Positions 1-57,970 of a DNA stretch of 57,970 bases are shown here, one piece after another. A program made the translations under genes and the position numbers. Origin of the DNA: a virus. Lineage: Duplodnaviria > Caudoviricetes. Below the pieces are notes generated by a model that saw only the letters and a list, made by a program, of their open reading frames with translations, did no database searches and had not been told where the DNA came from. How positions within the stretch are numbered: the first letter of the stretch is position 1; each line of letters opens with the position of its first letter. The stretch lies in the IMG/VR virus record IMGVR_UViG_3300008217_000010, positions 1 to 57,970 of that record. One strand, 5' to 3'.

Positions 1-126
1 ACGAAATCGGTTCAGCATAACGCATAGCCTACGCAATCCGTAGCTATCCCCTATCCATCCGTTCGATATCCGTTGTGTGATGACAGCAAAACGTTATGTC
101 AAACAGAACGGAAGTTCGCTATTCTA

Positions 127-143
127 GTGTTTGGTTAACAGCG
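127..143 (+). promoter_or_regulatory. Repeated intergenic motif GTGTTTGGTTAACAGCG (copy 1)
   Basis: Identical 17-mer at 568-584. Variants at 1070-1086, 3695-3711, 7859-7875, 12660-12676, 15314-15330, 57610-57626 and 57777-57793, all in + orientation. Confidence 0.7.
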
Positions 144-147
144 ATTT

Positions 148-342
148 TTGAAGGAGTTAATGGAAGATGTTTTAACGGATGAAGAACGTTCTAGGTACAT
201 TAAAGAATGGGCTACTCAAATCATAACTCTAGATGGAATGATTAAGAATGATGAACAGTTAGTAGACGCAATTCTTAGTATATCTGCTGACAGTTTGAAG
301 TTTGCAGTCGAACTACGGTTAGGTGAGAAGCCTGGATTTTAA
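148..342 (+). CDS. hypothetical protein
   Basis: ORF track. AAGGAG at 152-157 favours the ATG at 160 as start. Confidence 0.55.
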   Translation: MKELMEDVLTDEERSRYIKEWATQIITLDGMIKNDEQLVDAILSISADSLKFAVELRLGEKPGF

Positions 343-504
343 TAGTAAGAATACTAATAACAGTCAATGGGTAAGGCCCATTAAGGTATCACGAAGAACG
401 ATAGTAGTTATCATAACATTATGTCAATCTGATTATACTTACTATTGTCATTTTCCACTATTCTTTTAGAAGAACTTCGCATAGAAATTTTTCGAGAGGG
501 AAGA

Positions 505-538
505 ACTTGACATAACATTCTTCGACTTGACATAACAT
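505..538 (+). repeat. Direct repeat ACTTGACATAACAT x2 (20-bp period), with inverted partial copies at 91-102 and 416-427
   Basis: Read directly from the sequence. Confidence 0.8.
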
Positions 539-698
539 AAGAAACTTACGAATGATTAGATACTTTTGTGTTTGGTTAACAGCGGAATTTAAAGGTTAAG
601 CGCAAAAAAGAAAATAGCACTTGGTAATGAACAATGATTAAAGAAAGGTTGGTGTGCAATAACAGGAAAGCAAGAGAATGTGTGTTTCGCTTAGCCTG

Positions 699-757
699 AA
701 CAACAGTCTGTGAGTAAGCTCACACTGATGAGAGTTCTCCAACTCGAAACCGTTGTT
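699..757 (+). ncRNA. Type III hammerhead ribozyme
   Basis: AACAACA-GUC^, stem I UGUGAG/CUCACA, core CUGAUGA, stem II GAGUU/AACUC, GAAA, stem III CCGUUGUU (one A.C mismatch). Predicted cleavage after C708. Confidence 0.9.
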
Positions 758-771
758 GGAAAAGGAGTAAC

Positions 772-999
772 ATGGCATTTCCTATCCGTTGCTGGTCATG
801 TAAGAAAGTAATAGAGGATACTAATCAGGCTTTTTCGAATCATAATCGGAGTAATAACGAGTTAAGTCTATGTAGGGGTTCAGATGATGGAGAAATCTTT
901 ACCGGAACAATCTTTCAACTACAGTGTTCATGCGGAGAAAATACTGTAGTTGTACTTGCTGTTCTACCTGAATGGCAAAGAGGAGTTACGATAGCATAA
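772..999 (+). CDS. small zinc-ribbon protein
   Basis: CWSC...CSC, with AAGGAG RBS at 762-767. Confidence 0.7.
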   Translation: MAFPIRCWSCKKVIEDTNQAFSNHNRSNNELSLCRGSDDGEIFTGTIFQLQCSCGENTVVVLAVLPEWQRGVTIA

Positions 1000-1006
1000 T
1001 TGACTT

Positions 1007-1049
1007 CTTACTCGACTAGATTAGGAACTTCTTAGTCTGGTCGGGTAAG
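1007..1049 (+). other. 19-bp intergenic RNA hairpin (processing or terminator-like)
   Basis: CTTACTCGACTAGATTAGG / CTTAGTCTGGTCGGGTAAG with several G.U pairs. Confidence 0.6.
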
Positions 1050-1102
1050 TAGTGCATAATGCTACTTAAGTGTTTGGTTAACCGCAAAAAAGGAGGTGAG
1101 AA

Positions 1103-1303
1103 ATGATACCCGTATTTGATGTGAATGTTATCAATAGAGAGAGTTCACATTTCAAAGGAAAGCCTATCCTGATTTCAGCATGGTTAGAAGAAACAGAATA
1201 CTCGACTATATTCATTGAAGTCGAAGATGATGTTACTGGACATCGTGCGATTTGGGAAAGAAGTAAGGCTAATCCAGAATCTTGGCATCTATGTGCAGAT
1301 TAA
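1103..1303 (+). CDS. hypothetical protein
   Basis: ORF with strong AAGGAGGTGA RBS. Confidence 0.7.
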   Translation: MIPVFDVNVINRESSHFKGKPILISAWLEETEYSTIFIEVEDDVTGHRAIWERSKANPESWHLCAD

Positions 1304-1561
1304 AGAGGTGTAGTGATGAAAGTGGATGCATACTTTAATGGGACAAAAGTGAAGGTTGTTAGAACTGATACTTTAGTAGCATACATTAAGGTACATTGGA
1401 GAAAGGAACTGCTTAAGGTTAAGCGGCATCAATTAACATTCAAATAGAGGAGGAGTTATGGTTATTCGTGATGAAGCCAGATTTGAAAGAATCAGACGTA
1501 AGCATTTCCGTCGTATGAATCCACATCTTATAAGATGAATTGTCCTGACTAGGAGAAAAGA

Positions 1562-2212
1562 ATGGTTGAGAATCATCCAGAGATTCCTCAACTTGAACAA
1601 GATGAAGCTATTGAATCACAAGTAGTATTCGATAACGGATTCTGGTACGAGTTAACGGGGTCTCAATATAAATTAAAGAAATTCTTGACTAAACCTAACT
1701 TGCGTGGAATCACAGTTAGAGATTCTAGGGAGCGTGGTTACATCTTTGTTAAGAACTCAGATGAACAAGGATGGTTAGGAAAGGAGGTGGCAGACTGCAA
1801 TTTAAGGTACAAGAAACTGGATAATAGAGACCAACCAGTTGTCTTGTTAGCGGCATGTGGAGTAAAGGTAACGGTTCTCTTGACACATGAACGAGCATGT
1901 AATTCATGCAAGTCAGTTAAGGGACTAGCACCTAGAAGTCCACGTAATGCTAAGAATACACTTAGCAATAACAAGAATAGCTGTGAAGAAAAGACCGTGT
2001 TCTCGTTACCTGGCTTACCAGATATGAGTATGAATGGAGTACTGTCTTTAGCTAGACAGAGAGTAGATGAAACACTCGCTCTATCCGTTAAATATCAAGA
2101 TTTGGTAACGGCAATCGAAGGGATGCAGGCAATGGAGGAAGAGTTCAAGACTATAACTGAGTCCAGAGAACAACACATAGCCGCCATTGAGCATTTCATG
2201 AAGGAAAAGTAA
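1562..2212 (+). CDS. hypothetical protein, Cys/His cluster and C-terminal coiled coil
   Basis: 216-aa ORF, AGGAG RBS, HERACNSC motif. Confidence 0.75.
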   Translation: MVENHPEIPQLEQDEAIESQVVFDNGFWYELTGSQYKLKKFLTKPNLRGITVRDSRERGYIFVKNSDEQGWLGKEVADCNLRYKKLDNRDQPVVLLAACGVKVTVLLTHERACNSCKSVKGLAPRSPRNAKNTLSNNKNSCEEKTVFSLPGLPDMSMNGVLSLARQRVDETLALSVKYQDLVTAIEGMQAMEEEFKTITESREQHIAAIEHFMKEK

Positions 2213-2224
2213 TGATTAAAGGAC

Positions 2225-2265
2225 AGTTGAGAGTCCCCATTTGAAGTAGAGTGGGGACTTTAACT
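2225..2265 (+). other. 16-bp intergenic RNA hairpin
   Basis: AGTTGAGAGTCCCCATT / AGTGGGGACTTTAACT with one bulge. Confidence 0.6.
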
Positions 2266-2325
2266 CGTTTGTTAAGCGGTAGTCTATCAAGTACCGTTTA
2301 TAGATTAGTTAAAGGAGGTGAGATT

Positions 2326-2499
2326 ATGCCTAAAGCATGGGTGTCCATTAACCCATCCAATGAAGATGCTCCAATAACATTAAGCACAAGTGCTGGTTCG
2401 GAGCAGTTTACTGCGGATGAAGCAGGTAGGTTAAGGGACTTGCTAGACGAAGCGGTCAACTACCAACCCCAAGAAGAAATACCAATAGGAGATGTGTAG
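2326..2499 (+). CDS. hypothetical protein
   Basis: AAGGAGGTGA RBS before ATG 2326, a shorter start than in the ORF track. Confidence 0.7.
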   Translation: MPKAWVSINPSNEDAPITLSTSAGSEQFTADEAGRLRDLLDEAVNYQPQEEIPIGDV

Positions 2500-2811
2500 A
2501 TGTGGAATTGGTTAGGAGTGCTGTTAAAGCGCAAAGGATACTATACAGACAAAGAAAGATATTGTGAGGACTGTGGAGCAGACTTAATTGGGAATGACCC
2601 ACACACTCCAGATTGTCAAATCACAATAGAGGAGGTAGCAGATAACAGATATACTCCATCATGTTTCAAGTGTTCTGAAATGTGGTTTGAGTATTACAGA
2701 ACAGATAATACGCAAGGAGATAGAAATAAAGTCTATTCTCGTATCCGTCAACATCAAGCTGGCTCAGTCTGTACTCGTGATGTAACGGATGCTAGAATCA
2801 AGGTTGCGTAA
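2500..2811 (+). CDS. zinc-finger hypothetical protein
   Basis: CEDC...H..DC and CFKC...H...C. Abuts the upstream gene. Confidence 0.7.
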   Translation: MWNWLGVLLKRKGYYTDKERYCEDCGADLIGNDPHTPDCQITIEEVADNRYTPSCFKCSEMWFEYYRTDNTQGDRNKVYSRIRQHQAGSVCTRDVTDARIKVA

Positions 2812-3038
2812 TGTCTGAAGATGGATTACCAGCACCAAAGAAATTCAAATACGCACAATGGAATAAGAAAGATACCTTGACAACAGCAGAGGATATAGTT
2901 AAGGCGAGGAAGTCTATTGAAAGAACGTTAGGAATCCGTTGTCGAACAAGACAAGATGTAGAACGTATCCTAAGTCAGTACCTAGGAAGTGATTCCACTG
3001 GTACTATGAGGAAATATGTCAAACCAAGACCAAGGTAG
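2811..3038 (+). CDS. hypothetical protein
   Basis: TAATG translational coupling. Confidence 0.65.
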   Translation: MSEDGLPAPKKFKYAQWNKKDTLTTAEDIVKARKSIERTLGIRCRTRQDVERILSQYLGSDSTGTMRKYVKPRPR

Positions 3039-3420
3039 GCCAACGGTCTATTTAAAGGAGATATCATCTACGGATGATATGTTTAAAGGGCAAGGGTTAA
3101 CCGTTTATAGCGGTGAAGATTTTAGCTCTTTAAGGATAACTCAATTCATCCCTCAAGAGGATGATGTTGTTCTTTGTGGTGGATGTAATGTTAATCTCTA
3201 TCCAGAGAAAGGTACATTAGTATTTGATTCAATTGAAAAAGTTGCATTAAATACTCCATACGATATCTTCCATAAAGAGTGTATCGGAAACATAATTAAC
3301 GATTGTGAGGTGATAAGAATAGAAACAAGACTATGCGAAAGGAAGGATTGTGGTAAAGAACTTCCTTATGGTTGGTACGCTATCTATTGCTCAAACGAAT
3401 GTGCATTTCAAGACGCATAG
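3016..3420 (+). CDS. hypothetical protein with C-terminal zinc ribbon
   Basis: CGGC...HKEC and CERKDC...YCSNEC. Confidence 0.7.
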   Translation: MSNQDQGRPTVYLKEISSTDDMFKGQGLTVYSGEDFSSLRITQFIPQEDDVVLCGGCNVNLYPEKGTLVFDSIEKVALNTPYDIFHKECIGNIINDCEVIRIETRLCERKDCGKELPYGWYAIYCSNECAFQDA

Positions 3421-3429
3421 GAGGAAGAA

Positions 3430-3624
3430 ATGGCATATGAAATGAAGCCTGTCGTAATGACTCAAAATTTAAAGAAAGCTATGAGTGCAAATAAATCTGT
3501 AACTTCATCTGAAGCTGCGGTTGAGCGTGCTCACCGTAAGTTAAATGAAGCTATAGGTATTCTTACTCTAGATGAGTGTACTTGGTACGGTTATCTTACT
3601 ACCCAAAAGAGTAGACTCACTTGA
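3430..3624 (+). CDS. hypothetical protein
   Basis: GGAGG RBS. Confidence 0.65.
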   Translation: MAYEMKPVVMTQNLKKAMSANKSVTSSEAAVERAHRKLNEAIGILTLDECTWYGYLTTQKSRLT

Positions 3625-3649
3625 CATTAAAGGAGATTTAATGTAGAAT
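3621..3649 (+). promoter_or_regulatory. sigma70-type promoter
   Basis: TTGACA-17 bp-TAGAAT. Confidence 0.6.
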
Positions 3650-3735
3650 AGTGCGACTTGATTCTGAGAGTCGTGTCGCACTTCTCTATATTAACGCTAT
3701 GGTTAACTGCGGATTTATATGGAAAAGGAGGGCGC

Positions 3736-3968
3736 ATGGTATATGATAAAGTCAGAGTCCAGAAACTAATTGACTCATTAATAGGTGATAAATGGAAGGA
3801 AGAACGCAATGTTATTGCTCAAGTAAGAAACCAAGAATTGAATTACCTAGAGCTCTAGTCGTAATGATGGAAACTGTCCAACATCATTATATAGAAGAAC
3901 CATCTAAACTTAAACAATATAAAGATATATTTGAAGAAATATCTCAAATTAGAGAGGTAGCAGAATGA
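3736..3968 (+). pseudogene. frameshifted hypothetical gene
   Basis: RBS+ATG at 3736. Adding 1 nt in the A-run near 3829 gives an ORF ending in an ATGA overlap with the next gene (span 233 nt = 3n-1). Confidence 0.55.
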
Positions 3969-4345
3969 GTCAATGGACTCATATAGCAGGTATAATACGA
4001 GTAGACTCTATTGGGATGAATGTAGGTAGAGATACTGAACAAGTTCTCAATATGATGATACAAGGATTAGCAGATATACCAACTGGAAGTGAAGGACCAC
4101 TTCATTATAGAGTATTAAATCAGCTTCAAGGAAATGCTCTATCTTGGGGTAATATTATCTTTTGGGATGATTTAAGAGACTTTGGTAGTGAGGATGATTT
4201 ATAAAAAGTAAAATATTGGTGGGAATACTTGCATCAAGAATTCAGATGGACCGAGATTTGCTATGCTCGACAGAGTGTACTTGAAATTCAAATTGAAGGT
4301 CAAGATGAACTTATAGTTTTGCACAATCCATCTATAGAGGAATAA
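3965..4345 (+). pseudogene. phage hypothetical gene (MSxWTH...GSEG) with in-frame TAA
   Basis: After TAA at 4202-4204 the frame stays open (KVKYWWEY...ARQSVLEIQIEG) to a TAATG overlap at 4343-4347. Confidence 0.65.
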
Positions 4346-4481
4346 TGCTTAATTGGTTCGTGTTAGGACTTAGTATCTTATCTATGTTAATAGCGTTATA
4401 CTCTGTTTATAAATTACGGAGAGCATTGCAAACACTTAAACGTATGCAAAGAACATATCATTGGAGGTCATACGAAGAAGA

Positions 4482-4697
4482 ATGACAACAGCAACTCTAG
4501 TTACTGAAAGACAGACTACAGACTATATATCTGAAAGGAGGTGCGAAGGATGTCCGCGATGTCAAGACCCTAATGCTGGATTCTGTAAGTTAAGCCATCC
4601 TAAATGGAAGAACTTACATCCTATATGTCGAAGGTGTGGGCATTGTGTGTTAAGAGGAAGCCATGCTGATAATACAGATGACTTAAAGGAGACGTAA
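4482..4697 (+). CDS. Cys-rich zinc-finger protein
   Basis: CEGCPRC...CRRCGHC. Confidence 0.65.
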   Translation: MTTATLVTERQTTDYISERRCEGCPRCQDPNAGFCKLSHPKWKNLHPICRRCGHCVLRGSHADNTDDLKET

Positions 4698-4812
4698 AAT
4701 GGACTTTAAATCTTTTATACTTGGAATAGTTATTGGATTTATTCTTGGATTTATTGCCTTTAGTGTAGCTTGGATAGCTATTATTGAAACTTTTAAATTA
4801 TAAGGAGAAAGA

Positions 4813-5316
4813 ATGGGACAATACTTTAAACATCTACGTGCTACTCCTTGGATTCCAAGCTTTGAGTGGATTGAAACTTCTGATGAAGCAGCAGATGTCA
4901 TCAATAAACCACATGAAGATTATCCAAATAAAATTCCTTTAACCAAATTAGCAATAGAGACTATACCTCCTTCAATTACGATATCTAACTTACTCCTTAC
5001 ACATATGAGAATATTTGTAGGTGAGGACTTTGCTGGATTGCTTCGTAATAAAAATGTAAGGGTAGGCAATCATACTCCTCCAAAATGGCAAGATGTAGTT
5101 AATCATATGGTTGAACTTCAAATGATTCATCGCCCTACATTAGAGCAAATAGGAGACGTTAGCCTTCAGTTAATAGAGAATTTGAAGGATTGGTATGAAG
5201 ACTTTGAAACCATCCATCCATTTGAAGATGGAAACGGTAGAGTTGGAGGTGTAACAATAGCAATCTATTCTCATACTTGGTATCCAGAAAAAGGATATTT
5301 AGTACCATTACAATAA
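4813..5316 (+). CDS. Fic/Doc-family protein
   Basis: HPFEDGNGR motif and upstream AGLLRNKNVRVG...PP flap. Confidence 0.9.
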   Translation: MGQYFKHLRATPWIPSFEWIETSDEAADVINKPHEDYPNKIPLTKLAIETIPPSITISNLLLTHMRIFVGEDFAGLLRNKNVRVGNHTPPKWQDVVNHMVELQMIHRPTLEQIGDVSLQLIENLKDWYEDFETIHPFEDGNGRVGGVTIAIYSHTWYPEKGYLVPLQ

Positions 5317-5324
5317 GGAGTGAT

Positions 5325-5630
5325 ATGCCAGTACCAGAGATAAATCCAAGTGTTTACTTAACTAAAGGTTGGTGTCAAGGAGCATTTGAGAAGATAATAG
5401 ATGGAAAAAGGTTTTATTGTTTCTTAGGTGCTGTTAACCAATCTTATATAGGAATTAGAAACTTTGAAGAAGGAAAAACACAATTTGACTTTAAGAGGAC
5501 TGCCAATGAAATATTAATTGAAAGAGGATTTCAAGACCCGTTAGTAACAGTTTGGCAAGATGCCATAGAAAGAACACAAGAAGAAGTAGTAGAACTTGCT
5601 TTAGAAATCGAAGAGAGATTAGGATTATGA
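5325..5630 (+). CDS. phage hypothetical protein (DUF6197-like)
   Basis: GWCQG...CFLGA...WQD..RTQEEV pattern, AAGGAG RBS. Confidence 0.6.
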   Translation: MPVPEINPSVYLTKGWCQGAFEKIIDGKRFYCFLGAVNQSYIGIRNFEEGKTQFDFKRTANEILIERGFQDPLVTVWQDAIERTQEEVVELALEIEERLGL

Positions 5631-5776
5631 GTATTTGGGGACTAGAGGAGATTGAAGGGATGGACTTAGGTAAATACAAGATGGCTACTATCTATCATAC
5701 CAAAGATGATGTGGACTTGATTCTAACGAGGATGGAAAGGCTTTTATTACAATCAAGACCACACAGAAAGAAGTAG
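5627..5776 (+). CDS. hypothetical protein
   Basis: ATGA overlap with the upstream gene. Confidence 0.5.
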   Translation: MSIWGLEEIEGMDLGKYKMATIYHTKDDVDLILTRMERLLLQSRPHRKK

Positions 5777-5814
5777 AGAAGGTAGGTGAAACACTTAAAT
5801 ACTACTCAGATAGA

Positions 5815-6036
5815 ATGGCACTATCCAAGTTTGCTTGGATATCTACTAAAGAAAGAGGTCATAAAGATAGAAATACTAAAAGTCTAGGAGATACATGGAA
5901 TATAGCTCATAGAAATAAGCAAATTGCTACAGCAAAGTTATATGGTACTACACTTGTAGTAATATCCTTTCCAGAGGATGAAAGTTTAAGGCATTGCTAC
6001 TTAAATCATGCCTACTTGAATTTCCAGAGGGCATAG
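5815..6036 (+). CDS. hypothetical protein
   Basis: ORF track. Confidence 0.5.
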   Translation: MALSKFAWISTKERGHKDRNTKSLGDTWNIAHRNKQIATAKLYGTTLVVISFPEDESLRHCYLNHAYLNFQRA

Positions 6037-6062
6037 AGTTTTCAATTTACTAAGGATTACTA

Positions 6063-6269
6063 ATGACTCCTAAACAAAGAAAAACTTTGATGATAAGGTG
6101 CGGAGAGTGGTTCAGAAGAACATATTCAACTCAAGTTGAAGCAATGGATATCGCTGATGAAGTTAATTCTATCTTAGAAAAGGAATACAGAGGAACTTAT
6201 TGTAGTGTTCAATCCACTCCAATGGGATTTATTCTATTACTTAGTAATTCTGAATTTGGTAAGGTATAG
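6063..6269 (+). CDS. hypothetical protein
   Basis: ORF track. Confidence 0.55.
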   Translation: MTPKQRKTLMIRCGEWFRRTYSTQVEAMDIADEVNSILEKEYRGTYCSVQSTPMGFILLLSNSEFGKV

Positions 6270-6355
6270 AATGAAAAAGGATGTTGTGATGAAGGACAGA
6301 CTTCATGCGTCTGTTAATTCGCAAGGCAACTTGATATTAAATTCGAGTTGTAAAT

Positions 6356-7210
6356 ATGGAAGGTGAAGATAATTCTTATCAAGTAGTAGGCAACGCTGAC
6401 TTTATTCAGATAGTCAACTTGATGAAGGATGCAAAACCTTTTCCTCATGTGTTAATATGGGGACCAAGTGGAGCAGGTAAGACAACAATAGGTAAGTACA
6501 TATCGAACGTAGTAGGAAGTAATGTAACAAGTTATTATGGTCCTGACTTAGATAGAATGACTTTATCTATGATTCTTCAATCACAATGGGAGAATGATGT
6601 ACTTATTATTGATGAGATTCATGGATTAAGTAAGGGATTACTTGAATCTATTTACCAACCACTAGAAGAATTTCAATTTAAGGGAATGAGTCTAACTCCC
6701 TTTACTATGATTGGGATAACTACAGACTTAGATTCCCTTCCAGATGCTCTACAAAGAAGATTTAGACTTGTTTATAGAGTTCAACTCTACGATACACAAG
6801 AGTTAATGGATGTATGCTTCGGTCTTATCAAGAAAGAATGGTTCGATGATGGGATTGAAGCTGTGGCAGAAATGTCAAGAGGAAGTCCTGGTATAGTAAG
6901 GAATCATCTCCAACTTATCGAATCTATGTTTGAGATAGAAAAGGTAGATTTTGAGACAGTTCAACATTATCAAAGACTCAAGCATGTAAACGATATTGGA
7001 TTAGAAGAAATAGACTTAGAATATCTTCGTGTGTTAAGAGCATATGATGTTTTATCTTTATCTACTCTATCTTCAATATTAGTTGAACGAGAGAAGGCAA
7101 TCGAAGGAGGTATAGAACCATTCTTATTTCGATTAGGTCTTGTAGTTAAGACATCTAAAGGTAGACAGCTTACAATTAAAGGACAAAACTATCTAAGAGA
7201 TTTAGACTAA
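6356..7210 (+). CDS. ruvB: RuvB-like AAA+ branch-migration ATPase
   Basis: Walker A GPSGAGKTT, IIDEIH, PFTMIGITT, ALQRRF, SRGSP and C-terminal wHTH IEPFL...KTSKGR. Confidence 0.85.
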   Translation: MEGEDNSYQVVGNADFIQIVNLMKDAKPFPHVLIWGPSGAGKTTIGKYISNVVGSNVTSYYGPDLDRMTLSMILQSQWENDVLIIDEIHGLSKGLLESIYQPLEEFQFKGMSLTPFTMIGITTDLDSLPDALQRRFRLVYRVQLYDTQELMDVCFGLIKKEWFDDGIEAVAEMSRGSPGIVRNHLQLIESMFEIEKVDFETVQHYQRLKHVNDIGLEEIDLEYLRVLRAYDVLSLSTLSSILVEREKAIEGGIEPFLFRLGLVVKTSKGRQLTIKGQNYLRDLD

Positions 7211-7440
7211 TGGTTAAGCCTATTACAGAAGAAGACCAATTAGCACATGATACGGCTAAAGCTATACTTGAAGGTACTATTCCAGATTATACTATAAGAG
7301 GATTTGTGATGTATAGAATAAATCTCTCTGTAGCTATTTTCGATATAGAGGATGAAGAATGGTGGAAATATATAGGTCACGAAGCAACTATTCAAGATGC
7401 TCTTGATAGAATATATAGAGATCATTTAGATAGGAGGTAG
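7210..7440 (+). CDS. hypothetical protein
   Basis: TAATG coupling. Confidence 0.65.
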   Translation: MVKPITEEDQLAHDTAKAILEGTIPDYTIRGFVMYRINLSVAIFDIEDEEWWKYIGHEATIQDALDRIYRDHLDRR

Positions 7441-7441
7441 T

Positions 7442-7624
7442 GTGACTCCAAATGAAGTATCTCCAATGGTAGGTTCTGATTTTTACTTTCGTGCTAAGGT
7501 TCTTTCGGTTAAATATGTGAAGGAGCAAATCGTATTACGTCTTGAGGAATATAATACGAAGTGTAAATTCACTCTTAAATTCTCGCAACAGATGTTGCCT
7601 GGAGTAGATGATGGAGATTCCTAA
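7442..7624 (+). CDS. hypothetical protein
   Basis: GGAGG RBS. Confidence 0.6.
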   Translation: MTPNEVSPMVGSDFYFRAKVLSVKYVKEQIVLRLEEYNTKCKFTLKFSQQMLPGVDDGDS

Positions 7625-7838
7625 TTATATACTTAGAAATTTAGAACTTCCTTGTCCACCAGAGACAAATGGAGTTCACTACTGGATATTAGATGAAGCA
7701 TCAAAAGGAGGAACAAAGAATAACAGTAGTGGTGAGTGTTGCAAATGTCACATCACAAAGGAGGAGTTCTTCGAGAACAGTATCATAAAAGACTCCAAGG
7801 AAAACTTACAACTTAGATTTAACGAGAAAAGAGATTAA
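7608..7838 (+). CDS. small Cys/His protein
   Basis: C...H.W...CCKC pattern. Confidence 0.6.
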   Translation: MMEIPNYILRNLELPCPPETNGVHYWILDEASKGGTKNNSSGECCKCHITKEEFFENSIIKDSKENLQLRFNEKRD

Positions 7839-7892
7839 TTTTTTGAAGTTGGGTTTTTGTGTTTAGTTAATAGCGAAAAAAGGAGTAACAAA

Positions 7893-9407
7893 TTGGAAAT
7901 TAAAGACCAAATAAAAGAAATGGTAAACTCTGGCTTTTCTGTGTTCTATGTATACACAGAAGATGAGGTTAGTGTCGAGAGACAACTAACTATGATGGCA
8001 GAAGAAAGAGAGGCAGGTATAGGTAGGTGGACTGTCTTAGGTGATAATCCTTTAGATGATTTTCTAGGGGCGGAGTTCCCAAATAACTTCTTTGTGATTT
8101 GCATCAACCCTCATTTGAATCTTGATTCTCCTGGAGTAATGCAGACCATAAAAGACCAAGCAGATAAATGGAAGGCAACGGACATTCATGTATTCTTGTT
8201 ATGCAATGATAAGAAAATACCACCAGAGGTTAATCGTAACCTCACATATATAGAGTGGGGACTTCCTGATAAAGATGAGCTTGGTGATAAGCTAGAGTTT
8301 GTTAGAGAATCTGCTCTAGATGAGCTACCTGACCTTCCAGTTTTTGACAATGGAGAAAAAACTGCTCTTGTTAAAGCAGCATTGGGGTTAACAAGTCAGC
8401 AGGCTGAAGATGCTTTTGCTCTTTCCTTGATACAAAATCAAGCGTTTGTGCCAAATGTCGTAACTAGAATTAAAGCAAACGAATATCTAAAAGCTGGATT
8501 GATGGAGCTTGAGGAACCTAAACCTTTTGAATCATTCAAGGGATACACAGAACTCCAAGAATATATGGTTCAATCTAAGTCAGCTTTCTATCAAGAGTCT
8601 AAGTATGGCTTATCTCCTCCTAAAGGCATACTGTTAACTGGAGTTCCAGGGGTAGGAAAGACTCTTGCTTCACAAGCAATCGCATCTATGTTCGGACTAA
8701 TGCTACTAAAGGTAGACCTTGGAAAGCTATTCGGAGAACTGGTAGGACAAACAGAGTCTAAAACCAGACAACTAATTGCCATAGCAGAAAGAATGGCACC
8801 TATCGTATTAAGATTCGATGAAATAGAGAAACAAATGGGTGGTATGGGAGTTAGCTCAGGTGACAGCGGAGTAAGTTCCAGAATCCTTGCTTCTCTATTA
8901 ACATGGATGCAAGAACGTACTGCTCCAGTCTATACAATAATGACTGCCAATGATGTAAGCAGATTACGACCAGAGATGCTCAGAAAAGGTAGGATAGATG
9001 AGATATTCTTTCTTGACCTGCCTGACAAACAAGAACGGTCAGATATATTTGAGTATCATCTTGAGCTTAGGGTTCCAGAGGTCAACTGGAGTGGATATGT
9101 TAACGACCTCAATGAAGCCCATAACAAGACTAAAGGATGGTCAGGTGCAGAGATTGAGCAAGTAGTAATACAGACTCTGAGACGTGCTGAACGAAGTGAT
9201 ATACATATTTCAGAGGATTTACAGTTCTTTATATTAGACCTTATAAATGAAATAGATAAGACCGTACCGTTATCCGTTATACGAAGGGAGGATATAGATG
9301 CAATAAGAAAATGGGCTGTAGATAATAATGCTCGATTAGCATCTAAGAATGAAATCATCGAGAAAGCCCAAATAGAGACTCGAAGAAAATTATCAATATC
9401 AAAATAA
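7893..9407 (+). CDS. Ycf46-type AAA+ ATPase
   Basis: GILLTGVPGVGKT, DLGKLFGELVGQTE, FDEIEK, TAND, LRKGRIDEIFFLDLP, preceded by a degenerate N-terminal AAA-like region. AAGGAG precedes TTG 7893. Confidence 0.85.
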   Translation: MEIKDQIKEMVNSGFSVFYVYTEDEVSVERQLTMMAEEREAGIGRWTVLGDNPLDDFLGAEFPNNFFVICINPHLNLDSPGVMQTIKDQADKWKATDIHVFLLCNDKKIPPEVNRNLTYIEWGLPDKDELGDKLEFVRESALDELPDLPVFDNGEKTALVKAALGLTSQQAEDAFALSLIQNQAFVPNVVTRIKANEYLKAGLMELEEPKPFESFKGYTELQEYMVQSKSAFYQESKYGLSPPKGILLTGVPGVGKTLASQAIASMFGLMLLKVDLGKLFGELVGQTESKTRQLIAIAERMAPIVLRFDEIEKQMGGMGVSSGDSGVSSRILASLLTWMQERTAPVYTIMTANDVSRLRPEMLRKGRIDEIFFLDLPDKQERSDIFEYHLELRVPEVNWSGYVNDLNEAHNKTKGWSGAEIEQVVIQTLRRAERSDIHISEDLQFFILDLINEIDKTVPLSVIRREDIDAIRKWAVDNNARLASKNEIIEKAQIETRRKLSISK

Positions 9408-9412
9408 AAAAC

Positions 9413-9440
9413 TTGACAAGTCCCCATAAAACTGTATAAT
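9413..9440 (+). promoter_or_regulatory. sigma70-type promoter
   Basis: TTGACA-16 bp-TATAAT. Confidence 0.75.
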
Positions 9441-9476
9441 TAAGGGTGGCAGGTGGGGACGGGGAGGGATGTGCCA

Positions 9477-9719
9477 ATGCAAGAGTTCTTTATATTCAGT
9501 TGGATAGATAATAATGTGACCTTGATAGAAGCTTATCCAGTACATAAAGGATTATCACGTCAATACTTTATAAACCATTGTATAAGTTGTACAGATATCA
9601 ATGGTTGGGCTTTAGTCTCTTCACCATCTAGGAATCAAGCTAAGAAATCTGCTTATATCAATTGGATTAACTCAACAGGAAAAGGATGGAACCGTTATTA
9701 TGACAACAAGCTCAGATGA
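9477..9719 (+). CDS. hypothetical protein
   Basis: GGAGG RBS downstream of the promoter. Confidence 0.55.
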   Translation: MQEFFIFSWIDNNVTLIEAYPVHKGLSRQYFINHCISCTDINGWALVSSPSRNQAKKSAYINWINSTGKGWNRYYDNKLR

Positions 9720-10071
9720 GCCAGATGTTGATTACGGATACACTCACTTAAGGGAAGAGTATCAAAAGTTAGAGGCTGACTCTGAGTTTGCTGAATTTCT
9801 CGTGTTGTTAACAGGAACTTATGATGAACCCGTGGACAGAACATTCGAGGATATTCAAAAGTTCAGAACAATAGCTACAATGGTATATACTAATAAGGAG
9901 ATAGAGTTTATAAGACATCTAGAGCCTGGACAAATCTGGACTACGGTAAATATGGGCAAGACCTTTATAGGTGTTGTTCAAAGAAAAGTTAACCGTACTG
10001 TATATCTAAGAGATAACTTAGGTAATGTATACCATGCAACAGCAGACCAATTCAGAGAGAGGTTACAATAA
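9700..10071 (+). CDS. hypothetical protein
   Basis: 123-aa ORF. Confidence 0.65.
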   Translation: MTTSSDEPDVDYGYTHLREEYQKLEADSEFAEFLVLLTGTYDEPVDRTFEDIQKFRTIATMVYTNKEIEFIRHLEPGQIWTTVNMGKTFIGVVQRKVNRTVYLRDNLGNVYHATADQFRERLQ

Positions 10072-10317
10072 ATAGCTACATTAGAAGATATCACGATATG
10101 TGATTCTTGCAAAGCAAGGTTATCAAATAAACATCTTCCTGGAGACTTGAGTTTTGAGGTGGACTCTGACAAATCCCTTTGGTGGAGATATAACTCTGGA
10201 ATTGGTAATGTCTTTGGTAGTATTGGAATGTTCGCTATCCATAATACTTGCTTAGATACTATGCGTGACAGGTTAAGGTCTGAGGGAAGAATGGAGCCGT
10301 TAGTCAGTATTTATTAG
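10072..10317 (+). pseudogene. zinc-ribbon gene with ATA at the start position, paralog of 25713-26026
   Basis: GAGAGG RBS then ATA GCT ACA. Open frame TICDSC...FAIHNTCLDTMRDRLR. Confidence 0.55.
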
Positions 10318-10544
10318 AGCTAGAAAGGTTAATTGTTCTAGGAGAAACTAAATCAGATTTGAGGAAAATGAGAATACAGTGATCACAAGTACCTGGCGTA
10401 AGAAACCACCGCATCCATCGACTAAGAAAAGACATGGTAATACTTTGTTGAAGGTTGACCCAAAACGAAAACGCAAGTTCTTAACACAAGAACAACTACG
10501 TGCCAAGCGACATCGAAAGAAGTTAAAAAGGAATAGAAATAAGA

Positions 10545-10720
10545 ATGAATGATGTAGAAACACATCCAAAGTATTGGGATTGTGAATGCGAGAATGATTA
10601 CATTCACGAGAAAGGAGTTCAAGATTATTGCTCTATTTGCAGAGTAATAGTAATGAGCAACCTGACAGCCGAGTCAATGAGTTAATCGAAAAAGGTATCT
10701 TATTAAGAGAGGATGAATAA
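10545..10720 (+). pseudogene. frameshifted phage gene (YWDCEC..YIH...QPDSR)
   Basis: The two halves are in different frames, joined near 10641. Span 176 nt, ending in a TAATG overlap. Confidence 0.6.
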
Positions 10721-11661
10721 TGGTTGAGACAACACACGCACCAGTTAGGGACAAAGAAAAGAGTATCTTTGTTGATGGGGTGTTATTTGATATTGACATC
10801 CATTGGTGGAAAGGTTGGACTAAGTTAGAGCTTGAGGATATAGATAAAGAGGAAGGTGAACTGCCTGCTATCTTTAAGCTTGGAACTAAACGGATACTTA
10901 ACCCAGAGGCGTTCAAAGACTTCTCTGTTATAGAGTCCAGGGCAAGGACGTTGGTTGACGACCTGTGCTTCCCTTTTATGATATCTACTGTGAGGTTTGT
11001 TCCCTTTGCCACACTACCTCAGTTAGTAGAAGAGTTAACTAAGCTACAGAAAGCATTTTACGCTTTCGTAGAACAGTTTGTCTTTTACTATGATGATAAC
11101 AAGTTGTCGTTTATGAATAGATATCCTAAGTACGCTCTTAAACTGAATAAAAAATATCCAGACACAATGGAAATTAGAGGTAAGTTCTACTTCAGTTGGA
11201 AGTTATTTGAAATGTCCATGCCAAAGGAAATAAAAGCTGAATTCTTATCTGACTCAGAAAGAGAAAGGCTACAGAAACTCTTTACTGAAAGTCAAGATAA
11301 GGTTAACAGCCAATTAGAGGGTTGGGTTGACCGCGTTGGTATGGCAATGAGAAAGGAAATTGGTTTAGTATGCAAGAACATGAACGACTCATTAGAGAAA
11401 GGAAAAGTGATACGTGAATCAACTCTGGAAAGGACTCGTGAGACTATCAAACGCTTACGTTCCATGAATTTTATTGGTGACCCTCAAGTAGAGGACATGC
11501 TCTCTGATTTAGAACGGAACGTTCCTGGTAACTTTGATAGAGATAATGCTTTAGTGATGGCTCCATTTAAGGGAACACTCCAGGCTATCATGGCAGAGGC
11601 AGGAGACCTTACAGATATAACAACTTCAACTGGAGAATACAAACGAAAGTTTAGGTTATAA
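10720..11661 (+). CDS. DUF3150-like protein
   Basis: DIHWWKG..KL, LGTKRIL, FVP, YP...EIRGKF.F.W, L..MNF.GD pattern. Confidence 0.7.
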   Translation: MVETTHAPVRDKEKSIFVDGVLFDIDIHWWKGWTKLELEDIDKEEGELPAIFKLGTKRILNPEAFKDFSVIESRARTLVDDLCFPFMISTVRFVPFATLPQLVEELTKLQKAFYAFVEQFVFYYDDNKLSFMNRYPKYALKLNKKYPDTMEIRGKFYFSWKLFEMSMPKEIKAEFLSDSERERLQKLFTESQDKVNSQLEGWVDRVGMAMRKEIGLVCKNMNDSLEKGKVIRESTLERTRETIKRLRSMNFIGDPQVEDMLSDLERNVPGNFDRDNALVMAPFKGTLQAIMAEAGDLTDITTSTGEYKRKFRL

Positions 11662-11664
11662 GTT

Positions 11665-11874
11665 ATGATTGACCAAGTAATAAGCGATATCGACAAAGAG
11701 ATATTAGAGCAGTTATGTAACGATTGGACTCCACAAGAAATTACAGAGATAGTCAATCGTAGTTATGATAATATAGTGTATAGACTTAAGCTCTTACAAT
11801 TAAAATTCGACGTAGAAACAAACGTTGGTTTAGTTTGCAAGTTAGTTAAATTAGAATTATTGGAGGTTAAGTAA
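11665..11874 (+). CDS. LuxR-type HTH protein
   Basis: D.EIL..L...W...EI..........V..L..KF.V....LV pattern. Confidence 0.65.
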   Translation: MIDQVISDIDKEILEQLCNDWTPQEITEIVNRSYDNIVYRLKLLQLKFDVETNVGLVCKLVKLELLEVK

Positions 11875-12176
11875 TGCCTTGTTGGATGCGAGGAGAACTA
11901 AGGTTAACAGACTTTGAGAAACTACAAGCAGAAGCTAATAAGCTAGGGTTAGAACTGTTGAAACAAAGCCCTGAAATTATCACCATATTAAAGAATGGTG
12001 TCGCTGTGGCTACTGCTACTGAAGCAGAGATAATGAAAGGTGCTAATCAATATTTTAAGGAGACTGTTAAGAACTACACGATTCAACAAGTCAAGGTTGC
12101 TGCTATGAGGAATGGTTGGAAGTTTGAGCAGGTCAAAGCAGAAGATGGAAAAATCAAATTGAGGGTGAGTGAATAA
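11874..12176 (+). CDS. DUF1257/Ycf35-like protein
   Basis: D...L...A..LG N-terminus and Y....V...A...GW.FE.....DGKIKL C-terminus. Confidence 0.6.
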   Translation: MPCWMRGELRLTDFEKLQAEANKLGLELLKQSPEIITILKNGVAVATATEAEIMKGANQYFKETVKNYTIQQVKVAAMRNGWKFEQVKAEDGKIKLRVSE

Positions 12177-12385
12177 TGCCATTCTTAGTTTTAATACAAG
12201 ATGCTCCAGATGATACTAAATGGTCTAAGGAGAGTATAGTTCTTTCTACATTAACAACCCCTGAACAAGTTCAAGCAGAATGGGGAGAGAAAGGAAAGAA
12301 CATCATTATTTGGAGTCTACCAAACTTAGGTTTCTTGGATGAGTGGCCTGTTGAGTTACCAGTAGACGAGGAGTTAGACCGCTAA
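12176..12385 (+). CDS. hypothetical protein
   Basis: TAATG coupled at both ends. Confidence 0.65.
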   Translation: MPFLVLIQDAPDDTKWSKESIVLSTLTTPEQVQAEWGEKGKNIIIWSLPNLGFLDEWPVELPVDEELDR

Positions 12386-12576
12386 TGGCTAAAGTAATTG
12401 AAATCACAATCGGAGATAATGGGAGTATTGAGGTACAAGGTTCTGGTCTTGGCCCCAATGAAAGGATTGAGGACGTAGCTAAGTTCCTTCTAACGAACTT
12501 AGGCGATGTTACAGAAACCGGACACAAACATCAACACACTACTAAGGAAGATATTACGATACAGAATATAGGTTAA
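12385..12576 (+). CDS. DUF2997-like protein
   Basis: IEITIGDNGSIEVQGSG.G...LG.V pattern. Confidence 0.65.
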   Translation: MAKVIEITIGDNGSIEVQGSGLGPNERIEDVAKFLLTNLGDVTETGHKHQHTTKEDITIQNIG

Positions 12577-12625
12577 CCTCTATAGATGGATTGTCGAATA
12601 ATACCGATTATTCACCACAAAACGC

Positions 12626-12655
12626 TTGACGGTTTGTAGGGAGCTATGTTATTCT
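12626..12655 (+). promoter_or_regulatory. sigma70-type promoter
   Basis: TTGACG-18 bp-TATTCT with extended -10 TG. A GGTTAAC motif copy lies at the expected start site. Confidence 0.5.
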
Positions 12656-12794
12656 ATAGATGTTAGGTTAACAGCACGCGAAAATAGAATCCAACATCAT
12701 CCAACACTTTAAGTTGATGGGAGGAGAAGTGAAATAAAAGGCAACACTATTCAGCTAATTCTGGAAGGACCAAATTAAGATTAAAGGAAAAATC

Positions 12795-13370
12795 ATGAGT
12801 ACTGACCAAGAACCCCAGGATGAAGCCCAAGAGCAAGATAGCTCTGTAGCAACCGCCAAAGCTCCTGTTGAGGAGAAGCCTATTGACATTAGTTTTCCAC
12901 GGAAGATAGGTGACAACACCTTTCAGACTCCAGAGGAAATGCAAGCGTTCCTCGACAAAATGACGGCTAGCACCAAGGAAGCACGTCAAGTTCTAAAAGC
13001 TGTAAGGCCAGGTCGTCCACCGAGTCAGAAGAAAGTCTTGGCTGAGGCTACTGCTGATATTCTGAACAAGCACATGACCAAAGACCTGCGTGAGAAGCTT
13101 GGCACAATTGATGAGGATATCGCCATTCGTGTCATGTTCGAGAAAGAAACTAGTACGTTTGTCGCTCCCACTCCAAAACCTAGAGAAGGTGGAGATGGTG
13201 GTGGGCCTCGCGGTGGTCGTCCATTAGTAGTGGACGGTAAAGAGTATCCATCAGCAAAGAATGCTCGGGATACTTTGCATACTGACACTGTTGGAAACCA
13301 ACAAAACCGTAAGGCCATCATATCTTATCTCCGTGGTAAGGAACACACTATAGAGAAAGACCAAGATTAA
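12795..13370 (+). CDS. putative DNA-binding protein (AT-hook-like RPGRPP, C-terminal DGKEYPSA..A module)
   Basis: Stand-alone gene with its own promoter and double terminator. Confidence 0.7.
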   Translation: MSTDQEPQDEAQEQDSSVATAKAPVEEKPIDISFPRKIGDNTFQTPEEMQAFLDKMTASTKEARQVLKAVRPGRPPSQKKVLAEATADILNKHMTKDLREKLGTIDEDIAIRVMFEKETSTFVAPTPKPREGGDGGGPRGGRPLVVDGKEYPSAKNARDTLHTDTVGNQQNRKAIISYLRGKEHTIEKDQD

Positions 13371-13377
13371 GAGTAAA

Positions 13378-13448
13378 AAGGGTCGGTGTTGCCTACCTGA
13401 CCCTTCGTTTTGGGGGAGTGGACGCATGACTGCTCCCCCTTAAATTTA
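13378..13448 (+). terminator. tandem intrinsic terminator hairpins
   Basis: AAGGGTCGGT/ACCTGACCCTT followed by CGTTTT, then GGGGGAGTGG/CTGCTCCCCC followed by TTAAATTT. Confidence 0.7.
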
Positions 13449-13474
13449 GCCTGAGAACTGTACAATGAGGGGAA

Positions 13475-13924
13475 ATGACTTCAACTCCAGAGGAACCTAA
13501 AACAGTTGTCCAAGAACCAGTGTCGAAGAACGTATCAAGCCGTGGTCAGCATCGGATGGGAAGGCAAATGCGTATGGATATTGAGGTAAGAATACCTGTA
13601 GAAGAAGTCTTACCTAATAGATTAAAAGATGATATCCTCATATTGTTTGATGAGGATTTCTTGCCTTCTATCAAAGGTGTAAAGGATTGGTTAATAGAAG
13701 TACATCAAGCACTTGATTCATACTGGCGTCGTAACTCCAAGAAAGAAGAGATTCTACGAAAGAACCTAGGTTTTCTTGAAGGTATGAGGTATATGTTAAC
13801 TGTCTGTCTAAGTGAGTTAACGCTAACTCAAGGTGAGGACTTAGCTAAAAGAATAGAGGAGGACTTGGGGCCACTACTTGCAACGTTCTGTGCAGACTGT
13901 AAGAAAATAATAGAGGATGAGTAA
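13475..13924 (+). CDS. hypothetical protein
   Basis: GAGGGG RBS, 149 aa. Confidence 0.7.
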   Translation: MTSTPEEPKTVVQEPVSKNVSSRGQHRMGRQMRMDIEVRIPVEEVLPNRLKDDILILFDEDFLPSIKGVKDWLIEVHQALDSYWRRNSKKEEILRKNLGFLEGMRYMLTVCLSELTLTQGEDLAKRIEEDLGPLLATFCADCKKIIEDE

Positions 13925-14038
13925 AATATAAAGTGTAAAGTAAAAGGGTGTCGCTTATTAGTTCATAGTAATATTTGTAAGTTATGCTGCGACCACTACA
14001 TGTTAGATAAGTAGTATGACAACACTCTTACCAATCAT

Positions 14039-14245
14039 ATGGAAGCAAGGAGACTTGTGTTATTATCAGAATATGGAGTGATGGTAAAACAGGTATGTCT
14101 TAGACTTGGTACAGATTTCATTACGTTCGAGATTTCAAGGTTTGAACGAACACCGCAGATTGTGAGTCTAAAAGACCTTAGACCTCCTCATAGAATCGGT
14201 GCTACAGTAGAAGTATATCATCATCACAATAGTCCTCTTAATTAG
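14039..14245 (+). CDS. hypothetical protein
   Basis: ORF track. Confidence 0.4.
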   Translation: MEARRLVLLSEYGVMVKQVCLRLGTDFITFEISRFERTPQIVSLKDLRPPHRIGATVEVYHHHNSPLN

Positions 14246-14492
14246 GAGCAAGACAGAATAGATAGAGAGCCTCTTGATATAGAAAGGAAGTGGGGGCCTT
14301 TAGGAAAGAAGAACACAGATAAGATGGAACTGGGTGAGGGTGAAGAACAAGATGAAAGACCAGATGATATAAGGTCTGTCCAAAGTGATCGTCCTGTTCC
14401 AGGCTCACATTTAAGGACTCCAGATACTAAGAGAGAGGATTAAAGTGTTACGACAACCAAAAGGGCCATATGTATGAAAGCCAGAATCATTA

Positions 14493-14816
14493 GTGATAAT
14501 AGAATGTCCTTTTAGGTGTGGTCTACAACAAGAAAGATTCAAGATTAACAAACACATAAGGTACTGCGTTAATAACCCTGAAAATAAGAAGTATAAAGGT
14601 CAAGCTAGTAAAGAGAATTATGGTCTTAGGAATATAGATAGGAAAGACCCTGACTCTCATGTTCCTCCTAGAGACGAGGAAGAAGAAATCTCAAAACCTG
14701 ATGTGCCAGATACAAGTAACCACGTACATACTCCAGGTCAGACTTGCTTCCAGTGTAAGTATGAGGCAGCATTAGAAGTAGTTGCTGCTATGAATATACA
14801 AGTGAGTCCACAGTAA
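14493..14816 (+). CDS. zinc-finger hypothetical protein
   Basis: CPFRC...H...C and H.H....CFQC. Confidence 0.6.
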   Translation: MIIECPFRCGLQQERFKINKHIRYCVNNPENKKYKGQASKENYGLRNIDRKDPDSHVPPRDEEEEISKPDVPDTSNHVHTPGQTCFQCKYEAALEVVAAMNIQVSPQ

Positions 14817-14886
14817 TGAGTACATGGCTTTGTGTAGCATATGGTAAACAGATACCATACCAAGAACATAAAGAACACGTTAAATT

Positions 14887-15261
14887 GTGTGGAATAAAAA
14901 GATAATGGTTCTAGTAGACATTACAGAAGATATTAGAGAGGGTAGGTATCCACCACCTCTCTTTAACAATCGCAATGCAAAGGTCTTTGGTAGACGTATC
15001 TTTGTCAAAATTGGTGAGCGTATACTCGTAGGCAACATACAGTATATGCACGAGAGCCAGCAACTAATTATCTTCGTAAATTTCAACTGGCGTAAGAAGT
15101 CAGACAACATTGGTAACAATACCAAGGTGCTCATCAAAACATATTCTGTTCCATCTGGAGTCGATATTGACTTATTCATGAAGCGTGTCAGAGAGGAAAT
15201 GATTAAGGAACCTCAGACAGATGGAATGAAGTGGAGCTTCGACGCCACAAGTCTGCTGTAG
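14887..15261 (+). CDS. hypothetical protein
   Basis: 124-aa ORF followed by a T-rich tract. Confidence 0.6.
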   Translation: MWNKKIMVLVDITEDIREGRYPPPLFNNRNAKVFGRRIFVKIGERILVGNIQYMHESQQLIIFVNFNWRKKSDNIGNNTKVLIKTYSVPSGVDIDLFMKRVREEMIKEPQTDGMKWSFDATSLL

Positions 15262-15333
15262 TTTTTTTCTTTTTACATTTTTTTACGAACGTCCCTTTAG
15301 TGGAATCTTAACACTTAAGGTTAATAGGCGAAA

Positions 15334-15588
15334 ATGAGTAAACCAATAATTTTTAATAAAGAAGAAATACCTTTATGTCCTAATGGTCATGGCCCTATGT
15401 ATGTAGATGGAGCATTAAATAATATTTGGGACGCTTGGGAGAAAGGTATCATATCTAAACAAGTTCCAGAGGCTCGCGCACATTGCTTGATATGTAGACA
15501 CACCATGATAATAGCCGATGAGCGTCCTGTAAACGAATTTAGTACAGTTGAGTCTGATTACATGAACCTGGGAACGTTCACAGGATAA
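15334..15588 (+). CDS. zinc-ribbon protein
   Basis: CPNGH...CLIC. Confidence 0.65.
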   Translation: MSKPIIFNKEEIPLCPNGHGPMYVDGALNNIWDAWEKGIISKQVPEARAHCLICRHTMIIADERPVNEFSTVESDYMNLGTFTG

Positions 15589-16006
15589 CAGACCCCTGAA
15601 ATTTGATTATACGCATCCTAAATAATATACGTGAGGTTTCATATGAGCAAATGGGCTTTCCCAAGTATTATAGGAGCCTTACTAGCAACTGAGTATGTAG
15701 TCTTTGGCTTCTACTTTGGTTGCTGGTCATTCGGTTGTTGGGGGTGTACAGTTTACTACCAGGCTCATTGGATGCAATGATGCACATAACAGGTGAAGAT
15801 ATCAAAAATTCATACCTTACTACAATGGGGTACTAAATGCCTACAGTATGGAGACAATTAACATCAGCAGTCTTAGTTAAAGAACTAGAACTATTAAAAG
15901 AAATCAAAGAGTTAACTGGATTGTCACCCAAGGAAAGAAGGCATGTAAGGGAAATAACTAAGGAACTTGCTTCCAGGAAGCCTATCAAATAATATCCAGG
16001 CATGTA

Positions 16007-16035
16007 TTGACATTACACAAGGTTCATGGTATAAT
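16007..16035 (+). promoter_or_regulatory. consensus sigma70 promoter
   Basis: TTGACA-17 bp-TATAAT with extended -10 TG. Confidence 0.8.
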
Positions 16036-16086
16036 GTCCTGAATACGGAAAAGCTGTCTAAAAAACGGGAAGCCCCTTGGAGTACA

Positions 16087-17775
16087 ATGGTTTCAGATAA
16101 CGATGAAGTGGATAAGGAAACTGAGGCTGCGGTAGCAGAGGCTGTATTCCATAAGTTAATGTCAACAGAGGAACTCAGGGATAAGTTAGCAGTCATTGTT
16201 CCTGGCCTTTATAAGTCATGGCGAACCAATCAGTTTGAAGTAATAGAACAAATATACCGTTCTGACAAGTCTATAGTCGGAGTACATGCTCCTACTGGAT
16301 TTGGTAAATCTGTCTCTGCTTCAGGTACAGTAATGGTAGCAGGCGACAGAGGTATTATTCTGGTTGGTACTAAGCAGTTAGGTGAACAATATTACGAGGA
16401 CTTCAGGACAGTAGGGTTAAGGACAGTTAAAGGGCGTGGCAATTTTCCATGTGAAATTATGCCAGAGAAAGGTGCCGATACTGCTCCTTGTGTAGCTGGA
16501 ATGAAATGTATGTACAAGCGTGGTGGTTGTCAGTATTACGACCAAAAGCGTGAAGCTTCCGCCGCTCAATTAGCATCTATGAACATTCATTATTTCCTGC
16601 ATGAAGCTAATTTTGGTGGTGAGTTCTCAGATGTAGATATTCTATTTATAGATGAGGCTCACAAACTAGAAACAACACTCCAGCAGTTCATTGAAATTCG
16701 CTTATCCTTTGAACGATTTAGCGATGAAGGTCAGGATATACCTAAAGGTGAATACCGTAACATTCCTAACTTAATGCAATGGGCAGAAAAAGCATTTGGT
16801 ACAATGGAAGCAGAACTGAACCAATGCTTAGAGGAGTTAGAACTAGACCCACGCAATGACATTATAACTGCTCGTGCTATACGGTTGAAAGCAGCTTGCA
16901 ATAATCTCGAAAAGTTTTCAATGGTAGACGATACATGGATAATTGAGGAAGATAAATATGCAGTTATCCTCAAACCAGTATGGGTTGCTAAATACCTAGA
17001 GCAGATATTATTAAGACACGCTCAGAAAGTTGTTTTGATGTCTGCAACTCTACCACGGAATATAATGGAAAGCTTAGGTTTATTCGATTACGAGTATATT
17101 CAACTCTTTCCAACATTCAATGTAGCCAACCGTCCGGTCATTTGGATTCCAGCGGCTAACCTAGCTCGTTCTGCTTCTGACCCTGCAATGGAACAGAAAA
17201 AGTTAATTGCAGTAATTGATAACCTTATGGAACGTCACCAGAATGAAAAAGGTATTATACATACTGTTAACTACAGAATTGGTGAGGCTATCCTATCAGG
17301 AACTAAGTACGCTGATAGAATCATCACTCATAAAGAAGCAGGTGATAGGGAAAAGATATTAGACCAATTCAGAGCTAACAACACAAATGCAGTTCTAATG
17401 TCTCCGTCGTTCACTGAAGGTGTCGACCTTCCGTATAACCAGTGCCGTTGGCAAGTGATAGCTAAGATTCCATATGGTGACTTAGGTAATAAACAAATCA
17501 AGGCACGTATGGAGAATGATAATGCTTGGTACGCCACCAATGCTATCGTTAACATGATTCAAGCATATGGTCGTATCATGAGAGCAGAGGATGATTCAGG
17601 CATTACATACATTCTTGATACATCTCTTATGAACCTAATTAACAGATGGAAAACCGTATTCGAGCAGTTAACTGGCTTCTTAGACGCTCTGTTCATAAAT
17701 GAGAAAGGGCGTACAATACCGTATAATGACTGGCTAATAGAGAAGGGAGGAGGTTCACAATTGAAGCTAGACTGA
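16087..17775 (+). CDS. DinG/XPD-family Fe-S helicase
   Basis: Q motif, APTGFGKS, KGRGNFPC with Cys cluster, DEAH, SATL, EGVDLP, QAYGRIMR. Start placed downstream of the promoter. Confidence 0.92.
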   Translation: MVSDNDEVDKETEAAVAEAVFHKLMSTEELRDKLAVIVPGLYKSWRTNQFEVIEQIYRSDKSIVGVHAPTGFGKSVSASGTVMVAGDRGIILVGTKQLGEQYYEDFRTVGLRTVKGRGNFPCEIMPEKGADTAPCVAGMKCMYKRGGCQYYDQKREASAAQLASMNIHYFLHEANFGGEFSDVDILFIDEAHKLETTLQQFIEIRLSFERFSDEGQDIPKGEYRNIPNLMQWAEKAFGTMEAELNQCLEELELDPRNDIITARAIRLKAACNNLEKFSMVDDTWIIEEDKYAVILKPVWVAKYLEQILLRHAQKVVLMSATLPRNIMESLGLFDYEYIQLFPTFNVANRPVIWIPAANLARSASDPAMEQKKLIAVIDNLMERHQNEKGIIHTVNYRIGEAILSGTKYADRIITHKEAGDREKILDQFRANNTNAVLMSPSFTEGVDLPYNQCRWQVIAKIPYGDLGNKQIKARMENDNAWYATNAIVNMIQAYGRIMRAEDDSGITYILDTSLMNLINRWKTVFEQLTGFLDALFINEKGRTIPYNDWLIEKGGGSQLKLD

Positions 17776-17804
17776 CACCAACAGAAAAATCTAAGGCGAC
17801 ACAA

Positions 17805-18047
17805 ATGCTTAAAGAGCATATCAAGAATGGTGGAAAACAAAGCAAGGCATCTCGTTTCAAGGAAGCGTTGTGTACAATGGATATTGGCTCTGCTGTTAAG
17901 TTTGACCATACAGAGTTTCAATGCACTGGACAAGGACAACGTTGTACTTTAACGCATTATACATCATTGTTGAAACGACAGGCTAAAGGAGAGTGGAAAG
18001 TAGAACATACTGCTCCTGGCATAGCAACTGTACTAAGACTAAGATAA
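17805..18047 (+). CDS. hypothetical protein
   Basis: ORF track. Confidence 0.6.
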   Translation: MLKEHIKNGGKQSKASRFKEALCTMDIGSAVKFDHTEFQCTGQGQRCTLTHYTSLLKRQAKGEWKVEHTAPGIATVLRLR

Positions 18048-18059
18048 AAGGAAAAGGTA

Positions 18060-18848
18060 ATGACCAGTAACTTTCAACAGCAAACATCTATTGACCTAGA
18101 CTTCGATTTGGATGTAGGAATCCTACAGGCTCAAATTGAGGAAGAATCAATTATGCCTGCGGAGTCAATCCTTTCCATCTTTACAACCCGAACTGGAACA
18201 AGTCGGGATGATGGAAGCACGTTCGTTAATAATGTGTGGAATATGGAGTGGAAACGTCTTGACCGTGAATCAGATATGGTTTATCGCTCAGGACACAGAA
18301 TCCCTGACAAGGATGCCACTCAAACTGCTAGAGCAAGGCAAACGTACTCCAAGCAGATTATGGCGTTCGACAAAATTGGTATTAAAGGTCGAAAGCCAGA
18401 AGACTTCCTTGGTCTGCGTTGCTGGATTAAGGAAACCATTGAGAACCCTAACTCTCAGTACGAAAAGATTTGGTGGCAACCGATGGCTGTTTATGTCGAA
18501 GGTCAGTCTAAAGAAGAGGCAATGGGCTTGGCGGTTATCGAGAGCGCAACCAACATTAACCCACCTGCCGCTTCCAAGAATGGAGTCGCTCCAGCAGAAG
18601 CTGCCGAGGAAGTTCTTGATACCATTGACACCTCAGAAGGCTCTGACTACGATGTGTTTTTAAGCATTGTACACGGTAAGAAGCATCGAGCAGCAGTCAC
18701 AGCAGCGAAAGCTGTTGACCAACTTATGGCTAACAATGATATCGCCAACGGTGTTAATAACGGCAACATATTTGACGATATGATGGAAGCCGGCCTTCTT
18801 GTTGAAGGAGCAGATGGGTCATACGAGCGTGTAACTCAATCTGCATAA
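18060..18848 (+). CDS. acidic protein, possible single-stranded DNA-binding protein
   Basis: Beta-rich aromatic N-half, acidic tail, follows the helicase. Function is inferred only. Confidence 0.45.
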   Translation: MTSNFQQQTSIDLDFDLDVGILQAQIEEESIMPAESILSIFTTRTGTSRDDGSTFVNNVWNMEWKRLDRESDMVYRSGHRIPDKDATQTARARQTYSKQIMAFDKIGIKGRKPEDFLGLRCWIKETIENPNSQYEKIWWQPMAVYVEGQSKEEAMGLAVIESATNINPPAASKNGVAPAEAAEEVLDTIDTSEGSDYDVFLSIVHGKKHRAAVTAAKAVDQLMANNDIANGVNNGNIFDDMMEAGLLVEGADGSYERVTQSA

Positions 18849-18861
18849 CTTATCCCGTGGG

Positions 18862-18993
18862 CCAGAGGCAGGTATAGCTATAGCTGTATTTGTGGATTAG
18901 TGGGCTAAGTCTCTGGATTCTGGTGGGGGCGAGCCAGTGAACCAACACTATATTGGAGGTGAGCATACTGTGAGTGAATCACCCGCAGAGTCT
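18862..18993 (+). ncRNA. candidate structured RNA
   Basis: CCAGAG/CTCTGG encloses an 11-bp and a 4-bp hairpin. GGATTCTG/CAGAGTCT closes a second domain. Confidence 0.4.
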
Positions 18994-18998
18994 AAACC

Positions 18999-19129
18999 AA
19001 GCTGGTGGCGGAATAGGTAGACGCGACTTTAATCATACAATAGTGGGACTTACAGAAGATTCTGGCTTAAGCTCCAGTTCCCTTGTAATACGTATGGCCC
19101 ATCCGTGGTGCAAATCCACGGCCAGCTTG
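18999..19129 (+). tRNA. tRNA-Leu-like RNA with enlarged anticodon/variable region (atypical)
   Basis: Acceptor AAGCTGG/CCAGCTT, D-arm GCG-GAATAGGTAGA-CGC, T-arm CCGTGG-TGCAAAT-CCACGG, 77 nt between D and T arms, no encoded CCA. Confidence 0.7.
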
Positions 19130-19150
19130 TAATTAATTAAAGGAGTAGAG

Positions 19151-19483
19151 GTGCCAAGTAAAAGTGAAGAAGTAAATCATCGTAGTTGGAAGGACATTCT
19201 ATTCGAGCGACAAAAAGGTTTATGTTACTATTGTGACATACCATTAAATAGAGAGCGATTAGATAGAGAACACTTAAGACCTGATTCATTAACTGTTGAC
19301 CACTTTGTTCCTAAGTGTTTCTTTCCTAAAGGCTACGACCATTACGGAACAGGCAATGTCGTAGTAGCTTGTTTCCGATGCAATTCAAATAAAGGTAACA
19401 CCATCCCTGGAGCAAAAGAGATGGGTGACGATTATGTTACTTATCTTAACTACAAGGACTACATAGGTAGAGAAAATGACTAA
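19151..19483 (+). CDS. HNH endonuclease
   Basis: CYYC...TVDHFVP...NVVVACFRCNSNKG. Confidence 0.9.
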   Translation: MPSKSEEVNHRSWKDILFERQKGLCYYCDIPLNRERLDREHLRPDSLTVDHFVPKCFFPKGYDHYGTGNVVVACFRCNSNKGNTIPGAKEMGDDYVTYLNYKDYIGREND

Positions 19484-19916
19484 AGTATTCGTAGCATCCT
19501 CATGGAAAGAGGAAAAACAACAAGAGGTAGTCCAATTCATTAAAGGCATAGAGGCATATGAAGTCTATGACTTTAAAGAAAAGGAAACATTCAATTGGAA
19601 AGATGTTTCTCCTGATTGGAAGTACTGGACTGCCGAAGACTTTACAGCAGAACTTGAGGGTAACGAATTAATGTCTACAAGCTTTCAGGCAGATATGACT
19701 GCTCTAAAAGGTTGTGATATTTGTGTGATGGTTCTAGAATGTGGAAAGTCTGCCCACCTTGAGTTAGGTTTCGCGGTAGGCTCAGGTAAAAGAACTATCA
19801 TTCTGTTAGATAAACTCACATTCGTAGAAGCTGAGCTTATGTACAAGATGGCTGACTACGTTGCAATTGGTCTAGACGACCTTCGTGATATTCTTGAAAT
19901 CATGCAGGAGAACTAA
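19476..19916 (+). CDS. nucleoside 2-deoxyribosyltransferase-fold protein
   Basis: VFVASSW...D..AL..CD..V....G.SAHLELGFA. Confidence 0.75.
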   Translation: MTKVFVASSWKEEKQQEVVQFIKGIEAYEVYDFKEKETFNWKDVSPDWKYWTAEDFTAELEGNELMSTSFQADMTALKGCDICVMVLECGKSAHLELGFAVGSGKRTIILLDKLTFVEAELMYKMADYVAIGLDDLRDILEIMQEN

Positions 19917-20275
19917 TGTTAGTCTACATAGCTTCACCATATTCCAGTGAGTTCACTGAAAGCTTTGAGAACCTAATGCACCGTGAGGAGCGTGTCGATA
20001 GAGTTGAGGAATACATAGCCAAGCTCTATGCTGACGGAAATAACAAGACAGTCATGTTTTATTCTCCTATCCTTCACTGTCACGAAATGGCTCAACATTA
20101 TAGTCTGCCAACTGGTCATGAGTTTTGGGAAAGTATGGACCACATAATGATTGACAAGTCAGACAGAGTTGAAGTCCTTATGATGGAAGGTTGGAAAGAA
20201 TCTAAAGGAGTTCAAGATGAGATAGCATATGCTAATTTAACAGGTAAACCTATCTCGTATATAAACTGGCAATGA
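19916..20275 (+). CDS. DUF1937/DUF4406-like NDT-fold protein
   Basis: VYIASPY...SPI..H...EGWKESKGVQDEIAYA. Confidence 0.75.
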   Translation: MLVYIASPYSSEFTESFENLMHREERVDRVEEYIAKLYADGNNKTVMFYSPILHCHEMAQHYSLPTGHEFWESMDHIMIDKSDRVEVLMMEGWKESKGVQDEIAYANLTGKPISYINWQ

Positions 20276-20526
20276 TTGAGCAACTAACAAGTCTTTGTGG
20301 GCACGTTAAATTAGATAAAAAGTTAACTGACCTACCTCATATTGTCACTGAACTTGAAATCTTTAATATACGAATCCGACAACATTACGAATTGAACAGA
20401 GAGTGTTGGTTAATACACCAACAAGACACTGTATATCAATTCATCGACTGGAGTGTTATCAATGAGCGAAAACGGAAACTCTACCTCGAACGACTCCGTA
20501 GTTCTGGGTCAAAAGTACATCTTTAA
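20272..20526 (+). CDS. hypothetical protein
   Basis: ATGA overlap. Confidence 0.5.
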   Translation: MIEQLTSLCGHVKLDKKLTDLPHIVTELEIFNIRIRQHYELNRECWLIHQQDTVYQFIDWSVINERKRKLYLERLRSSGSKVHL

Positions 20527-20812
20527 TATATCTGACCGTCCTATCTTTGAACATAAATGTGGCTTTACTTACAATAGTAATGCACTTTGTTTAAAGTGGA
20601 ATAATACCTGCGTTCTTGCACACAGGGTATTTGATTACTCAGATTCTGAAATAGAGTGTCCTAACTGTGCAATAGAAATTGACATTCCAGAAGAATTCAA
20701 AAAATATAACATTCTAGTACAAGGTGAGGTAAACTCTAAAAAGAGAGATGTTGATGGTAATATTGAGCTAGTCCTATTCTTAGTAAGCGAGGAGGAATTA
20801 ACAAAACTGTAA
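20453..20812 (+). CDS. zinc-ribbon hypothetical protein
   Basis: HKC...CPNC, TAATG coupling downstream. Confidence 0.6.
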   Translation: MLSMSENGNSTSNDSVVLGQKYIFNISDRPIFEHKCGFTYNSNALCLKWNNTCVLAHRVFDYSDSEIECPNCAIEIDIPEEFKKYNILVQGEVNSKKRDVDGNIELVLFLVSEEELTKL

Positions 20813-21312
20813 TGGTAACACAAAGCTCTACGCCAGCAGAAAAGGAAGTTCTTAACGCTCGATTAAACTCTATGTCAAGAGAGCAATTAATTGAGTTAGC
20901 AATGAACGACCAAGACGAGGTAGATACCCTACAGTACAGAATGGGTGCAGCTAAGTTTATACTTAGAAAACATCTACTGAAAGATGGTGGTACTATGCTA
21001 CCCCATCCTGAGATTGAGGTTAAAGCTAAGTACAGGAAATCTGAGTATGACTTTGCATACGTCAGTAGTGTTCTGAAAGAGAATTTCAGTCCTGAAGAAA
21101 TGGTCGATATGGGACACACTCCTGAAAAGACTGAGACAGTCACAACACCAGAAAAATACGATATGAGAATATTAAGGGGGGTGGCTAAATACGGAAAGAA
21201 GTTTGAGGAAATGCTTGAAAAAGCAGTCAAGAAAGGTGATATGATAGATATCAGCTTGAAACGAAAGAAAGGCAAATCCAACACTGAACAAGAAGAGGAA
21301 GAAGATGAGTAA
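20812..21312 (+). CDS. hypothetical protein with acidic tail
   Basis: 166-aa ORF, TAATG coupling. Confidence 0.7.
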   Translation: MVTQSSTPAEKEVLNARLNSMSREQLIELAMNDQDEVDTLQYRMGAAKFILRKHLLKDGGTMLPHPEIEVKAKYRKSEYDFAYVSSVLKENFSPEEMVDMGHTPEKTETVTTPEKYDMRILRGVAKYGKKFEEMLEKAVKKGDMIDISLKRKKGKSNTEQEEEEDE

Positions 21313-21504
21313 TGACAACAAAGAAGGCAAACGCGAACTTCTAGTATTCAAGGACAATAATAAGAAGTTCAAACTTTGAGTTCCAATGGATTCTAAGATA
21401 ACTTTCGGTCTTGGAGTCCTGGCTCTAAAACAGGTGATGGTGGTTACGGAGACAAGGCTCAGAGAGGTACCTTAAGGGTATACGCAGGCAAGACAGAGAA
21501 ATCT
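21305..21504 (+). pseudogene. decayed hypothetical gene (..ITFG[P]WSPG..TLRVY..) running in frame into thyX
   Basis: In-frame TGA at 21377-21379 and a 1-nt deletion near 21408. Confidence 0.5.
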
Positions 21505-22227
21505 GAAATCATTGAAGTAGATGGTCGTGCTTGCTATCTATCCTTTGGTACAGACTTGAACGATAACATCAATAGAGTTAGAGAGGGAAATGAGTCATAT
21601 ATTAAAAACATAATCAATGTACGTCATGGCTCTGTTCTTGAGCACGGATTTATTAACTTTCAAATAGTAGATGTATCTCGTGTATTCACACATGAGGTGG
21701 TCAGACATCGCGCAGGCACAGCTATTAGTCAAGAGTCATTACGGTTCGTTAGAGCTAATGACCTTGGTTACTGGATTCCACCTTGTTTCCAAGATATCAT
21801 TGGAATAGAACTCATGTTCGAAGATTTCTTTAGATATTCCGAGGTTACATACAGAGAGGTTTTACTCTGGGCAGCTATCAAGGAATACGGCATGGATACT
21901 AATTATTCTTCTACTAAAGAAGGAAAAGACGAATTGGAAAGATTGTTTAACGACCTTCCTTTTGATAAAAAGAAGATGTATACGTCTGCTGCTCGTAGAT
22001 TCCTACCTATAGGTATGGCAACTAAGATAGGATGGTCTTGCAACATACGAACACTTCGCGCTGTATTAGAAATGCGTACACACCCATCTGCTGAAGAAGA
22101 GATTCGCTTTGTCTTTGGACAGATAGGACAGATAGCTTCCAAACGTTAGCCTGCTCTGTTTGCTAACTATCAAGTAGAAATGGTTAACGACTTACCTTGG
22201 TACAACACTAAAAATACGAAGGTGTAA
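21505..22227 (+). pseudogene. thyX: flavin-dependent thymidylate synthase, disrupted
   Basis: GRACYLSF, HGSVLEH, THEVVRHR..SQESLRF, AARRFLP, AEEEIR. No start codon upstream of GRACY. In-frame TAG at 22147-22149 is followed by PALFANY.... Confidence 0.85.
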
Positions 22228-22229
22228 GG

Positions 22230-22562
22230 ATGCAAGCTACGATGGTATTTCATCTAGGAGCCTGTCCAAAGTGCAAAGGTGACTTAACTAATGGAGAAGC
22301 AGATGATGAGAAAAGGTGCATACAGTGTGGAAAGATTGTGTATGCTTATTTGCCTGAAGAAACTTTAACATCAGATTATAAGAAAGATATCTGGCAGGCA
22401 GACCAAGCGTTTCTAAACTTTCATCGTCCAATGCTTATGTTATTTCAGGCAGGACATAGCGCAAAAGACGTTGCACTTTTTACTAGTAAGAACCAGGATT
22501 GGGTTAGACATGTACTTAATCGCTTTAACCAAATCAAGGAATACAGGGATGTGGGGTTCTAA
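22230..22562 (+). CDS. zinc ribbon + HTH-like protein
   Basis: CPKC.GDL...CIQCG, then G.S.KDVA.......V..VL. Confidence 0.65.
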   Translation: MQATMVFHLGACPKCKGDLTNGEADDEKRCIQCGKIVYAYLPEETLTSDYKKDIWQADQAFLNFHRPMLMLFQAGHSAKDVALFTSKNQDWVRHVLNRFNQIKEYRDVGF

Positions 22563-23124
22563 TTGTTAATTGGAGTCATGGGTAAGGCTCGTTCAGGAAA
22601 GTCAATTACAGCAGAAAGACTTGTTGATGAACACGGATTTAGAAGAACAGCATTTGCAGAGACACTAAAGGTAACAGCACAACTTATCTTTAACTTAACA
22701 CATGAACAGTGCTTGGTAAAAAGAAAGATGTGTTGGATAAAAGACTAGGTATTACTCTCGACATATTCTTCAACAGTTAGAAACTGAAGTAACTCGAACT
22801 ATTCATCCTGATGCTTGGGTCATGTCTGTAGCTAGAAGAATTAACACTAGTAAACATTTAGATGGTGTTTTCTCATCTGCGAGGGATTGGGTAATAGATG
22901 ATGTAAGATTTCCCAACGAACTCAATTGGATTAGAAATGAAGGTGGAGTTATCTTACAGACAAATAGAGAAAAGCTCAAACAAGAGTTGGATAGAACTCA
23001 TGTCAGTGAAACAGCACTAGATAATATGTTTCCTGATTTACACTTAGATAACACAGGAACTCTAGCTTATCTTCATAACCAAATTGATGAATTCATTTCG
23101 GTGCAGAGAGGACTGAATGAGTGA
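22563..23124 (+). pseudogene. deoxynucleoside monophosphate kinase, two frameshifts
   Basis: GKARSGK, FAETLK, [P]RHILQQL(E)TE...DAWV, DDVRFPNE, HVSE. 1-nt deletions near 22713 and 22756 (span 562 nt). Confidence 0.85.
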
Positions 23125-23836
23125 ACAGGCTTACAAAGACGATTATATAACTCTGTTAACTCGTACAGACCACATGATGCCTGATATAGCAAATAACTCT
23201 ATAGATGTGATTGTCTGTGACCCACCATACGGAGTTAAGTATCAATCACATACTCGAGTTGCTACTCCATTGTTTGCTAAGATAGCAGACGATGATAACC
23301 TTGCTTGGGTTCCTGAGTTCCTTACGGAATGTTATAGAGTACTCAAGACCCCTGGTGCTATGATGTTGTTTACATCTTGGTTAGTAGAGCCAGAGTGGGA
23401 GAAGTATGTAGAAGAAGCTAAGTTCAGAATGTTACAGCTTCTCTATTGGGATAAAAGTGATTCCGCTGGTGGTATTGGTGACTTAGATGCTAAGTTCTAT
23501 GAAGTAGTAGAACAAATCATGTACTGTACAAAAGGCAGATATTTGATGCACTCTAAGCGTCGGTCTAATGTATTTCGATACCAGAGGTCAGCACCTAAAG
23601 ATAGGTGGCATCCAATTCAAAAGCCTGATGCACTTCTTCAGGATATGATTAACTGCCTCTGTGAAGGAAAGAAAGACCCTGTAATTCTTGACCCATACGC
23701 AGGTAGTGGTTCTACTCTCATGGCAGCTAAGAAATTAGGACTTAAGTCAATTGGCTACGAGTTACCCGACGACGGAGAAAGAGACTATGTAGCTAGAATG
23801 ATTGGCACATTCAGTCAAAGCGTGATGATGCTGTGA
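23117..23836 (+). CDS. DNA N6-adenine/N4-cytosine methyltransferase (beta class)
   Basis: DPPY, HPIQKP, LDPYAGSGST. Confidence 0.93.
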   Translation: MSEQAYKDDYITLLTRTDHMMPDIANNSIDVIVCDPPYGVKYQSHTRVATPLFAKIADDDNLAWVPEFLTECYRVLKTPGAMMLFTSWLVEPEWEKYVEEAKFRMLQLLYWDKSDSAGGIGDLDAKFYEVVEQIMYCTKGRYLMHSKRRSNVFRYQRSAPKDRWHPIQKPDALLQDMINCLCEGKKDPVILDPYAGSGSTLMAAKKLGLKSIGYELPDDGERDYVARMIGTFSQSVMML

Positions 23837-24016
23837 GAGATCTAACTGGCTGGTATAAGTACTGGTTTGGTTTTCTGGAGTTCTTGTATAGTCTCCGTAA
23901 ATGCTATGAATGTGACCATCCGTATTGGATGCACAAAAGTTTAAGCTTTGGAACAGGATAGAGTGGTATTGCAGGATGCCTTTGTGCGAACACTCAATAA
24001 GCGAGACATACGACTA

Positions 24017-24430
24017 ATGAGAATCTTTGTAGACTGTGACGATACGTTGTTACTCTATCATACTAAGGAGCAGAAAACTCCATATGGTATGTGGACTGGT
24101 ATTCCTTTTACTCCGAACTATCGGTTAATTGGCGCACTCATGATTCACAAGAAAGACCATTCAGAAGATGAAATAATCTTCTGGTCTGGTGGTGCAGAAT
24201 ACGCTAAAGAATGTGCCACAAAATTACACTTGTGGGATATGGCGTATGCCTTTGCTCACAAAAACAAAAGTAATTTTCACATGGTTCAAGAGGGAGACAT
24301 AGTTATTGACGATGATAGTTTCTCTGACTTACCTAAAGAAGAACAAATTAGAACACATACTCCCTTTAACTGGCCTGAGGAAGAATGGAAGGGCAGACCA
24401 GACAAGGAGATAATTAAACATGTTACGTAG
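24017..24430 (+). CDS. HAD-superfamily phosphatase-like protein
   Basis: IFVDCDDTL, WSGG, IVIDD. Confidence 0.75.
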   Translation: MRIFVDCDDTLLLYHTKEQKTPYGMWTGIPFTPNYRLIGALMIHKKDHSEDEIIFWSGGAEYAKECATKLHLWDMAYAFAHKNKSNFHMVQEGDIVIDDDSFSDLPKEEQIRTHTPFNWPEEEWKGRPDKEIIKHVT

Positions 24431-24611
24431 ACTTTTTTGTGCTTTTGTGTTACATCAACCAGTTGTTGAAGTCCAAATAAAAAGAGAGAACGAAGATGAA
24501 ACATGGTACTCTTATAGATGTTACAGATTATGTTGTAAGTATCCTGGTGATATTGGTTGGTTCCCGTTGCTTTGGCGCAAGATGTATGGTAGGGTATGGC
24601 GAGGCAGCTAG
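24420..24611 (+). CDS. hypothetical protein
   Basis: AAGGAG RBS. Confidence 0.45.
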   Translation: MLRRLFCAFVLHQPVVEVQIKRENEDETWYSYRCYRLCCKYPGDIGWFPLLWRKMYGRVWRGS

Positions 24612-24627
24612 GGCCAGGCGTTCAGGT

Positions 24628-24727
24628 ATAGAATCAGGGCCACAGAATCGTTTTTACGGGCATTGTTTCCCGTTTCAGGTAGTCAGGGCCAGGTTAGGGA
24701 TTCTGACCCCCTAGAATCAATTTAGGT
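24628..24727 (+). repeat. dispersed non-coding element, copy A
   Basis: GGGCCACAGAATCGTTTTT...TAGAATCAATTTAGG, with motifs shared by 34055-34158 and 39025-39118. Confidence 0.6.
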
Positions 24728-24746
24728 GAAAGCATAGGAGATTAAT

Positions 24747-25331
24747 ATGGCAATGCTAGGTGGAGAGGAAATCAAGAAGCAATATGCGGCTAGGAAATTG
24801 CTTATTGAACCTTACAACGATGAACAGGTCAATCCTAACTCTTACGATGTTCGTATGGGACAATGGGTAATTGAACCAAGACACAGTAACTCAATAGTTC
24901 TATTATCAGTGGCAGAAAGTACAGAGCTACTGTGGAACAAACCTAGAAAGATTGCTAAAGATGGAGTGGTAATAATGCCGCCACACTCTATTTTACTTGC
25001 ACATACCAACGAGGTCATAGGTTCATATAAATATGGGACGTTGTTAAAAGCACGTTCTACTATTGCAAGGTCAGGTATTGATATTTGTGCTTCTGCTGGA
25101 TTTGGTGATGTTGGATATGTTAACCACTGGACATTAGAGTTAACTAACAACAGTAAGAATCACATAGCTATATCACCAGGTATGAGACTGGCACAGATAG
25201 CTTTTATCGAGGTCAAGAATCCTGGTCAGTACGAAGGTGCATATAAACAGGTTATCAGTTCTGACTTTGAGAAATTAACATGGGAGCCTGAAATGATGCT
25301 TCCTGTACTCGGGCCACTACGAGTCTTTTAA
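24747..25331 (+). CDS. dcd: dCTP deaminase
   Basis: QVNPNSYDVR, ARSTIARSG, AGFGDVGY, TLELTN, GMRLAQI. Confidence 0.9.
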   Translation: MAMLGGEEIKKQYAARKLLIEPYNDEQVNPNSYDVRMGQWVIEPRHSNSIVLLSVAESTELLWNKPRKIAKDGVVIMPPHSILLAHTNEVIGSYKYGTLLKARSTIARSGIDICASAGFGDVGYVNHWTLELTNNSKNHIAISPGMRLAQIAFIEVKNPGQYEGAYKQVISSDFEKLTWEPEMMLPVLGPLRVF

Positions 25332-25531
25332 TGTGGCTAGTATTCGCTATGCTACGTGGACACGAAAAGCGATGGGATGAGGATGCACCAGATAGAGTTG
25401 GACTTGTATCTATCGTACTATATGGCATACACTTTGGATACTGTCCAATCTATGAAACAGAAGATGAAGCAGAGTATTTCTTTCCAGGTGTACTAAGAGC
25501 CAAGCTACCAATGACTATAGTAGGAGAGTGA
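25331..25531 (+). CDS. hypothetical protein
   Basis: TAATG coupling. Confidence 0.6.
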   Translation: MWLVFAMLRGHEKRWDEDAPDRVGLVSIVLYGIHFGYCPIYETEDEAEYFFPGVLRAKLPMTIVGE

Positions 25532-25713
25532 CGATGGAAACCTCAAGCCAGCTTGAACAAGATATTTTAAGAGGATTATTTACACTCAAAGAATTTCCTG
25601 ACCTTCCAAAAACAGAATGTACTACGTTCGATGAAGAACAGAAACCAAAGAACTTGTCCATCTATCGTATTGGAAGTAACGTTATACGTATTGATATCAA
25701 GGAGCCTAAGTAA
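25528..25713 (+). CDS. hypothetical protein
   Basis: ORF track, coupled to neighbours. Confidence 0.6.
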   Translation: MTMETSSQLEQDILRGLFTLKEFPDLPKTECTTFDEEQKPKNLSIYRIGSNVIRIDIKEPK

Positions 25714-26026
25714 TGAAACTCTGGTTCGATATCAATACCAAGGAACAAGTAGCTCCAAACTCACATAGACCAAATCTGATAACTATGTTGAGTTGACAAT
25801 TTGTGATAAGTGTGGTTGGGTTAGTGAGCAAGACAACATCATTAACGAGTATGAACTAGCTGTTAACCTTAAATTCGACTTACATAGAAGTTGTGTCGAT
25901 ACAGTTAGAGATAGATTCAGGATGAGCATTGGACTAAAGACCAACGCAGATATTGACAAGATGGTTAAAAATGGAAGATATCTTAATTCTATCCCATCAC
26001 AGAAAAAAGACTATAAATCGTTGTAG
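25713..26026 (+). pseudogene. frameshifted zinc-ribbon gene
   Basis: TAATG start MKLWFD... A 1-nt deletion near 25768 separates it from TICDKC...HRSC (span 314 nt). Confidence 0.55.
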
Positions 26027-26906
26027 GTTCAAAGCATACCTACATTATGACCGACGAAAGAGAAAAGTTGAAACTGATATCAATTTGATATTCGGTACAG
26101 CTTTTCATACTGCTCTAGATGTGTACTACAATCGCAAACGTAAAATGGAGTTTGACGATTTACGTCAGGTCTTTGAGTTAGCGATGGATGTACCTGTACC
26201 AGATGATAGGTCACAACTCGAACAAGAATTATCAACATGGACAAAGATTGGTAGTCAAATGCTTTATAACTACCATTTAATAACTCAGGCTAATGAACAC
26301 TTTGAAGTTCTTGAAACTGAGCGTCCTTTTTATCTATGTTTAGACGAAGATGGACAGATTATTTGCGATGCTGTCACTTCTAAAGAGAACATACCAAGTA
26401 ATGCTTTCTTTATTCTGGCTGGAAAGATTGACCTCACAATTGATATGGGTGGTGATATATACTTTGTTGACCACAAGACTACAGCGTTCAACAAAGAGAA
26501 GTTTGAAGAACACTATCGCCTTGATGAGCAATTGCTCGACTATAGTATCTTTGGCCGCTGGCTCTATGGTGAACGTTTCAAAGGTACTCTTGTTAATGGC
26601 CTCAACAAGAAACTCGATTCACCAGAGGGACTTATATTCAGAATGTGGATGATGTATAGTGATGAAGAAATTGACTATGCTATTTCATCCTATATGGACA
26701 CAGCACAAGAACATTACATACTAAGACAGCAACCTCACTTGTTACAGCAACGTACACAAGACTTTGATTGCAACAGATGTACTTATGAACCTGTCAGTAC
26801 AGCACTAAGAAAGGGCGACGATTGGGAGACAGTCCTAGAACTGTACTACGAGGATATAGAAGAAATGGATTGGGAGAATGAAGGTGTCCAAGCAAATATG
26901 CAGTAG
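25971..26906 (+). CDS. PD-(D/E)XK exonuclease (RecB/Cas4-like)
   Basis: GTAFHTAL, E..F, GKIDL, VDHKT, QL.DY and C-terminal CNRC. Confidence 0.88.
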   Translation: MEDILILSHHRKKTINRCRFKAYLHYDRRKRKVETDINLIFGTAFHTALDVYYNRKRKMEFDDLRQVFELAMDVPVPDDRSQLEQELSTWTKIGSQMLYNYHLITQANEHFEVLETERPFYLCLDEDGQIICDAVTSKENIPSNAFFILAGKIDLTIDMGGDIYFVDHKTTAFNKEKFEEHYRLDEQLLDYSIFGRWLYGERFKGTLVNGLNKKLDSPEGLIFRMWMMYSDEEIDYAISSYMDTAQEHYILRQQPHLLQQRTQDFDCNRCTYEPVSTALRKGDDWETVLELYYEDIEEMDWENEGVQANMQ

Positions 26907-27063
26907 ACCAGCTAAGTTCTTCTTTTTCAACAGAGGTAAGAAGGGATTGGAGTCAGTAGCATTATGCGAAGATTGTAAAAATGCGGCGTCACCAGAAATA
27001 CAAAAGCAAATCAAAGACTTGGTATCATCATTTCCACATCCATGTGTAATTGAAGTAGAGTAG
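26878..27063 (+). CDS. small zinc-finger protein
   Basis: CSRPA...LCEDC. Confidence 0.55.
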   Translation: MKVSKQICSRPAKFFFFNRGKKGLESVALCEDCKNAASPEIQKQIKDLVSSFPHPCVIEVE

Positions 27064-27067
27064 GCAA

Positions 27068-27970
27068 ATGACAACAACACCAAAGCCTGTGGTAGTTAAA
27101 AAGAGAGCTATTGTACCAATACCAGATAACATTAAGGCGGAGTATAAAATTGAAGGCATTGCACAACGCTCCAGGTTTATACATATTCTGTTATCTGCGC
27201 CAGGTGGACAAGGTAAGACTACGTTCTTTGGAACAACAGCAAAGCAAATACTAGATGATAATGGTGAAGGTAATATTCCTGTTCCTAATCTTTTAGTCAT
27301 AGAGTTCGACCCATTTGGTGAAGATACTCTAATAGATATGAAGGTTGGATATGATATTGTCAGGCCAAAGTCGATTCAAGAATTAGAGTACTTAGTTAAG
27401 TTCTTACATTCGTCTGGTGCTGACCAATACGATGTCATAGCGTTAGATGCTTATAATAAGATGTGTGAAATCTTATATGATGCGATTCTAGAATACGCAA
27501 AGACATTACCACAAAGAACACCACATGACCTTGAGATTTTAGAGCTTAGGGATTACAACAGGTTCTATAAACGACTTAGAGTATTAAATGAAAGTATCCT
27601 GTCGTTGAAGAAGCATGTAATCTTTACGTGCATCGCAGCACTCAAGGATAAGCCATCTGAACTGTGGAAAGAAAAACAAGATAGAGCACAGATTCAATCG
27701 TTAATGGTTGATGGTAAGATGGCACATATCTTATCAACACAGTTTTCGTTACACGGAATCATGGAAAGACGCGGTGCTGGTTCTAACATTCATGTAGACA
27801 CAAAGTTTACTGAATTTAACAGTGAATCAAAGACTCGTTTCCGAATCAAGGGAACGTTTGAAGATATGACATTTCCAGACTTACTAACGGAAATGAATCT
27901 TAACGACCCTAGCTTTAGACGTATTAAATGGAAGCATGACGAAAAGGGGTTCTTACCAGAGTTAGTCTAA
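27068..27970 (+). CDS. AAA_24 / Sak4-like recombination ATPase
   Basis: APGGQGKTT, YDVIALD, HVIFTC, next to the exonuclease. Confidence 0.8.
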   Translation: MTTTPKPVVVKKRAIVPIPDNIKAEYKIEGIAQRSRFIHILLSAPGGQGKTTFFGTTAKQILDDNGEGNIPVPNLLVIEFDPFGEDTLIDMKVGYDIVRPKSIQELEYLVKFLHSSGADQYDVIALDAYNKMCEILYDAILEYAKTLPQRTPHDLEILELRDYNRFYKRLRVLNESILSLKKHVIFTCIAALKDKPSELWKEKQDRAQIQSLMVDGKMAHILSTQFSLHGIMERRGAGSNIHVDTKFTEFNSESKTRFRIKGTFEDMTFPDLLTEMNLNDPSFRRIKWKHDEKGFLPELV

Positions 27971-28305
27971 TGGCTTACGAACTTAAGATTTGGCTCAGAA
28001 ATCTTATACGTGCTAATAGAGGACCTGTTGCCTCTAGGTTACATGTAATCTTTGACGACTACGGTAACTTTCAACTTAGACGTAAACAAGAGGATGATGA
28101 AAAGGACAGAGGCTACATGTTAGATTGTACATTCGAGCATGTAGAACAAATAGAGTTTGGTCACCGTCTTGAGATAACTTCATTCTCCTTAGGAAAGTTA
28201 AGAGAACAGATAAAGGAACAAGGTGACGACCTAGACTATCAAGATTACGAATCGTGGGAGAAGAGGTGTAAAAATAGGTGGGCATTTGAAGAACACGATA
28301 ACTAA
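27970..28305 (+). CDS. hypothetical protein
   Basis: TAATG coupling. Confidence 0.65.
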   Translation: MAYELKIWLRNLIRANRGPVASRLHVIFDDYGNFQLRRKQEDDEKDRGYMLDCTFEHVEQIEFGHRLEITSFSLGKLREQIKEQGDDLDYQDYESWEKRCKNRWAFEEHDN

Positions 28306-28666
28306 ATGGAAAAAGAAATTAGACAGGAAGATAGAAAAGAAAAGGCATTGGCTAGCTAGAGTCTATAGGTCTATATTCTTTAAGTCAGCTTTATATCACG
28401 CATCAAGACTACATTTTAGGAGATTCTTAAACATGGCACATCCAGACTTGTATGTAGATGGCAACCCAAACTCAGTCATGGACTTTGACCAAGTTAAATG
28501 GTTGGATTTCAGGTGTCCTAGATGCAATTCAATCTTTACAGTTACTATCAAGAAAGACGATATACCCGTAGAGTCACGTTGTATGAGTTGTCTCAACCAT
28601 TACATATTTCCCAATCCTGATGAAGAAGTTGAAGAGGTTAGAGGGACGATGGAGAACACTGTATAA
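28286..28666 (+). CDS. zinc-ribbon protein
   Basis: CPRC...CMSC. Confidence 0.65.
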   Translation: MKNTITKWKKKLDRKIEKKRHWLARVYRSIFFKSALYHASRLHFRRFLNMAHPDLYVDGNPNSVMDFDQVKWLDFRCPRCNSIFTVTIKKDDIPVESRCMSCLNHYIFPNPDEEVEEVRGTMENTV

Positions 28667-29379
28667 TGGCTACCATTCCTTTAATGGCTATCTCTGGTTC
28701 AGAACCTATGCAAATAAAAAGAGACTGTGCTGAGTTTTCATATATAGATGAGAACATGGTATATCCTGATTACAAGATATGGTCTAAGCTAGACTATACT
28801 GTAGATATTGCAAGAGCACAGGTAGAAGATTTAGTTAGAAATAAAACAGATGGTACACATATTGCAGAGGAACTTAGTAACCTACAAGGTGATGTGCGTA
28901 TCTTTCTTATGGAAGATTGGTTAGGTAGAGATAGATACGGAAAGGTAACATTGCCTGGTGGGAGATTCAACGACACCAACTACATACATATAGTTAATCT
29001 TATAACAGCAGCTTGTTTGGCTACAGGTACTATATGGGTGTATGCCGCTAATCAGAAAGCCACTTGCAATTTGCTCAAACAGTGGAACAATGAATTCTTC
29101 CAACGAGAGGTTCACAAATCGTTAATGGTTCGCCCTAGAAAGGCAGAGGCAATTTTCACTCTAGACTTTACTCATGAGAATCAAATTTGGTGGTTAACAG
29201 ACATACCTGGCTTAAATATAGGATTTACTAGAGCCGAAGCAATGATAGACCATGCAGGCTCTTTAATTAATCTGTTTATAATGGACAGGAATCAACTTTC
29301 TGCTATTCCAGGTATCGGGCCTAGTATCGCTGATAAATTCAGAACATTTATAGATAAAGGTATTCAAAAAGTTGGATAA
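28666..29379 (+). CDS. ERCC4/XPF-fold protein with tandem HhH, catalytic motif degenerate
   Basis: SEP...DY...ARAQVEDL in place of REx...D...ERKxxxDL, then DIPGLNIG and LSAIPGIGPSIA. Confidence 0.65.
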   Translation: MATIPLMAISGSEPMQIKRDCAEFSYIDENMVYPDYKIWSKLDYTVDIARAQVEDLVRNKTDGTHIAEELSNLQGDVRIFLMEDWLGRDRYGKVTLPGGRFNDTNYIHIVNLITAACLATGTIWVYAANQKATCNLLKQWNNEFFQREVHKSLMVRPRKAEAIFTLDFTHENQIWWLTDIPGLNIGFTRAEAMIDHAGSLINLFIMDRNQLSAIPGIGPSIADKFRTFIDKGIQKVG

Positions 29380-29690
29380 TTGGGAAAGAATAAATCCTGA
29401 TGGGATAAGTCATACAGTCAAATGATGGATATTTTAGCGGCTGACTTTGAAAAACAGTACACTTGTGCTCCACTACCTACTCAATATGATGTCAAACAAG
29501 TTCTTAATCTAGAAGTCACATCAATGCTACCTAATGAGGTTCCTCAACAAAGGACAATTGAAAAGACTTTAGACTGAATGTTGAATATAACTTTAACATA
29601 GGTCGTCAGGTGTCAAGTGAGTTTGAGATATACTTTCCTGCTGAACAGATTATGGTTAACTGTAGAGTAGGATTTGATATGGAGGAATAA
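29380..29690 (+). pseudogene. decayed hypothetical gene
   Basis: In-frame TGA at 29398-29400 and frameshift in an A-run near 29563 (span 311 nt). Confidence 0.45.
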
Positions 29691-29944
29691 CCTATAGAGA
29701 CTTACTACGATTCACCAGATTAGCTATGGAAGAAGTTAGTAAGCCAATCAATTCTAATAGAGTAAACCTAGTAGACAGAGCTACTTTCGTCCCTCCACAG
29801 TCACCAGCAAAATTACCTCTGTACGTTTTGACAGGAATAGTAATCCTAGTGTTAGAGGTAATAGACCTGATAAAGTAGAATTAAACGACATTGAACCACA
29901 GAAGCCTTTACTTCGTAAAATGAGAATCAAGCAAAAGGAGTAGC

Positions 29945-32269
29945 ATGTTAGAGCCAATTCCATTTACAGAGAACTCGCAAATAGTTTGGGAACGTAGATA
30001 TCTTACTAAAGATGATAATGGTAATCCTATAGAGACAATAGAAGAACGTATATGGTCTATGTGTATGGCTGTAGCTATGGCAGAAAAGATTGCTGATGGT
30101 TTTAATTCTCCTGAAACTATAGAATCATGGGCCAAGCGTTTTTACAATGAATTATTTGTACCACAAAAGTTTATGCCTAACTCTCCTACAGTTAGGAATG
30201 CTGGCAGAGAAGGGGTTGTAGGTGGATTACAGGCGTGCGTTGTAGCAAGTCCAGAAGATAACCTTCATTCTATTTACCAAGTTTTGCATGATTGGGGGTT
30301 AACTGAAAAATATGGAGCAGGTATCGGTGGCTCATTCGATGCCATTAGAGAACGTGGCTCCCACATTGGAACTATTCACGGCGAAGCTCTAGGGCCAGTA
30401 GCAGTCATGAAGATTTACTCTGAATCATCTAAATGGATTACCCAAGGTGTATTTAGAGAAGGCGCACATATGGCCGTCCTTAATGTAGACCATCCAGATA
30501 TCAGACAGTTCATTCATTGTAAAGATGAGTGTAAAGGCCCAACTGATATTCTTTTTAACTTTAACATATCTGTAGCGATTACAGATGCTTTCATGGATGC
30601 AGTCAGAAAGAACGAGACTTGGAATTTAATATCGAGAACTAAGTCAAAGTCAGTAGTAGAGCAGATTAGTGCAAGAAACTTGTGGGAAGAAATCTGCGAC
30701 TCTGCTTGGAAAACTGGCGACCCAGGCTGTATATTTATTGACCGAATTAGAGAAACAGAGCCTAACCCTTATCTTGGTAAGATAATGTCAACTAACCCAT
30801 GCGGTGAAGAACCATTAGAGAATTATGGTTCTTGTAATTTAGGTAGTATTAATCTTATGAAATTCGCTGACTATCATAACGACGGATATCCTATTGGAGT
30901 TAAATGGGAAGAACTAAGTAAGACAATTAACTTAGCTATTCGGTTCTTAGATAACGTTATCACAATTAACGAGTTCCCTCCAGAGGTTCCAAAGTTAAAG
31001 GAACTGAATATTGAGACTCGTCGTATTGGTCTTGGTGTAATGGGTTGGCATGACTTGTTAGTTATACTAGGAATTCCATATGAGTCAGATAAGGCAGTTC
31101 ATTTAGCTGAAACACTATCAGCATTTATTACTGAACACGCATGGAAAGCATCCGAAAAGCTAGGACAAGAAAAAGGAAACTTTCCTGGATACAAAAACTC
31201 TCGTGTGAGGGAACAACATGCACTCTCGGGCGCACGGAATAGTAACGTTACTACTATTGCTCCTACTGGCACTATATCTATTATCCTGGGTGCTTCTAGT
31301 GGTATTGAGCCTTATCCATATCTGGTCGCAGAACGTCAGGCACTTTGGTCAAAGGGTAAGCCAGGTGCTATTCTACTAGAGATACCAGAGGTTTTAAAGG
31401 CTAGACTCTCTGACCTTAATATTGAAATTGAACAAGTATTTGGACAAAAATCTAGTCTACCATTTGACGACAAGTTCGTTATTGAGTTCCTACCAGAAGA
31501 AGAGCGAAAGCTATACAGAACTGCTAATGAGATAGATGCCATCTGGCATGTAAGGCACTTAGCAGCTTGGCAAAAATTCATAACTAATGGAGTATCTAAA
31601 ACTATTAACATGGCTTTTGGAGTTTCTCCAGATGATGTTAATAGAGCTATGTGGCACGCTTATGAAATGAAGTGCAAAGCTGTCACAATATATCGAGACG
31701 GTTCCAAAGATACACAGATTCTAACCAAATCTGGTACTACAAGTGAAACAGATACACAGTCTACATTCTTAATAGATGTACCTGTAAACCCTATAACTCA
31801 AAAACGACCACAGAGAGTAGATGGATATACAGAGGGTGTAGAGACTGGTCACGGAAAGATTTACATCACAGTTAACAGCATAGAAGAACAGGTATTCGAA
31901 ATCTTTTCCACAGTTGGTAAAACTGGCAGTTGCGACGAGGCTCAAGTCAATGCACTCACAAGAATGTGTTCTCTTTCTCTAAGGTCTGGTATTAATCCAA
32001 TGAAAATTGTAGAACAATTAAGAGGAATATCTTGTTGTCCTGCGTGGTTTGAAGGTCGTCAAATACTTAGTATACCAGATGCAATCGCATTTCAATTAAA
32101 CAAGCACTTGGAACCTGAGCAGCAAGCACTTATGAATCAGTACAAAGACGAGACAGAAGGCCCTGATTCCAAACGTGTCAAAAGAAAGTGCCAGGAATGT
32201 GGTCAACCTGTGGTATACTCTGAGGGGTGTGTAAATTGCCCAGCTTGCGGATGGAACAAATGTGACTAA
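29945..32269 (+). CDS. nrdJ: class II (adenosylcobalamin-dependent) ribonucleotide reductase
   Basis: PNSPT, TNPCGEEPL, CNLGSINL, TIAPTGTIS, SKTIN, YRDGS, C-terminal TSCPD-like domain and zinc ribbon. No beta subunit gene seen. Confidence 0.95.
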   Translation: MLEPIPFTENSQIVWERRYLTKDDNGNPIETIEERIWSMCMAVAMAEKIADGFNSPETIESWAKRFYNELFVPQKFMPNSPTVRNAGREGVVGGLQACVVASPEDNLHSIYQVLHDWGLTEKYGAGIGGSFDAIRERGSHIGTIHGEALGPVAVMKIYSESSKWITQGVFREGAHMAVLNVDHPDIRQFIHCKDECKGPTDILFNFNISVAITDAFMDAVRKNETWNLISRTKSKSVVEQISARNLWEEICDSAWKTGDPGCIFIDRIRETEPNPYLGKIMSTNPCGEEPLENYGSCNLGSINLMKFADYHNDGYPIGVKWEELSKTINLAIRFLDNVITINEFPPEVPKLKELNIETRRIGLGVMGWHDLLVILGIPYESDKAVHLAETLSAFITEHAWKASEKLGQEKGNFPGYKNSRVREQHALSGARNSNVTTIAPTGTISIILGASSGIEPYPYLVAERQALWSKGKPGAILLEIPEVLKARLSDLNIEIEQVFGQKSSLPFDDKFVIEFLPEEERKLYRTANEIDAIWHVRHLAAWQKFITNGVSKTINMAFGVSPDDVNRAMWHAYEMKCKAVTIYRDGSKDTQILTKSGTTSETDTQSTFLIDVPVNPITQKRPQRVDGYTEGVETGHGKIYITVNSIEEQVFEIFSTVGKTGSCDEAQVNALTRMCSLSLRSGINPMKIVEQLRGISCCPAWFEGRQILSIPDAIAFQLNKHLEPEQQALMNQYKDETEGPDSKRVKRKCQECGQPVVYSEGCVNCPACGWNKCD

Positions 32270-32412
32270 ATGGGATACATCGAAATATGGATTTGCAGAG
32301 TTTTAACTAGTCCACTTTTGTTTGATTACTTTACATCACGTTGGCATGACTTTTATTACTGGCTAGGAAGTGGGAATTTCTGGCCTAATCTAACATATAC
32401 TTGTGAACCAGG

Positions 32413-32847
32413 ATGGTGGTTAATATGAAGGTAGGATTAGCAGGGCACACATACGAAGTAAATGTCTATGACGGTGACGGCACAGAGGTCGAAAACATAA
32501 CCTTTGTGATGCGTAACAATCCTAAAGAAAAGTATCCAGGTAACGAGTTTGCCTTTAAAGGTACTAATTGTCAGGAAGTCTTGCGTGTTCTAATTGATAG
32601 AATCACTTATCTACAGAATCAGCGTAGATGCCAAGAGAACGAAATTATGCTTCATCACCTACGTCACACTCTTTATCTTTTTGAATGGCGTCATGCTAAA
32701 CAAATAGGTGTTGAGTTCCCACAAGCAATAATGGATAGAAATAACGGATTAATACCTATGGATGTAGAAAACTTTGAAACTTGTCGAAATTGTGGACATT
32801 GGTTCTGTGAGTTCACACCATGCCGTGAAGGAGTGAAACATGACTAA
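32413..32847 (+). CDS. Acb2/Tad1-hairpin-like protein with C-terminal Cys cluster
   Basis: GTNCQEVLRVLIDRITYLQ...CQEN....HL...L..FE.R pattern. Confidence 0.6.
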   Translation: MVVNMKVGLAGHTYEVNVYDGDGTEVENITFVMRNNPKEKYPGNEFAFKGTNCQEVLRVLIDRITYLQNQRRCQENEIMLHHLRHTLYLFEWRHAKQIGVEFPQAIMDRNNGLIPMDVENFETCRNCGHWFCEFTPCREGVKHD

Positions 32848-33006
32848 AGAAGTAGGAGATAGATGCTTACTTGTTACAGCAGATTTAAGTCGTTTAAGCG
32901 AAAATGCCACCTTTATTTATAACGGGACAATACAAAAGAAAGGTGGATATCCAAACTTATTATTCTGTACTGAGTGTGGAGTAGCATACATAAAACCAAG
33001 CTACTA

Positions 33007-33240
33007 ATGCTAATTAAAGTAGAAGAACTAGATGCTTGTCCAGAATGTAAAAAAGACTGGATGAAGTGTTCTTGTTGCTACTGTGGGTGTTGCGATCGAT
33101 GGGCTGGCCAAGGGTATCCTCATATTTATTGGTGTAAAGATTGCGAGAAGCATATACTTAGTAGGGAACGCAGAGACTATCACAATCTAACATGGTTTGC
33201 ACAATTCGGAACAGACTGCCCTAATTCGGAGAAGTTATGA
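33007..33240 (+). CDS. Cys-rich protein
   Basis: CPEC...CSCCYCGCC...CKDC. Confidence 0.6.
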   Translation: MLIKVEELDACPECKKDWMKCSCCYCGCCDRWAGQGYPHIYWCKDCEKHILSRERRDYHNLTWFAQFGTDCPNSEKL

Positions 33241-33618
33241 AAGGGTTAATAGCTGCTGGACTACTGCATCACGAAGAAGGTTTTGCTGGCAGTAAAAAAA
33301 CTTTTTGAGACAAAAGAAGATTTTCTATCAGCTATTATTCCATATAACGTATACTTCTACGATGGATACTATCGTTCTTTTGATTGTATAGAGCTTAAAG
33401 CAGAAGAGTACGATATTGAACCATACATAAATGCTATTCAAGATGGTTTTCTCAGGAATTGTGTCTGTACAATATGGGAAGATTATGAAGAGGATAATGG
33501 GCGTAGACACCATTGGGAACAGACAGAAAGCACTAAAAGTGGTGGGACACCTGCTTGGACATTAGACTACTATGACCTTCATCGTGAAACACACAAGTTT
33601 CGCAGGATTGGTTGTTGA
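33237..33618 (+). pseudogene. frameshifted hypothetical gene
   Basis: ATGA-coupled start, extra A in the A7 run at 33294-33300 (span 382 nt). Confidence 0.55.
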
Positions 33619-33797
33619 ATAAAAAGAAAAAGATTAAATCAACAGTAGATGTAATAAAGTACAGTCTACGTAAGGGATTGTGTGACCACGGTGAACCTTT
33701 GGCTTTCTCAACATTCTATAACGGTGTTAGAATTCAATATCAGTTCATAATCTGCAAGCAACACAGGACTGAAACATGGGAACACCATCTAAAGTAA
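33612..33797 (+). CDS. hypothetical protein
   Basis: ORF track. Confidence 0.45.
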   Translation: MLNKKKKIKSTVDVIKYSLRKGLCDHGEPLAFSTFYNGVRIQYQFIICKQHRTETWEHHLK

Positions 33798-34054
33798 ATA
33801 AACAACACGTAATAGAGTTTAAGACCCTCTACGACCTACAGTAATAAAGAGATTTACTCTATGGTTAGTAAAGTGGGACAGCAAAATTAAGTTAGACACC
33901 TATTATAAAGAAGGTTCAGTTCCTGCTTGCTTTAGTCATGAACTAAAGGAACCAAATATAGGTGTAAACTTTGAATCAGAGATAGTCTTAGTTAATGGTT
34001 ATAAAGAATTGGGACTACATCAACTGAATATATTTTTCTGATTCATGCCTAGAT

Positions 34055-34158
34055 AGCCTAAAAACGATTGTGGGGCCAATTGTGGGGTTTTACATCTGAC
34101 CTAACCACATTGGTCATTTCAGACCCTAGCACCCCTACAATTTCGATTCTGTGGCCCA
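34055..34158 (-). repeat. dispersed non-coding element, copy B (where the two arms converge)
   Basis: Reverse strand GGGCCACAGAATCGAAATTGT...AACCCC...AATCGTTTTTAGGC. Confidence 0.65.
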
Positions 34159-34354
34159 GTTTTTAGCCTCTGGCAACCGCTGTAGTTCTTGTTTCTGAAT
34201 CAGTTTCTATAAATACTGCTTGTCTATTTATATGAGACCTTAGAGCAGAAACTGTATTGGCTGGAACTACAACTCCTTGAGGGTTGTAGTCTCTGGTATT
34301 TCCACATCTTCGATAGACATTTCCTAGTGAATCCATATTATGGCTGTCTATTAG

Positions 34355-34881
34355 TTATTTCGGCTTCACGTTCTTCTTTTGTTTGCCATAGAATTGCATC
34401 AGTTGTGTATCTATAAGAACGTTTACTGCTTCGTTACATACTGTTCGCGCCATTATTAGTTCAGCTTTCTCCTCATCAGCTTTTGTAGCAGTCTCAATGT
34501 CACTACTCATAGAACCAACTTCTAATATATTAAGCGCAACCTCTTCTGTTATCCCTACATTCCCTCGTTTAAGACCTTGTAGACGAACAAGTCTATCACA
34601 CTCAGTCTTTGCCTCCTGTACTATCTTGACTTTATCGCAGCAATCGGCGACTTGCAGTAGGTCTATTTTCGATGGAATACCGATTGGATTTAACGGGCTG
34701 TAATAAATCTCGACGCAACCTATATCCCCAATTCCCCAAAGGTCGCCATGATTAAATCATCGCCTGTGAAATCCTCGAAGGCCCCGCCACCAGAGGCTAA
34801 CCCCATAACCTCTCCAGTGGTTTTGTTGTAAAAGAGTCTGCGCGGTTTCGTGATTGAAATTGCTTTGTTATTAGGCGTCAT
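34355..34881 (-). pseudogene. frameshifted tail-region gene
   Basis: MTPNNK...LFYNKTTGEV. Adding one G in the G-run near 34727 extends the frame by about 125 codons (span 527 nt). Confidence 0.55.
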
Positions 34882-35128
34882 CTTCAACTCCCATGACCTG
34901 AAATAGGTGATCCCCCAGATTCGCGGTGCTGATAATAAACCGCACAGTATCGCCAGTGGAAAGGTAATAGTCTTCCGGCAGTGGCGCAACTAGCCAGTTG
35001 ATACCGCCTGCTGTTGGCGTGGTCAATTCGATTATTGTGCCGCCGTTCTGGATGCCACTTATCCTCGCCAACATCCCAAGCAGGACCAATGCGAACCCAG
35101 CAACTACCAGGAGTTGACTCTCCTCCAT
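34871..35128 (-). CDS. hypothetical tail-region protein
   Basis: Coupled ORF in a GC-rich segment. Confidence 0.55.
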   Translation of the reverse strand: MEESQLLVVAGFALVLLGMLARISGIQNGGTIIELTTPTAGGINWLVAPLPEDYYLSTGDTVRFIISTANLGDHLFQVMGVEDDA

Positions 35129-35397
35129 CAGGGTGTCCTCTCTAGTTGGAGCATCTTCAATGTCTCCTTGTCGGACATAGAGTCTGGGTCTGACTGGAGC
35201 TTGGTCAGGAGGAGGACCAGAAGCTCTGACTGTTCGCCTGGTGTCTCATGGGATGCCATCAACTGCTCAAGCCTTGGAGGCACGTAGCTAGCTACAGCAG
35301 CCTCCTCAGCATCCCTGGCGGTCTCCTCCTCAGTCGTGAATGGAACACGTACTTGCTGCTGTGATTCAGCATCCCAAAGGTCATGGTATCTAGGCAT
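35128..35397 (-). CDS. tail fibre-associated small protein
   Basis: RVPFTTEEETARDAEEAA, typical of genes downstream of fibre genes. Confidence 0.65.
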   Translation of the reverse strand: MPRYHDLWDAESQQQVRVPFTTEEETARDAEEAAVASYVPPRLEQLMASHETPGEQSELLVLLLTKLQSDPDSMSDKETLKMLQLERTP

Positions 35398-36148
35398 GTC
35401 CTAGCCCCCAAACTGTAAGTCTACCGGAGGTTATGTTGCCTGAGTCATAGAGTAGCTGGATTTGAGTCAGGGTGATGACTGCTGTCCTAGACCCAATTAC
35501 GGGGCCTCCGAGGAGTGAGCCTCCACTATCGATGCGGGTATGGGTTCCACTGACGGCTGGCCGGGAGGCACCATCTCCTGGTCTGTGAAGGAACAGGACA
35601 AACCCATGACCCTCTCCAGCAGCATTGCCGTCATCCGTACCTAGCTCGATTGCTGAGTACGCGGCACTGGCGCTTGCGCTCCCATATGCTGCTGACCCAG
35701 GGCTGCTATTGGCCACATGGTACTCATAGTCGCTTGCTCCAGAATCGATGCCACCAGAGTCCCCAAAACGCAGGAACAGGTTGGCACCGTCTGTAGCAGG
35801 GACAAGATCAGAACCAGCAATCAGGTAGGTATCGTAGATGCTGTCTAGTCCTGTGACGGTGATAGTCGCACTGTCTGACGCTGCCACTGTCCCGATTAGC
35901 TTGAAGGCTCCACCACTTGCCAGAGCAGCGATAGCTTGTTTAACCCCTTCTGGAGTCATAGCTCGAACTTCTGTTTCAGTACCAGCTTCCATTTCAGCTT
36001 GTGAAGCCTTAGCTCGTACCGTAGCTGCATCTATGCCTGTCCCAACAAGTATTTCATCAGCAGCGGTTATTTGGTCTATTAAATCGTCACGTAAGTCAGT
36101 TTGCTGAGACGCTAAAATAGTATCTCCTGGGCTAACATCTGAAGACAT
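35390..36148 (-). CDS. tail fibre / receptor-binding protein
   Basis: ASQAEMEAGT....MTP..VKQA motif, then a Gly/Ser-rich beta domain ending SGNITSGRLTVWG. Confidence 0.75.
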   Translation of the reverse strand: MSSDVSPGDTILASQQTDLRDDLIDQITAADEILVGTGIDAATVRAKASQAEMEAGTETEVRAMTPEGVKQAIAALASGGAFKLIGTVAASDSATITVTGLDSIYDTYLIAGSDLVPATDGANLFLRFGDSGGIDSGASDYEYHVANSSPGSAAYGSASASAAYSAIELGTDDGNAAGEGHGFVLFLHRPGDGASRPAVSGTHTRIDSGGSLLGGPVIGSRTAVITLTQIQLLYDSGNITSGRLTVWGLGHA

Positions 36149-36512
36149 TATCCATCACCTTCTGTTCTTTTGTTCTAATATCTTCATTAAAGATAAATGT
36201 AATGAAGATACTCGGATTAGGAATATAGTACTCCTTCCATTCATATATTTTATTCTCTTTATCATGAGAACGTATATATACTTGTGCGTTAGAATGAGTA
36301 GTTAAAATAGGCTTAAATTCTCTAATATCTGTGCAATACTTATCTCCACATATTAACACTATAACATTAGGGTTATTACCAGGCTTGGAGTGGTACATTA
36401 CATCTGTACTTTCTCTATTCCTAATCAAGTCAATAATCTCTTCTATAGTAACCTCTGTCATTTTATCGGTCACTAAAGATTGTTGGATTTGTGTTTGCTG
36501 CATATTTACCAT
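36132..36512 (-). CDS. hypothetical protein (AT-rich)
   Basis: ORF track. Confidence 0.55.
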   Translation of the reverse strand: MVNMQQTQIQQSLVTDKMTEVTIEEIIDLIRNRESTDVMYHSKPGNNPNVIVLICGDKYCTDIREFKPILTTHSNAQVYIRSHDKENKIYEWKEYYIPNPSIFITFIFNEDIRTKEQKVMDNVFRC

Positions 36513-37312
36513 CCTACAACTGATAATTCGTTTAGAGGCATAGCACCATTTAGAAGTGTTCCATAAACACTTACAGTAGTAACTGATATCTCCTCATTTA
36601 AGAAGAAGACTGTCTCGTTATCATCCAGTTTAAAGTCATATGTAAGAGGTGGGTCTTCTCCAGAAATAGCCTGATTAAGCCTAACATAAACTTCTTCGGC
36701 TGCATTATTTGTAATCATTAAGATTGTAACAGCAGATGCAAATGTTAAAGTGCTAGGAGTTGCAGCAGTAATGGTGCCAGTAGCTCCTATACTTCCTCCA
36801 GTTTTAATAGCCACGTCATTTCTCCTATCAAATGTTATGTACCAGTATATCGTTAATCTTTGTGATGAAGTCTTGGTAATGTTAACAGCTACTCTAGCCC
36901 ACATATTAGTAGCTGAAGTATCGTCAAATAATCCAAGCTCTCTAATGGTTATGTTAGCTTCACCAGTTAGGAATTGTGTAATGAATCTTGAAGTATATAT
37001 AGACCGAATAGTCTTGCTATCAAATGCCTTAGCATTATTGGCTCCATCATATTGAGATAAAGTTTGTAATGCTGTATCTGAAGCGGCTGGAACATTAGTA
37101 CCAGTACCAACTGCTACAGTTCCAGGAAAGGTAATAGATGTACCAATCATGGCCTTAGCAAGATTTTCCCTTGTCAAGTTAACGATTACATTGGAACGTC
37201 CACCATCAGTAAACCTTCCAGTTTTAGCATCTGTTAATATCCATCGCACATATCCTTTAGCTTGCATACTGTAACGAATGGAACCACGAAATAGCTCTGA
37301 TGAACTTTTCAT
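36506..37312 (-). CDS. tail/baseplate protein (fibre-collar-like)
   Basis: N.IVN...VAVGTGT..P.ASDTAL...EANITIRELGLF...MWAR pattern. Start reassigned to MKSSSELF. Confidence 0.75.
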   Translation of the reverse strand: MKSSSELFRGSIRYSMQAKGYVRWILTDAKTGRFTDGGRSNVIVNLTRENLAKAMIGTSITFPGTVAVGTGTNVPAASDTALQTLSQYDGANNAKAFDSKTIRSIYTSRFITQFLTGEANITIRELGLFDDTSATNMWARVAVNITKTSSQRLTIYWYITFDRRNDVAIKTGGSIGATGTITAATPSTLTFASAVTILMITNNAAEEVYVRLNQAISGEDPPLTYDFKLDDNETVFFLNEEISVTTVSVYGTLLNGAMPLNELSVVGW

Positions 37313-37313
37313 A

Positions 37314-37577
37314 TTAACCCCAATTTGATGCAAATGACCATCTTCCTGAAATACTCCCGCTATTATTAACTTGGTCAGAAGCCCCAGATATTCCCCACAC
37401 ATGCACTGTAGCGGCATCTAAAAGAAACTCTTTAGTATGCTCATCTACTGGTTGTTGTTCTATATTATGAGACGACTTTTTAATGATAGTATTATCAGAG
37501 GTTGCTCTACGTTGAAACACTTCATTATACAAGTTCCCAATCAACTTAGATAAAAGTATTTGGTCATTATCAGCCAT
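37314..37577 (-). CDS. small tail protein
   Basis: Position in the tail module, C-terminal WG...RWSFASNWG. Confidence 0.6.
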   Translation of the reverse strand: MADNDQILLSKLIGNLYNEVFQRRATSDNTIIKKSSHNIEQQPVDEHTKEFLLDAATVHVWGISGASDQVNNSGSISGRWSFASNWG

Positions 37578-38971
37578 TACACAGCTACTCCATGAGGAAT
37601 ATTTGAATAGGTTATTTGACTTAAAACTACACTGTCAGATAACGTTGGGTCGTCGTTAGGAGTTAATATCTGCTTTGTAACAGATATGACAAACATAGCT
37701 TTCTGTGTGTCAACTTGGTCCCACTTACGTACAAATACTTGACCAGCCTCCCACCCTTTAAGCCAAGAAAAGAATGAACCACGTATCAGAACTGTAGATT
37801 TTCTAAGTAGTAGTATTTCTTCTATTCTATCCAGTTGTCCGATGTCAGTAACTCTTAATCCTGACGCTTGAGCAAACACAAATTGATGTATACCATCTCC
37901 TTGAGTTCTAGCTTTCATCTCATTGACAGCAGCAATGTTAATTGCTCCTTCAATATCATCTTTGATTTCATATTTGTATGTAACCTCTACAGCATCTCCA
38001 GCAGCTACAGCATTAGCAGATGCAAACCTAACATAAGATTTGTCATTACTTACAAATACAAACACTTCATTGGAAGCACCTGTACCATCAAAAATATCAC
38101 CATCTACATCTTCTGTTTTAAGTGTTTGAGCTACTGTTGCTAGTTTAACAGAAGTAACATGAATGAATCCAAAAGGTTTTCTACTTAGTGTGAAAATCTT
38201 TCTAACTTCACCATTATGGTCTGAACCCTGAGACCCTACAAATTCATCCACTTGATTTGACGTACTAATGTTGACGACATCACGGAGTACTAAAGCTGTC
38301 CCGATATCATCTATACTACATTCTTCTTCAATCTCAAAATATGTAGTAGTATCGCTATCTATATCAAGTGTTAATGCTGATAGCTGAGTTGCAACATTAG
38401 CGTTAACTGCCTTAAAATATACATTTTTATCAAAGTCTATCCACCATGTAAATCCAGCAGCTTGAGCTATTTGGTCAAAGGCTTGAGAAGGTCTAACCTT
38501 ATCAAATGTGAAATTTTCTAGTGTTGGGCCATCTATAATGTTAGTTACATTATCTTTGAAAAACTCATAGTGTATATCCGAATCACTGTCATTAAATAGG
38601 TCAGTCAATATATCTTTGATAGTTTGCCCAGCAGCTTGTGAACTGTATGTATTATTAACAAGCCGTCTATCTAAGAAGTATACATAATCCTTACATTGAC
38701 ATTGATGCAAGACTATCGAACGAGTTGGACCAAACTTCTTATTTATCTTAGTTATAATACCTGCGAACTCTCTAGTGGAGCCATCTTTAAAAATTACCTC
38801 CTGTCCTTCAATAGGACTGGCAATCTCATTAGATTGAATTACACAGGTAAAGTCCATAGTGTCAGCAGCAACTTCTACACTATTTTCTACTACAAGGCTT
38901 GTATAGTCGAGTACACCTAGATAGTCTACCCCAACTCCAGATGCTACATCTATTGTCAAATTTAAAGCCAT
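37577..38971 (-). CDS. baseplate hub / tail tip protein
   Basis: Follows the tape measure. FAGII...CKDY...LDRRLV...WWIDFDK..YF pattern. Confidence 0.75.
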   Translation of the reverse strand: MALNLTIDVASGVGVDYLGVLDYTSLVVENSVEVAADTMDFTCVIQSNEIASPIEGQEVIFKDGSTREFAGIITKINKKFGPTRSIVLHQCQCKDYVYFLDRRLVNNTYSSQAAGQTIKDILTDLFNDSDSDIHYEFFKDNVTNIIDGPTLENFTFDKVRPSQAFDQIAQAAGFTWWIDFDKNVYFKAVNANVATQLSALTLDIDSDTTTYFEIEEECSIDDIGTALVLRDVVNISTSNQVDEFVGSQGSDHNGEVRKIFTLSRKPFGFIHVTSVKLATVAQTLKTEDVDGDIFDGTGASNEVFVFVSNDKSYVRFASANAVAAGDAVEVTYKYEIKDDIEGAINIAAVNEMKARTQGDGIHQFVFAQASGLRVTDIGQLDRIEEILLLRKSTVLIRGSFFSWLKGWEAGQVFVRKWDQVDTQKAMFVISVTKQILTPNDDPTLSDSVVLSQITYSNIPHGVAV

Positions 38972-39024
38972 TCAGCGATACCACCGTTAATGGGTTGGGA
39001 CAGATTCAGCCTTACATGATTCTC

Positions 39025-39118
39025 GGTCACAGAATCGAAATTGTGACCTACAGACCTCGTTTCATGTGTCATTCGTCACCTAGCCAGATTAGAACCCCGG
39101 AAAATCGTTTATAGGCAT
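39025..39118 (+). repeat. dispersed non-coding element, copy C
   Basis: GGTCACAGAATCGAAATTGT...AACCCC...AATCGTTTATAGGC. Confidence 0.65.
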
Positions 39119-39133
39119 TTTGAATAATATACG

Positions 39134-41038
39134 TTAAGGTACTAAAGGTGCTGAAGTAATGCTACCACCCCTGGTAATACCTTTCAATATCTCACCAGCC
39201 ATAGTTCTTCCAGCTATTGCAGGATCAGCATTTCCAAAGTTATTGTCACGTATGTTAATAGTGATAGAACTTGAAGCTATACTACCTTGCGCTCTACTAT
39301 TACGACCAATGCCTTGAGATACTATTCCTCTTGTACTAAACTGTCCTAGCAGCCTTGATGCGTTAACAACAGAAGTATCAATGTTTTGGATACCTCTAAC
39401 TATACCCAATCCTAAACCTTCTCCTATAGCTATCCCTACTTTAGAAGGCGAGAAAGGCCATAAATTACCTAAGCCAGACCTAAATGCCCCCAAAATGCTA
39501 CCACCCAAACCTCTTACGTGGTCAAGCAGCCATGTTTTTTTAGATCTTATTCCATCCCATAAGCCTACTGCAATACTTACTCCAACATTAAAAATGTCCA
39601 AAGCTAGGTTTCCTGCTAAGCTTAATATCTTTTTAATGAATGTTCTTTCGTAGGTAAGTACAAGTAGTGTCCAAAGTGTTCGTCCTATAGATTGTATATC
39701 AAGCCACATGTCAGTAAACTTATATCTCATAACGTTTCCAAACCATCCGAAGTTATTAATAATAGGATTGATTAGTAAGTCGAAGAATATACTTCTAATA
39801 ATATTTACAAAAAATATTGTTATAGTTGTCATAGGCTGCCATACAGTCATACTCCAAAGTGCTCCCATATCTCCACCAAGAATCCTCATGATATTACTTC
39901 CAAAGTTAATCCATGAAATCTGAAAGTCTTGCCACCATTCAGCAATATCAGTTTCTATAGGAACGAACAGTGATCCAAATTCTTCTTTAGCTTTTCTCAT
40001 TTTAGTTTGAAATTGACCAGTATCCGTAGCGTTCAAACGGTCAACAGCTTCTTGCCATTGTCCTTCACCTTCTATTAATTGTCTAAAGAAAATATCAGTG
40101 TCAGCAGTAGTAGTTGGGTCTAAGAAGTCTTTAAAGGCAGTAGTCATACTGTCTATATCTTTAAGTGCATTCGGTACAACTCCAACGTGCATAAGTTGTA
40201 ATGCCTCTGCAAATGCGTCAAGCTCTTGATTATCTAATGCAACATCCTCTCTTAATAAAGTAAGCTGTGCTCTAAGTAATTCAGATGTTAAACCTAAATC
40301 TTTACCAGAACCTTCTGCACCAGAGAGAGCTTGCTGATAAGCGTCCGCTCCACCAGTTAGAATAAAGAACTGGTCTTGAAGTATGTTGAACTTAGACCCT
40401 TGGCTAATCAAAGCTTTAAATCCAAAGAATAGCCCACCGAGAGCCAATCCAACTCCAGCTACCATAAGTGACAGTCTTAAGAATCCAGTAAACTGCAAAA
40501 AGATTAAGCTAAAAGCCAATCCCATTACATTCCTTTGCAGACCTGCCATAGCTATCATAGCACCCTGAGAAGCAGCAGATAACTGTTTCATTCTAGTAGC
40601 TGTAGCTCCACTAACATCTCCCATCATTTGAAAGCCACCAGTAGCAGAAGCTTCTCTAGCTGTATTCTCTGCCACTTTAGTTGAGGCAGACAGTTCATTC
40701 ATTGATGCTGATGTATTTTGCAAAGTACGACTTAGTACAACGTTTGAGGTGTTAGCAGTAGCAAGCATTTGCCTTTGAAGGTTTAACAGTGAGCCAGAAG
40801 TGACATTTCCTGATTGAGTGATTCGATTGAAGTTGTTATCAACAGCAATTAAAGCAGGAGAAGCACTAGCATTAGTAGCTGTGGCTACTCTCATAATCTC
40901 GTTTTGCATTACTCTAAGATTAGGAATTAACGCGTTAGTAGATGTAACAAGACTTTGTGTTGCTACTTTAATTTTGGTTAAGCTATCAGGAGCGTTACCA
41001 CTTATATTAAACAATGCACGAAATAATTGAAAAGCCAT
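39134..41038 (-). CDS. tape measure protein
   Basis: 634 aa, Ala/Gly-rich helical with hydrophobic segments, C-terminal PFSPSK..I.IG..LG.GI..GI, positioned in the tail module. Confidence 0.85.
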   Translation of the reverse strand: MAFQLFRALFNISGNAPDSLTKIKVATQSLVTSTNALIPNLRVMQNEIMRVATATNASASPALIAVDNNFNRITQSGNVTSGSLLNLQRQMLATANTSNVVLSRTLQNTSASMNELSASTKVAENTAREASATGGFQMMGDVSGATATRMKQLSAASQGAMIAMAGLQRNVMGLAFSLIFLQFTGFLRLSLMVAGVGLALGGLFFGFKALISQGSKFNILQDQFFILTGGADAYQQALSGAEGSGKDLGLTSELLRAQLTLLREDVALDNQELDAFAEALQLMHVGVVPNALKDIDSMTTAFKDFLDPTTTADTDIFFRQLIEGEGQWQEAVDRLNATDTGQFQTKMRKAKEEFGSLFVPIETDIAEWWQDFQISWINFGSNIMRILGGDMGALWSMTVWQPMTTITIFFVNIIRSIFFDLLINPIINNFGWFGNVMRYKFTDMWLDIQSIGRTLWTLLVLTYERTFIKKILSLAGNLALDIFNVGVSIAVGLWDGIRSKKTWLLDHVRGLGGSILGAFRSGLGNLWPFSPSKVGIAIGEGLGLGIVRGIQNIDTSVVNASRLLGQFSTRGIVSQGIGRNSRAQGSIASSSITINIRDNNFGNADPAIAGRTMAGEILKGITRGGSITSAPLVP

Positions 41039-41049
41039 CTGTTATTCCT

Positions 41050-41694
41050 TTACTTAGAGAATGTGAATCTTCCGCCAATACCACCAGGAGAACCAGCAAT
41101 GTTACGAGCTACAACTTGTCCAGTTGATGAGGTCGTAAAGAATATCTGCCTCATCATTGAGAATACCCTAACTGCTTCTTCTTCTGCTATACTTTCTGCT
41201 AGTGGTGTTAATCCTGTAATAGCTCCATCAGGATTAGATAATAAAAAGATTCTACTCAATACAGGATGAGGCAGTATTCCACGCTCTCTAATACCCATAG
41301 TAATTTTGCCTGCTCCTATAAAATCAGCACCAAGTTTTGTATCAGCCCATCTAGCTATAGAGCTAACTGGAACTAAAGGATTAGGTTGAGCACCGAACTC
41401 TAATGTTTTCCAATAAATACTAAGTCGTCTAGCATTTTCACCAGAAGGAACAAGAGCTAAAGCTGCCTGTGGTTCCTTACCACCAAACTCGGTTATTATT
41501 TCAAAGCTCTGTTCATATGTGCCAGTAGCTCTAATTCCTTGTTTAAGCATTTGGTCTAATACTTCTTCTCTATACCTAGCAACAACGTTAATAAGCCATG
41601 TTTGTTTAACATTAGGCAGAGATGTAAGTATTCTACTAATTACTTGGTTATAAGATAACCATCCTGAAAAGTCTATTTTACCTAGAACTGGCAT
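41050..41694 (-). CDS. HK97 gp10-like neck/tail component
   Basis: ATG...S...YW..LEFG..P...IARW...KLG...I..RGI.PHP. Confidence 0.65.
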   Translation of the reverse strand: MPVLGKIDFSGWLSYNQVISRILTSLPNVKQTWLINVVARYREEVLDQMLKQGIRATGTYEQSFEIITEFGGKEPQAALALVPSGENARRLSIYWKTLEFGAQPNPLVPVSSIARWADTKLGADFIGAGKITMGIRERGILPHPVLSRIFLLSNPDGAITGLTPLAESIAEEEAVRVFSMMRQIFFTTSSTGQVVARNIAGSPGGIGGRFTFSK

Positions 41695-42372
41695 GTAATG
41701 ATTCCTTAGCCTTGTCTAGTGCAATCTTTCGTTTAGTAGCTACACCGTTGGCTTCATTCATCATAGAGACTCTCTGAATATCCCAATATGTAGCTCGTGC
41801 TCTAACTTCCCAGGGAGGACAATTCCATTGCTCTCCTAAAAATATATCCCAATATTCTTCACTAACCCATGCAAACCTATTAGGATTAGGAGTTCTATCA
41901 TTGACTACGGCTTCACTATAGGTAATGAGTTCCCTAATCCATTCGACTCTGGAATCCCTTGGTCTATTTTTTGGTTGCTCTGTGTTTGTGCCATCCGAGC
42001 TAAAAAACTTTTAGTAGTCGGGTCATTGTTAATTTGAGAAACTATAGATTGCAAGTAGAATTCACGAACTTGTTTCCAGACTTCTGGGTCCTCGCTTGGG
42101 ACTGGTAGAATATCCTCTGAGTCTTTTGCTGTTAAATTCCAAGCAATTATCAGAGACACAGTATGTGCAAAGCTGGCATCAATATCATTTAGAAAGTCTG
42201 ATAGTTTCTTGTAATCATTTTCAGTCTTGATATTATCATTATATCCAGCATGTTTAGAAAGGTAGTCCATGCTCTCTTGATGAGTTAGCATACCTGGACG
42301 CTTATATGTTACCCACAACTCTTCAGCGTCACAATCTGCAAGGTTAATAGTATTATTATCCGTATATGGCAT
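41678..42372 (-). CDS. tail assembly chaperone, -1 frameshift-extended form (gpGT-like)
   Basis: Slippery TTTTTTA at 42007-42001. The -1 frame is open to TAA 41680-41678 and contains EQWNCPPWEV. Confidence 0.75.
41905..42372 (-). CDS. tail assembly chaperone (gpG-like)
   Basis: IIAWNLT...LP motif, located between tube and tape measure. Confidence 0.75.
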   Translation of the reverse strand: MPYTDNNTINLADCDAEELWVTYKRPGMLTHQESMDYLSKHAGYNDNIKTENDYKKLSDFLNDIDASFAHTVSLIIAWNLTAKDSEDILPVPSEDPEVWKQVREFYLQSIVSQINNDPTTKSFLARMAQTQSNQKIDQGIPESNGLGNSLPIVKP

Positions 42373-43102
42373 TTAAGTCACTCGTCTTATTTATAAGGAT
42401 TCCTTTGTTAGTGGTATATTTAACCATGAAATCCTTGTTGTCTCTATCTTTAGTAACATGAATTTCATAAACTTTGAACTTTTCTCCTTCTAACTCTTTC
42501 TCTATGATAATTCCATTATGCTCTCTTCCTCTACTAATACATAATATCTTAATAAAGTTTATAATAGATTTTGAATAATACCATTGCTTTCCATTTCTTT
42601 CCATTTCTGGAATTACACCTATAGACCTCCAATACCTTAACGTTCTAATGTTAACATCATAACCTTCGTCTTTTAGATGGTCAATAAGTTCTTCTTGAGT
42701 GATATTATCAGAACCTTCAATAGATGTTGTAGCTCTACCAAAACTTGTTTTACCACTGAACTCATCATATTGGTGTTTCTTATTATGTCTATTAAAGTAA
42801 CTTCTTTGTACGTTAACTGAATGTGTTACTGCCTCAAGGTGAATTGGAGCAACACACGCTCTATTTTGACAAGTATGGTCAACCTCAAATCTATCTTCTA
42901 ACTCACCACAAAAAACAATGTACGAAAACACATGAGCTAAAGTTGTATCTAAATAAGAGTTAAACTGACCATATCCATTAGATATAATTGAACCTTGCCA
43001 TATCCAACAAGAGTTACTAATTTTAATGTTAGACATAAACAAGTCAATCCAAGACTTTACAGCCTTGTCATGTTGACTCTCTGTAACTTTCATTAAAACC
43101 AT
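42356..43102 (-). CDS. HNH homing endonuclease fused to a MerR-like HTH
   Basis: CWIWQG..NGYG..AHVFSY..VDHTCQNRACV.P.HL, then RTLRYWRSIGVIP. Confidence 0.85.
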   Translation of the reverse strand: MVLMKVTESQHDKAVKSWIDLFMSNIKISNSCWIWQGSIISNGYGQFNSYLDTTLAHVFSYIVFCGELEDRFEVDHTCQNRACVAPIHLEAVTHSVNVQRSYFNRHNKKHQYDEFSGKTSFGRATTSIEGSDNITQEELIDHLKDEGYDVNIRTLRYWRSIGVIPEMERNGKQWYYSKSIINFIKILCISRGREHNGIIIEKELEGEKFKVYEIHVTKDRDNKDFMVKYTTNKGILINKTSDLNAIYG

Positions 43103-43118
43103 ATGTCAGTAATTCCTA

Positions 43119-43152
43119 TTTTTAAGGCCAGCCTTCACAGCCAGCCTTAAAA
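43119..43152 (-). terminator. hairpin after the tail tube gene
   Basis: Minus strand TTTTAAGGCTGGC...GCTGGCCTTAAAA. Confidence 0.55.
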
Positions 43153-43156
43153 TCTC

Positions 43157-44242
43157 TTAGTATCTAGTTGGAGTGCCTGTAGCTGCGTTAGCCTCTGTAG
43201 TTAAAGTTTCTATTGGACCTTGTATTGAAGCTACTGCTCCTGTATCACTATTATCAGTAGCAATTTCACCTGCGGCCTCAGAGTATAGCCCTCTAGCTGA
43301 GAGTGCAAGTGTCATAGTCTCTCCAGATGAATCAACTTCAGCAGGTGCCTCCAAAAGGGACGCAGTTTCCATTGATATATCAAAGCCTCGTAAAGCGGTA
43401 GTTGCAAGACCATTAGTAAAATTAGTAGTAATTTCTACTTGTGTTCCAGCTTTGAACAAATCTAGCTCAGTCGCGCTATAGTCGAATACCATAGCTACTG
43501 TAGCTTCAAGTGGTCCAAAGTGCAAGGCTTTGAATAACTGAGAAGATGCTCCAGTGTACAATCTGTTCTCTGACCTCTTGAGTGACCATTCAGCAGAAAT
43601 CAGATTAGTATTAGCAGAGCCATTAAATACTAAAGCAGCTTGCCAGCCTGGGAAAGGATCCTCTAGTGTAGTATCCTGTGAAGCCAGCAAATCCATAGTA
43701 TCTGTTTCTTTAGTAAAGTTTCTACCGATAAGAGTAGCACTATAAGTTAATAGGCCTTCACCAGTATTGAAACTGATAGTTAGCTCTGTACAACGACACC
43801 CTTCGAATTCTCTAAAGTTAGCAGCGGCTAAGTTATCATAATGTTGGATAGTAAGGTATTCATGCTCGTTACCCAACATACGATAATGCTTATAAACTGC
43901 ATTGGTACTAATCTCAATTGGAGTAGGGTATGCAGTTGCATTAGTACCAGTTGCCAAGATACTGCGTAACAACATACCAATTGGAGAACCAGTGAGGGCG
44001 TTCATTTGAATAACGCCTTCCATAGTTATCTCTACATGTTTAACACCTTGAACCGCTCGAAAGTCCATAGCATCAGGGCCACGCCTTCCATTATCTAGTA
44101 ACTGCTCGTAGTTCTCCTTAGCACTAAAGCTTGTCACAGGCATCATATGTGTACCTGGGTCAGTCGGAGTACCAAGGTTAGCAAAGGTCTGTAACGCTAG
44201 GGTAACTACTTCTCTATGAGAACGATGCTGTAAAGTTACCAT
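43157..44242 (-). CDS. major tail (tube) protein
   Basis: 361 aa, LTIQ....REFEGC....LTISF....LL pattern, position in the tail module. Confidence 0.8.
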   Translation of the reverse strand: MVTLQHRSHREVVTLALQTFANLGTPTDPGTHMMPVTSFSAKENYEQLLDNGRRGPDAMDFRAVQGVKHVEITMEGVIQMNALTGSPIGMLLRSILATGTNATAYPTPIEISTNAVYKHYRMLGNEHEYLTIQHYDNLAAANFREFEGCRCTELTISFNTGEGLLTYSATLIGRNFTKETDTMDLLASQDTTLEDPFPGWQAALVFNGSANTNLISAEWSLKRSENRLYTGASSQLFKALHFGPLEATVAMVFDYSATELDLFKAGTQVEITTNFTNGLATTALRGFDISMETASLLEAPAEVDSSGETMTLALSARGLYSEAAGEIATDNSDTGAVASIQGPIETLTTEANAATGTPTRY

Positions 44243-44484
44243 TATTTATCACCTTGTTCTTTAGTTTTAGTTTTAACTTGCTCAGGCTTGGACCTTTCCC
44301 ACTCGTTGTTTATATTTAACCAAGGTAAGACATCAAGCGTATCAGAAAACTCGTCTAATAGGCTTTGAACTTCTTCTTCAGGACATGCTACCTCATGATT
44401 TTTACAACCATGATTATGACCCTGACTACATATGTAAGCCCTCTCTGAATTTTTGTGAATTGAATAAAGTGTTACGCTAGCCAT
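44242..44484 (-). CDS. hypothetical protein
   Basis: Coupled ORF. Confidence 0.6.
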   Translation of the reverse strand: MASVTLYSIHKNSERAYICSQGHNHGCKNHEVACPEEEVQSLLDEFSDTLDVLPWLNINNEWERSKPEQVKTKTKEQGDK

Positions 44485-44495
44485 TTGTTAAATCC

Positions 44496-44993
44496 TTATA
44501 AAGGAGTAATACCTTTTATACTAGGTACTGCGTAGAAGCTTAGTATTACATGATGTACGAAGTAATCACCAAAGAATTGGTGGTCTATCTCGTATGTAAT
44601 CGCACTTCTAATCAAGGCTGTTTGATTAAGCGATATATTAGCTTCGAATTTAGCTTCAAGAGTATCTAGCAAAGCCTGAAATTCTATATCAGTATCATCG
44701 TCTCTGAAAGATGCCCACCCTTCAATCTTGAAGTCATATCTAGCTAACTTACTTTTAATAGGAATTGCAATTTCAGTTCCTAAGCTATTTTCTCTGGAAC
44801 CATAATCAAATCCTCCACCAGAACGATAAATCATCCAAGACCGTATTTGGTTTTGACCATCTATATCTTCTGCAAATGCTGTTATAAAGTTACCTTGGTC
44901 ATTAGTCCAACGAATAGAGTCATAGACTTTTCCGATATTAGGAACTTCCTCCAAGATAGTTTTAATTGCAGCTTGTATTTCAAGTCGTGGCAT
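44496..44993 (-). CDS. putative tail completion/terminator protein
   Basis: IKTILEEVPNIGKVYD..RW, just upstream of the tube gene. Confidence 0.6.
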   Translation of the reverse strand: MPRLEIQAAIKTILEEVPNIGKVYDSIRWTNDQGNFITAFAEDIDGQNQIRSWMIYRSGGGFDYGSRENSLGTEIAIPIKSKLARYDFKIEGWASFRDDDTDIEFQALLDTLEAKFEANISLNQTALIRSAITYEIDHQFFGDYFVHHVILSFYAVPSIKGITPL

Positions 44994-45724
44994 TATCTTC
45001 TACTAGCTGAACGATGTGTTAAGAATGGCTGATTGTCAGCAAAAGAGAATCCGAAGTTAATATCTCTAACTATTGATGCAGCTTTTAATGGGTCAGAAAT
45101 CCATTCATTATACATCTTTTTGAACGCTTCGGATTGCATCCTGTATTCTTGAGATTTAGTACGATAATTAACTACGTCTGCTCTAAGAGTAGGGTCAGAC
45201 GTTCCTGAGAACTTTGCAGCTAGAGCCATTAGTGCTTGACTAACTGCGTACAAGACAATAGCATCTTTATCTAGGTCTGGAACTGAATCTACGGTCTCGC
45301 TATCAAGTTCATTTATAGTGTGAGGAATTGTGTACGTAACTCTTATCGTATCAGAAGAACTAGGCTTTGTAGTCTTTAAATGAATACGTAAAGCAGTTTC
45401 ATCACGATACAAATCCCACTCATCACGGTCTAAAAAGTTTGGAAGCTCATTGCTTGCTATCACAGGAGCTTTAGCTTCTATTTGTGTTATCTTGCTTGAA
45501 CCATCTACATAATCTGGTAGATTTGTAGAGTTAACTGTTATGTACCTAGTATCACTTCCAGTAATTGCTGACACCTTGATTAATGGCTTGTCTATAGAAT
45601 AACGACGCAATGCACGGCGAACAAAGTTTCCATAAGGATCCTCACCCATATCATATTGAGTTTCACCAGCAACTTCAAGAACTCCTTGCCTCGTTTCTAA
45701 TATGTATTCTGAAAGCTTAGCCAT
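44993..45724 (-). CDS. putative head-tail adaptor
   Basis: ALRRYS..KP...RVTYT.PH...A.VLYA pattern and position. Confidence 0.6.
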   Translation of the reverse strand: MAKLSEYILETRQGVLEVAGETQYDMGEDPYGNFVRRALRRYSIDKPLIKVSAITGSDTRYITVNSTNLPDYVDGSSKITQIEAKAPVIASNELPNFLDRDEWDLYRDETALRIHLKTTKPSSSDTIRVTYTIPHTINELDSETVDSVPDLDKDAIVLYAVSQALMALAAKFSGTSDPTLRADVVNYRTKSQEYRMQSEAFKKMYNEWISDPLKAASIVRDINFGFSFADNQPFLTHRSASRR

Positions 45725-46110
45725 TATGTTATCGGCCTTCTAACACCAAAGCTGAAAGGTCCAAAGTTTCGTATATTTAAGTCTGCTTCTAATAGTTTAA
45801 CATCTGCTAAATGGAGTACTGTGTCCAAAGGACTCCCTAATGATGGACTTATTAAAGCACTACTCTCTGTATCTAATATACTAAGAGTTACTATCCCACT
45901 TGCAGCAGTTGTTATAGCTACAGCATGGTCAGAGATAACATTAGAGTTTCTGCCTTCTGCTCGTATTGAGCATGTAACAGTACCTCCTGTTACATCTAAA
46001 GTACTCCCACCATTCTTGGTTAGAGTAAATACTATATCGAAGTCGGTGCCAGCAACAATCACAACATCGTCATTGTTAGAGTCTAATAACTTTTTAGGTA
46101 CTACAGCCAT
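45724..46110 (-). CDS. BppU-N-like Ig-fold virion protein
   Basis: G....I.FTL....LDVTG.TV...ITTAASGIV. Confidence 0.6.
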   Translation of the reverse strand: MAVVPKKLLDSNNDDVVIVAGTDFDIVFTLTKNGGSTLDVTGGTVTCSIRAEGRNSNVISDHAVAITTAASGIVTLSILDTESSALISPSLGSPLDTVLHLADVKLLEADLNIRNFGPFSFGVRRPIT

Positions 46111-46125
46111 TGCTACCTAATAGCT

Positions 46126-46266
46126 CTACTTCGAATCTTTTGAGTCTAATGTGATTGACGCGCTAATTTTACCATCTAATGTTATACCCTGAGATAGCAC
46201 TCTGTCAAGGGTTATAGTTATAGAGGTTTTGGCATCTAACTTAATAGAGTAAGAGGTATTAGCCAT
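46126..46266 (-). CDS. 46-aa repeat peptide (I-K/T-LD every 11 aa)
   Basis: MANTSYSIKLDAKTSITITLDRVLSQGITLDGKISASITLDSKDSK, below the ORF-track size cutoff. Confidence 0.55.
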   Translation of the reverse strand: MANTSYSIKLDAKTSITITLDRVLSQGITLDGKISASITLDSKDSK

Positions 46267-46287
46267 TAAGTATTTATACTCTCGATG

Positions 46288-46674
46288 TTATGCACCTGAA
46301 AAGTCAGTTTCGTATATTACTTCTACTTCTACTGAATCAGTACCATTGTCAGCTTGGGCTACTGTTACTTCTACTCCGTTAACAGTAGCAAATTTGTCAT
46401 AAGTAGTTAAGTTGGCACCAGTGTTATCCTGCTCTAGAACTCTAGGATAATGCTTAGTATTAGCGTTCTGATTTGTAAAGGTAGCAACTGTCTCAATATC
46501 AGTTGTACTATCACCATCTTGAGTAATAGTGATAGTAGTATCCATAGTTGCAGGCATACCTGTAGGAATTAATAAGATAGCTAATATCTTACCAATAAAA
46601 GGGATATGTCCATTAGCTGCTGCAACTCCTGCACCGCCTGTAGGACTTAACTTGATTTTGCTTGAGTTAATCAT
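46288..46674 (-). CDS. virion structural protein (beta-rich)
   Basis: Thr/Gly-rich, in the head module. Confidence 0.6.
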   Translation of the reverse strand: MINSSKIKLSPTGGAGVAAANGHIPFIGKILAILLIPTGMPATMDTTITITQDGDSTTDIETVATFTNQNANTKHYPRVLEQDNTGANLTTYDKFATVNGVEVTVAQADNGTDSVEVEVIYETDFSGA

Positions 46675-46705
46675 ATGACAGTTATCTGAACCTTCTTAAT
46701 AAAGA

Positions 46706-46740
46706 TAGAGGGAGGAAGGTTTAATCCTTTCCTCCCTCTA
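46706..46740 (-). terminator. intrinsic terminator
   Basis: TAGAGGGAGGAAAGG/CCTTCCTCCCTCTA followed by TCTTTATT on the minus strand. Confidence 0.75.
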
Positions 46741-46763
46741 GTGAAACACTTTAGCTAGTTAGC

Positions 46764-48746
46764 TTATGTGCCTGGGTCAACCACTGTTCCTCCTGTGGCA
46801 TTGTCTCCAACATAGTTTTGAACAATACCCTTGTTCATCTTGTCGATAGTAATTGGAGTTACACTGCAATATGCAAAATAGTTTTCAGATACTAAACTGA
46901 GAATCTCCAACTCAGTCATAGCAGCCGCAAAGAAGATACCAACTCCATCTTCACCAGCATCCAGTGGCCCTATAAAGCTGTTTCGACGGATTATGTTAGC
47001 GTAAGACTTATTAGCCGCAGCCGCGTTATCGAGGAAGTCTAAGCCATAGCAGTCAGCGTCAGCAGATTCTAACTCAAAGACACAATCCTCAATCAGGCTT
47101 TGCAGTAACCCTCCAACTCCAATTTGGATGTAACTAACCTGACCAACAGTACCTGAACCACCGTGGAAGCGGCAATTTTTAATGACTACTCCAGTAGTCG
47201 CGTTAGTAGCATCATTAATTGCAATAGCAAAGATGTTAGATACATTTACGTCGTTAAGGTCAAACCAACAGTCAATAAAGTGTGCTCCAACAACTGCTGT
47301 AGTTTGAGATATAGCTACAGTTCGAAGTGCTGTAGTACCTCCAGCTACTAACAGGAACTCAATACCTTCGAACACTACACCATCAACATCTAACAGCACA
47401 AGGTCTGCACCATCATCAGCATCATGTGTAATTATTGTAGTAGGCTTTCCACCTTTAGGTGCAACTGCCGTAACAAATCTAGTGTCAGCTTTAGGTGACA
47501 AAGCAGCAGCAGAAACATCTACTGAGTGTGTACCTGGGCCAAGGACAATTGTATCTCCAGCAGAGGAATTAGTTATCGCTTGTGCTATAGTAGCAAGTGG
47601 TTCATTCGGGTCAAGTCCATTACCCGTAGCAGAATCATTACCACCGGAAGCTGCTACGTAGTAAACACTTCCCAGAGGGTTAATTCCACCCGGAACAGAG
47701 TTACGAGCAGATACCCATGAAAGTGCTTCAGCCATAGAAACAGCATCAGCGGGAGAAGCAGGCTCAGGAAAAGTTGCAATACCAGCAGCACCAGAAAGAA
47801 CTGAGGTGATAGTATCAATCTTACCTTCTACTGATGCTCCAATGATAGCACCAACAACTTCACCTGAATCAGCATCTACACCAACACCGAAGCATTGGTA
47901 GAATTGCATATCATTTGCAGCGGTAATGTAAGTCGTACCAGATGCAACTCTAATATGACAATTTCTCATAGTACCGCTAGTGGTAGCTGTCAAAAGAACT
48001 GCTACTGTCGGGCCAGTTTCTTGATTCTCAATAACGCAGTTGTCTATGAGGATTGAGTCACTTGTAGTGGCATCTTCAATGATACCCGTAGCTGCAAAAG
48101 CTACTAGCCAGCAATTTCTGATAACAGCGTGGTCAGCACCGTTAAGCTGGATTATGCTTTGTTGAGCGGTTCCACCTAAGTCTCCATCAGAATGATAAAC
48201 GAAGTGGTCAATTATCATCCTTAATGGAGTTGAAGCAGTTACAATGACATCTGTAGTCTCATAGTTGTTTATCGCATCATCACGATACTCGCAATCAATG
48301 AACTTACAGTCGTCTGCGCTAATCTCAATCGGGCCAGTCAGAGCATCAATTCCTGCTTTGAACAAAATGTTCTTTACAGTTACGTCAGCAGCAGCGAGTT
48401 TAAAATCAGCAGTAGCAGCAGTAGTAAAGGTAAGTGTTGGTCGGTTTTCTCCACTTCCTAGACCTATAACTGTGACACCAGCTACGTCAATGTCTACACC
48501 TGAGTCAGATACTAAGCTTTCAGCATGATTAGGCATTACAACGACGTAATCACCTTTATCAGCAGTACACTTGTTAACTGCTGCATCTATAGTAGCTAAC
48601 GCTTGAGTAGGGTCTTTCCCATCATTGGTATCACTACCAGTTACAGAGTCTACAAAGAAAATTGAACCAGTGGTAACAATTTCTCCTGAGCCTAACAAAG
48701 GAATCCCAAAACTAGAGACTCCATTAGGGTAAGCTGTAATAGTCAT
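46764..48746 (-). CDS. pectin-lyase-like beta-helix virion protein with two tandem domains
   Basis: FFVDSVTGSD..DG.DP..ALATI..A and YYVAASGGND...NG.DP..PLATI..A, each followed by (I/F)x(D/N)C coils. Confidence 0.8.
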   Translation of the reverse strand: MTITAYPNGVSSFGIPLLGSGEIVTTGSIFFVDSVTGSDTNDGKDPTQALATIDAAVNKCTADKGDYVVVMPNHAESLVSDSGVDIDVAGVTVIGLGSGENRPTLTFTTAATADFKLAAADVTVKNILFKAGIDALTGPIEISADDCKFIDCEYRDDAINNYETTDVIVTASTPLRMIIDHFVYHSDGDLGGTAQQSIIQLNGADHAVIRNCWLVAFAATGIIEDATTSDSILIDNCVIENQETGPTVAVLLTATTSGTMRNCHIRVASGTTYITAANDMQFYQCFGVGVDADSGEVVGAIIGASVEGKIDTITSVLSGAAGIATFPEPASPADAVSMAEALSWVSARNSVPGGINPLGSVYYVAASGGNDSATGNGLDPNEPLATIAQAITNSSAGDTIVLGPGTHSVDVSAAALSPKADTRFVTAVAPKGGKPTTIITHDADDGADLVLLDVDGVVFEGIEFLLVAGGTTALRTVAISQTTAVVGAHFIDCWFDLNDVNVSNIFAIAINDATNATTGVVIKNCRFHGGSGTVGQVSYIQIGVGGLLQSLIEDCVFELESADADCYGLDFLDNAAAANKSYANIIRRNSFIGPLDAGEDGVGIFFAAAMTELEILSLVSENYFAYCSVTPITIDKMNKGIVQNYVGDNATGGTVVDPGT

Positions 48747-48775
48747 TGTCGGTACCTATCCTTTAATCGCTTCGT

Positions 48776-49063
48776 CTAATGCTCGTGCACTTCTTCCATA
48801 GCTTGTGCAACATATTCGTCTACCATTTCTCGTCTAGCTATAGACAGTTTTAGTAGAGTGTCACCGTTAAAAGAATAACCGTCTACACTAACCATGCCTG
48901 TCTTATAACCAACTCTTTCTTTAAGAGTACCTGATTTATCGTAAATATCAAGACAATGAGAAACTCTATTAGAGCTAGCATCTTGTACGACTACAACACT
49001 AACTCGAGTTTCATATTCTGTGCCTTCATCTACGACAATCATTTCTCCGACTGGAGCACCCAT
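48776..49063 (-). CDS. hypothetical protein
   Basis: GAGGAG RBS before MGAPVG. Confidence 0.6.
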   Translation of the reverse strand: MGAPVGEMIVVDEGTEYETRVSVVVVQDASSNRVSHCLDIYDKSGTLKERVGYKTGMVSVDGYSFNGDTLLKLSIARREMVDEYVAQAMEEVHEH

Positions 49064-49077
49064 ATCTTTCTCCTCTA

Positions 49078-49118
49078 TGAGAGGATAGAGGCCCAACACC
49101 ACAACCTCTATCCTCTCA
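49078..49118 (-). terminator. 14-bp hairpin after the capsid gene
   Basis: TGAGAGGATAGAGG / CCTCTATCCTCTCA. Confidence 0.65.
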
Positions 49119-49135
49119 AGCTCAGGAATTACTTG

Positions 49136-51823
49136 TTATGCTACGATAGAGGCTACTGAACCACGATAGTCTAGCCAACCACCACCATAGCGGTGTCGTA
49201 TCTTGTAGTTTAGGACATCATGAGTAAACATCATTCCCATCAAAGGGTCTGATTGTACGAACAACTCAGGCTCACGTCGTCCATTCAAGAATCCCATTTC
49301 CAACATTTCCAGTTGGTCTTTACCTGACATCAAGTACCAGTTGTTTACATCAGTAAACTGAGGAACCTCAATAACAGTAAAGGTATTTGCAAAGATGTTA
49401 TTTGCGTTGTTAGCAGAGTCAGGCACTAATAGTGAACCCTGAATCTGGAGTGCAGTCTCACGAAGTTCATTCGGAATTAACAGATGAGCAGGAGTTAGAC
49501 CAATTCGCTTTTGAGACTTGTCTGACATAATACGAATACGTTGGTCTGCATCCTTAAATGATGCCCTGTTAAGGTTGCTTGTGATTCTATTGTTATGTTC
49601 AGTAGTTGTACTACCTTGGAACACATTATCAGTACCAGCGTCAGCGACACCATCTTGTCCAGTGTCTACAAAGACAGGGCCATCACCAGAATTTTGAGTG
49701 AACAAGTTCGAGACATATTCATTCAAGGTAATTCCAGCAGACCTACCAAGTTCATCAGCAGCGCGAGTGAGGGCACGAAGGTCATCGTCTACTATAGCTC
49801 GTTGAGCAATTGGGACGAGGTTTCCGTACTCTGTAGGAGTGAACTGGTGGAGTTGCTCAGCCCAAGTTAGCTCTGCATATTCAGCACCACCTGTAGTCCT
49901 CTCTGAAAGAGCACCCAGAGACTCAACTCTGTTACGGTCTTGCTGTTTAAGGTTATTCAAAGTGGTAATAGTAGTGAATGGTTCCCACCACATTACCTGT
50001 CTGCGATATTGAGCAAGTAGACGACGGTTAATAGAGACACCTAGAACGTTAGCAAAGGTAACTGTTCCACCACCAACAACTTTAGCGGCTGTAGGAGTAG
50101 AACCAGCACCTTCACGGATTCTATCGTCTAGTGGAATAGCACCCCACGTAAACTCATAGTCTCCTGTCATCATTACATAAGCTTCTCTAATACCACTCAA
50201 GCGAGGAATATTAGAGTGCTCATCAGCAATAGGAAGCTCAAACAGTCTGTCCATAGCAATTTGCATCTTATCAGTTTCGTCGATAAGATACGCTTGGGAA
50301 GGTAAAGCAAATGACTTGTTACCTATTGGAGCCATTTCAGCAGCCGCTTCACGGTATATACTGATTTGCTCATCAACATCCTTATCATCTACTACCTTGC
50401 CAATAAACTGCTTTCGCAAGGATTCGCGTAGAGGCTCAGGAAGATTGCTCTCCTTGATTTTCTCAGTAACTAAATCGTTACTATCACGAATCGCCATTCT
50501 GTCAAGTAGAAGCTCCACTCGCTCTTTAGCAGAGGTCTTATCTACATTGCCAGATTCCCGAAGTTTCTCATCCGGCTTGAGTTCCGGTTCTGGCTCAGGT
50601 TCAGGTTTAGAGTCACCTTCCGATTTAGCTGCTTCTGCTGCCGCAAGTGACATCCTTAGCATATCCTCATAAAGCGTAGGATTAGCCTCTTTGAGCTCTT
50701 CTGCGGTCATTGTCTCTAACGACATAATTTCGCTCCTAATTTTTTGTGCATCAGACTCTCGAATAGCCTCTAGTACTTTTCCGCCAGCACCAGGGACATC
50801 TACAAGGTCTACAGAACGCACCATTGTAATAGCCTCTGAATACTTGACAGTTTTGCCATCTACTTGTTTAAAGGAGTTTTTACCTAATCCTAGTAAAGAT
50901 AGACCTATAAGATCCAACTTGTTAGCTTCTTGAAGCTCAACTAGCTGTTCCCTTAAGTAATCCTTCCCAGAATGAGCTAAAATATGCCAATCGGCATAAA
51001 GACCATCTCCCTCCTTTAGTGTAACATTTTCAAACCAGCCCACTAGATTTTCAGTAGGTCTGTCACCACCTTGAAAATTCTCATCGGGATGATTAACATA
51101 TGAACGCGCTCCCTCGAAAAGCGGAATAGCCTCTCTGAGAACGTCAGCAGGAAAGTATCTACCAGATGCAGTATGACCTTCTACTATAAGACGTACATTC
51201 CAAACTGAACCATCTTGAGATATTCCACTTTTAACACTGGAAGATTCACGAAAGTTTTCTAATCCAGTAAGGTCAGTAGGAACCAAACCCTCTTTGAGGT
51301 CAGGCATTTTATTTTTCTTGTTTTTAGGTTTGTCCTTACTCTCAGAAACTTTCTCCTCTTCTGGAGTAACCTTCTTGTTTTTTACTGCTCGCTTTTTTCC
51401 GTTTCCTGTATCTTCGTTATCACTTTCTCTGTCATTGGCAAGAGCCAGTTTATTACTTCTTGAGAGATTACTAATACTCTCTTGAAGGTCTGCAAACTTG
51501 CTAATGGAATCTGGCGTAGGAGAAACGGAACGTACTTCTTGACTAAGTTTGTCATGTGCGGTATCAAGTGCCTCTTCTATCCCACCTTCAGAAGTAGGAA
51601 CGGGGAACCTATCAAGAATACTCTGCAACCCTTCAGGTTCCATTTGAGCTCTTGCTATTACATATGTTTGAAGTAGGTACTCAAGCGAGTAACGCATTGA
51701 GTAGTCTAATTTATCTTCTACAGCCAGTAATGCTTGAGCAACTGCTCCCAAATCTTCGGGACAGTATTGGCAATGCTCCCTTATTACTGATAGAATCTCG
51801 ATTTTTTCTGAGGTAGTTGTCAT
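49136..51823 (-). CDS. fused prohead protease - scaffold - major capsid protein (Mu gpT-like C-terminus)
   Basis: Protease motifs YVNH...GLS...SVDLVDVPGAGG, acidic coiled-coil region, capsid motifs AIVDDDLRAL, P.HLLIP.EL, WYL, FLNGRREPE, YKIRH.YG....DYRG. Confidence 0.88.
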   Translation of the reverse strand: MTTTSEKIEILSVIREHCQYCPEDLGAVAQALLAVEDKLDYSMRYSLEYLLQTYVIARAQMEPEGLQSILDRFPVPTSEGGIEEALDTAHDKLSQEVRSVSPTPDSISKFADLQESISNLSRSNKLALANDRESDNEDTGNGKKRAVKNKKVTPEEEKVSESKDKPKNKKNKMPDLKEGLVPTDLTGLENFRESSSVKSGISQDGSVWNVRLIVEGHTASGRYFPADVLREAIPLFEGARSYVNHPDENFQGGDRPTENLVGWFENVTLKEGDGLYADWHILAHSGKDYLREQLVELQEANKLDLIGLSLLGLGKNSFKQVDGKTVKYSEAITMVRSVDLVDVPGAGGKVLEAIRESDAQKIRSEIMSLETMTAEELKEANPTLYEDMLRMSLAAAEAAKSEGDSKPEPEPEPELKPDEKLRESGNVDKTSAKERVELLLDRMAIRDSNDLVTEKIKESNLPEPLRESLRKQFIGKVVDDKDVDEQISIYREAAAEMAPIGNKSFALPSQAYLIDETDKMQIAMDRLFELPIADEHSNIPRLSGIREAYVMMTGDYEFTWGAIPLDDRIREGAGSTPTAAKVVGGGTVTFANVLGVSINRRLLAQYRRQVMWWEPFTTITTLNNLKQQDRNRVESLGALSERTTGGAEYAELTWAEQLHQFTPTEYGNLVPIAQRAIVDDDLRALTRAADELGRSAGITLNEYVSNLFTQNSGDGPVFVDTGQDGVADAGTDNVFQGSTTTEHNNRITSNLNRASFKDADQRIRIMSDKSQKRIGLTPAHLLIPNELRETALQIQGSLLVPDSANNANNIFANTFTVIEVPQFTDVNNWYLMSGKDQLEMLEMGFLNGRREPELFVQSDPLMGMMFTHDVLNYKIRHRYGGGWLDYRGSVASIVA

Positions 51824-51863
51824 AAGTATCCGAATAACCCTTTCTCTCAGATTTGTAAGTAAT

Positions 51864-51893
51864 ATTATATCAAGTTTCGTTTACGGGTGTCAA
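51864..51893 (-). promoter_or_regulatory. sigma70-type promoter for the capsid operon
   Basis: TTGACA-18 bp-TATAAT with extended -10 TG. Confidence 0.7.
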
Positions 51894-51926
51894 TACCAGA
51901 TTCGTGCCTAATTTGGGCTATTTTTA

Positions 51927-52271
51927 CTAGACGCGACACTCGATAAGAAAAGTGGCTTCATAAGTATCAGTACCATCTGAGAAATTAACATGAACTCTAT
52001 AGAATTTACCTAATGTCAAATCTTGCATTAATGGTAAAGTAATATTGTTAGCAGTCTCAGAAGCAGCACCACTATAAAATAAAGTAGATTCAAGATTAAC
52101 AGTAGGGTCTAAGATATCAACTACTTTTAGAATAGTAGGTGTACCAGTAATCTCAATACCCCAAGGAGTCATATCAAGAACATATGTTATCTTTTCAGAC
52201 GGAGAGTGAATGACTCTTTGTTTAGCCTCAAGACTTATTCCACGCTTGTTAAAAGTAATATTAACTGCCAT
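51927..52271 (-). CDS. small beta-sandwich virion protein
   Basis: P.EK.TY.LD...W...G.FYRV pattern. Confidence 0.55.
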   Translation of the reverse strand: MAVNITFNKRGISLEAKQRVIHSPSEKITYVLDMTPWGIEITGTPTILKVVDILDPTVNLESTLFYSGAASETANNITLPLMQDLTLGKFYRVHVNFSDGTDTYEATFLIECRV

Positions 52272-52604
52272 TTACAAATTTCCTGTCTGTATAAGAATTT
52301 GCCAGAGAGCTACTAATACACCCGTAGTAGCTGCTGTAACTAACGCTCCAGCATTAAAAGTTTCCCTTTTAGTTCTTTTACCATTTCCATTTTGAAAGTC
52401 GTGCCTATCCCTAACCTCGTTACGATGGTCGTCTAAAGAAAGATGAACATTGTTAATTGCTGTCTCGATTTTATCGAACTTAGTATTAGACTCTAATCTA
52501 CCCTCTTTGAGCTCGTCAGCTAATCTGTCAGCTTTTTCATTTGCTAACTTAGTATAAATTTCAACAGCTACTAAGCGTTCCTTGTTTGTAGGTTGTTTTG
52601 CCAT
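52272..52604 (-). CDS. coiled-coil protein with C-terminal TM helix (holin/XhlA-like candidate)
   Basis: ERLVAVE, coiled coil, then ALVTAATTGVLVALWQILI. Confidence 0.55.
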   Translation of the reverse strand: MAKQPTNKERLVAVEIYTKLANEKADRLADELKEGRLESNTKFDKIETAINNVHLSLDDHRNEVRDRHDFQNGNGKRTKRETFNAGALVTAATTGVLVALWQILIQTGNL

Positions 52605-54199
52605 TAGTCAGCCTCAACAAGTTCTGGTTCATCCTCTTGACCTTGTTTGTATAAGTCCTTTAGTTCAAAATTAGGAAGAATCCTATCTTCAATACTGTAC
52701 TCTTCTGTTTCAAACTTCTTAAGAGTTTCTAAGTCCTCTGCACTTAATTGGATGAGTCTACTTTGTCTTGGCTTATCACCAATGCCATTTTGTGATAATC
52801 TATCTTCTTCAGCAGCGTTATTACCACTCACAGGGTCTGTCATTTCATTCATCATAGCTAGGCCACTTTCATGGTCTATATGGTCTAACAAGCTATGCAT
52901 AACCTTCTTAATACGTTTTTGGTCTTGTTCCTCAAGTGTAAGGACAGTTTCAGCTCTACCTACTTGACCAATAAACCCACCAAGGTTACGTAATGATTGA
53001 GTCATGCGTTGCATATCACGCATAGATATTTTAGGCATGAACACTTCGACATATCTATCTAAGTCTGAATCTATCTCATTATGTATCTCTGCTTGGTCAA
53101 TGACGAATTCTAGAATTTCAAGAATCATATCTCGCCAAGTGTATTGTCTATCTGATAATGTCTTAAACACCCATTCATTAACATCACCAGAAGCTTGTCG
53201 TCCTCGTCCAGAAGGGTCTCCAAAAGCTTGAGTGGACAAACCAGTACCACCCATAATCATATTTAGAAAGTTTTGAGAATCTTGAACTGCATCATCTGAG
53301 TGCATTTCAGGAGCAATAGCTTGACGTTTCTCTTTCTCGTTATGAACGTAGAACTTACCAGAACGTGCATTACGTTCTTGAAGTATCATATCTGTCATTC
53401 GCTCATCAATCTCACTTGAATTTGCTCCTTCTATGGTAATATCCCAAAGAAAGGTATTCATATAAGATTGACGTTCAGCCCTATTAAACATAAATTGCTC
53501 ATATATATCAAGCCAATCAGCTATAGCAAATAAATCAGAAGAACCACGAAGGTTATCCATTGGCTTGTTAATAGCAAAAAAGAAAGCATCTCCATCGTAT
53601 CTAAGAAAAGAGTCACTATTAGTATCTGTAACAACCTTAATTACTTGAAGTATCTGCTCAGAAACTGGAGTTCCATCAGCTTGCTTTCCCTCTTTAATTA
53701 TAATCTGTTCAGGCTCAAAGGTATTTCGTATATTTGGAAGTACCTGCTTAATCACAGCAGGATGCCCATTACCAAGAATAACAGCACCGTTAATGTCATT
53801 GACATAAGCTGGCATTAAGGCTTCGCCGTAAATAGAGTGAGAAACAACTCGTTCACGAATATATTTACGCCAATTATTCCTTCGGCTATTCATAAATCGT
53901 TGAACAACTCTGTCTACATTAGAGTCCCTAGCCTTAACTATAATACCTTCTCCAACAACGAACGCTTTAATTACTTCTACAATCCGATGTGCAATTGCGT
54001 TTCTGCGGTATAAGTAGGAAGCAATCTCGAACATCCTATCCTGTTGAAAGGCTGGAAGGTCACGTTGACCAACAGATAAAGGAGTCCAACCGATATTCTC
54101 AACATCATCTAAGTTAGTTTGTCCGGTTGTACCATATGGAAGGTTAAGCTTAAATATGCTCTGTGCTACTCTTTGAACAGCATTAAGTTTTCTAACCAT
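52604..54199 (-). CDS. portal protein
   Basis: 531 aa directly after TerL. N.IA.RIVE....FVVGEG...YGE...RG.SDL...DWLD pattern. Confidence 0.85.
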   Translation of the reverse strand: MVRKLNAVQRVAQSIFKLNLPYGTTGQTNLDDVENIGWTPLSVGQRDLPAFQQDRMFEIASYLYRRNAIAHRIVEVIKAFVVGEGIIVKARDSNVDRVVQRFMNSRRNNWRKYIRERVVSHSIYGEALMPAYVNDINGAVILGNGHPAVIKQVLPNIRNTFEPEQIIIKEGKQADGTPVSEQILQVIKVVTDTNSDSFLRYDGDAFFFAINKPMDNLRGSSDLFAIADWLDIYEQFMFNRAERQSYMNTFLWDITIEGANSSEIDERMTDMILQERNARSGKFYVHNEKEKRQAIAPEMHSDDAVQDSQNFLNMIMGGTGLSTQAFGDPSGRGRQASGDVNEWVFKTLSDRQYTWRDMILEILEFVIDQAEIHNEIDSDLDRYVEVFMPKISMRDMQRMTQSLRNLGGFIGQVGRAETVLTLEEQDQKRIKKVMHSLLDHIDHESGLAMMNEMTDPVSGNNAAEEDRLSQNGIGDKPRQSRLIQLSAEDLETLKKFETEEYSIEDRILPNFELKDLYKQGQEDEPELVEAD

Positions 54200-55121
54200 C
54201 TCTTCTATTCATCCTTAAATCAGGCTTTGATTCATGTCGGAATAAGCCAACCTTTCGGATACTACTTTGCGAAGTGTCACCATAGTAGTTTTCAAGTATT
54301 TTCTTTTCCTCATCAGTTAATATCCTGTTACTTTTAACAAGACTACGGTTGGCAAATTCAATTGCCTCTTCTGCTGTACCAGGTTCCATTATACCATAAG
54401 GAATCGTATTATCTATTAATGAAGATATTACACCTGCAACAGCATCTATTGTATCATCATGTAAGCCTGCGGGGAATTGAGTCCATTCTTCTACAAAAGG
54501 GAGAAACTCTTGTATTGGAACCCAACGCCCGATGTCGTCTTTATTGCCAGGTAAAAGTGCTCTGGAGGCATTGAAGTGGTTGGCAGCAACCTCGAACTTA
54601 TTCTTTTTATCTGAACGATGCCAAGAGGCAGGAGGTGTAGTAATATGGTACATAGTTTCTTTTTGAATGTACTCAACAAAATATAACTGTTGTCCTCCAG
54701 CTTCTATAACAAATTCGTCAACATGCCAAATAGCATACTTATCGTGAATGTAATCCAATTGTGCTTCAATAGGAGCTTTAGTACGAAGTAAATCTAATAG
54801 ATAAATTCGGTTATTAGCTCTACCAGCAACAGCCATTGCGAAAAAGTCAGACGACTTCGTTTTACTGATAGCAGGGTCAATAAATGCCACTATTTTCTCA
54901 AAGGATAGTGGCATTTCATTAGTATGGTCGTAAAAGTGTAACCACTCAAGCTTTAGTTCATTACCCATTAAGTCAATAGGTGACGACTGATATTGAGAGG
55001 CAAAGGAAATTGGCCCTAATTCATTCTTCCAAGCTTCTAAAACATCAATTGGAAAAGCTTCAGGCCAATAGCTTGTATTATCGTCTTGTATTGCCTTGTA
55101 GACTACTATCTTGCCCGGCAT
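54192..55121 (-). CDS. terminase large subunit, C-terminal nuclease part
   Basis: YWPE.F...FASQYQ..P, FIDPA....SDF, IE, FP.G.HDDTIDA. Confidence 0.88.
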   Translation of the reverse strand: MPGKIVVYKAIQDDNTSYWPEAFPIDVLEAWKNELGPISFASQYQSSPIDLMGNELKLEWLHFYDHTNEMPLSFEKIVAFIDPAISKTKSSDFFAMAVAGRANNRIYLLDLLRTKAPIEAQLDYIHDKYAIWHVDEFVIEAGGQQLYFVEYIQKETMYHITTPPASWHRSDKKNKFEVAANHFNASRALLPGNKDDIGRWVPIQEFLPFVEEWTQFPAGLHDDTIDAVAGVISSLIDNTIPYGIMEPGTAEEAIEFANRSLVKSNRILTDEEKKILENYYGDTSQSSIRKVGLFRHESKPDLRMNRRDG

Positions 55122-55353
55122 TAAGTTTTTTAGCTCTACGTTTTCGTTGACTATGTAATACTTTAGAGTTTACAAAACCTTTGTCTGATGTCTTGTCCCA
55201 ACAATTAACGCATAAACCATCTGCTAAGTCTGTATTTTGATTGGAACAATTTTTGGTACACTTTCCATAAGACCAGACAGGTACACGTATATCTCCCGTG
55301 TCCTGTGGTATTTTAGATTTCCTTCTAGTTGTTGGTAATCCTTGGTCTAACAT
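55078..55353 (-). CDS. small basic zinc-finger protein between the TerL halves
   Basis: CTKNC...LCVNCWD. Confidence 0.6.
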   Translation of the reverse strand: MLDQGLPTTRRKSKIPQDTGDIRVPVWSYGKCTKNCSNQNTDLADGLCVNCWDKTSDKGFVNSKVLHSQRKRRAKKLNAGQDSSLQGNTRR

Positions 55354-55615
55354 CTATACTTGGTGTAGCCTCTTCATTTTGCATCCAATGTCTCATATCA
55401 TCTGGTAGGCCGACAACTGCGAACTTATATCCACAAACATGACCTACACATTGGAATTGATGATTTGAAGTAAATGAACGCTTCATTTCTATATTAACAG
55501 TCCCACAAATGGGACACTTCCAGGCAAACTCTTTCGGGTCGCTAGTACCCCTAACCTCAATTTGTTTCTTTGGTCGATAATTAGGGTCGTATAGTCCTGA
55601 AGGTCTTTCAGCCAT
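55325..55615 (-). CDS. small zinc-ribbon protein between the TerL halves
   Basis: CPICG...CVGHVC, TAATG-coupled to TerL-N. Confidence 0.65.
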   Translation of the reverse strand: MAERPSGLYDPNYRPKKQIEVRGTSDPKEFAWKCPICGTVNIEMKRSFTSNHQFQCVGHVCGYKFAVVGLPDDMRHWMQNEEATPSIDVRPRITNN

Positions 55616-56451
55616 TATGCGTTCATCTCATTTTCTAATTCTCGGAAACGTCTCATTTGATCAAGTACTTCTTCTACCATATTACCTGTTATGGTTGCTC
55701 CGTTGATAGCCATAGTAGACATTATCTCTATATATATGTCTCTGGCGTTCCATCGACTGCCCACTATAACTGTTTGTGTATGAGCGTGTCTACAACCTTT
55801 AAGCTCTTCAGAAAACCAAAATTTAGTGTCAGTTAACTGAGCTTCAGTCTTTACAGAATCCCTATCAATAATGTCGTCAAGAATGATAAGGTCAGCACGA
55901 CGACCCACAACGGCACCACCAACTCCAACTGCAAAGATATTAGCGTCTTTAGCATCTATCCTATATCCTAACTTGTTTCGGTTAGGTCTATCTATGACCA
56001 TCTTCTCAGTTTCATTCCATTTTAGATAAGTCATAGAGCCAGGTGGCTTCATTTGTCCAAATAGTAGTTTGAACTTTTCGTCTTCGAATATAGCTTCCAT
56101 ACTACGAGCAAACGACTGAGCTAGAACAGCAGTATGAGAACCCATTATTACTCGTACACCCCTATCATGGCCAAGCCTATAGGAAGGATAACGAGTGCTA
56201 GCAATAGTAGACTTAGCACTATTACGTGGAATAACAGCCGCAACGTCCTCACCCGTATCTAGAGCGTCACAAAGCTCATTATGGTGAATGTTATTTTTTT
56301 CATCGTAAAGGTACTCATTGAAAGCTTTAAGAGTATTACGAACAGTCATTACTTCTTCGTCAACACTAACTCGTTCCTGTACACCTTTAAAGATGTTAGT
56401 TAGCTTTTCAACGTTCTCTGTTGAAACGTCTATTTGAGGCTGATTAACCAT
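55615..56451 (-). CDS. terminase large subunit, N-terminal ATPase part
   Basis: HH..LC..L, PRNSAKST (Walker A), GRRADLIILDD (Walker B), VIVGSRW (coupling motif). Confidence 0.9.
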   Translation of the reverse strand: MVNQPQIDVSTENVEKLTNIFKGVQERVSVDEEVMTVRNTLKAFNEYLYDEKNNIHHNELCDALDTGEDVAAVIPRNSAKSTIASTRYPSYRLGHDRGVRVIMGSHTAVLAQSFARSMEAIFEDEKFKLLFGQMKPPGSMTYLKWNETEKMVIDRPNRNKLGYRIDAKDANIFAVGVGGAVVGRRADLIILDDIIDRDSVKTEAQLTDTKFWFSEELKGCRHAHTQTVIVGSRWNARDIYIEIMSTMAINGATITGNMVEEVLDQMRRFRELENEMNA

Positions 56452-57031
56452 TAAGCATAATATTGCCAAGTCGATTACCTATACGATTCTTCAACTCGAC
56501 ATCCTCTATCTCGTGGTCTATGATTTCCGCTACCTTTCCAAACATCATTTGAACGACATTGAGAGGTATAACGAACTTCCTAGCTATCTCTATTTCACTC
56601 TTAGTTTTGATTAATGTAGCAATTGTTTTGGTTGTTGTATTAATTGCTGAGTTCAAATCACTAGGAGTAAATGTTATACCTAATACTTGAAGTTCGGATG
56701 CAGTCAAATCTTTGAATACCGCTAAGTGTTGCTTGTACAACTCAAGATATGCCCGTAGCATAGCTATCTCACGGTCAAGAGTGTACATGTCCTTATCATA
56801 GAGAAACTCTTCCATCCTCTCTTTGATGGCAGGTATCTCATAGGCAGTAATCTGAGTGCCATTAACAAAGTTTTCATGTTGATAACATCTACCTTCTCCA
56901 ACGTGGTCGGTATTAAAACCTTTCACATGAAGGCATTTGTTACCATCATTAGTTAATGCACCACAAAGGTTCCGTGTATCTTCAAGGACTGCGAGATTTT
57001 TCTCGCTCTTTCCTTCACGTTTAGTAATCAT
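56444..57031 (-). CDS. terminase small subunit (putative)
   Basis: CGA....G..C....GEGRCYQH N-terminus, LDREIAMLRA, immediately upstream of TerL. Confidence 0.7.
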   Translation of the reverse strand: MITKREGKSEKNLAVLEDTRNLCGALTNDGNKCLHVKGFNTDHVGEGRCYQHENFVNGTQITAYEIPAIKERMEEFLYDKDMYTLDREIAMLRAYLELYKQHLAVFKDLTASELQVLGITFTPSDLNSAINTTTKTIATLIKTKSEIEIARKFVIPLNVVQMMFGKVAEIIDHEIEDVELKNRIGNRLGNIMLNG

Positions 57032-57037
57032 ACCTTA

Positions 57038-57067
57038 AACGTATCACACCGCGCTACGGATTGTCAA
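57038..57067 (-). promoter_or_regulatory. promoter giving a probable leaderless TerS mRNA
   Basis: TTGACA-18 bp-TACGTT with extended -10 TG. Only 6 nt separate the -10 box from the ATG. Confidence 0.5.
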
Positions 57068-57089
57068 TAGAGTAAGAATATGAATTTTG

Positions 57090-57292
57090 ACAAAGAAAAA
57101 ACCCACCTGCTAAAAAGGGAAAGCCTACAAAAGGAGACCTTAATAGACCAATGAGTTCTTTCGTACTGAAGAAGAGCCTAGTCAGCAAGTGAGGAATACA
57201 CTTGACTGTCTAGCCGCACGGAGAAAAGAGTTACTTAATTAGGTCGGGGAGGACTTTGTTAAATTGAAACCCCTTCCCGCTCCCCTCCAGTA
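57090..57292 (-). ncRNA. candidate sRNA / attenuator leader
   Basis: Consensus promoter upstream, several helices, 12-bp long-range stem followed by a U-tract. Confidence 0.5.
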
Positions 57293-57298
57293 ATATAT

Positions 57299-57327
57299 AT
57301 TATATCAGTAATCTCTAGTGTTGTCAA
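57299..57327 (-). promoter_or_regulatory. consensus sigma70 promoter
   Basis: TTGACA-17 bp-TATAAT with extended -10 TG. Confidence 0.8.
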
Positions 57328-57414
57328 TATTAGCCTAGCCGATGTTTAATATTTGTTTTAATTCTATTACAAGCCTTATATAGTATATATCTTTATAGCA
57401 GTTAGGATGGAAGT

Positions 57415-57449
57415 GTAGTGTAGTGTAGCGTAGCGTAACGGAACGTAAC
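57415..57449 (+). repeat. pentamer tandem repeat GTAGT/GTAGC/GTAAC/GGAAC x7
   Basis: GTAGT GTAGT GTAGC GTAGC GTAAC GGAAC GTAAC, within a GGAAGT/ACTTCC inverted repeat. Confidence 0.75.
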
Positions 57450-57970
57450 TTCCTGATGAACTGCGTTAAGCAGTGATTAACAACTAAACACTAAGTACAT
57501 CAGTATTATATCAGTATATTGAATATTAATAACTAAGCGTTCCTTTATTTTGTGTTCCTCTTCCTAAGGTATCGTCCTTCCAGGGATTTGCGTTCCTAGA
57601 AAGCTAAGTTCTAAAGGTTAACTGCGATTTTTGATTATTATGCTGATAACTCTACTAATAACTACTTAAATATATTAAGTATATATATATTAATTAGTAA
57701 GCAGGAATTTTGAATTATTGGCGAGTTTCCTGAAGTAGTCCCTTCGGCAGAACTGCTGCACTCCAGAGTACTATGTGCTTATGGTTAACAGCGGTTTTCT
57801 AAGAATTTATAAAGGTTGAAGTCTGTGCCTTGGCTAGCGGAACGCAGCCAACTTAAAGCCTTTAGGCTTCACAGACGAAAATTAACGAGCACTATAAAGA
57901 ATATTAGTTTCTGATTTTTGAAAAAGTTGTGCGCAGATTTCTTTCTGGCCGCCCTTATATTAACGGACTC

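Follow-up and report, generated by a model that had tools for sequence, protein, structure and literature searches.

What does a self-cleaving RNA motif do when it lies immediately ahead of a small orphan gene in the genome of a marine tailed phage, and is it likely to cleave at all? The question is raised by an IMG/VR virus record, a linear sequence of 57,970 bp with a CheckV completeness estimate of 67%, which is referred to here as the window. The first-pass annotation of this DNA had described a complete hammerhead ribozyme in the leader of an early gene and had proposed that the phage uses it to process its own mRNA. Here we consider how well the motif itself is supported, whether a transcript carrying it could be expected to fold and cleave, and what other phages with the same arrangement suggest about its role.

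The hammerhead motif and its setting

The left arm of the genome (1 to ~33 kb, + strand) encodes many small ORFs followed by genes for replication and nucleotide metabolism, including a RuvB-like ATPase, an AAA ATPase, a DinG/XPD-like helicase, ThyX, a DNA methylase, a PD-(D/E)XK nuclease and the large subunit of ribonucleotide reductase. The right arm (~35-57 kb, minus strand) encodes structural proteins, namely portal-like, fused protease/major-capsid-like, tape-measure-like and baseplate-like products. No GenBank phage DNA matched positions 1-6000 in a near search or 560-1000 in a distant search, and the best GenBank phage protein match to the 531-aa product of ORF 52604-54199, from a Microcystis phage, was 27.7% identical. 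Metagenome runs from 19 studies, of marine and other aquatic origin, contain DNA of the phage; among the sequencing runs that contain the stretch, no RNA runs are listed. A bacterial host is suggested by the RuvB-like gene and by promoters at 9413-9440 and 16007-16035 that match the sigma-70 consensus perfectly. An archaeal host, to which a weak resemblance of the N-terminal 25 aa of the ORF 772 product to Rpo10/Rpb10 might point, was rejected, as this similarity is below thresholds and the RuvB-like gene and sigma-70 promoters favour a bacterium.

The longest gap between + strand ORFs listed for positions 1-6000 is the 302-nt stretch at 470-771, and the motif lies at its downstream end in the same orientation as all neighbouring ORFs (+). 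Direct reading confirmed all of the coordinates given in the annotation: a complete type III hammerhead is present at 699-757 on the + strand, composed and followed by these elements.

699-707, +, 5' strand of stem III, AACAACAGU, in which A705 is opposite C751 and forms a mismatch
699-707/749-757, +, stem III, 8 pairs in 9 positions, with the A705.C751 mismatch at 16.3/15.3
706-708, +, GUC cleavage triplet, with the cut predicted 3' of C708 from the family
709-724, +, stem I hairpin UGUGAG-UAAG-CUCACA, 6 perfect pairs (U709-G714/C719-A724) and loop UAAG at 715-718
725-731, +, core CUGAUGA (C3-A9), from direct reading and the Infernal alignment
732-745, +, stem II hairpin GAGUU-CUCC-AACUC, 5 perfect pairs (G732-U736/A741-C745)
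737-740 within 732-745, +, loop CUCC of stem II, with the G10.1-C11.1 pair present
746-749, +, core GAAA (G12, A13, A14, A15.1), leading into the 3' strand of stem III at 749-757
762-767, +, Shine-Dalgarno sequence AAGGAG, 4 nt after stem III
772-999, +, ORF 772 (P0001), 75 aa, an orphan with cysteine pairs

The invariant hammerhead core (C3 U4 G5 A6 N7 G8 A9 and G12 A13 A14) is present, as CUGAUGA at 725-731 and GAA at 746-748. G706 U707 C708 is an N-U-H triplet (H being any base but G), A749-U707 forms the A15.1-U16.1 pair, and the pairs adjacent to the core are all intact, namely U709-A724 (1.1-2.1), G732-C745 (10.1-11.1) and C750-G706 (15.2-16.2). The topology is that of type III, with loops closing stems I and II and both the 5' and the 3' end exiting via stem III. 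The Shine-Dalgarno sequence is also placed as the annotation had it, since AAGGAG begins 4 nt (758-761) past stem III and the ATG is at 772. By inspection, no more than two Watson-Crick pairs can form between the UAAG and CUCC loops, too few for a Watson-Crick pseudoknot of at least 4 bp, whereas non-canonical contacts are beyond such inspection. The element thus shares the core (CUGAUGA...GAAA), the GUC triplet, the looped stems I and II and the open stem III of the type III hammerheads in Rfam family RF00008, but it resides in a dsDNA phage rather than in a viroid-like RNA and has an A.C mismatch in stem III. Two other interpretations of the same stretch were set aside: a minus-strand ORF over the motif (638-778, 46 aa) was treated as spurious, the longer neighbours in 1-6000 being on the + strand, and stem I was rejected as a terminator, since the sole call of this kind there falls on the minus strand and its T tract is poor.

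The annotation had named a search with the Rfam hammerhead models as a way to check the motif. RF00008 (Hammerhead_3, clan CL00010) aligned over its full length (model 1-54/54) to positions 701-755, but the score of 35.6 bits is under the gathering score of 48.5, and at this threshold no family was reported. The match had an E-value of 2.8e-6 in a 301-nt search and of 5.3e-4 when the whole window was compared with all 4227 families, where it was the sole family at E<=1; with RF00008 as the only model, the E-value over the record was 1.3e-7, and 0/14 control genomes matched at E<=0.001. The same Rfam library at E<=1 was also silent on both type II hammerheads of another contig (L002), between which stems I and III show paired changes. 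The threshold is therefore conservative for phage hammerheads, and the sub-threshold score is weak evidence against a hammerhead at 699-757.

Our own descriptor (UH, stem I hairpin, CUGANGA, stem II hairpin, GAAA, stem III) found exactly one type III site on the two strands of the window. A comparable site (stem I>=5, stem II>=4, stem III>=6 of 8) occurred in 0/2000 dinucleotide-preserving shuffles of the window, and a lax version of the descriptor (4, 3 and >=4 of 8) found a site in 135/2000. No second ribozyme was detected in the window with Rfam (any class, E<=1), with the type III descriptor or with a descriptor for all types (I, II and III). The shuffles that pass the lax descriptor, together with the Rfam score under the gathering score, are what could be said for a chance look-alike unrelated to hammerheads. 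This explanation is hard to reconcile with the lack of any shuffled site of similar quality, with the E-values against all families and against RF00008 alone, and with a genomic setting that is the same as in dozens of other phage hammerheads (see below), and we consider it extremely improbable. A genuine type III hammerhead motif at 699-757 is well supported by its sequence and by the statistics.

Predicted leader transcript and its proposed cleavage

No homologue of the ORF 772 product was found among 5.8 billion proteins, and because its sole cluster is itself, there is no protein anchor for synteny at this gene. ORF 772 can be called an early gene from its position and orientation only. 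Upstream of the hammerhead, the following elements were noted on the same strand.

506 and 526, +, tandem copies of CTTGACATAACAT within the gap 470-771
527-556, +, promoter-like site (TTGACA, 18 nt, AATGAT) at the second of the two CTTGACATAACAT copies
568-580, +, GTGTTTGGTTAAC, putative leader or regulatory motif, also at 127-139 and 1070-1082
678-713, +, possible upstream ORF of 11 codons, ATG at 678 and stop TGA at 711-713, speculative

The promoter-like site agrees with the consensus at 10/12 positions, and sites of this quality are no more frequent than in shuffles, so that it is a weak candidate for the start of a hammerhead-bearing transcript. The window contains exactly three copies of the 13-mer GTGTTTGGTTAAC, each of them on the + strand; allowing up to two mismatches gave seven matches, a number reached in 0/100 shuffles. 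Downstream of the copies at 127 and 1070, the Shine-Dalgarno sequence and ATG of ORF 161 and ORF 1103, respectively, follow within ~20 nt, and downstream of the copy at 568 there is a leader of ~190 nt that ends in the hammerhead. This suggests that the copy at 568 also marks a transcript leader. The hammerhead is located between the promoter-like site and GTGTTTGGTTAAC on one side and the Shine-Dalgarno sequence of the next gene on the other, all on the same strand.

Based on this arrangement, we propose that an active type III hammerhead cuts the leader after C708 and makes expression of ORF 772 independent of the upstream RNA, which we regard, with some reserve, as the probable reading. A + strand transcript would begin past the TTGACA element at 527, at about 560-570, and run through the ribozyme, a start that we place there because GTGTTTGGTTAAC precedes a Shine-Dalgarno sequence and ATG at its two other positions. 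The hammerhead would then be part of a ~200-nt 5' leader of the orphan ORF 772-999, within the small-ORF and replication arm of the genome. Stems I and II would form as local hairpins during transcription, stem III would close once 749-757 has emerged, and the core would catalyse an internal transesterification 3' of C708. Hammerhead cleavage yields a 2',3'-cyclic phosphate and a 5'-OH, as is established biochemistry for this class. Cleavage would trim an unusually long leader by removing ~145 nt of upstream RNA that end in the 2',3'-cyclic phosphate, and the 3' product would have its 5'-OH at U709, the stem I hairpin as its first 16 nt and the Shine-Dalgarno sequence 53 nt downstream. Expression of ORF 772 and of any co-transcribed genes would in this way be uncoupled from upstream RNA, with a 5' end that is fixed and probably nuclease resistant. 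We infer transcription of the + strand, cleavage and an effect on stability or translation; fixing and protection of the 5' end and uncoupling of ORF 772 are proposed because of the analogy with RiboJ and the precedent of the haloviruses HF1 and HF2, both discussed below. A defined and possibly more stable leader, as put forward in the annotation, is plausible, as it fits the HF1/HF2 precedent and the recurrence of the same layout in other phage contigs (see below).

It is also conceivable that the ribozyme is active for a different purpose, either because the 5'-OH marks the ORF 772 mRNA for decay or because the ~145-nt upstream RNA is what is to be released. For the former there is a model in Bacillus, where decay after cleavage by the glmS ribozyme is triggered by RNase J1 via the 5'-OH end. 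However, the predicted 3' product opens exactly with a 6-bp hairpin, and a 5'-terminal hairpin generally protects against 5'-end-dependent decay. As for the released RNA, the fragment 563-708 was rejected as a structured RNA, as it folds no better than shuffles (z +0.90; 170/200 reach or surpass its stability) and Rfam has no match for it. The roles of DNA-encoded self-cleaving ribozymes, including those of bacteria and phages, are still called unresolved in a 2019 review (PMC6765202) and a 2026 paper (PMC13725137), which leaves some room for such alternatives, but we think it quite unlikely that either of them explains this locus.

The annotation had gone further and envisaged an RNA-level control system for the early operon, formed by the ribozyme together with long hairpins between later genes. 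Hairpin scans and ribozyme searches give no support for such a system. An inverted-repeat scan of positions 1-12000, with loops of up to 12 nt, returned only six imperfect palindromes, and the number of terminator-like hairpins in 1-20000 was 10, compared with 10.8 expected.

Competing structure and conservation

What speaks most against a fast, constitutive cleavage at 699-757 are the predicted folding energies, which point to a strong competing structure. For the isolated sequence 699-757, the hammerhead is the minimum-energy fold, at -13.2 kcal/mol. For 695-775, the hammerhead has a predicted energy of -14.4 kcal/mol, or -14.9 kcal/mol with other pairs added, whereas a competing fold reaches -20.4 kcal/mol; in the latter, 698-701 pairs with 734-737, 738-743 with 755-760 and 695-697 with 763-765, the last of these being part of the Shine-Dalgarno sequence. 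In the predicted ensemble for 563-800, the pairs of stem I have probabilities of 0.79-1.0, and those of stems II and III are close to 0. The gap between the two folds, 5.5 kcal/mol, is larger than in 41/43 comparator phage type III hammerheads, whose median is 1.5 kcal/mol, and is exceeded by that of one; by this calculation, the copy studied here is predicted to fold less favourably than most of them. The argument loses some weight because nearest-neighbour energies take no account of tertiary structure in the core. In addition, stems I and II, as local hairpins, would form before their competitors have been transcribed.

These predictions bear most directly on the possibility that the element descends from hammerheads but has become slow, conditional or decaying, cleaves little in vivo and has little or no role. 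Besides the energy gap and the near-zero probabilities of stems II and III in the long leader, this explanation is consistent with the A705.C751 mismatch, with loops that show no recognizable contact and with the Rfam score beneath the gathering score, and it has parallels in the work of Perreault et al., who report hammerhead-like RNAs that are inactive as well as slow variants from phages (PMC3088659). On the other hand, every invariant core position and the three core-adjacent pairs are intact, which would be unexpected after drift, and one mismatch in a stem III of nine positions is within the acceptance rules of the same study. The calculated energies, moreover, disregard the co-transcriptional order of folding as well as the core. 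We therefore judge a slow or decaying copy to be unlikely on the whole, while giving it appreciable weight, and retain an active, leader-cleaving hammerhead as the favoured interpretation.

Related sequences gave no comparative support for the motif. A second contig (L086) represents the same phage and is identical over 300-1500 save for a 10-bp indel near 496-505, with no difference in the hammerhead. Contigs from two sequencing runs (X12 and X16) span the entire hammerhead with 0 differences, and a contig from a third (X15) covers it from 725 onward, also with 0 differences; across contigs from four DNA runs, no differences were seen in the portions covered. The hammerhead sequence is reproducible across data sets, and as the copies are identical, they provide neither covariation nor population variation. 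No related loci were found with a single query, either ORF 1562 or the ATPase. A search with an ATPase alignment recovered 80 loci, of which only one (L004/G001) is close, with an ATPase that is 54% identical. This contig has just 2/22 of the left-arm ORFs queried and none of the small ORFs, and no hammerhead was found in it with Rfam, with RF00008 over the whole record or with our descriptor. That the nearest related contig lacks a hammerhead and that the other copies are identical, so that conservation gives no evidence, counts for the slow or decaying copy. Pattern scans that fixed stem I, stem II or stem III found no variant of the 699-757 hammerhead and led, for stems I and II, to unrelated hammerheads: with stem I fixed, the scan led to the type II hammerhead of L002; with stem II fixed, to a type I hammerhead adjoining tRNA genes (L003); and with stem III fixed, in metagenomes, to the second contig of the same phage.

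The competing fold could also be functional. Cleavage might be switched by this alternative structure or by ribosomes on the upstream ORF at 678-713, and would then depend on translation or on a factor. The fold is stable, leaves no room for stems II and III and engages part of the Shine-Dalgarno sequence in pairing, and the putative upstream ORF, which has AGGA ~9 nt before its ATG at 678, spans the stem III region and the cleavage site and extends into the start of stem I; regulated cleavage of phage hammerheads was also raised in PMC3088659. Neither the alternative fold nor the upstream ORF is backed by conservation, however, and both could occur by chance in any 80 nt, the 695-775 fold having a z score of -1.34 relative to shuffles, 22/200 of which fold at least as well. 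No ligand-binding element was recognized by Rfam in the window. A gated ribozyme accordingly seems to us an improbable account of this locus, on a level with the decay and RNA-release alternatives.

Hammerheads and gene starts in other phages

Hammerheads in phage genomes, also ahead of an early start codon, have already been published (PMC3088659), and 699-757 is a further case. Perreault et al. (2011) described hundreds of bacterial hammerheads of all three topologies, many of them near prophage genes and often flanking single genes, with cleavage in vitro and in Escherichia coli, and proposed that they process polycistronic phage transcripts (PMC3088659). Like the element described here, these are DNA encoded, intergenic and co-oriented with phage genes, but they often occur as pairs or triplets flanking a gene, in contrast to the single copy in 58 kb of this phage. 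A loop-loop pseudoknot, used by ~40% of them and in many representatives critical for speed at 0.5 mM Mg2+ (PMC3088659), is not evident in the window element. The closest functional precedent is the HHphage ribozyme of the haloviruses HF1 and HF2, which precedes, by 13 nt, the start codon that opens the first ORF of a polycistronic early transcript; the mapped 5' end of this transcript is no more than 3 nt away from the cleavage site (PMC3088659). Both its position and its proposed role are the same as those suggested for the window element. HHphage, however, is a structural variant analogous to HHmeta that needs high Mg2+ and belongs to an archaeal virus (PMC3088659), whereas the window element has a canonical core and a host that is suggested to be bacterial.

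A second comparison is provided by the synthetic element RiboJ, an engineered derivative of a ribozyme from a plant satellite RNA to which a hairpin was added. It has no relationship of descent to the window element. The layout is nonetheless shared, with a promoter, a leader, a type III hammerhead, a short spacer and an RBS, the variable upstream leader being cleaved off (PMC6206723). With RiboJ, protein in E. coli increases 2- to 10-fold and transcript about 2-fold (PMC6206723). By analogy, the window element may work like RiboJ, as a natural counterpart.

The type II hammerheads of L002 offer a further parallel. In one of the two copies, stem I (UGUGAG/CUCACA), the GUC triplet and CUGAUGAG are identical to those of the window, and both copies directly precede AAAGGAG and an ATG. 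In contrast to the window, their topology is permuted, with stem II open, the two copies are 485 nt apart and flank an ORF of 129 aa, and the proteins encoded downstream are unrelated. The common 6-bp stem I would be within chance expectation and need not imply homology.

The recurrence of hammerheads before Shine-Dalgarno sequences was assessed with two scans. The first, of IMG/VR, used the pattern CTGATGAG, 8-24 nt, CGAAAC, 5-14 nt, AAGGAG, which itself selects for a Shine-Dalgarno sequence, and yielded 77 matches in 75 loci. With our descriptor, 50 of these were complete type III hammerheads, eight were type I and 19 were neither; as a control, after shuffling of the upstream 90 nt, 102/3750 trials passed as type III. 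Removal of seven exact duplicates from the 50 left 43 distinct type III hammerheads, and in 42/43 a start codon follows AAGGAG after 2-14 nt. Their modal traits (n=43) are a stem I of 6 bp (22), a loop I of 4 nt (15), GUC (38), a stem II of 4 bp (32) and a loop II of 4 nt (12). The window element shares the 6-bp stem I, the 4-nt loops I and II and GUC, and its own stem II has 5 bp.

The second scan was blind to the Shine-Dalgarno sequence, as it used CTGATGAGGCC, 3-8 nt, GGCCGAAAC and ignored everything downstream; at least 118 distinct matches were analysed. Among the matches listed (118), 67 were type I, 43 were type III and eight were neither. A gene start was scored if a Shine-Dalgarno-like word and the start codon of an ORF of >=40 codons were present within 45 nt downstream, and this was the case, among the matches listed, for 30/43 type III and 39/67 type I hammerheads, together 69/110. 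Random positions on the same strands, which are mostly in coding sequence, passed in 183/2360 cases. The closeness of hammerheads to gene starts may in part come from the compact intergenic spacing of phages. Text searches of the literature found no dedicated study of hammerheads placed before Shine-Dalgarno sequences in phages, and searches of this kind do not prove absence.

A broader interpretation of these data would be that hammerheads a few nucleotides ahead of Shine-Dalgarno sequences are widespread and deliberately used phage insulators of the RiboJ type, which give single cistrons fixed, hairpin-capped 5'-OH ends that do not depend on upstream RNA, and that the copy in this phage is a gated member of the group. 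We advance it tentatively and rather doubt it in this full form. If the part concerning a gated copy were true, the competing fold and the mini-ORF would tie processing to folding kinetics or translation.

Phage and prophage DNA is rich in hammerheads, and the copy described here stands alone and clean, has a canonical core and occupies a defined position, in which a promoter-like region, a leader of ~145 nt, the ribozyme, a spacer of 4 nt, a Shine-Dalgarno sequence and a small ORF follow one another. Since the phage is uncultivated, direct in vivo work is limited, but the locus constitutes a compact construct for asking whether such ribozymes fix or stabilize mRNA 5' ends. More useful than the single case is the recurrent layout of a hammerhead followed by a Shine-Dalgarno sequence, found in 50/77 matches of the first scan and as a downstream gene start in 69/110 among the matches listed for the second. 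If an intergenic-matched control confirms this layout, leader processing by hammerhead ribozymes would look like a general phage strategy.

Repeats and promoter-like sites at the far left end

The left end of the window carries two sets of short repeats, a 13-nt motif and a tandem repeat with related inverted copies, together with a pair of divergent promoter-like sites.

Repeats and promoter-like sites at the left end
91-103, -, inverted copy related to CTTGACATAACAT
~414-428, -, inverted copy related to CTTGACATAACAT
427-398, -, divergent promoter-like site
506-518, +, CTTGACATAACAT tandem repeat
526-538, +, CTTGACATAACAT tandem repeat
527-556, +, divergent promoter-like site
127-139, +, exact copy of GTGTTTGGTTAAC
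568-580, +, exact copy of GTGTTTGGTTAAC
1070-1082, +, exact copy of GTGTTTGGTTAAC

The divergent promoter-like sites are surrounded by the CTTGACATAACAT tandem repeats and the related inverted copies, and the 10 bp directly 5' of the first tandem repeat are absent from L086, a metagenome contig of the same phage. The 13-nt motif GTGTTTGGTTAAC occurs in three exact copies in the window, all confined to its far left end, and a small ORF lies downstream of each (3/3). Two of the three copies are followed within ~20 nt by a Shine-Dalgarno sequence and ATG, and the remaining one leads into the long hammerhead leader. GTGTTTGGTTAAC could serve the earliest genes as a common transcript leader or as an operator.

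Consensus promoters, a terminator-like hairpin, and a probable protease-capsid ORF

Signals and ORF outside the left end
9413-9440 and 16007-16035, +, sigma-70 consensus promoters with 12/12 matches (TTGACA, 16 or 17 nt, TATAAT)
13412-13439, +, terminator-like hairpin of 10 pairs, 7 of them G-C, followed by a T-rich tail
49136-51823, -, 895-aa ORF (phrog_29592, 133, 4523, and 371)

Both 12/12 promoters lie on the gene strand, one directly behind the AAA ATPase gene and the other where the helicase gene starts, with a TG upstream in the second (16007-16035); two such perfect matches hint at a bacterial host. Of the terminator-like hairpins in the left arm, this one, located 3' of ORF 12795-13370, is the strongest; it is also the only long GC-rich hairpin seen between the replication genes. 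The 895-aa ORF matched families of head maturation proteases as well as families of major head proteins; it seems to be a gene in which protease and capsid are fused.

Hammerheads in other viral contigs

Hammerheads by contig
L002 (IMGVR_UViG_3300010163_000313), 2402 and 2887, -, two type II hammerheads
L042 (320-kb viral contig), 204 and 719, +, two type I hammerheads
L003 (phage contig), 1619-1663, +, type I hammerhead (HH9 model, 26.4 bits)

The L002 pair, of which Rfam reported 0/2 at an E value of ≤1, is spaced by 485 nt with a 129-aa ORF in between; each copy is directly followed by AAAGGAG and ATG, and the differences between the copies in stems I and III are paired changes. The L042 hammerheads are ~515 nt apart, and tRNA genes adjoin the L003 hammerhead.

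Coding capacity around the ribozyme

The ORF behind the hammerhead (772-999, +) encodes P0001, a 75-aa orphan apart from residues 1 to 25 (MAFPIRCWSCKKVIEDT...), which resemble the N-terminal zinc motif of the RNA polymerase subunit Rpo10/Rpb10. Pfam RNA_pol_N scored 22.7 bits, under the 26.9 cutoff, and PDB matches had E values of ~0.3.

Candidate upstream ORF
678-713, +, 11 codons, read from the sequence

An AGGA stands ~9 nt 5' of the ATG of this candidate, which spans the ribozyme cleavage site and has its stop codon within stem I. If it is translated, stem III would be unfolded.

Follow-up and report, generated by a model that had tools for sequence, protein, structure and literature searches.

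Probable decay of auxiliary genes beside an intact structural block in an uncultured marine tailed phage

Introduction

The question raised by this locus is whether the in-frame stops, the missing start codon and the single-base insertions or deletions that interrupt a series of auxiliary genes of an uncultured marine tailed phage are genuine breaks, and if so, which process made them. The phage is a wild and highly clonal one (39% G+C), and the stretch of DNA analysed, referred to as the window, is its IMG/VR virus record at full length (57,970 nt, linear; CheckV completeness 67%). The original prediction, made from the sequence alone, named 14 lesions between positions 3736 and 34881, and the claimed bases are all present there. 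Seven of these lesions were confirmed by homology (TAA at 4202, ATA at 10072, TGA at 21377, TAG at 22147, and the shifts at ~21408, 22713 and ~22756), for five the evidence is coding potential only, and two (25768 and 34727) are unsupported. That is, the view that auxiliary genes of this phage carry about a dozen genuine stop-codon, start-codon and frameshift breaks was confirmed in part, and we favor, with a probability of about 0.78, the hypothesis that these are genuine, lineage-specific pseudogenes that resulted from relaxed selection combined with drift in a clonal phage.

Broken genes with homologues

Lesions of several kinds (deletion, TGA, frameshift and TAG) have accumulated in a gene remnant (gene A; 21305..21513, plus strand) and the gene to which it is joined, thyX (flavin-dependent thymidylate synthase; 21502..22227, plus strand; Pfam Thy1, E 1e-35). 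The remnant corresponds to the first ~67 codons of the homologue of a 150-aa protein of the sister lineage G1; its 3' part is deleted and the rest abuts thyX. In tblastn, two segments follow frame 2 through an in-frame TGA (21377-21379) and then frame 1, with the shift near 21406-21416 (change point 21416), and no difference from the window was seen here in contig X2 (see below). The match, at 26 and 30 bits (joint E 8e-6), is weak, and the TGA and the frameshift predicted at ~21408 are weakly confirmed by it as probable lesions. The thyX gene is missing about 44 codons at its N-terminus along with a start of its own, a 5' truncation absent from the original prediction, and its earliest in-frame start codon is a TTG at 21556. 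The in-frame TAG at 22147-22149 aligns to TGG (Trp) in the thyX of G1, with the alignment continuing to 22224; a more distant relative, L004, has Ala in this column, so the polarisation TGG>TAG rests on one relative.

The dNMP kinase pseudogene (22563..23124, plus strand; phrog_139, Pfam DNMK) runs through three frames (3, then 2, then 1), and its fragments match the phrog_139 profile at 84-132 (E 1.8e-12) and 152-262 (E 5e-25). One nucleotide is lost at 22713/22714, next to an A5 run, and a second shift, also in the -1 direction, lies at ~22756-22770 (Viterbi switches at 22714 and 22770). To these two frameshifts is added the predicted change of LGTE to LETE: codon 22780 is GAA where the one homologue compared, the kinase of Streptomyces phage Asten, has the Gly of the LQxxGTE motif. 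The arrangement differs in X12, from another run, with an additional A behind 22713 and one base missing at 22718 (one contig, depth 4). The 100-aa C-terminal fragment of the kinase was found on 27 contigs.

The pseudogene at 3965..4345 (plus strand), in which a premature TAA occupies 4202-4204, belongs to a conserved family that is characterized by an MSQWTH motif at the N-terminus and whose function is unknown. The read-through of 3965-4342, with the TAA as X, matched 19 proteins, one of them the phage's own 79-aa truncation, which was found as exact copies on 26+1 contigs. The other 18 are 119-203 aa long, cover 65-100% of the query and mostly align across the stop, where they have Glu, Asp, Gln or Pro. 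The gene carries a second hit, i.e., the predicted change of WGD to WDD, since codon 4166 of the near-invariant GDLRD motif is GAT (Asp), as opposed to Gly in 9/10 and Ala in 1/10 of the aligned homologues. The homologues of thyX, the dNMP kinase and the MSQWTH-family gene thus do not end at the same breaks as the window's genes but read through them.

A small CxxC protein gene (10072..10317, plus strand) begins with TAATA where TAATG is expected, that is, with ATA in the place of the start codon. Two homologues have Met exactly at codon 10072, P0021 (83 aa, 99% identity, one contig) and P0024 (103 aa, 44% identity); the ATG is therefore still present in one contig. The TAG at 10315, where the gene now ends, is Gln in a near-identical strain, and no fused homologue was found for the gene read through with the upstream ORF.

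Candidate breaks from coding potential

The five remaining supported lesions (3829, 10641, 29398, 29563 and 33297), for which homologue searches found no match, as well as further shifts proposed here, were assessed with a model of coding potential that had been trained on this same genome and that gives two-frame change points and Viterbi frames in bits. In a shadow-frame control, scores of at least 5 bits occurred in 13/438 cases and of at least 13 bits in 1/438. The change points were 0-14 nt away from the positions that had been claimed.

At 3733..3968 (plus strand), an ORFan pair in frames 1 and 3 with a 67-nt overlap (no match in Pfam or PHROG) has a candidate single-base frameshift near 3829-3837, with moderate to strong support: with the change point best placed at 3837, the two-frame score reaches 14.3 bits, and from the ATG at 3792 to position 3837 frame 3 scores about -6 bits. 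A likely candidate that the original prediction did not include lies near 5712 (5627..6036, plus strand; frame 2 to frame 1). The Viterbi frame switches at 5712/5713, the 34 startless codons of 5713-5814 score +13.0 bits, and the ATG at 5815 is without a Shine-Dalgarno motif. The frameshift claimed at 10641 (10545..10720, plus strand) is a weak candidate; the ORF of 10545-10685 is complete as it stands, phrog_18262 matches the frame-3 part only, and the change point at 10650 has 6.8 bits downstream of it.

An ORFan between the HhH gene and RNR (29380..29943, plus strand) appears decayed, running through frames 1, 3, 2 and 1 with segment scores of +18, +13.9, +3.9 and +9.1 bits, and family searches gave no match to it. 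Up to three frameshifts would be present: the claimed one, near 29563-29568, has moderate to strong support as a candidate, while those near 29679 and 29808 are likely but weaker candidates; the in-frame TGA at 29398 is a weak one. Fragments of 51 and 50 aa from this locus were found on 16 and 21 contigs, respectively. The ORFan at 33237..33618 (plus strand) starts at an ATG in frame 3 and has its body in frame 1, with a change point at 33288 (+5.5 bits upstream, +19.4 downstream). The shift claimed at 33297, within the A7 run of 33293-33299, is accordingly placed, as a candidate with moderate to strong support; alternatively, the ORF would start with the TTG at 33283, whose Shine-Dalgarno motif is badly spaced. 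The region is unchanged in contigs X2 and X17. The original prediction also held that repairing several breaks restores exact coupling to neighboring genes, TAATG being observed at 4345 (where the MSQWTH read-through meets the next ORF) and at 10718-10722 (the end of the frame-2 tail) and an ATGA-coupled ATG at 33237.

Two claims were not supported. For the frameshift at 25768 (25713..26026, plus strand), the frame-3 part upstream has a score of -4.0 bits, and an ORF beginning with the TTG at 25793 is the simpler reading; this region is unchanged in X12 and L011. For the frameshift at 34727 in a minus-strand ORFan (34341..34881; coding potential, no homologue found by search), the score of the upstream frame (-f2) is -2.7 bits, and a two-frame model gives no improvement over a one-frame model. 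The open frame of 34756-34358 on this strand is coding-like, with no start codon until 34510. The window does lack one base behind 34403, where X2, X6 and X12 have G; this deletion, seen in the window only, alters the C-terminal ~20 codons (Viterbi -f1 to -f3 at 34402/34403).

Independent assemblies and strain variation

The stretch 20500-30400 was found, whole or in part, in 20 runs from 19 studies (2016-2024), with at least half of its words in 14/20 runs. Most runs carrying the phage are bulk marine metagenomes; a viral-fraction run of 2024 (X12) also contains its DNA, including the early region. The assemblies compared were Logan contigs, from which rare variants are dropped, so intact alleles may persist at low frequency (e.g., P0021). 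Identity to the window was mostly at least 99%. The comparison covered 14900-34899, with ten of the claimed sites inside and four (3829, 4202, 10072 and 10641) outside. Contig X2 (30,264 nt, depth 18.4) spans this whole range and differs at 0/10 of the claimed sites; being near-identical, it may itself be the source of the window, though 12 substitutions and two gaps separate them. Other runs cover 22713, 22756 and 25768 (X12), 33297 (X17) and 34727 (X6), in each case without the wild-type form, and contig L011 equals window 22948-27442 free of gaps. Exact copies of the truncated products occur on 16-27 public contigs.

Strains differ by breaks of their own as well. A deletion at 24191 in X2 shortens a 160-aa ORF to 117 aa, and a 42-aa ORF has both TGG>TGA at 23865 and a deletion at 23929 in X6 and X17. 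Such strain-specific breaks are segregating, that is, decay is ongoing among strains. The differences falling in ORFs taken as intact comprise 9 nonsynonymous and 7 synonymous changes, which shows constraint to be no more than mild over so short a time.

Distribution of the lesions

The lesions are clustered, with 8 pairs less than 1 kb apart vs. 2.26 expected (P = 0.005), and none of 12 falls in the structural block (tail genes, tape measure, capsid-protease fusion and portal by PHROG; 35390..57034, minus strand), which makes up 37.5% of the window (21.7 kb; P = 0.004). Viterbi frames within the block revealed ordinary gene ends and no lesions, and all of its genes shared with G1 align uninterrupted. 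The frame change of the tail assembly chaperone pair (41696..42372, minus strand), is present in both genomes (window 41696-41932 and 41974-42372 match G1 47113-47370 and 47283-47747, in two frames each); being conserved, it represents a programmed frameshift rather than a lesion.

Among the genes common to the window and G1, 38/40 are uninterrupted. The same detector of startless coding stretches (at least 7 bits; counted without a contig end and the programmed shift of the chaperone pair) returned 6 for the window vs. 1 for G1, which is almost free of lesions apart from a TGA in its own thyX, although it is found in the same collections. Accordingly, the predicted contrast between core and accessory genes holds insofar as lesions hit auxiliary genes and the structural block is clean, whereas the contrast drawn for long genes is weaker than had been stated. 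The long genes named (capsid-protease, RNR, helicase, tape measure, portal, AAA) are annotated and intact as claimed, but the argument built on them is circular in part, as any long gene hit by a lesion would cease to be a long ORF, and its P = 0.02 holds only at face value. Better arguments come from the clustering of multiple hits, from independent assemblies and from the nearly lesion-free G1.

Discussion

Under the hypothesis we favor, selection would have been relaxed on auxiliary genes (thyX, the dNMP kinase, the MSQWTH-family gene, the CxxC gene and several ORFans), and ordinary point mutations and single-base indels would have disabled them. The dead genes would then have gathered further hits, their DNA being as yet undeleted, while purifying selection would continue on the virion genes and on those replication genes that the sister lineage also has.

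Alternatively, the breaks might be adaptive rather than neutral, with the inactivation of thyX, and perhaps of the dNMP kinase, bringing an advantage (e.g., a changed nucleotide strategy, another thymidine supply in the host, the use of a non-canonical base, or evasion of host defences by which these enzymes are sensed). The thyX gene is among the genes best conserved between the window and G1 (66% identity vs. 39-58% for helicase, RNR, capsid and most others), and yet it is broken independently in both lineages, by the TAG and 5' truncation in the window and by a TGA at the second, catalytic Arg of the RHR motif in G1, G2 and L013, while the adjoining dCTP deaminase is intact and no ThyA gene was found in the examined parts of G000, G001 and G003. 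A second thymidylate synthase may nonetheless be encoded elsewhere in the genome, as the contig is 67% complete, with none in the window part. We consider selection for loss unlikely, however, given that two independent hits in a single gene are expected under simple relaxation too, the other broken genes are mostly unrelated ORFans, L004 has an intact thyX, and no base-modification genes were identified.

It is less likely still that deamination pressure, whether through a cytosine deaminase of the host or phage or through replication rich in uracil, produced the stops and motif changes. The polarised point lesions are indeed all GC>AT, as predicted (TGG>TAG at 22147, ATG>ATA at 10072, CAG>TAG at 10315, GGT>GAT at 4166 and GGA>GAA at 22780), the change of CGN to TGA in the thyX of G1 fits as well, and 21/24 strain differences are transitions, with those seen in single runs (n = 15) comprising 8 GC>AT, 4 AT>GC and 3 transversions. 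This set is biased, however, since its members were picked as lesions, the transition routes to stops are all GC>AT, Gly>Asp/Glu is G>A by definition, and the Trp column is polarised by one relative only. Further, the 2:1 excess of GC>AT (about 3:1 per site at 39% G+C) is unspecific; a GC>AT mutation bias is generally reported in bacteria, and the phage's value is within that range. Deamination cannot explain the full lesion set because at least 8 lesions are single-base indels, to which the deletion of more than 100 codons is added; G1, from the same collections, has almost no lesions, and the only deaminase seen is the dCTP deaminase. Hence, the point changes are compatible with deamination, but deamination pressure is unsupported.

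An intact structural block next to decaying early-region genes, in runs that are mostly bulk metagenomes, might also be expected of a defective or domesticated element (a carrier state, a prophage in decay, or a remnant that forms particles and is retained for its virion genes only). We regard this as very improbable; RNR, helicase, RuvB-like and AAA ATPases, exonuclease, methyltransferase and dCTP deaminase are all unbroken and conserved between the window and G1, the early region is present in the viral-fraction run, neither integrase nor host flanks were seen in the window, and the lineage persists at 99% identity or more across 19 studies.

Hardly more credible is recoding, i.e., that stop reassignment or suppression and programmed frameshifts keep the genes working, even if coding-like frames persist after each break, both kinase shifts are -1 with the first beside an A5 run, and 33297 is within an A7 run. 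TAA, TAG and TGA all occur in frame and yet end ordinary genes (43, 11 and 5, respectively, of the 59 listed), and they align with differing residues (Trp in thyX; Glu, Asp, Gln or Pro in the MSQWTH family; the catalytic Arg in G1); no tRNA or Rfam elements were found in the window, and stop-codon reassignment was rejected on these grounds. The shifts are absent from G1, whereas the programmed chaperone shift is conserved, the supposed slippery site is altered in X12, and thyX is also without its N-terminus and start codon.

Finally, sequencing or assembly error in the window contig (e.g., homopolymer or consensus artefacts), to which the window-only deletion at 34403 and the A7 run at 33297 might point, is largely refuted by the agreement of independent assemblies, the recurrence of truncated products and lesions that are clustered rather than scattered and mostly outside homopolymers, consistent with what the original prediction had argued.

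Relaxed selection coupled to drift in a clonal population is thus, we infer, the cause of these breaks. The broken genes would probably yield no functional product; low-level read-through or slippage, e.g., at the A7 run, may provide rescue. Gene decay of this ordinary sort is a known kind of event, which is unusually well documented here for a virus.

Our analysis finds the original observation largely correct and notably precise, and bears out the main inference of the original prediction, that is, that dispensable genes of this phage are decaying while its core genes are intact, based on homology, the clustering of the lesions (premature stops, start-codon losses and single-base frameshifts), their distribution between gene blocks and comparison with a sister lineage. 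The best reading, to which we assign a probability of about 0.78, is that ordinary mutation disabled auxiliary genes under relaxed selection in one clonal lineage.

Genome organization and relatives

The window is linear (57,970 nt; CheckV completeness 67%; G+C content 37-43%), and a plus-strand gene block (1 to ~34.1 kb) faces a minus-strand block (~34.2-57 kb). The gene names proposed originally agree with PHROG and Pfam annotation, which places an AAA ATPase at 7857-9407, a DinG-type helicase at 15967-17775, ribonucleotide reductase (RNR) at 29945-32269, the tape measure at 39134-41038, a capsid-protease fusion at 49136-51823 (-) and the portal at 52604-54199, together with a RuvB-like ATPase, a Fic/DOC protein, a DNA methyltransferase, a dCTP deaminase and an exonuclease. 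Two intact genes of the early block, at 4813-5316 and 19476-19916 (+), encode the Fic/DOC family protein and a protein resembling nucleoside 2-deoxyribosyltransferases (below the Pfam cut-off). The stretch 34001-36000, at the junction of the divergent gene blocks, has a G+C content of 48.6% vs. ~38% elsewhere, and holds minus-strand ORFans without homologues as well as a single-base deletion at 34403. No Rfam family was found in the window.

No cultured phage matched the window at the nucleotide level, and the nearest cultured relatives share 26-29% protein identity (helicase, capsid). A thyX query recovered a sister lineage that is collinear with the window and is represented by three assemblies (G1, of 57,345 nt, G2 and L013) that are 99.96-99.98% identical to one another. 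The window and G1 have 40 genes in common, with protein identities of ~30-77%; at the nucleotide level they share ~65-70% identity, a level at which synonymous sites are saturated for dN/dS. The 895-aa protein of 49136-51823 (-), in which protease and scaffold-like regions are joined to a major-capsid region (phrog_29592, phrog_133, phrog_4523), shows 58% identity to G1. Apart from G1-type contigs, the metagenome scan yielded only L011, which is of the same strain, and L014, a distant contig left out of the comparisons. A viral-contig search returned no relatives for the AAA ATPase and a single distant 5.6-kb contig, likewise left out, for the RNR; a portal search in G001-G003 found nothing, and neither did a search of viral contigs with an exact 34-mer adjoining position 4202.

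Genes with homology on both sides of the break

Homology extends on both sides of the break for thyX, the dNMP kinase, a conserved family of unknown function (here the MSQWTH family) and the gene at 10072. In thyX (Pfam Thy1, E 1e-35), the TAG at 22147 lies opposite a TGG codon of G1 and the G1 alignment goes on to 22224, consistent with a premature stop as predicted. From 21305 onward, the window retains ~67 initial codons of a gene whose product is homologous to a 150-aa G1 protein, in frame 2 through a TGA at 21377 and in frame 1 from ~21406; the alignment is weak (joint E 8e-6) but crosses, in two frames, both the stop and the frameshift called at ~21408. This remnant is fused directly to thyX at approximately thyX codon 45, which leaves thyX with no start codon before the TTG at 21556 and without ~44 N-terminal residues that are present in G1 and in L004, a more distant phage whose thyX is intact. 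The 5' truncation is a lesion absent from the original list. The sister-lineage thyX is interrupted in frame by a TGA where the RHR motif has its second Arg (CGC in the window; L007:6608-6622, corresponding to 25608-25622 of the G1 contig), and all three assemblies carry this stop.

The two frameshifts predicted in the dNMP kinase, at 22713 and ~22756, separate pieces that match the phrog_139 profile at 84-132 and 152-262, and the coding-potential Viterbi path over 22563-23124 passes from frame 3 to frame 2 at 22714 and from frame 2 to frame 1 at 22770. The proposed LGTE to LETE change also stands, the window having ETE where the kinase of Streptomyces phage Asten (one homologue) has GTE; a PDB sequence search with the kinase fragment gave a weak match to 1dek (E 0.064) in the C-terminal part only, with the LQxxGTE glycine outside the match. 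In one contig (depth 4) of the public run X12, an A is inserted behind 22713 and another is missing at 22718. Because X12 differs at these positions, and because inserting just the A behind 22713 joins frames 3 and 2, the most economical history would start from one intact ancestor that lost a single base in two different ways, atop a shared second shift.

Read through its TAA at 4202, the MSQWTH-family gene (3965-4342) matches 18 homologues, 119-203 aa in length, and for most of them the alignment passes the stop, in agreement with the call of a premature stop. The family has the invariant motifs MSQWTH, GSEGP and DLRD, and the predicted WGD to WDD change is seen as a GAT codon (Asp) at 4166, in GDLRD, where nine of ten aligned homologues have Gly and one has Ala. 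Restored coupling had been offered as a further sign of lost frames; the 4202 read-through does terminate in TAATG with the next ORF, and there is an ATGA-coupled start at 33237. TAATG/ATGA overlaps couple a large share of adjacent genes across the plus-strand block. Since such joins are common and TAA ends most of the listed genes, restored coupling is a useful but soft sign.

At 10072, ATA replaces a start codon, as predicted: two public homologues, P0021 (83 aa, 99% identical, 1 contig) and P0024 (103 aa, 44% identical), have Met there. We rejected the alternative of a single longer gene interrupted by the TAA at 10069, as the 9700-10314 read-through yielded no fused form. Given that no homologue fuses the gene with the upstream ORF and that two proteins start there, 10072 is, judging from these alignments, a start-codon loss that is still polymorphic. 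A TAG follows at 10315, where P0021 reads Gln-Ser. The stretches 10072-10314 and 25769-26023 (+) encode small proteins with a common CDxC ... H..C.DT.RDR motif (a 16-residue match only, E 0.004-0.006 within the window). Further matches of the 81-aa protein lie in modules repeated along very long proteins, e.g., in 12 stretches of the public protein P0022 (1,798 aa).

Secondary decay is present as well, in the form of the Gly to Asp change in GDLRD, the Gly to Glu change in the kinase motif, genes with several lesions and strain-specific extra lesions. The broken genes are best described, from their sequences, as putative non-functional relics.

ORFan sites assessed by coding potential

The remaining predicted sites fall in ORFans. 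Pfam and PHROG searches gave no match for the fragments 3652-3965, 10352-10549, 10598-10717, 21305-21472, 25468-26023, 29401-29940, 32974-33794 and 34166-35397, a large protein search with 34358-34756 found no relative, and family and protein searches found no homology across the break at 3829, 10641, 25768, 29398-29808, 33297 or 34727. Coding potential was scored with a 3-periodic Markov model trained on the 27 open frames of at least 200 codons of this genome, under which each codon contributes about +0.1 to +0.3 bits in true frames and -0.5 to -1 in wrong ones; among 438 true shadow frames, 13 reach at least 5 bits, 4 at least 10 and 1 at least 13. The predicted positions are 0-14 nt away from the best change points. 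By this measure, the frameshift at 29563 is strongly supported (+18 and +13.9 bits either side) but has no family homologue; those at 3829 (no Pfam/PHROG homologue) and 33297 (in an A7 run, downstream of the coupled start; no homologue) are moderately supported, and the lesions at 10641 and 29398 weakly, with no homologue spanning the breaks. Two predicted frameshifts are unsupported: the part upstream of 25768 scores -4.0 bits and the TTG at 25793 is usable as a start, and the part upstream of 34727 scores -2.7 bits.

The same analysis added candidate frame changes near 29679, near 29808 and near 5712 (+), the last with 34 startless codons at +13 bits ahead of an ATG (5815) that lacks a Shine-Dalgarno motif. 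Within 14039-14440 (+), the frame past a TAG at 14243 scores +21.5 bits and encodes a charged low-complexity peptide whose first start codon is at 14324, and the pre-stop ORF scores -4.6 bits; either a further in-frame stop or an artefact of composition may lie behind this pattern.

The lesions in independent assemblies

The stretch 20500-30400, or part of it, is present in 20 public runs, all of them DNA runs, from 19 studies (2016-2024); 14 runs hold at least half of its words and one is flagged as a possible source of the window. Four runs were compared over 14900-34899, namely X2, X6 (2016), X17 (2019) and X12 (2024, viral fraction). A single X2 contig (30,264 nt, depth 18.4) spans the whole region with 12 substitutions and 2 gaps, and is identical to the window at 21377, 21408, 22147, 22713, 22756, 25768, 29398, 29563, 33297 and 34727; being near-identical to the window, it may itself be the window's source. 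The wild-type form is absent from the pieces covering 22713 and 22756 (X12), 25768 (X12), 33297 (X17) and 34727 (X6). L011, a separate metagenome contig of 4,495 nt, corresponds to 22948-27442 with 3 mismatches and no gaps. In the public protein collection, exact copies were found of the 79-aa product that the 4202 TAA terminates (26+1 contigs), of the 100-aa C-terminal kinase fragment (27 contigs) and of the 51- and 50-aa fragments at 29422 (16 and 21 contigs). The longest of the roughly 27 contigs with truncated products measures 59,018 nt.

Hence, the claim that the lesions are not sequencing errors is sustained by independent contigs of four runs, by L011 and by exact truncated products on 16-27 contigs, and assembly or sequencing error fails as an explanation since independent contigs agree with the window at the lesion sites. 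The possible exception is 34403, where the window alone has a 1-nt deletion, X2, X6 and X12 have an extra G, and the coding frame switches exactly there (+8.4 bits in the other frame vs. -3.4). The independent-assembly evidence comes from assembled contigs, in which rare intact alleles could be hidden, and 3829, 10072 and 10641 lie outside its coverage. X17 has zero depth in 5 of 30 bins and no inference was drawn from its uncovered parts; its joints (skips of 12,647 and 168 nt) were set aside, with sides of only 21-24 letters that probably derive from other organisms.

Variation among strains

The contigs of the compared runs are mostly at least 99% identical, that is, they represent a clonal lineage. 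Over 20 kb they differ from the window at 24 substitution places, 21 of them transitions and 3 transversions; by location, 5 fall within pseudogene segments and 1 between genes; the substitutions in ORFs taken as intact comprise 9 nonsynonymous, 7 synonymous and 2 nonsense changes. There are also 7 indel places listed among the strains. One nonsense change (TGG to TGA at 16029 (+) in X12) falls in the 21st codon of the helicase ORF in its longest form (TTG at 15967), within a 5' extension; because homology to G1 begins only at 16081, the true helicase start is probably downstream of 16029. X6 and X17 share a TGG to TGA change at 23865 and a 1-nt deletion at 23929, both in a 42-aa ORF (23833-24430 (+) region); the deletion was tested as a fusion of two ORFs and produces none. 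In X2, a 1-nt deletion at 24191 shortens a 160-aa ORF (weak phosphoheptose-isomerase-like match) to 117 aa. As these nonsense and indel lesions are strain-specific, decay, as read from the contigs, is still under way, with extra lesions differing between strains.

Selectivity of the pattern

It had been argued originally that the intact long ORFs speak against error. The genes are indeed intact, but the reasoning is partly circular and gives, at face value, only P = 0.02. Selectivity was also assessed by three tests independent of ORF length: clustering, structural block, and shared genes with the sister lineage. The 12 confirmed or well-supported lesions form 8 pairs within 1 kb vs. 2.26 expected (P = 0.005), and the 7 confirmed by homology or strains form 6 vs. 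0.73 expected (P = 0.001), which suggests that dead genes collect repeat lesions, whereas errors would scatter. The predicted contrast between core and accessory genes was upheld: none of the 12 lesions lies in the structural block (35300-57034, 37.5% of the window; P = 0.004), whose sole frame change is a tail-chaperone shift common to G1. That shift belongs to a tail assembly chaperone pair at 41696-42372 (-), a programmed frameshift kept in G1 (47113-47747) and located upstream of the 214-aa and 634-aa genes of the tape-measure region. Finally, 38 of the 40 genes common to G1 are uninterrupted in the window. Startless coding stretches of at least 7 bits number 6 in the window vs. 1 in G1 (same detector; chaperone shift and a contig end excluded); G1's one lesion is the thyX TGA, the remainder of its genome being almost lesion-free.

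Alternative explanations

The alternative that survives best is that loss of thyX was selected for: the gene is well conserved (66% identity between window and G1) yet broken independently in both lineages, and no ThyA family gene was found in the records of G000, G001 and G003, all incomplete except G003, so that absence from the genomes is not implied. We consider such selection unlikely. In its fuller and similarly improbable form, different point mutations would have knocked out thyX in each of two sister lineages within a marine phage that is abundant and persistent, one lineage also shedding the dNMP kinase and early ORFans, as an adaptive rewiring of nucleotide metabolism and not neutral decay; if true, the drivers could be a host switch, a changed DNA base composition, or escape from nucleotide-sensing or deaminase-type defence.

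Deamination, suggested originally as a possible pressure, is not shown to be the cause. APOBEC3 deaminases cause G>A hypermutation of retroviruses and, similarly, every polarised point lesion here is G>A or C>T, including Trp to stop and Gly to Asp/Glu. These changes were, however, chosen as lesions, and the unselected spectrum has only the usual GC>AT lean (8 GC>AT, 4 AT>GC and 3 transversions among the 15 strain differences that each occur in just one run, a small and mostly unpolarised sample), so that the claimed spectrum holds for the lesions and only mildly among strains. Further, unlike in hypermutation, indels dominate (at least 8 lesions) and essential genes are spared, and no deaminase besides the dCTP deaminase was seen.

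The suggested carrier state, or a domesticated element, is not supported either. Cryptic (defective) prophages decay by point mutations and indels in unneeded phage genes, and the same kinds of change inactivate genes here, but the virion and most replication genes are intact, the genome, including its early region, is present in a viral-fraction run, and no integration was seen. Programmed ribosomal frameshifting fails on conservation: no candidate shift has a counterpart in G1, whereas the tail-chaperone shift is kept in both genomes, and X12 alters the 22713-22718 site (slippery heptamers were judged by eye).

Stop-codon reassignment in phages involves TAG or TGA recoding, e.g., in crAss-like and Lak phages, which likewise have in-frame stops inside otherwise conserved genes. 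Reassignment or suppression fails here because the in-frame stops include all of TAA, TGA and TAG, which also serve as normal terminators (TAA 43, TAG 11 and TGA 5 of 59 listed genes), the stops lie opposite different residues (Trp in thyX, Glu/Asp/Gln/Pro in the MSQWTH family, Arg in G1 thyX) and in early auxiliary, not late, genes, and ARAGORN found no tRNA gene, hence no suppressor, in the window (a 67% complete contig).

Gene decay in a wild phage lineage

Under our favored reading, relaxed selection on auxiliary genes in one clonal lineage would have allowed ordinary point changes and single-base indels to disable them; the dead genes would then take further lesions, with deletion lagging behind, while core and virion genes remain constrained. 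Dead DNA in viral genomes is usually thought to be quickly purged. The usual view of phage genomes is one of tight streamlining, and when a metagenome-assembled virus contains broken genes, these are routinely dismissed as assembly error or recoding.

Indel-split phage genes are a recognised annotation problem, and Rephine.r detects such splits from N- and C-terminal pieces aligning to one intact homologue (PMC8351571), as the dNMP kinase and thyX pieces do here. Compared with the cases in that source, the window has a high load for one genome (~12 or more lesions spread over at least 7 genes, with multiple hits in several), its lesions are fixed across many samples and years, and they include nonsense and start-codon changes, with no intron or homing endonuclease. 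Pseudogenes in prokaryotes, as the paper on Pseudofinder describes, build up after ecological shifts or bottlenecks (PMC9336565); the window resembles these cases in its broken fragments, in multiple lesions before deletion and in its clonality, but the pseudogenes here are in a virus genome of ~58 kb or more, for which host restriction or a bottleneck would be conjectural. A literature search of limited scope on phage pseudogenes, frameshifts and thymidylate synthase found, among the titles listed, no wild phage with this load or with convergent thyX loss, which does not imply absence from print. The kind of event, gene decay, is known, and this phage is a new, well-documented case of it.

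For annotation, caution is called for, as gene callers list the fragments as separate small proteins, already on dozens of contigs in public protein collections. For phage biology, a wild lineage seen in 19 studies over eight years that stably bears multi-hit pseudogenes beside an intact core offers a natural gauge of which phage genes are dispensable at sea, and its pseudogenes give a means to gauge the slow pace at which a phage genome deletes dead DNA. Finally, as the sister lineage lost thyX independently, whether phages need to encode thymidylate synthesis themselves can be tested directly.
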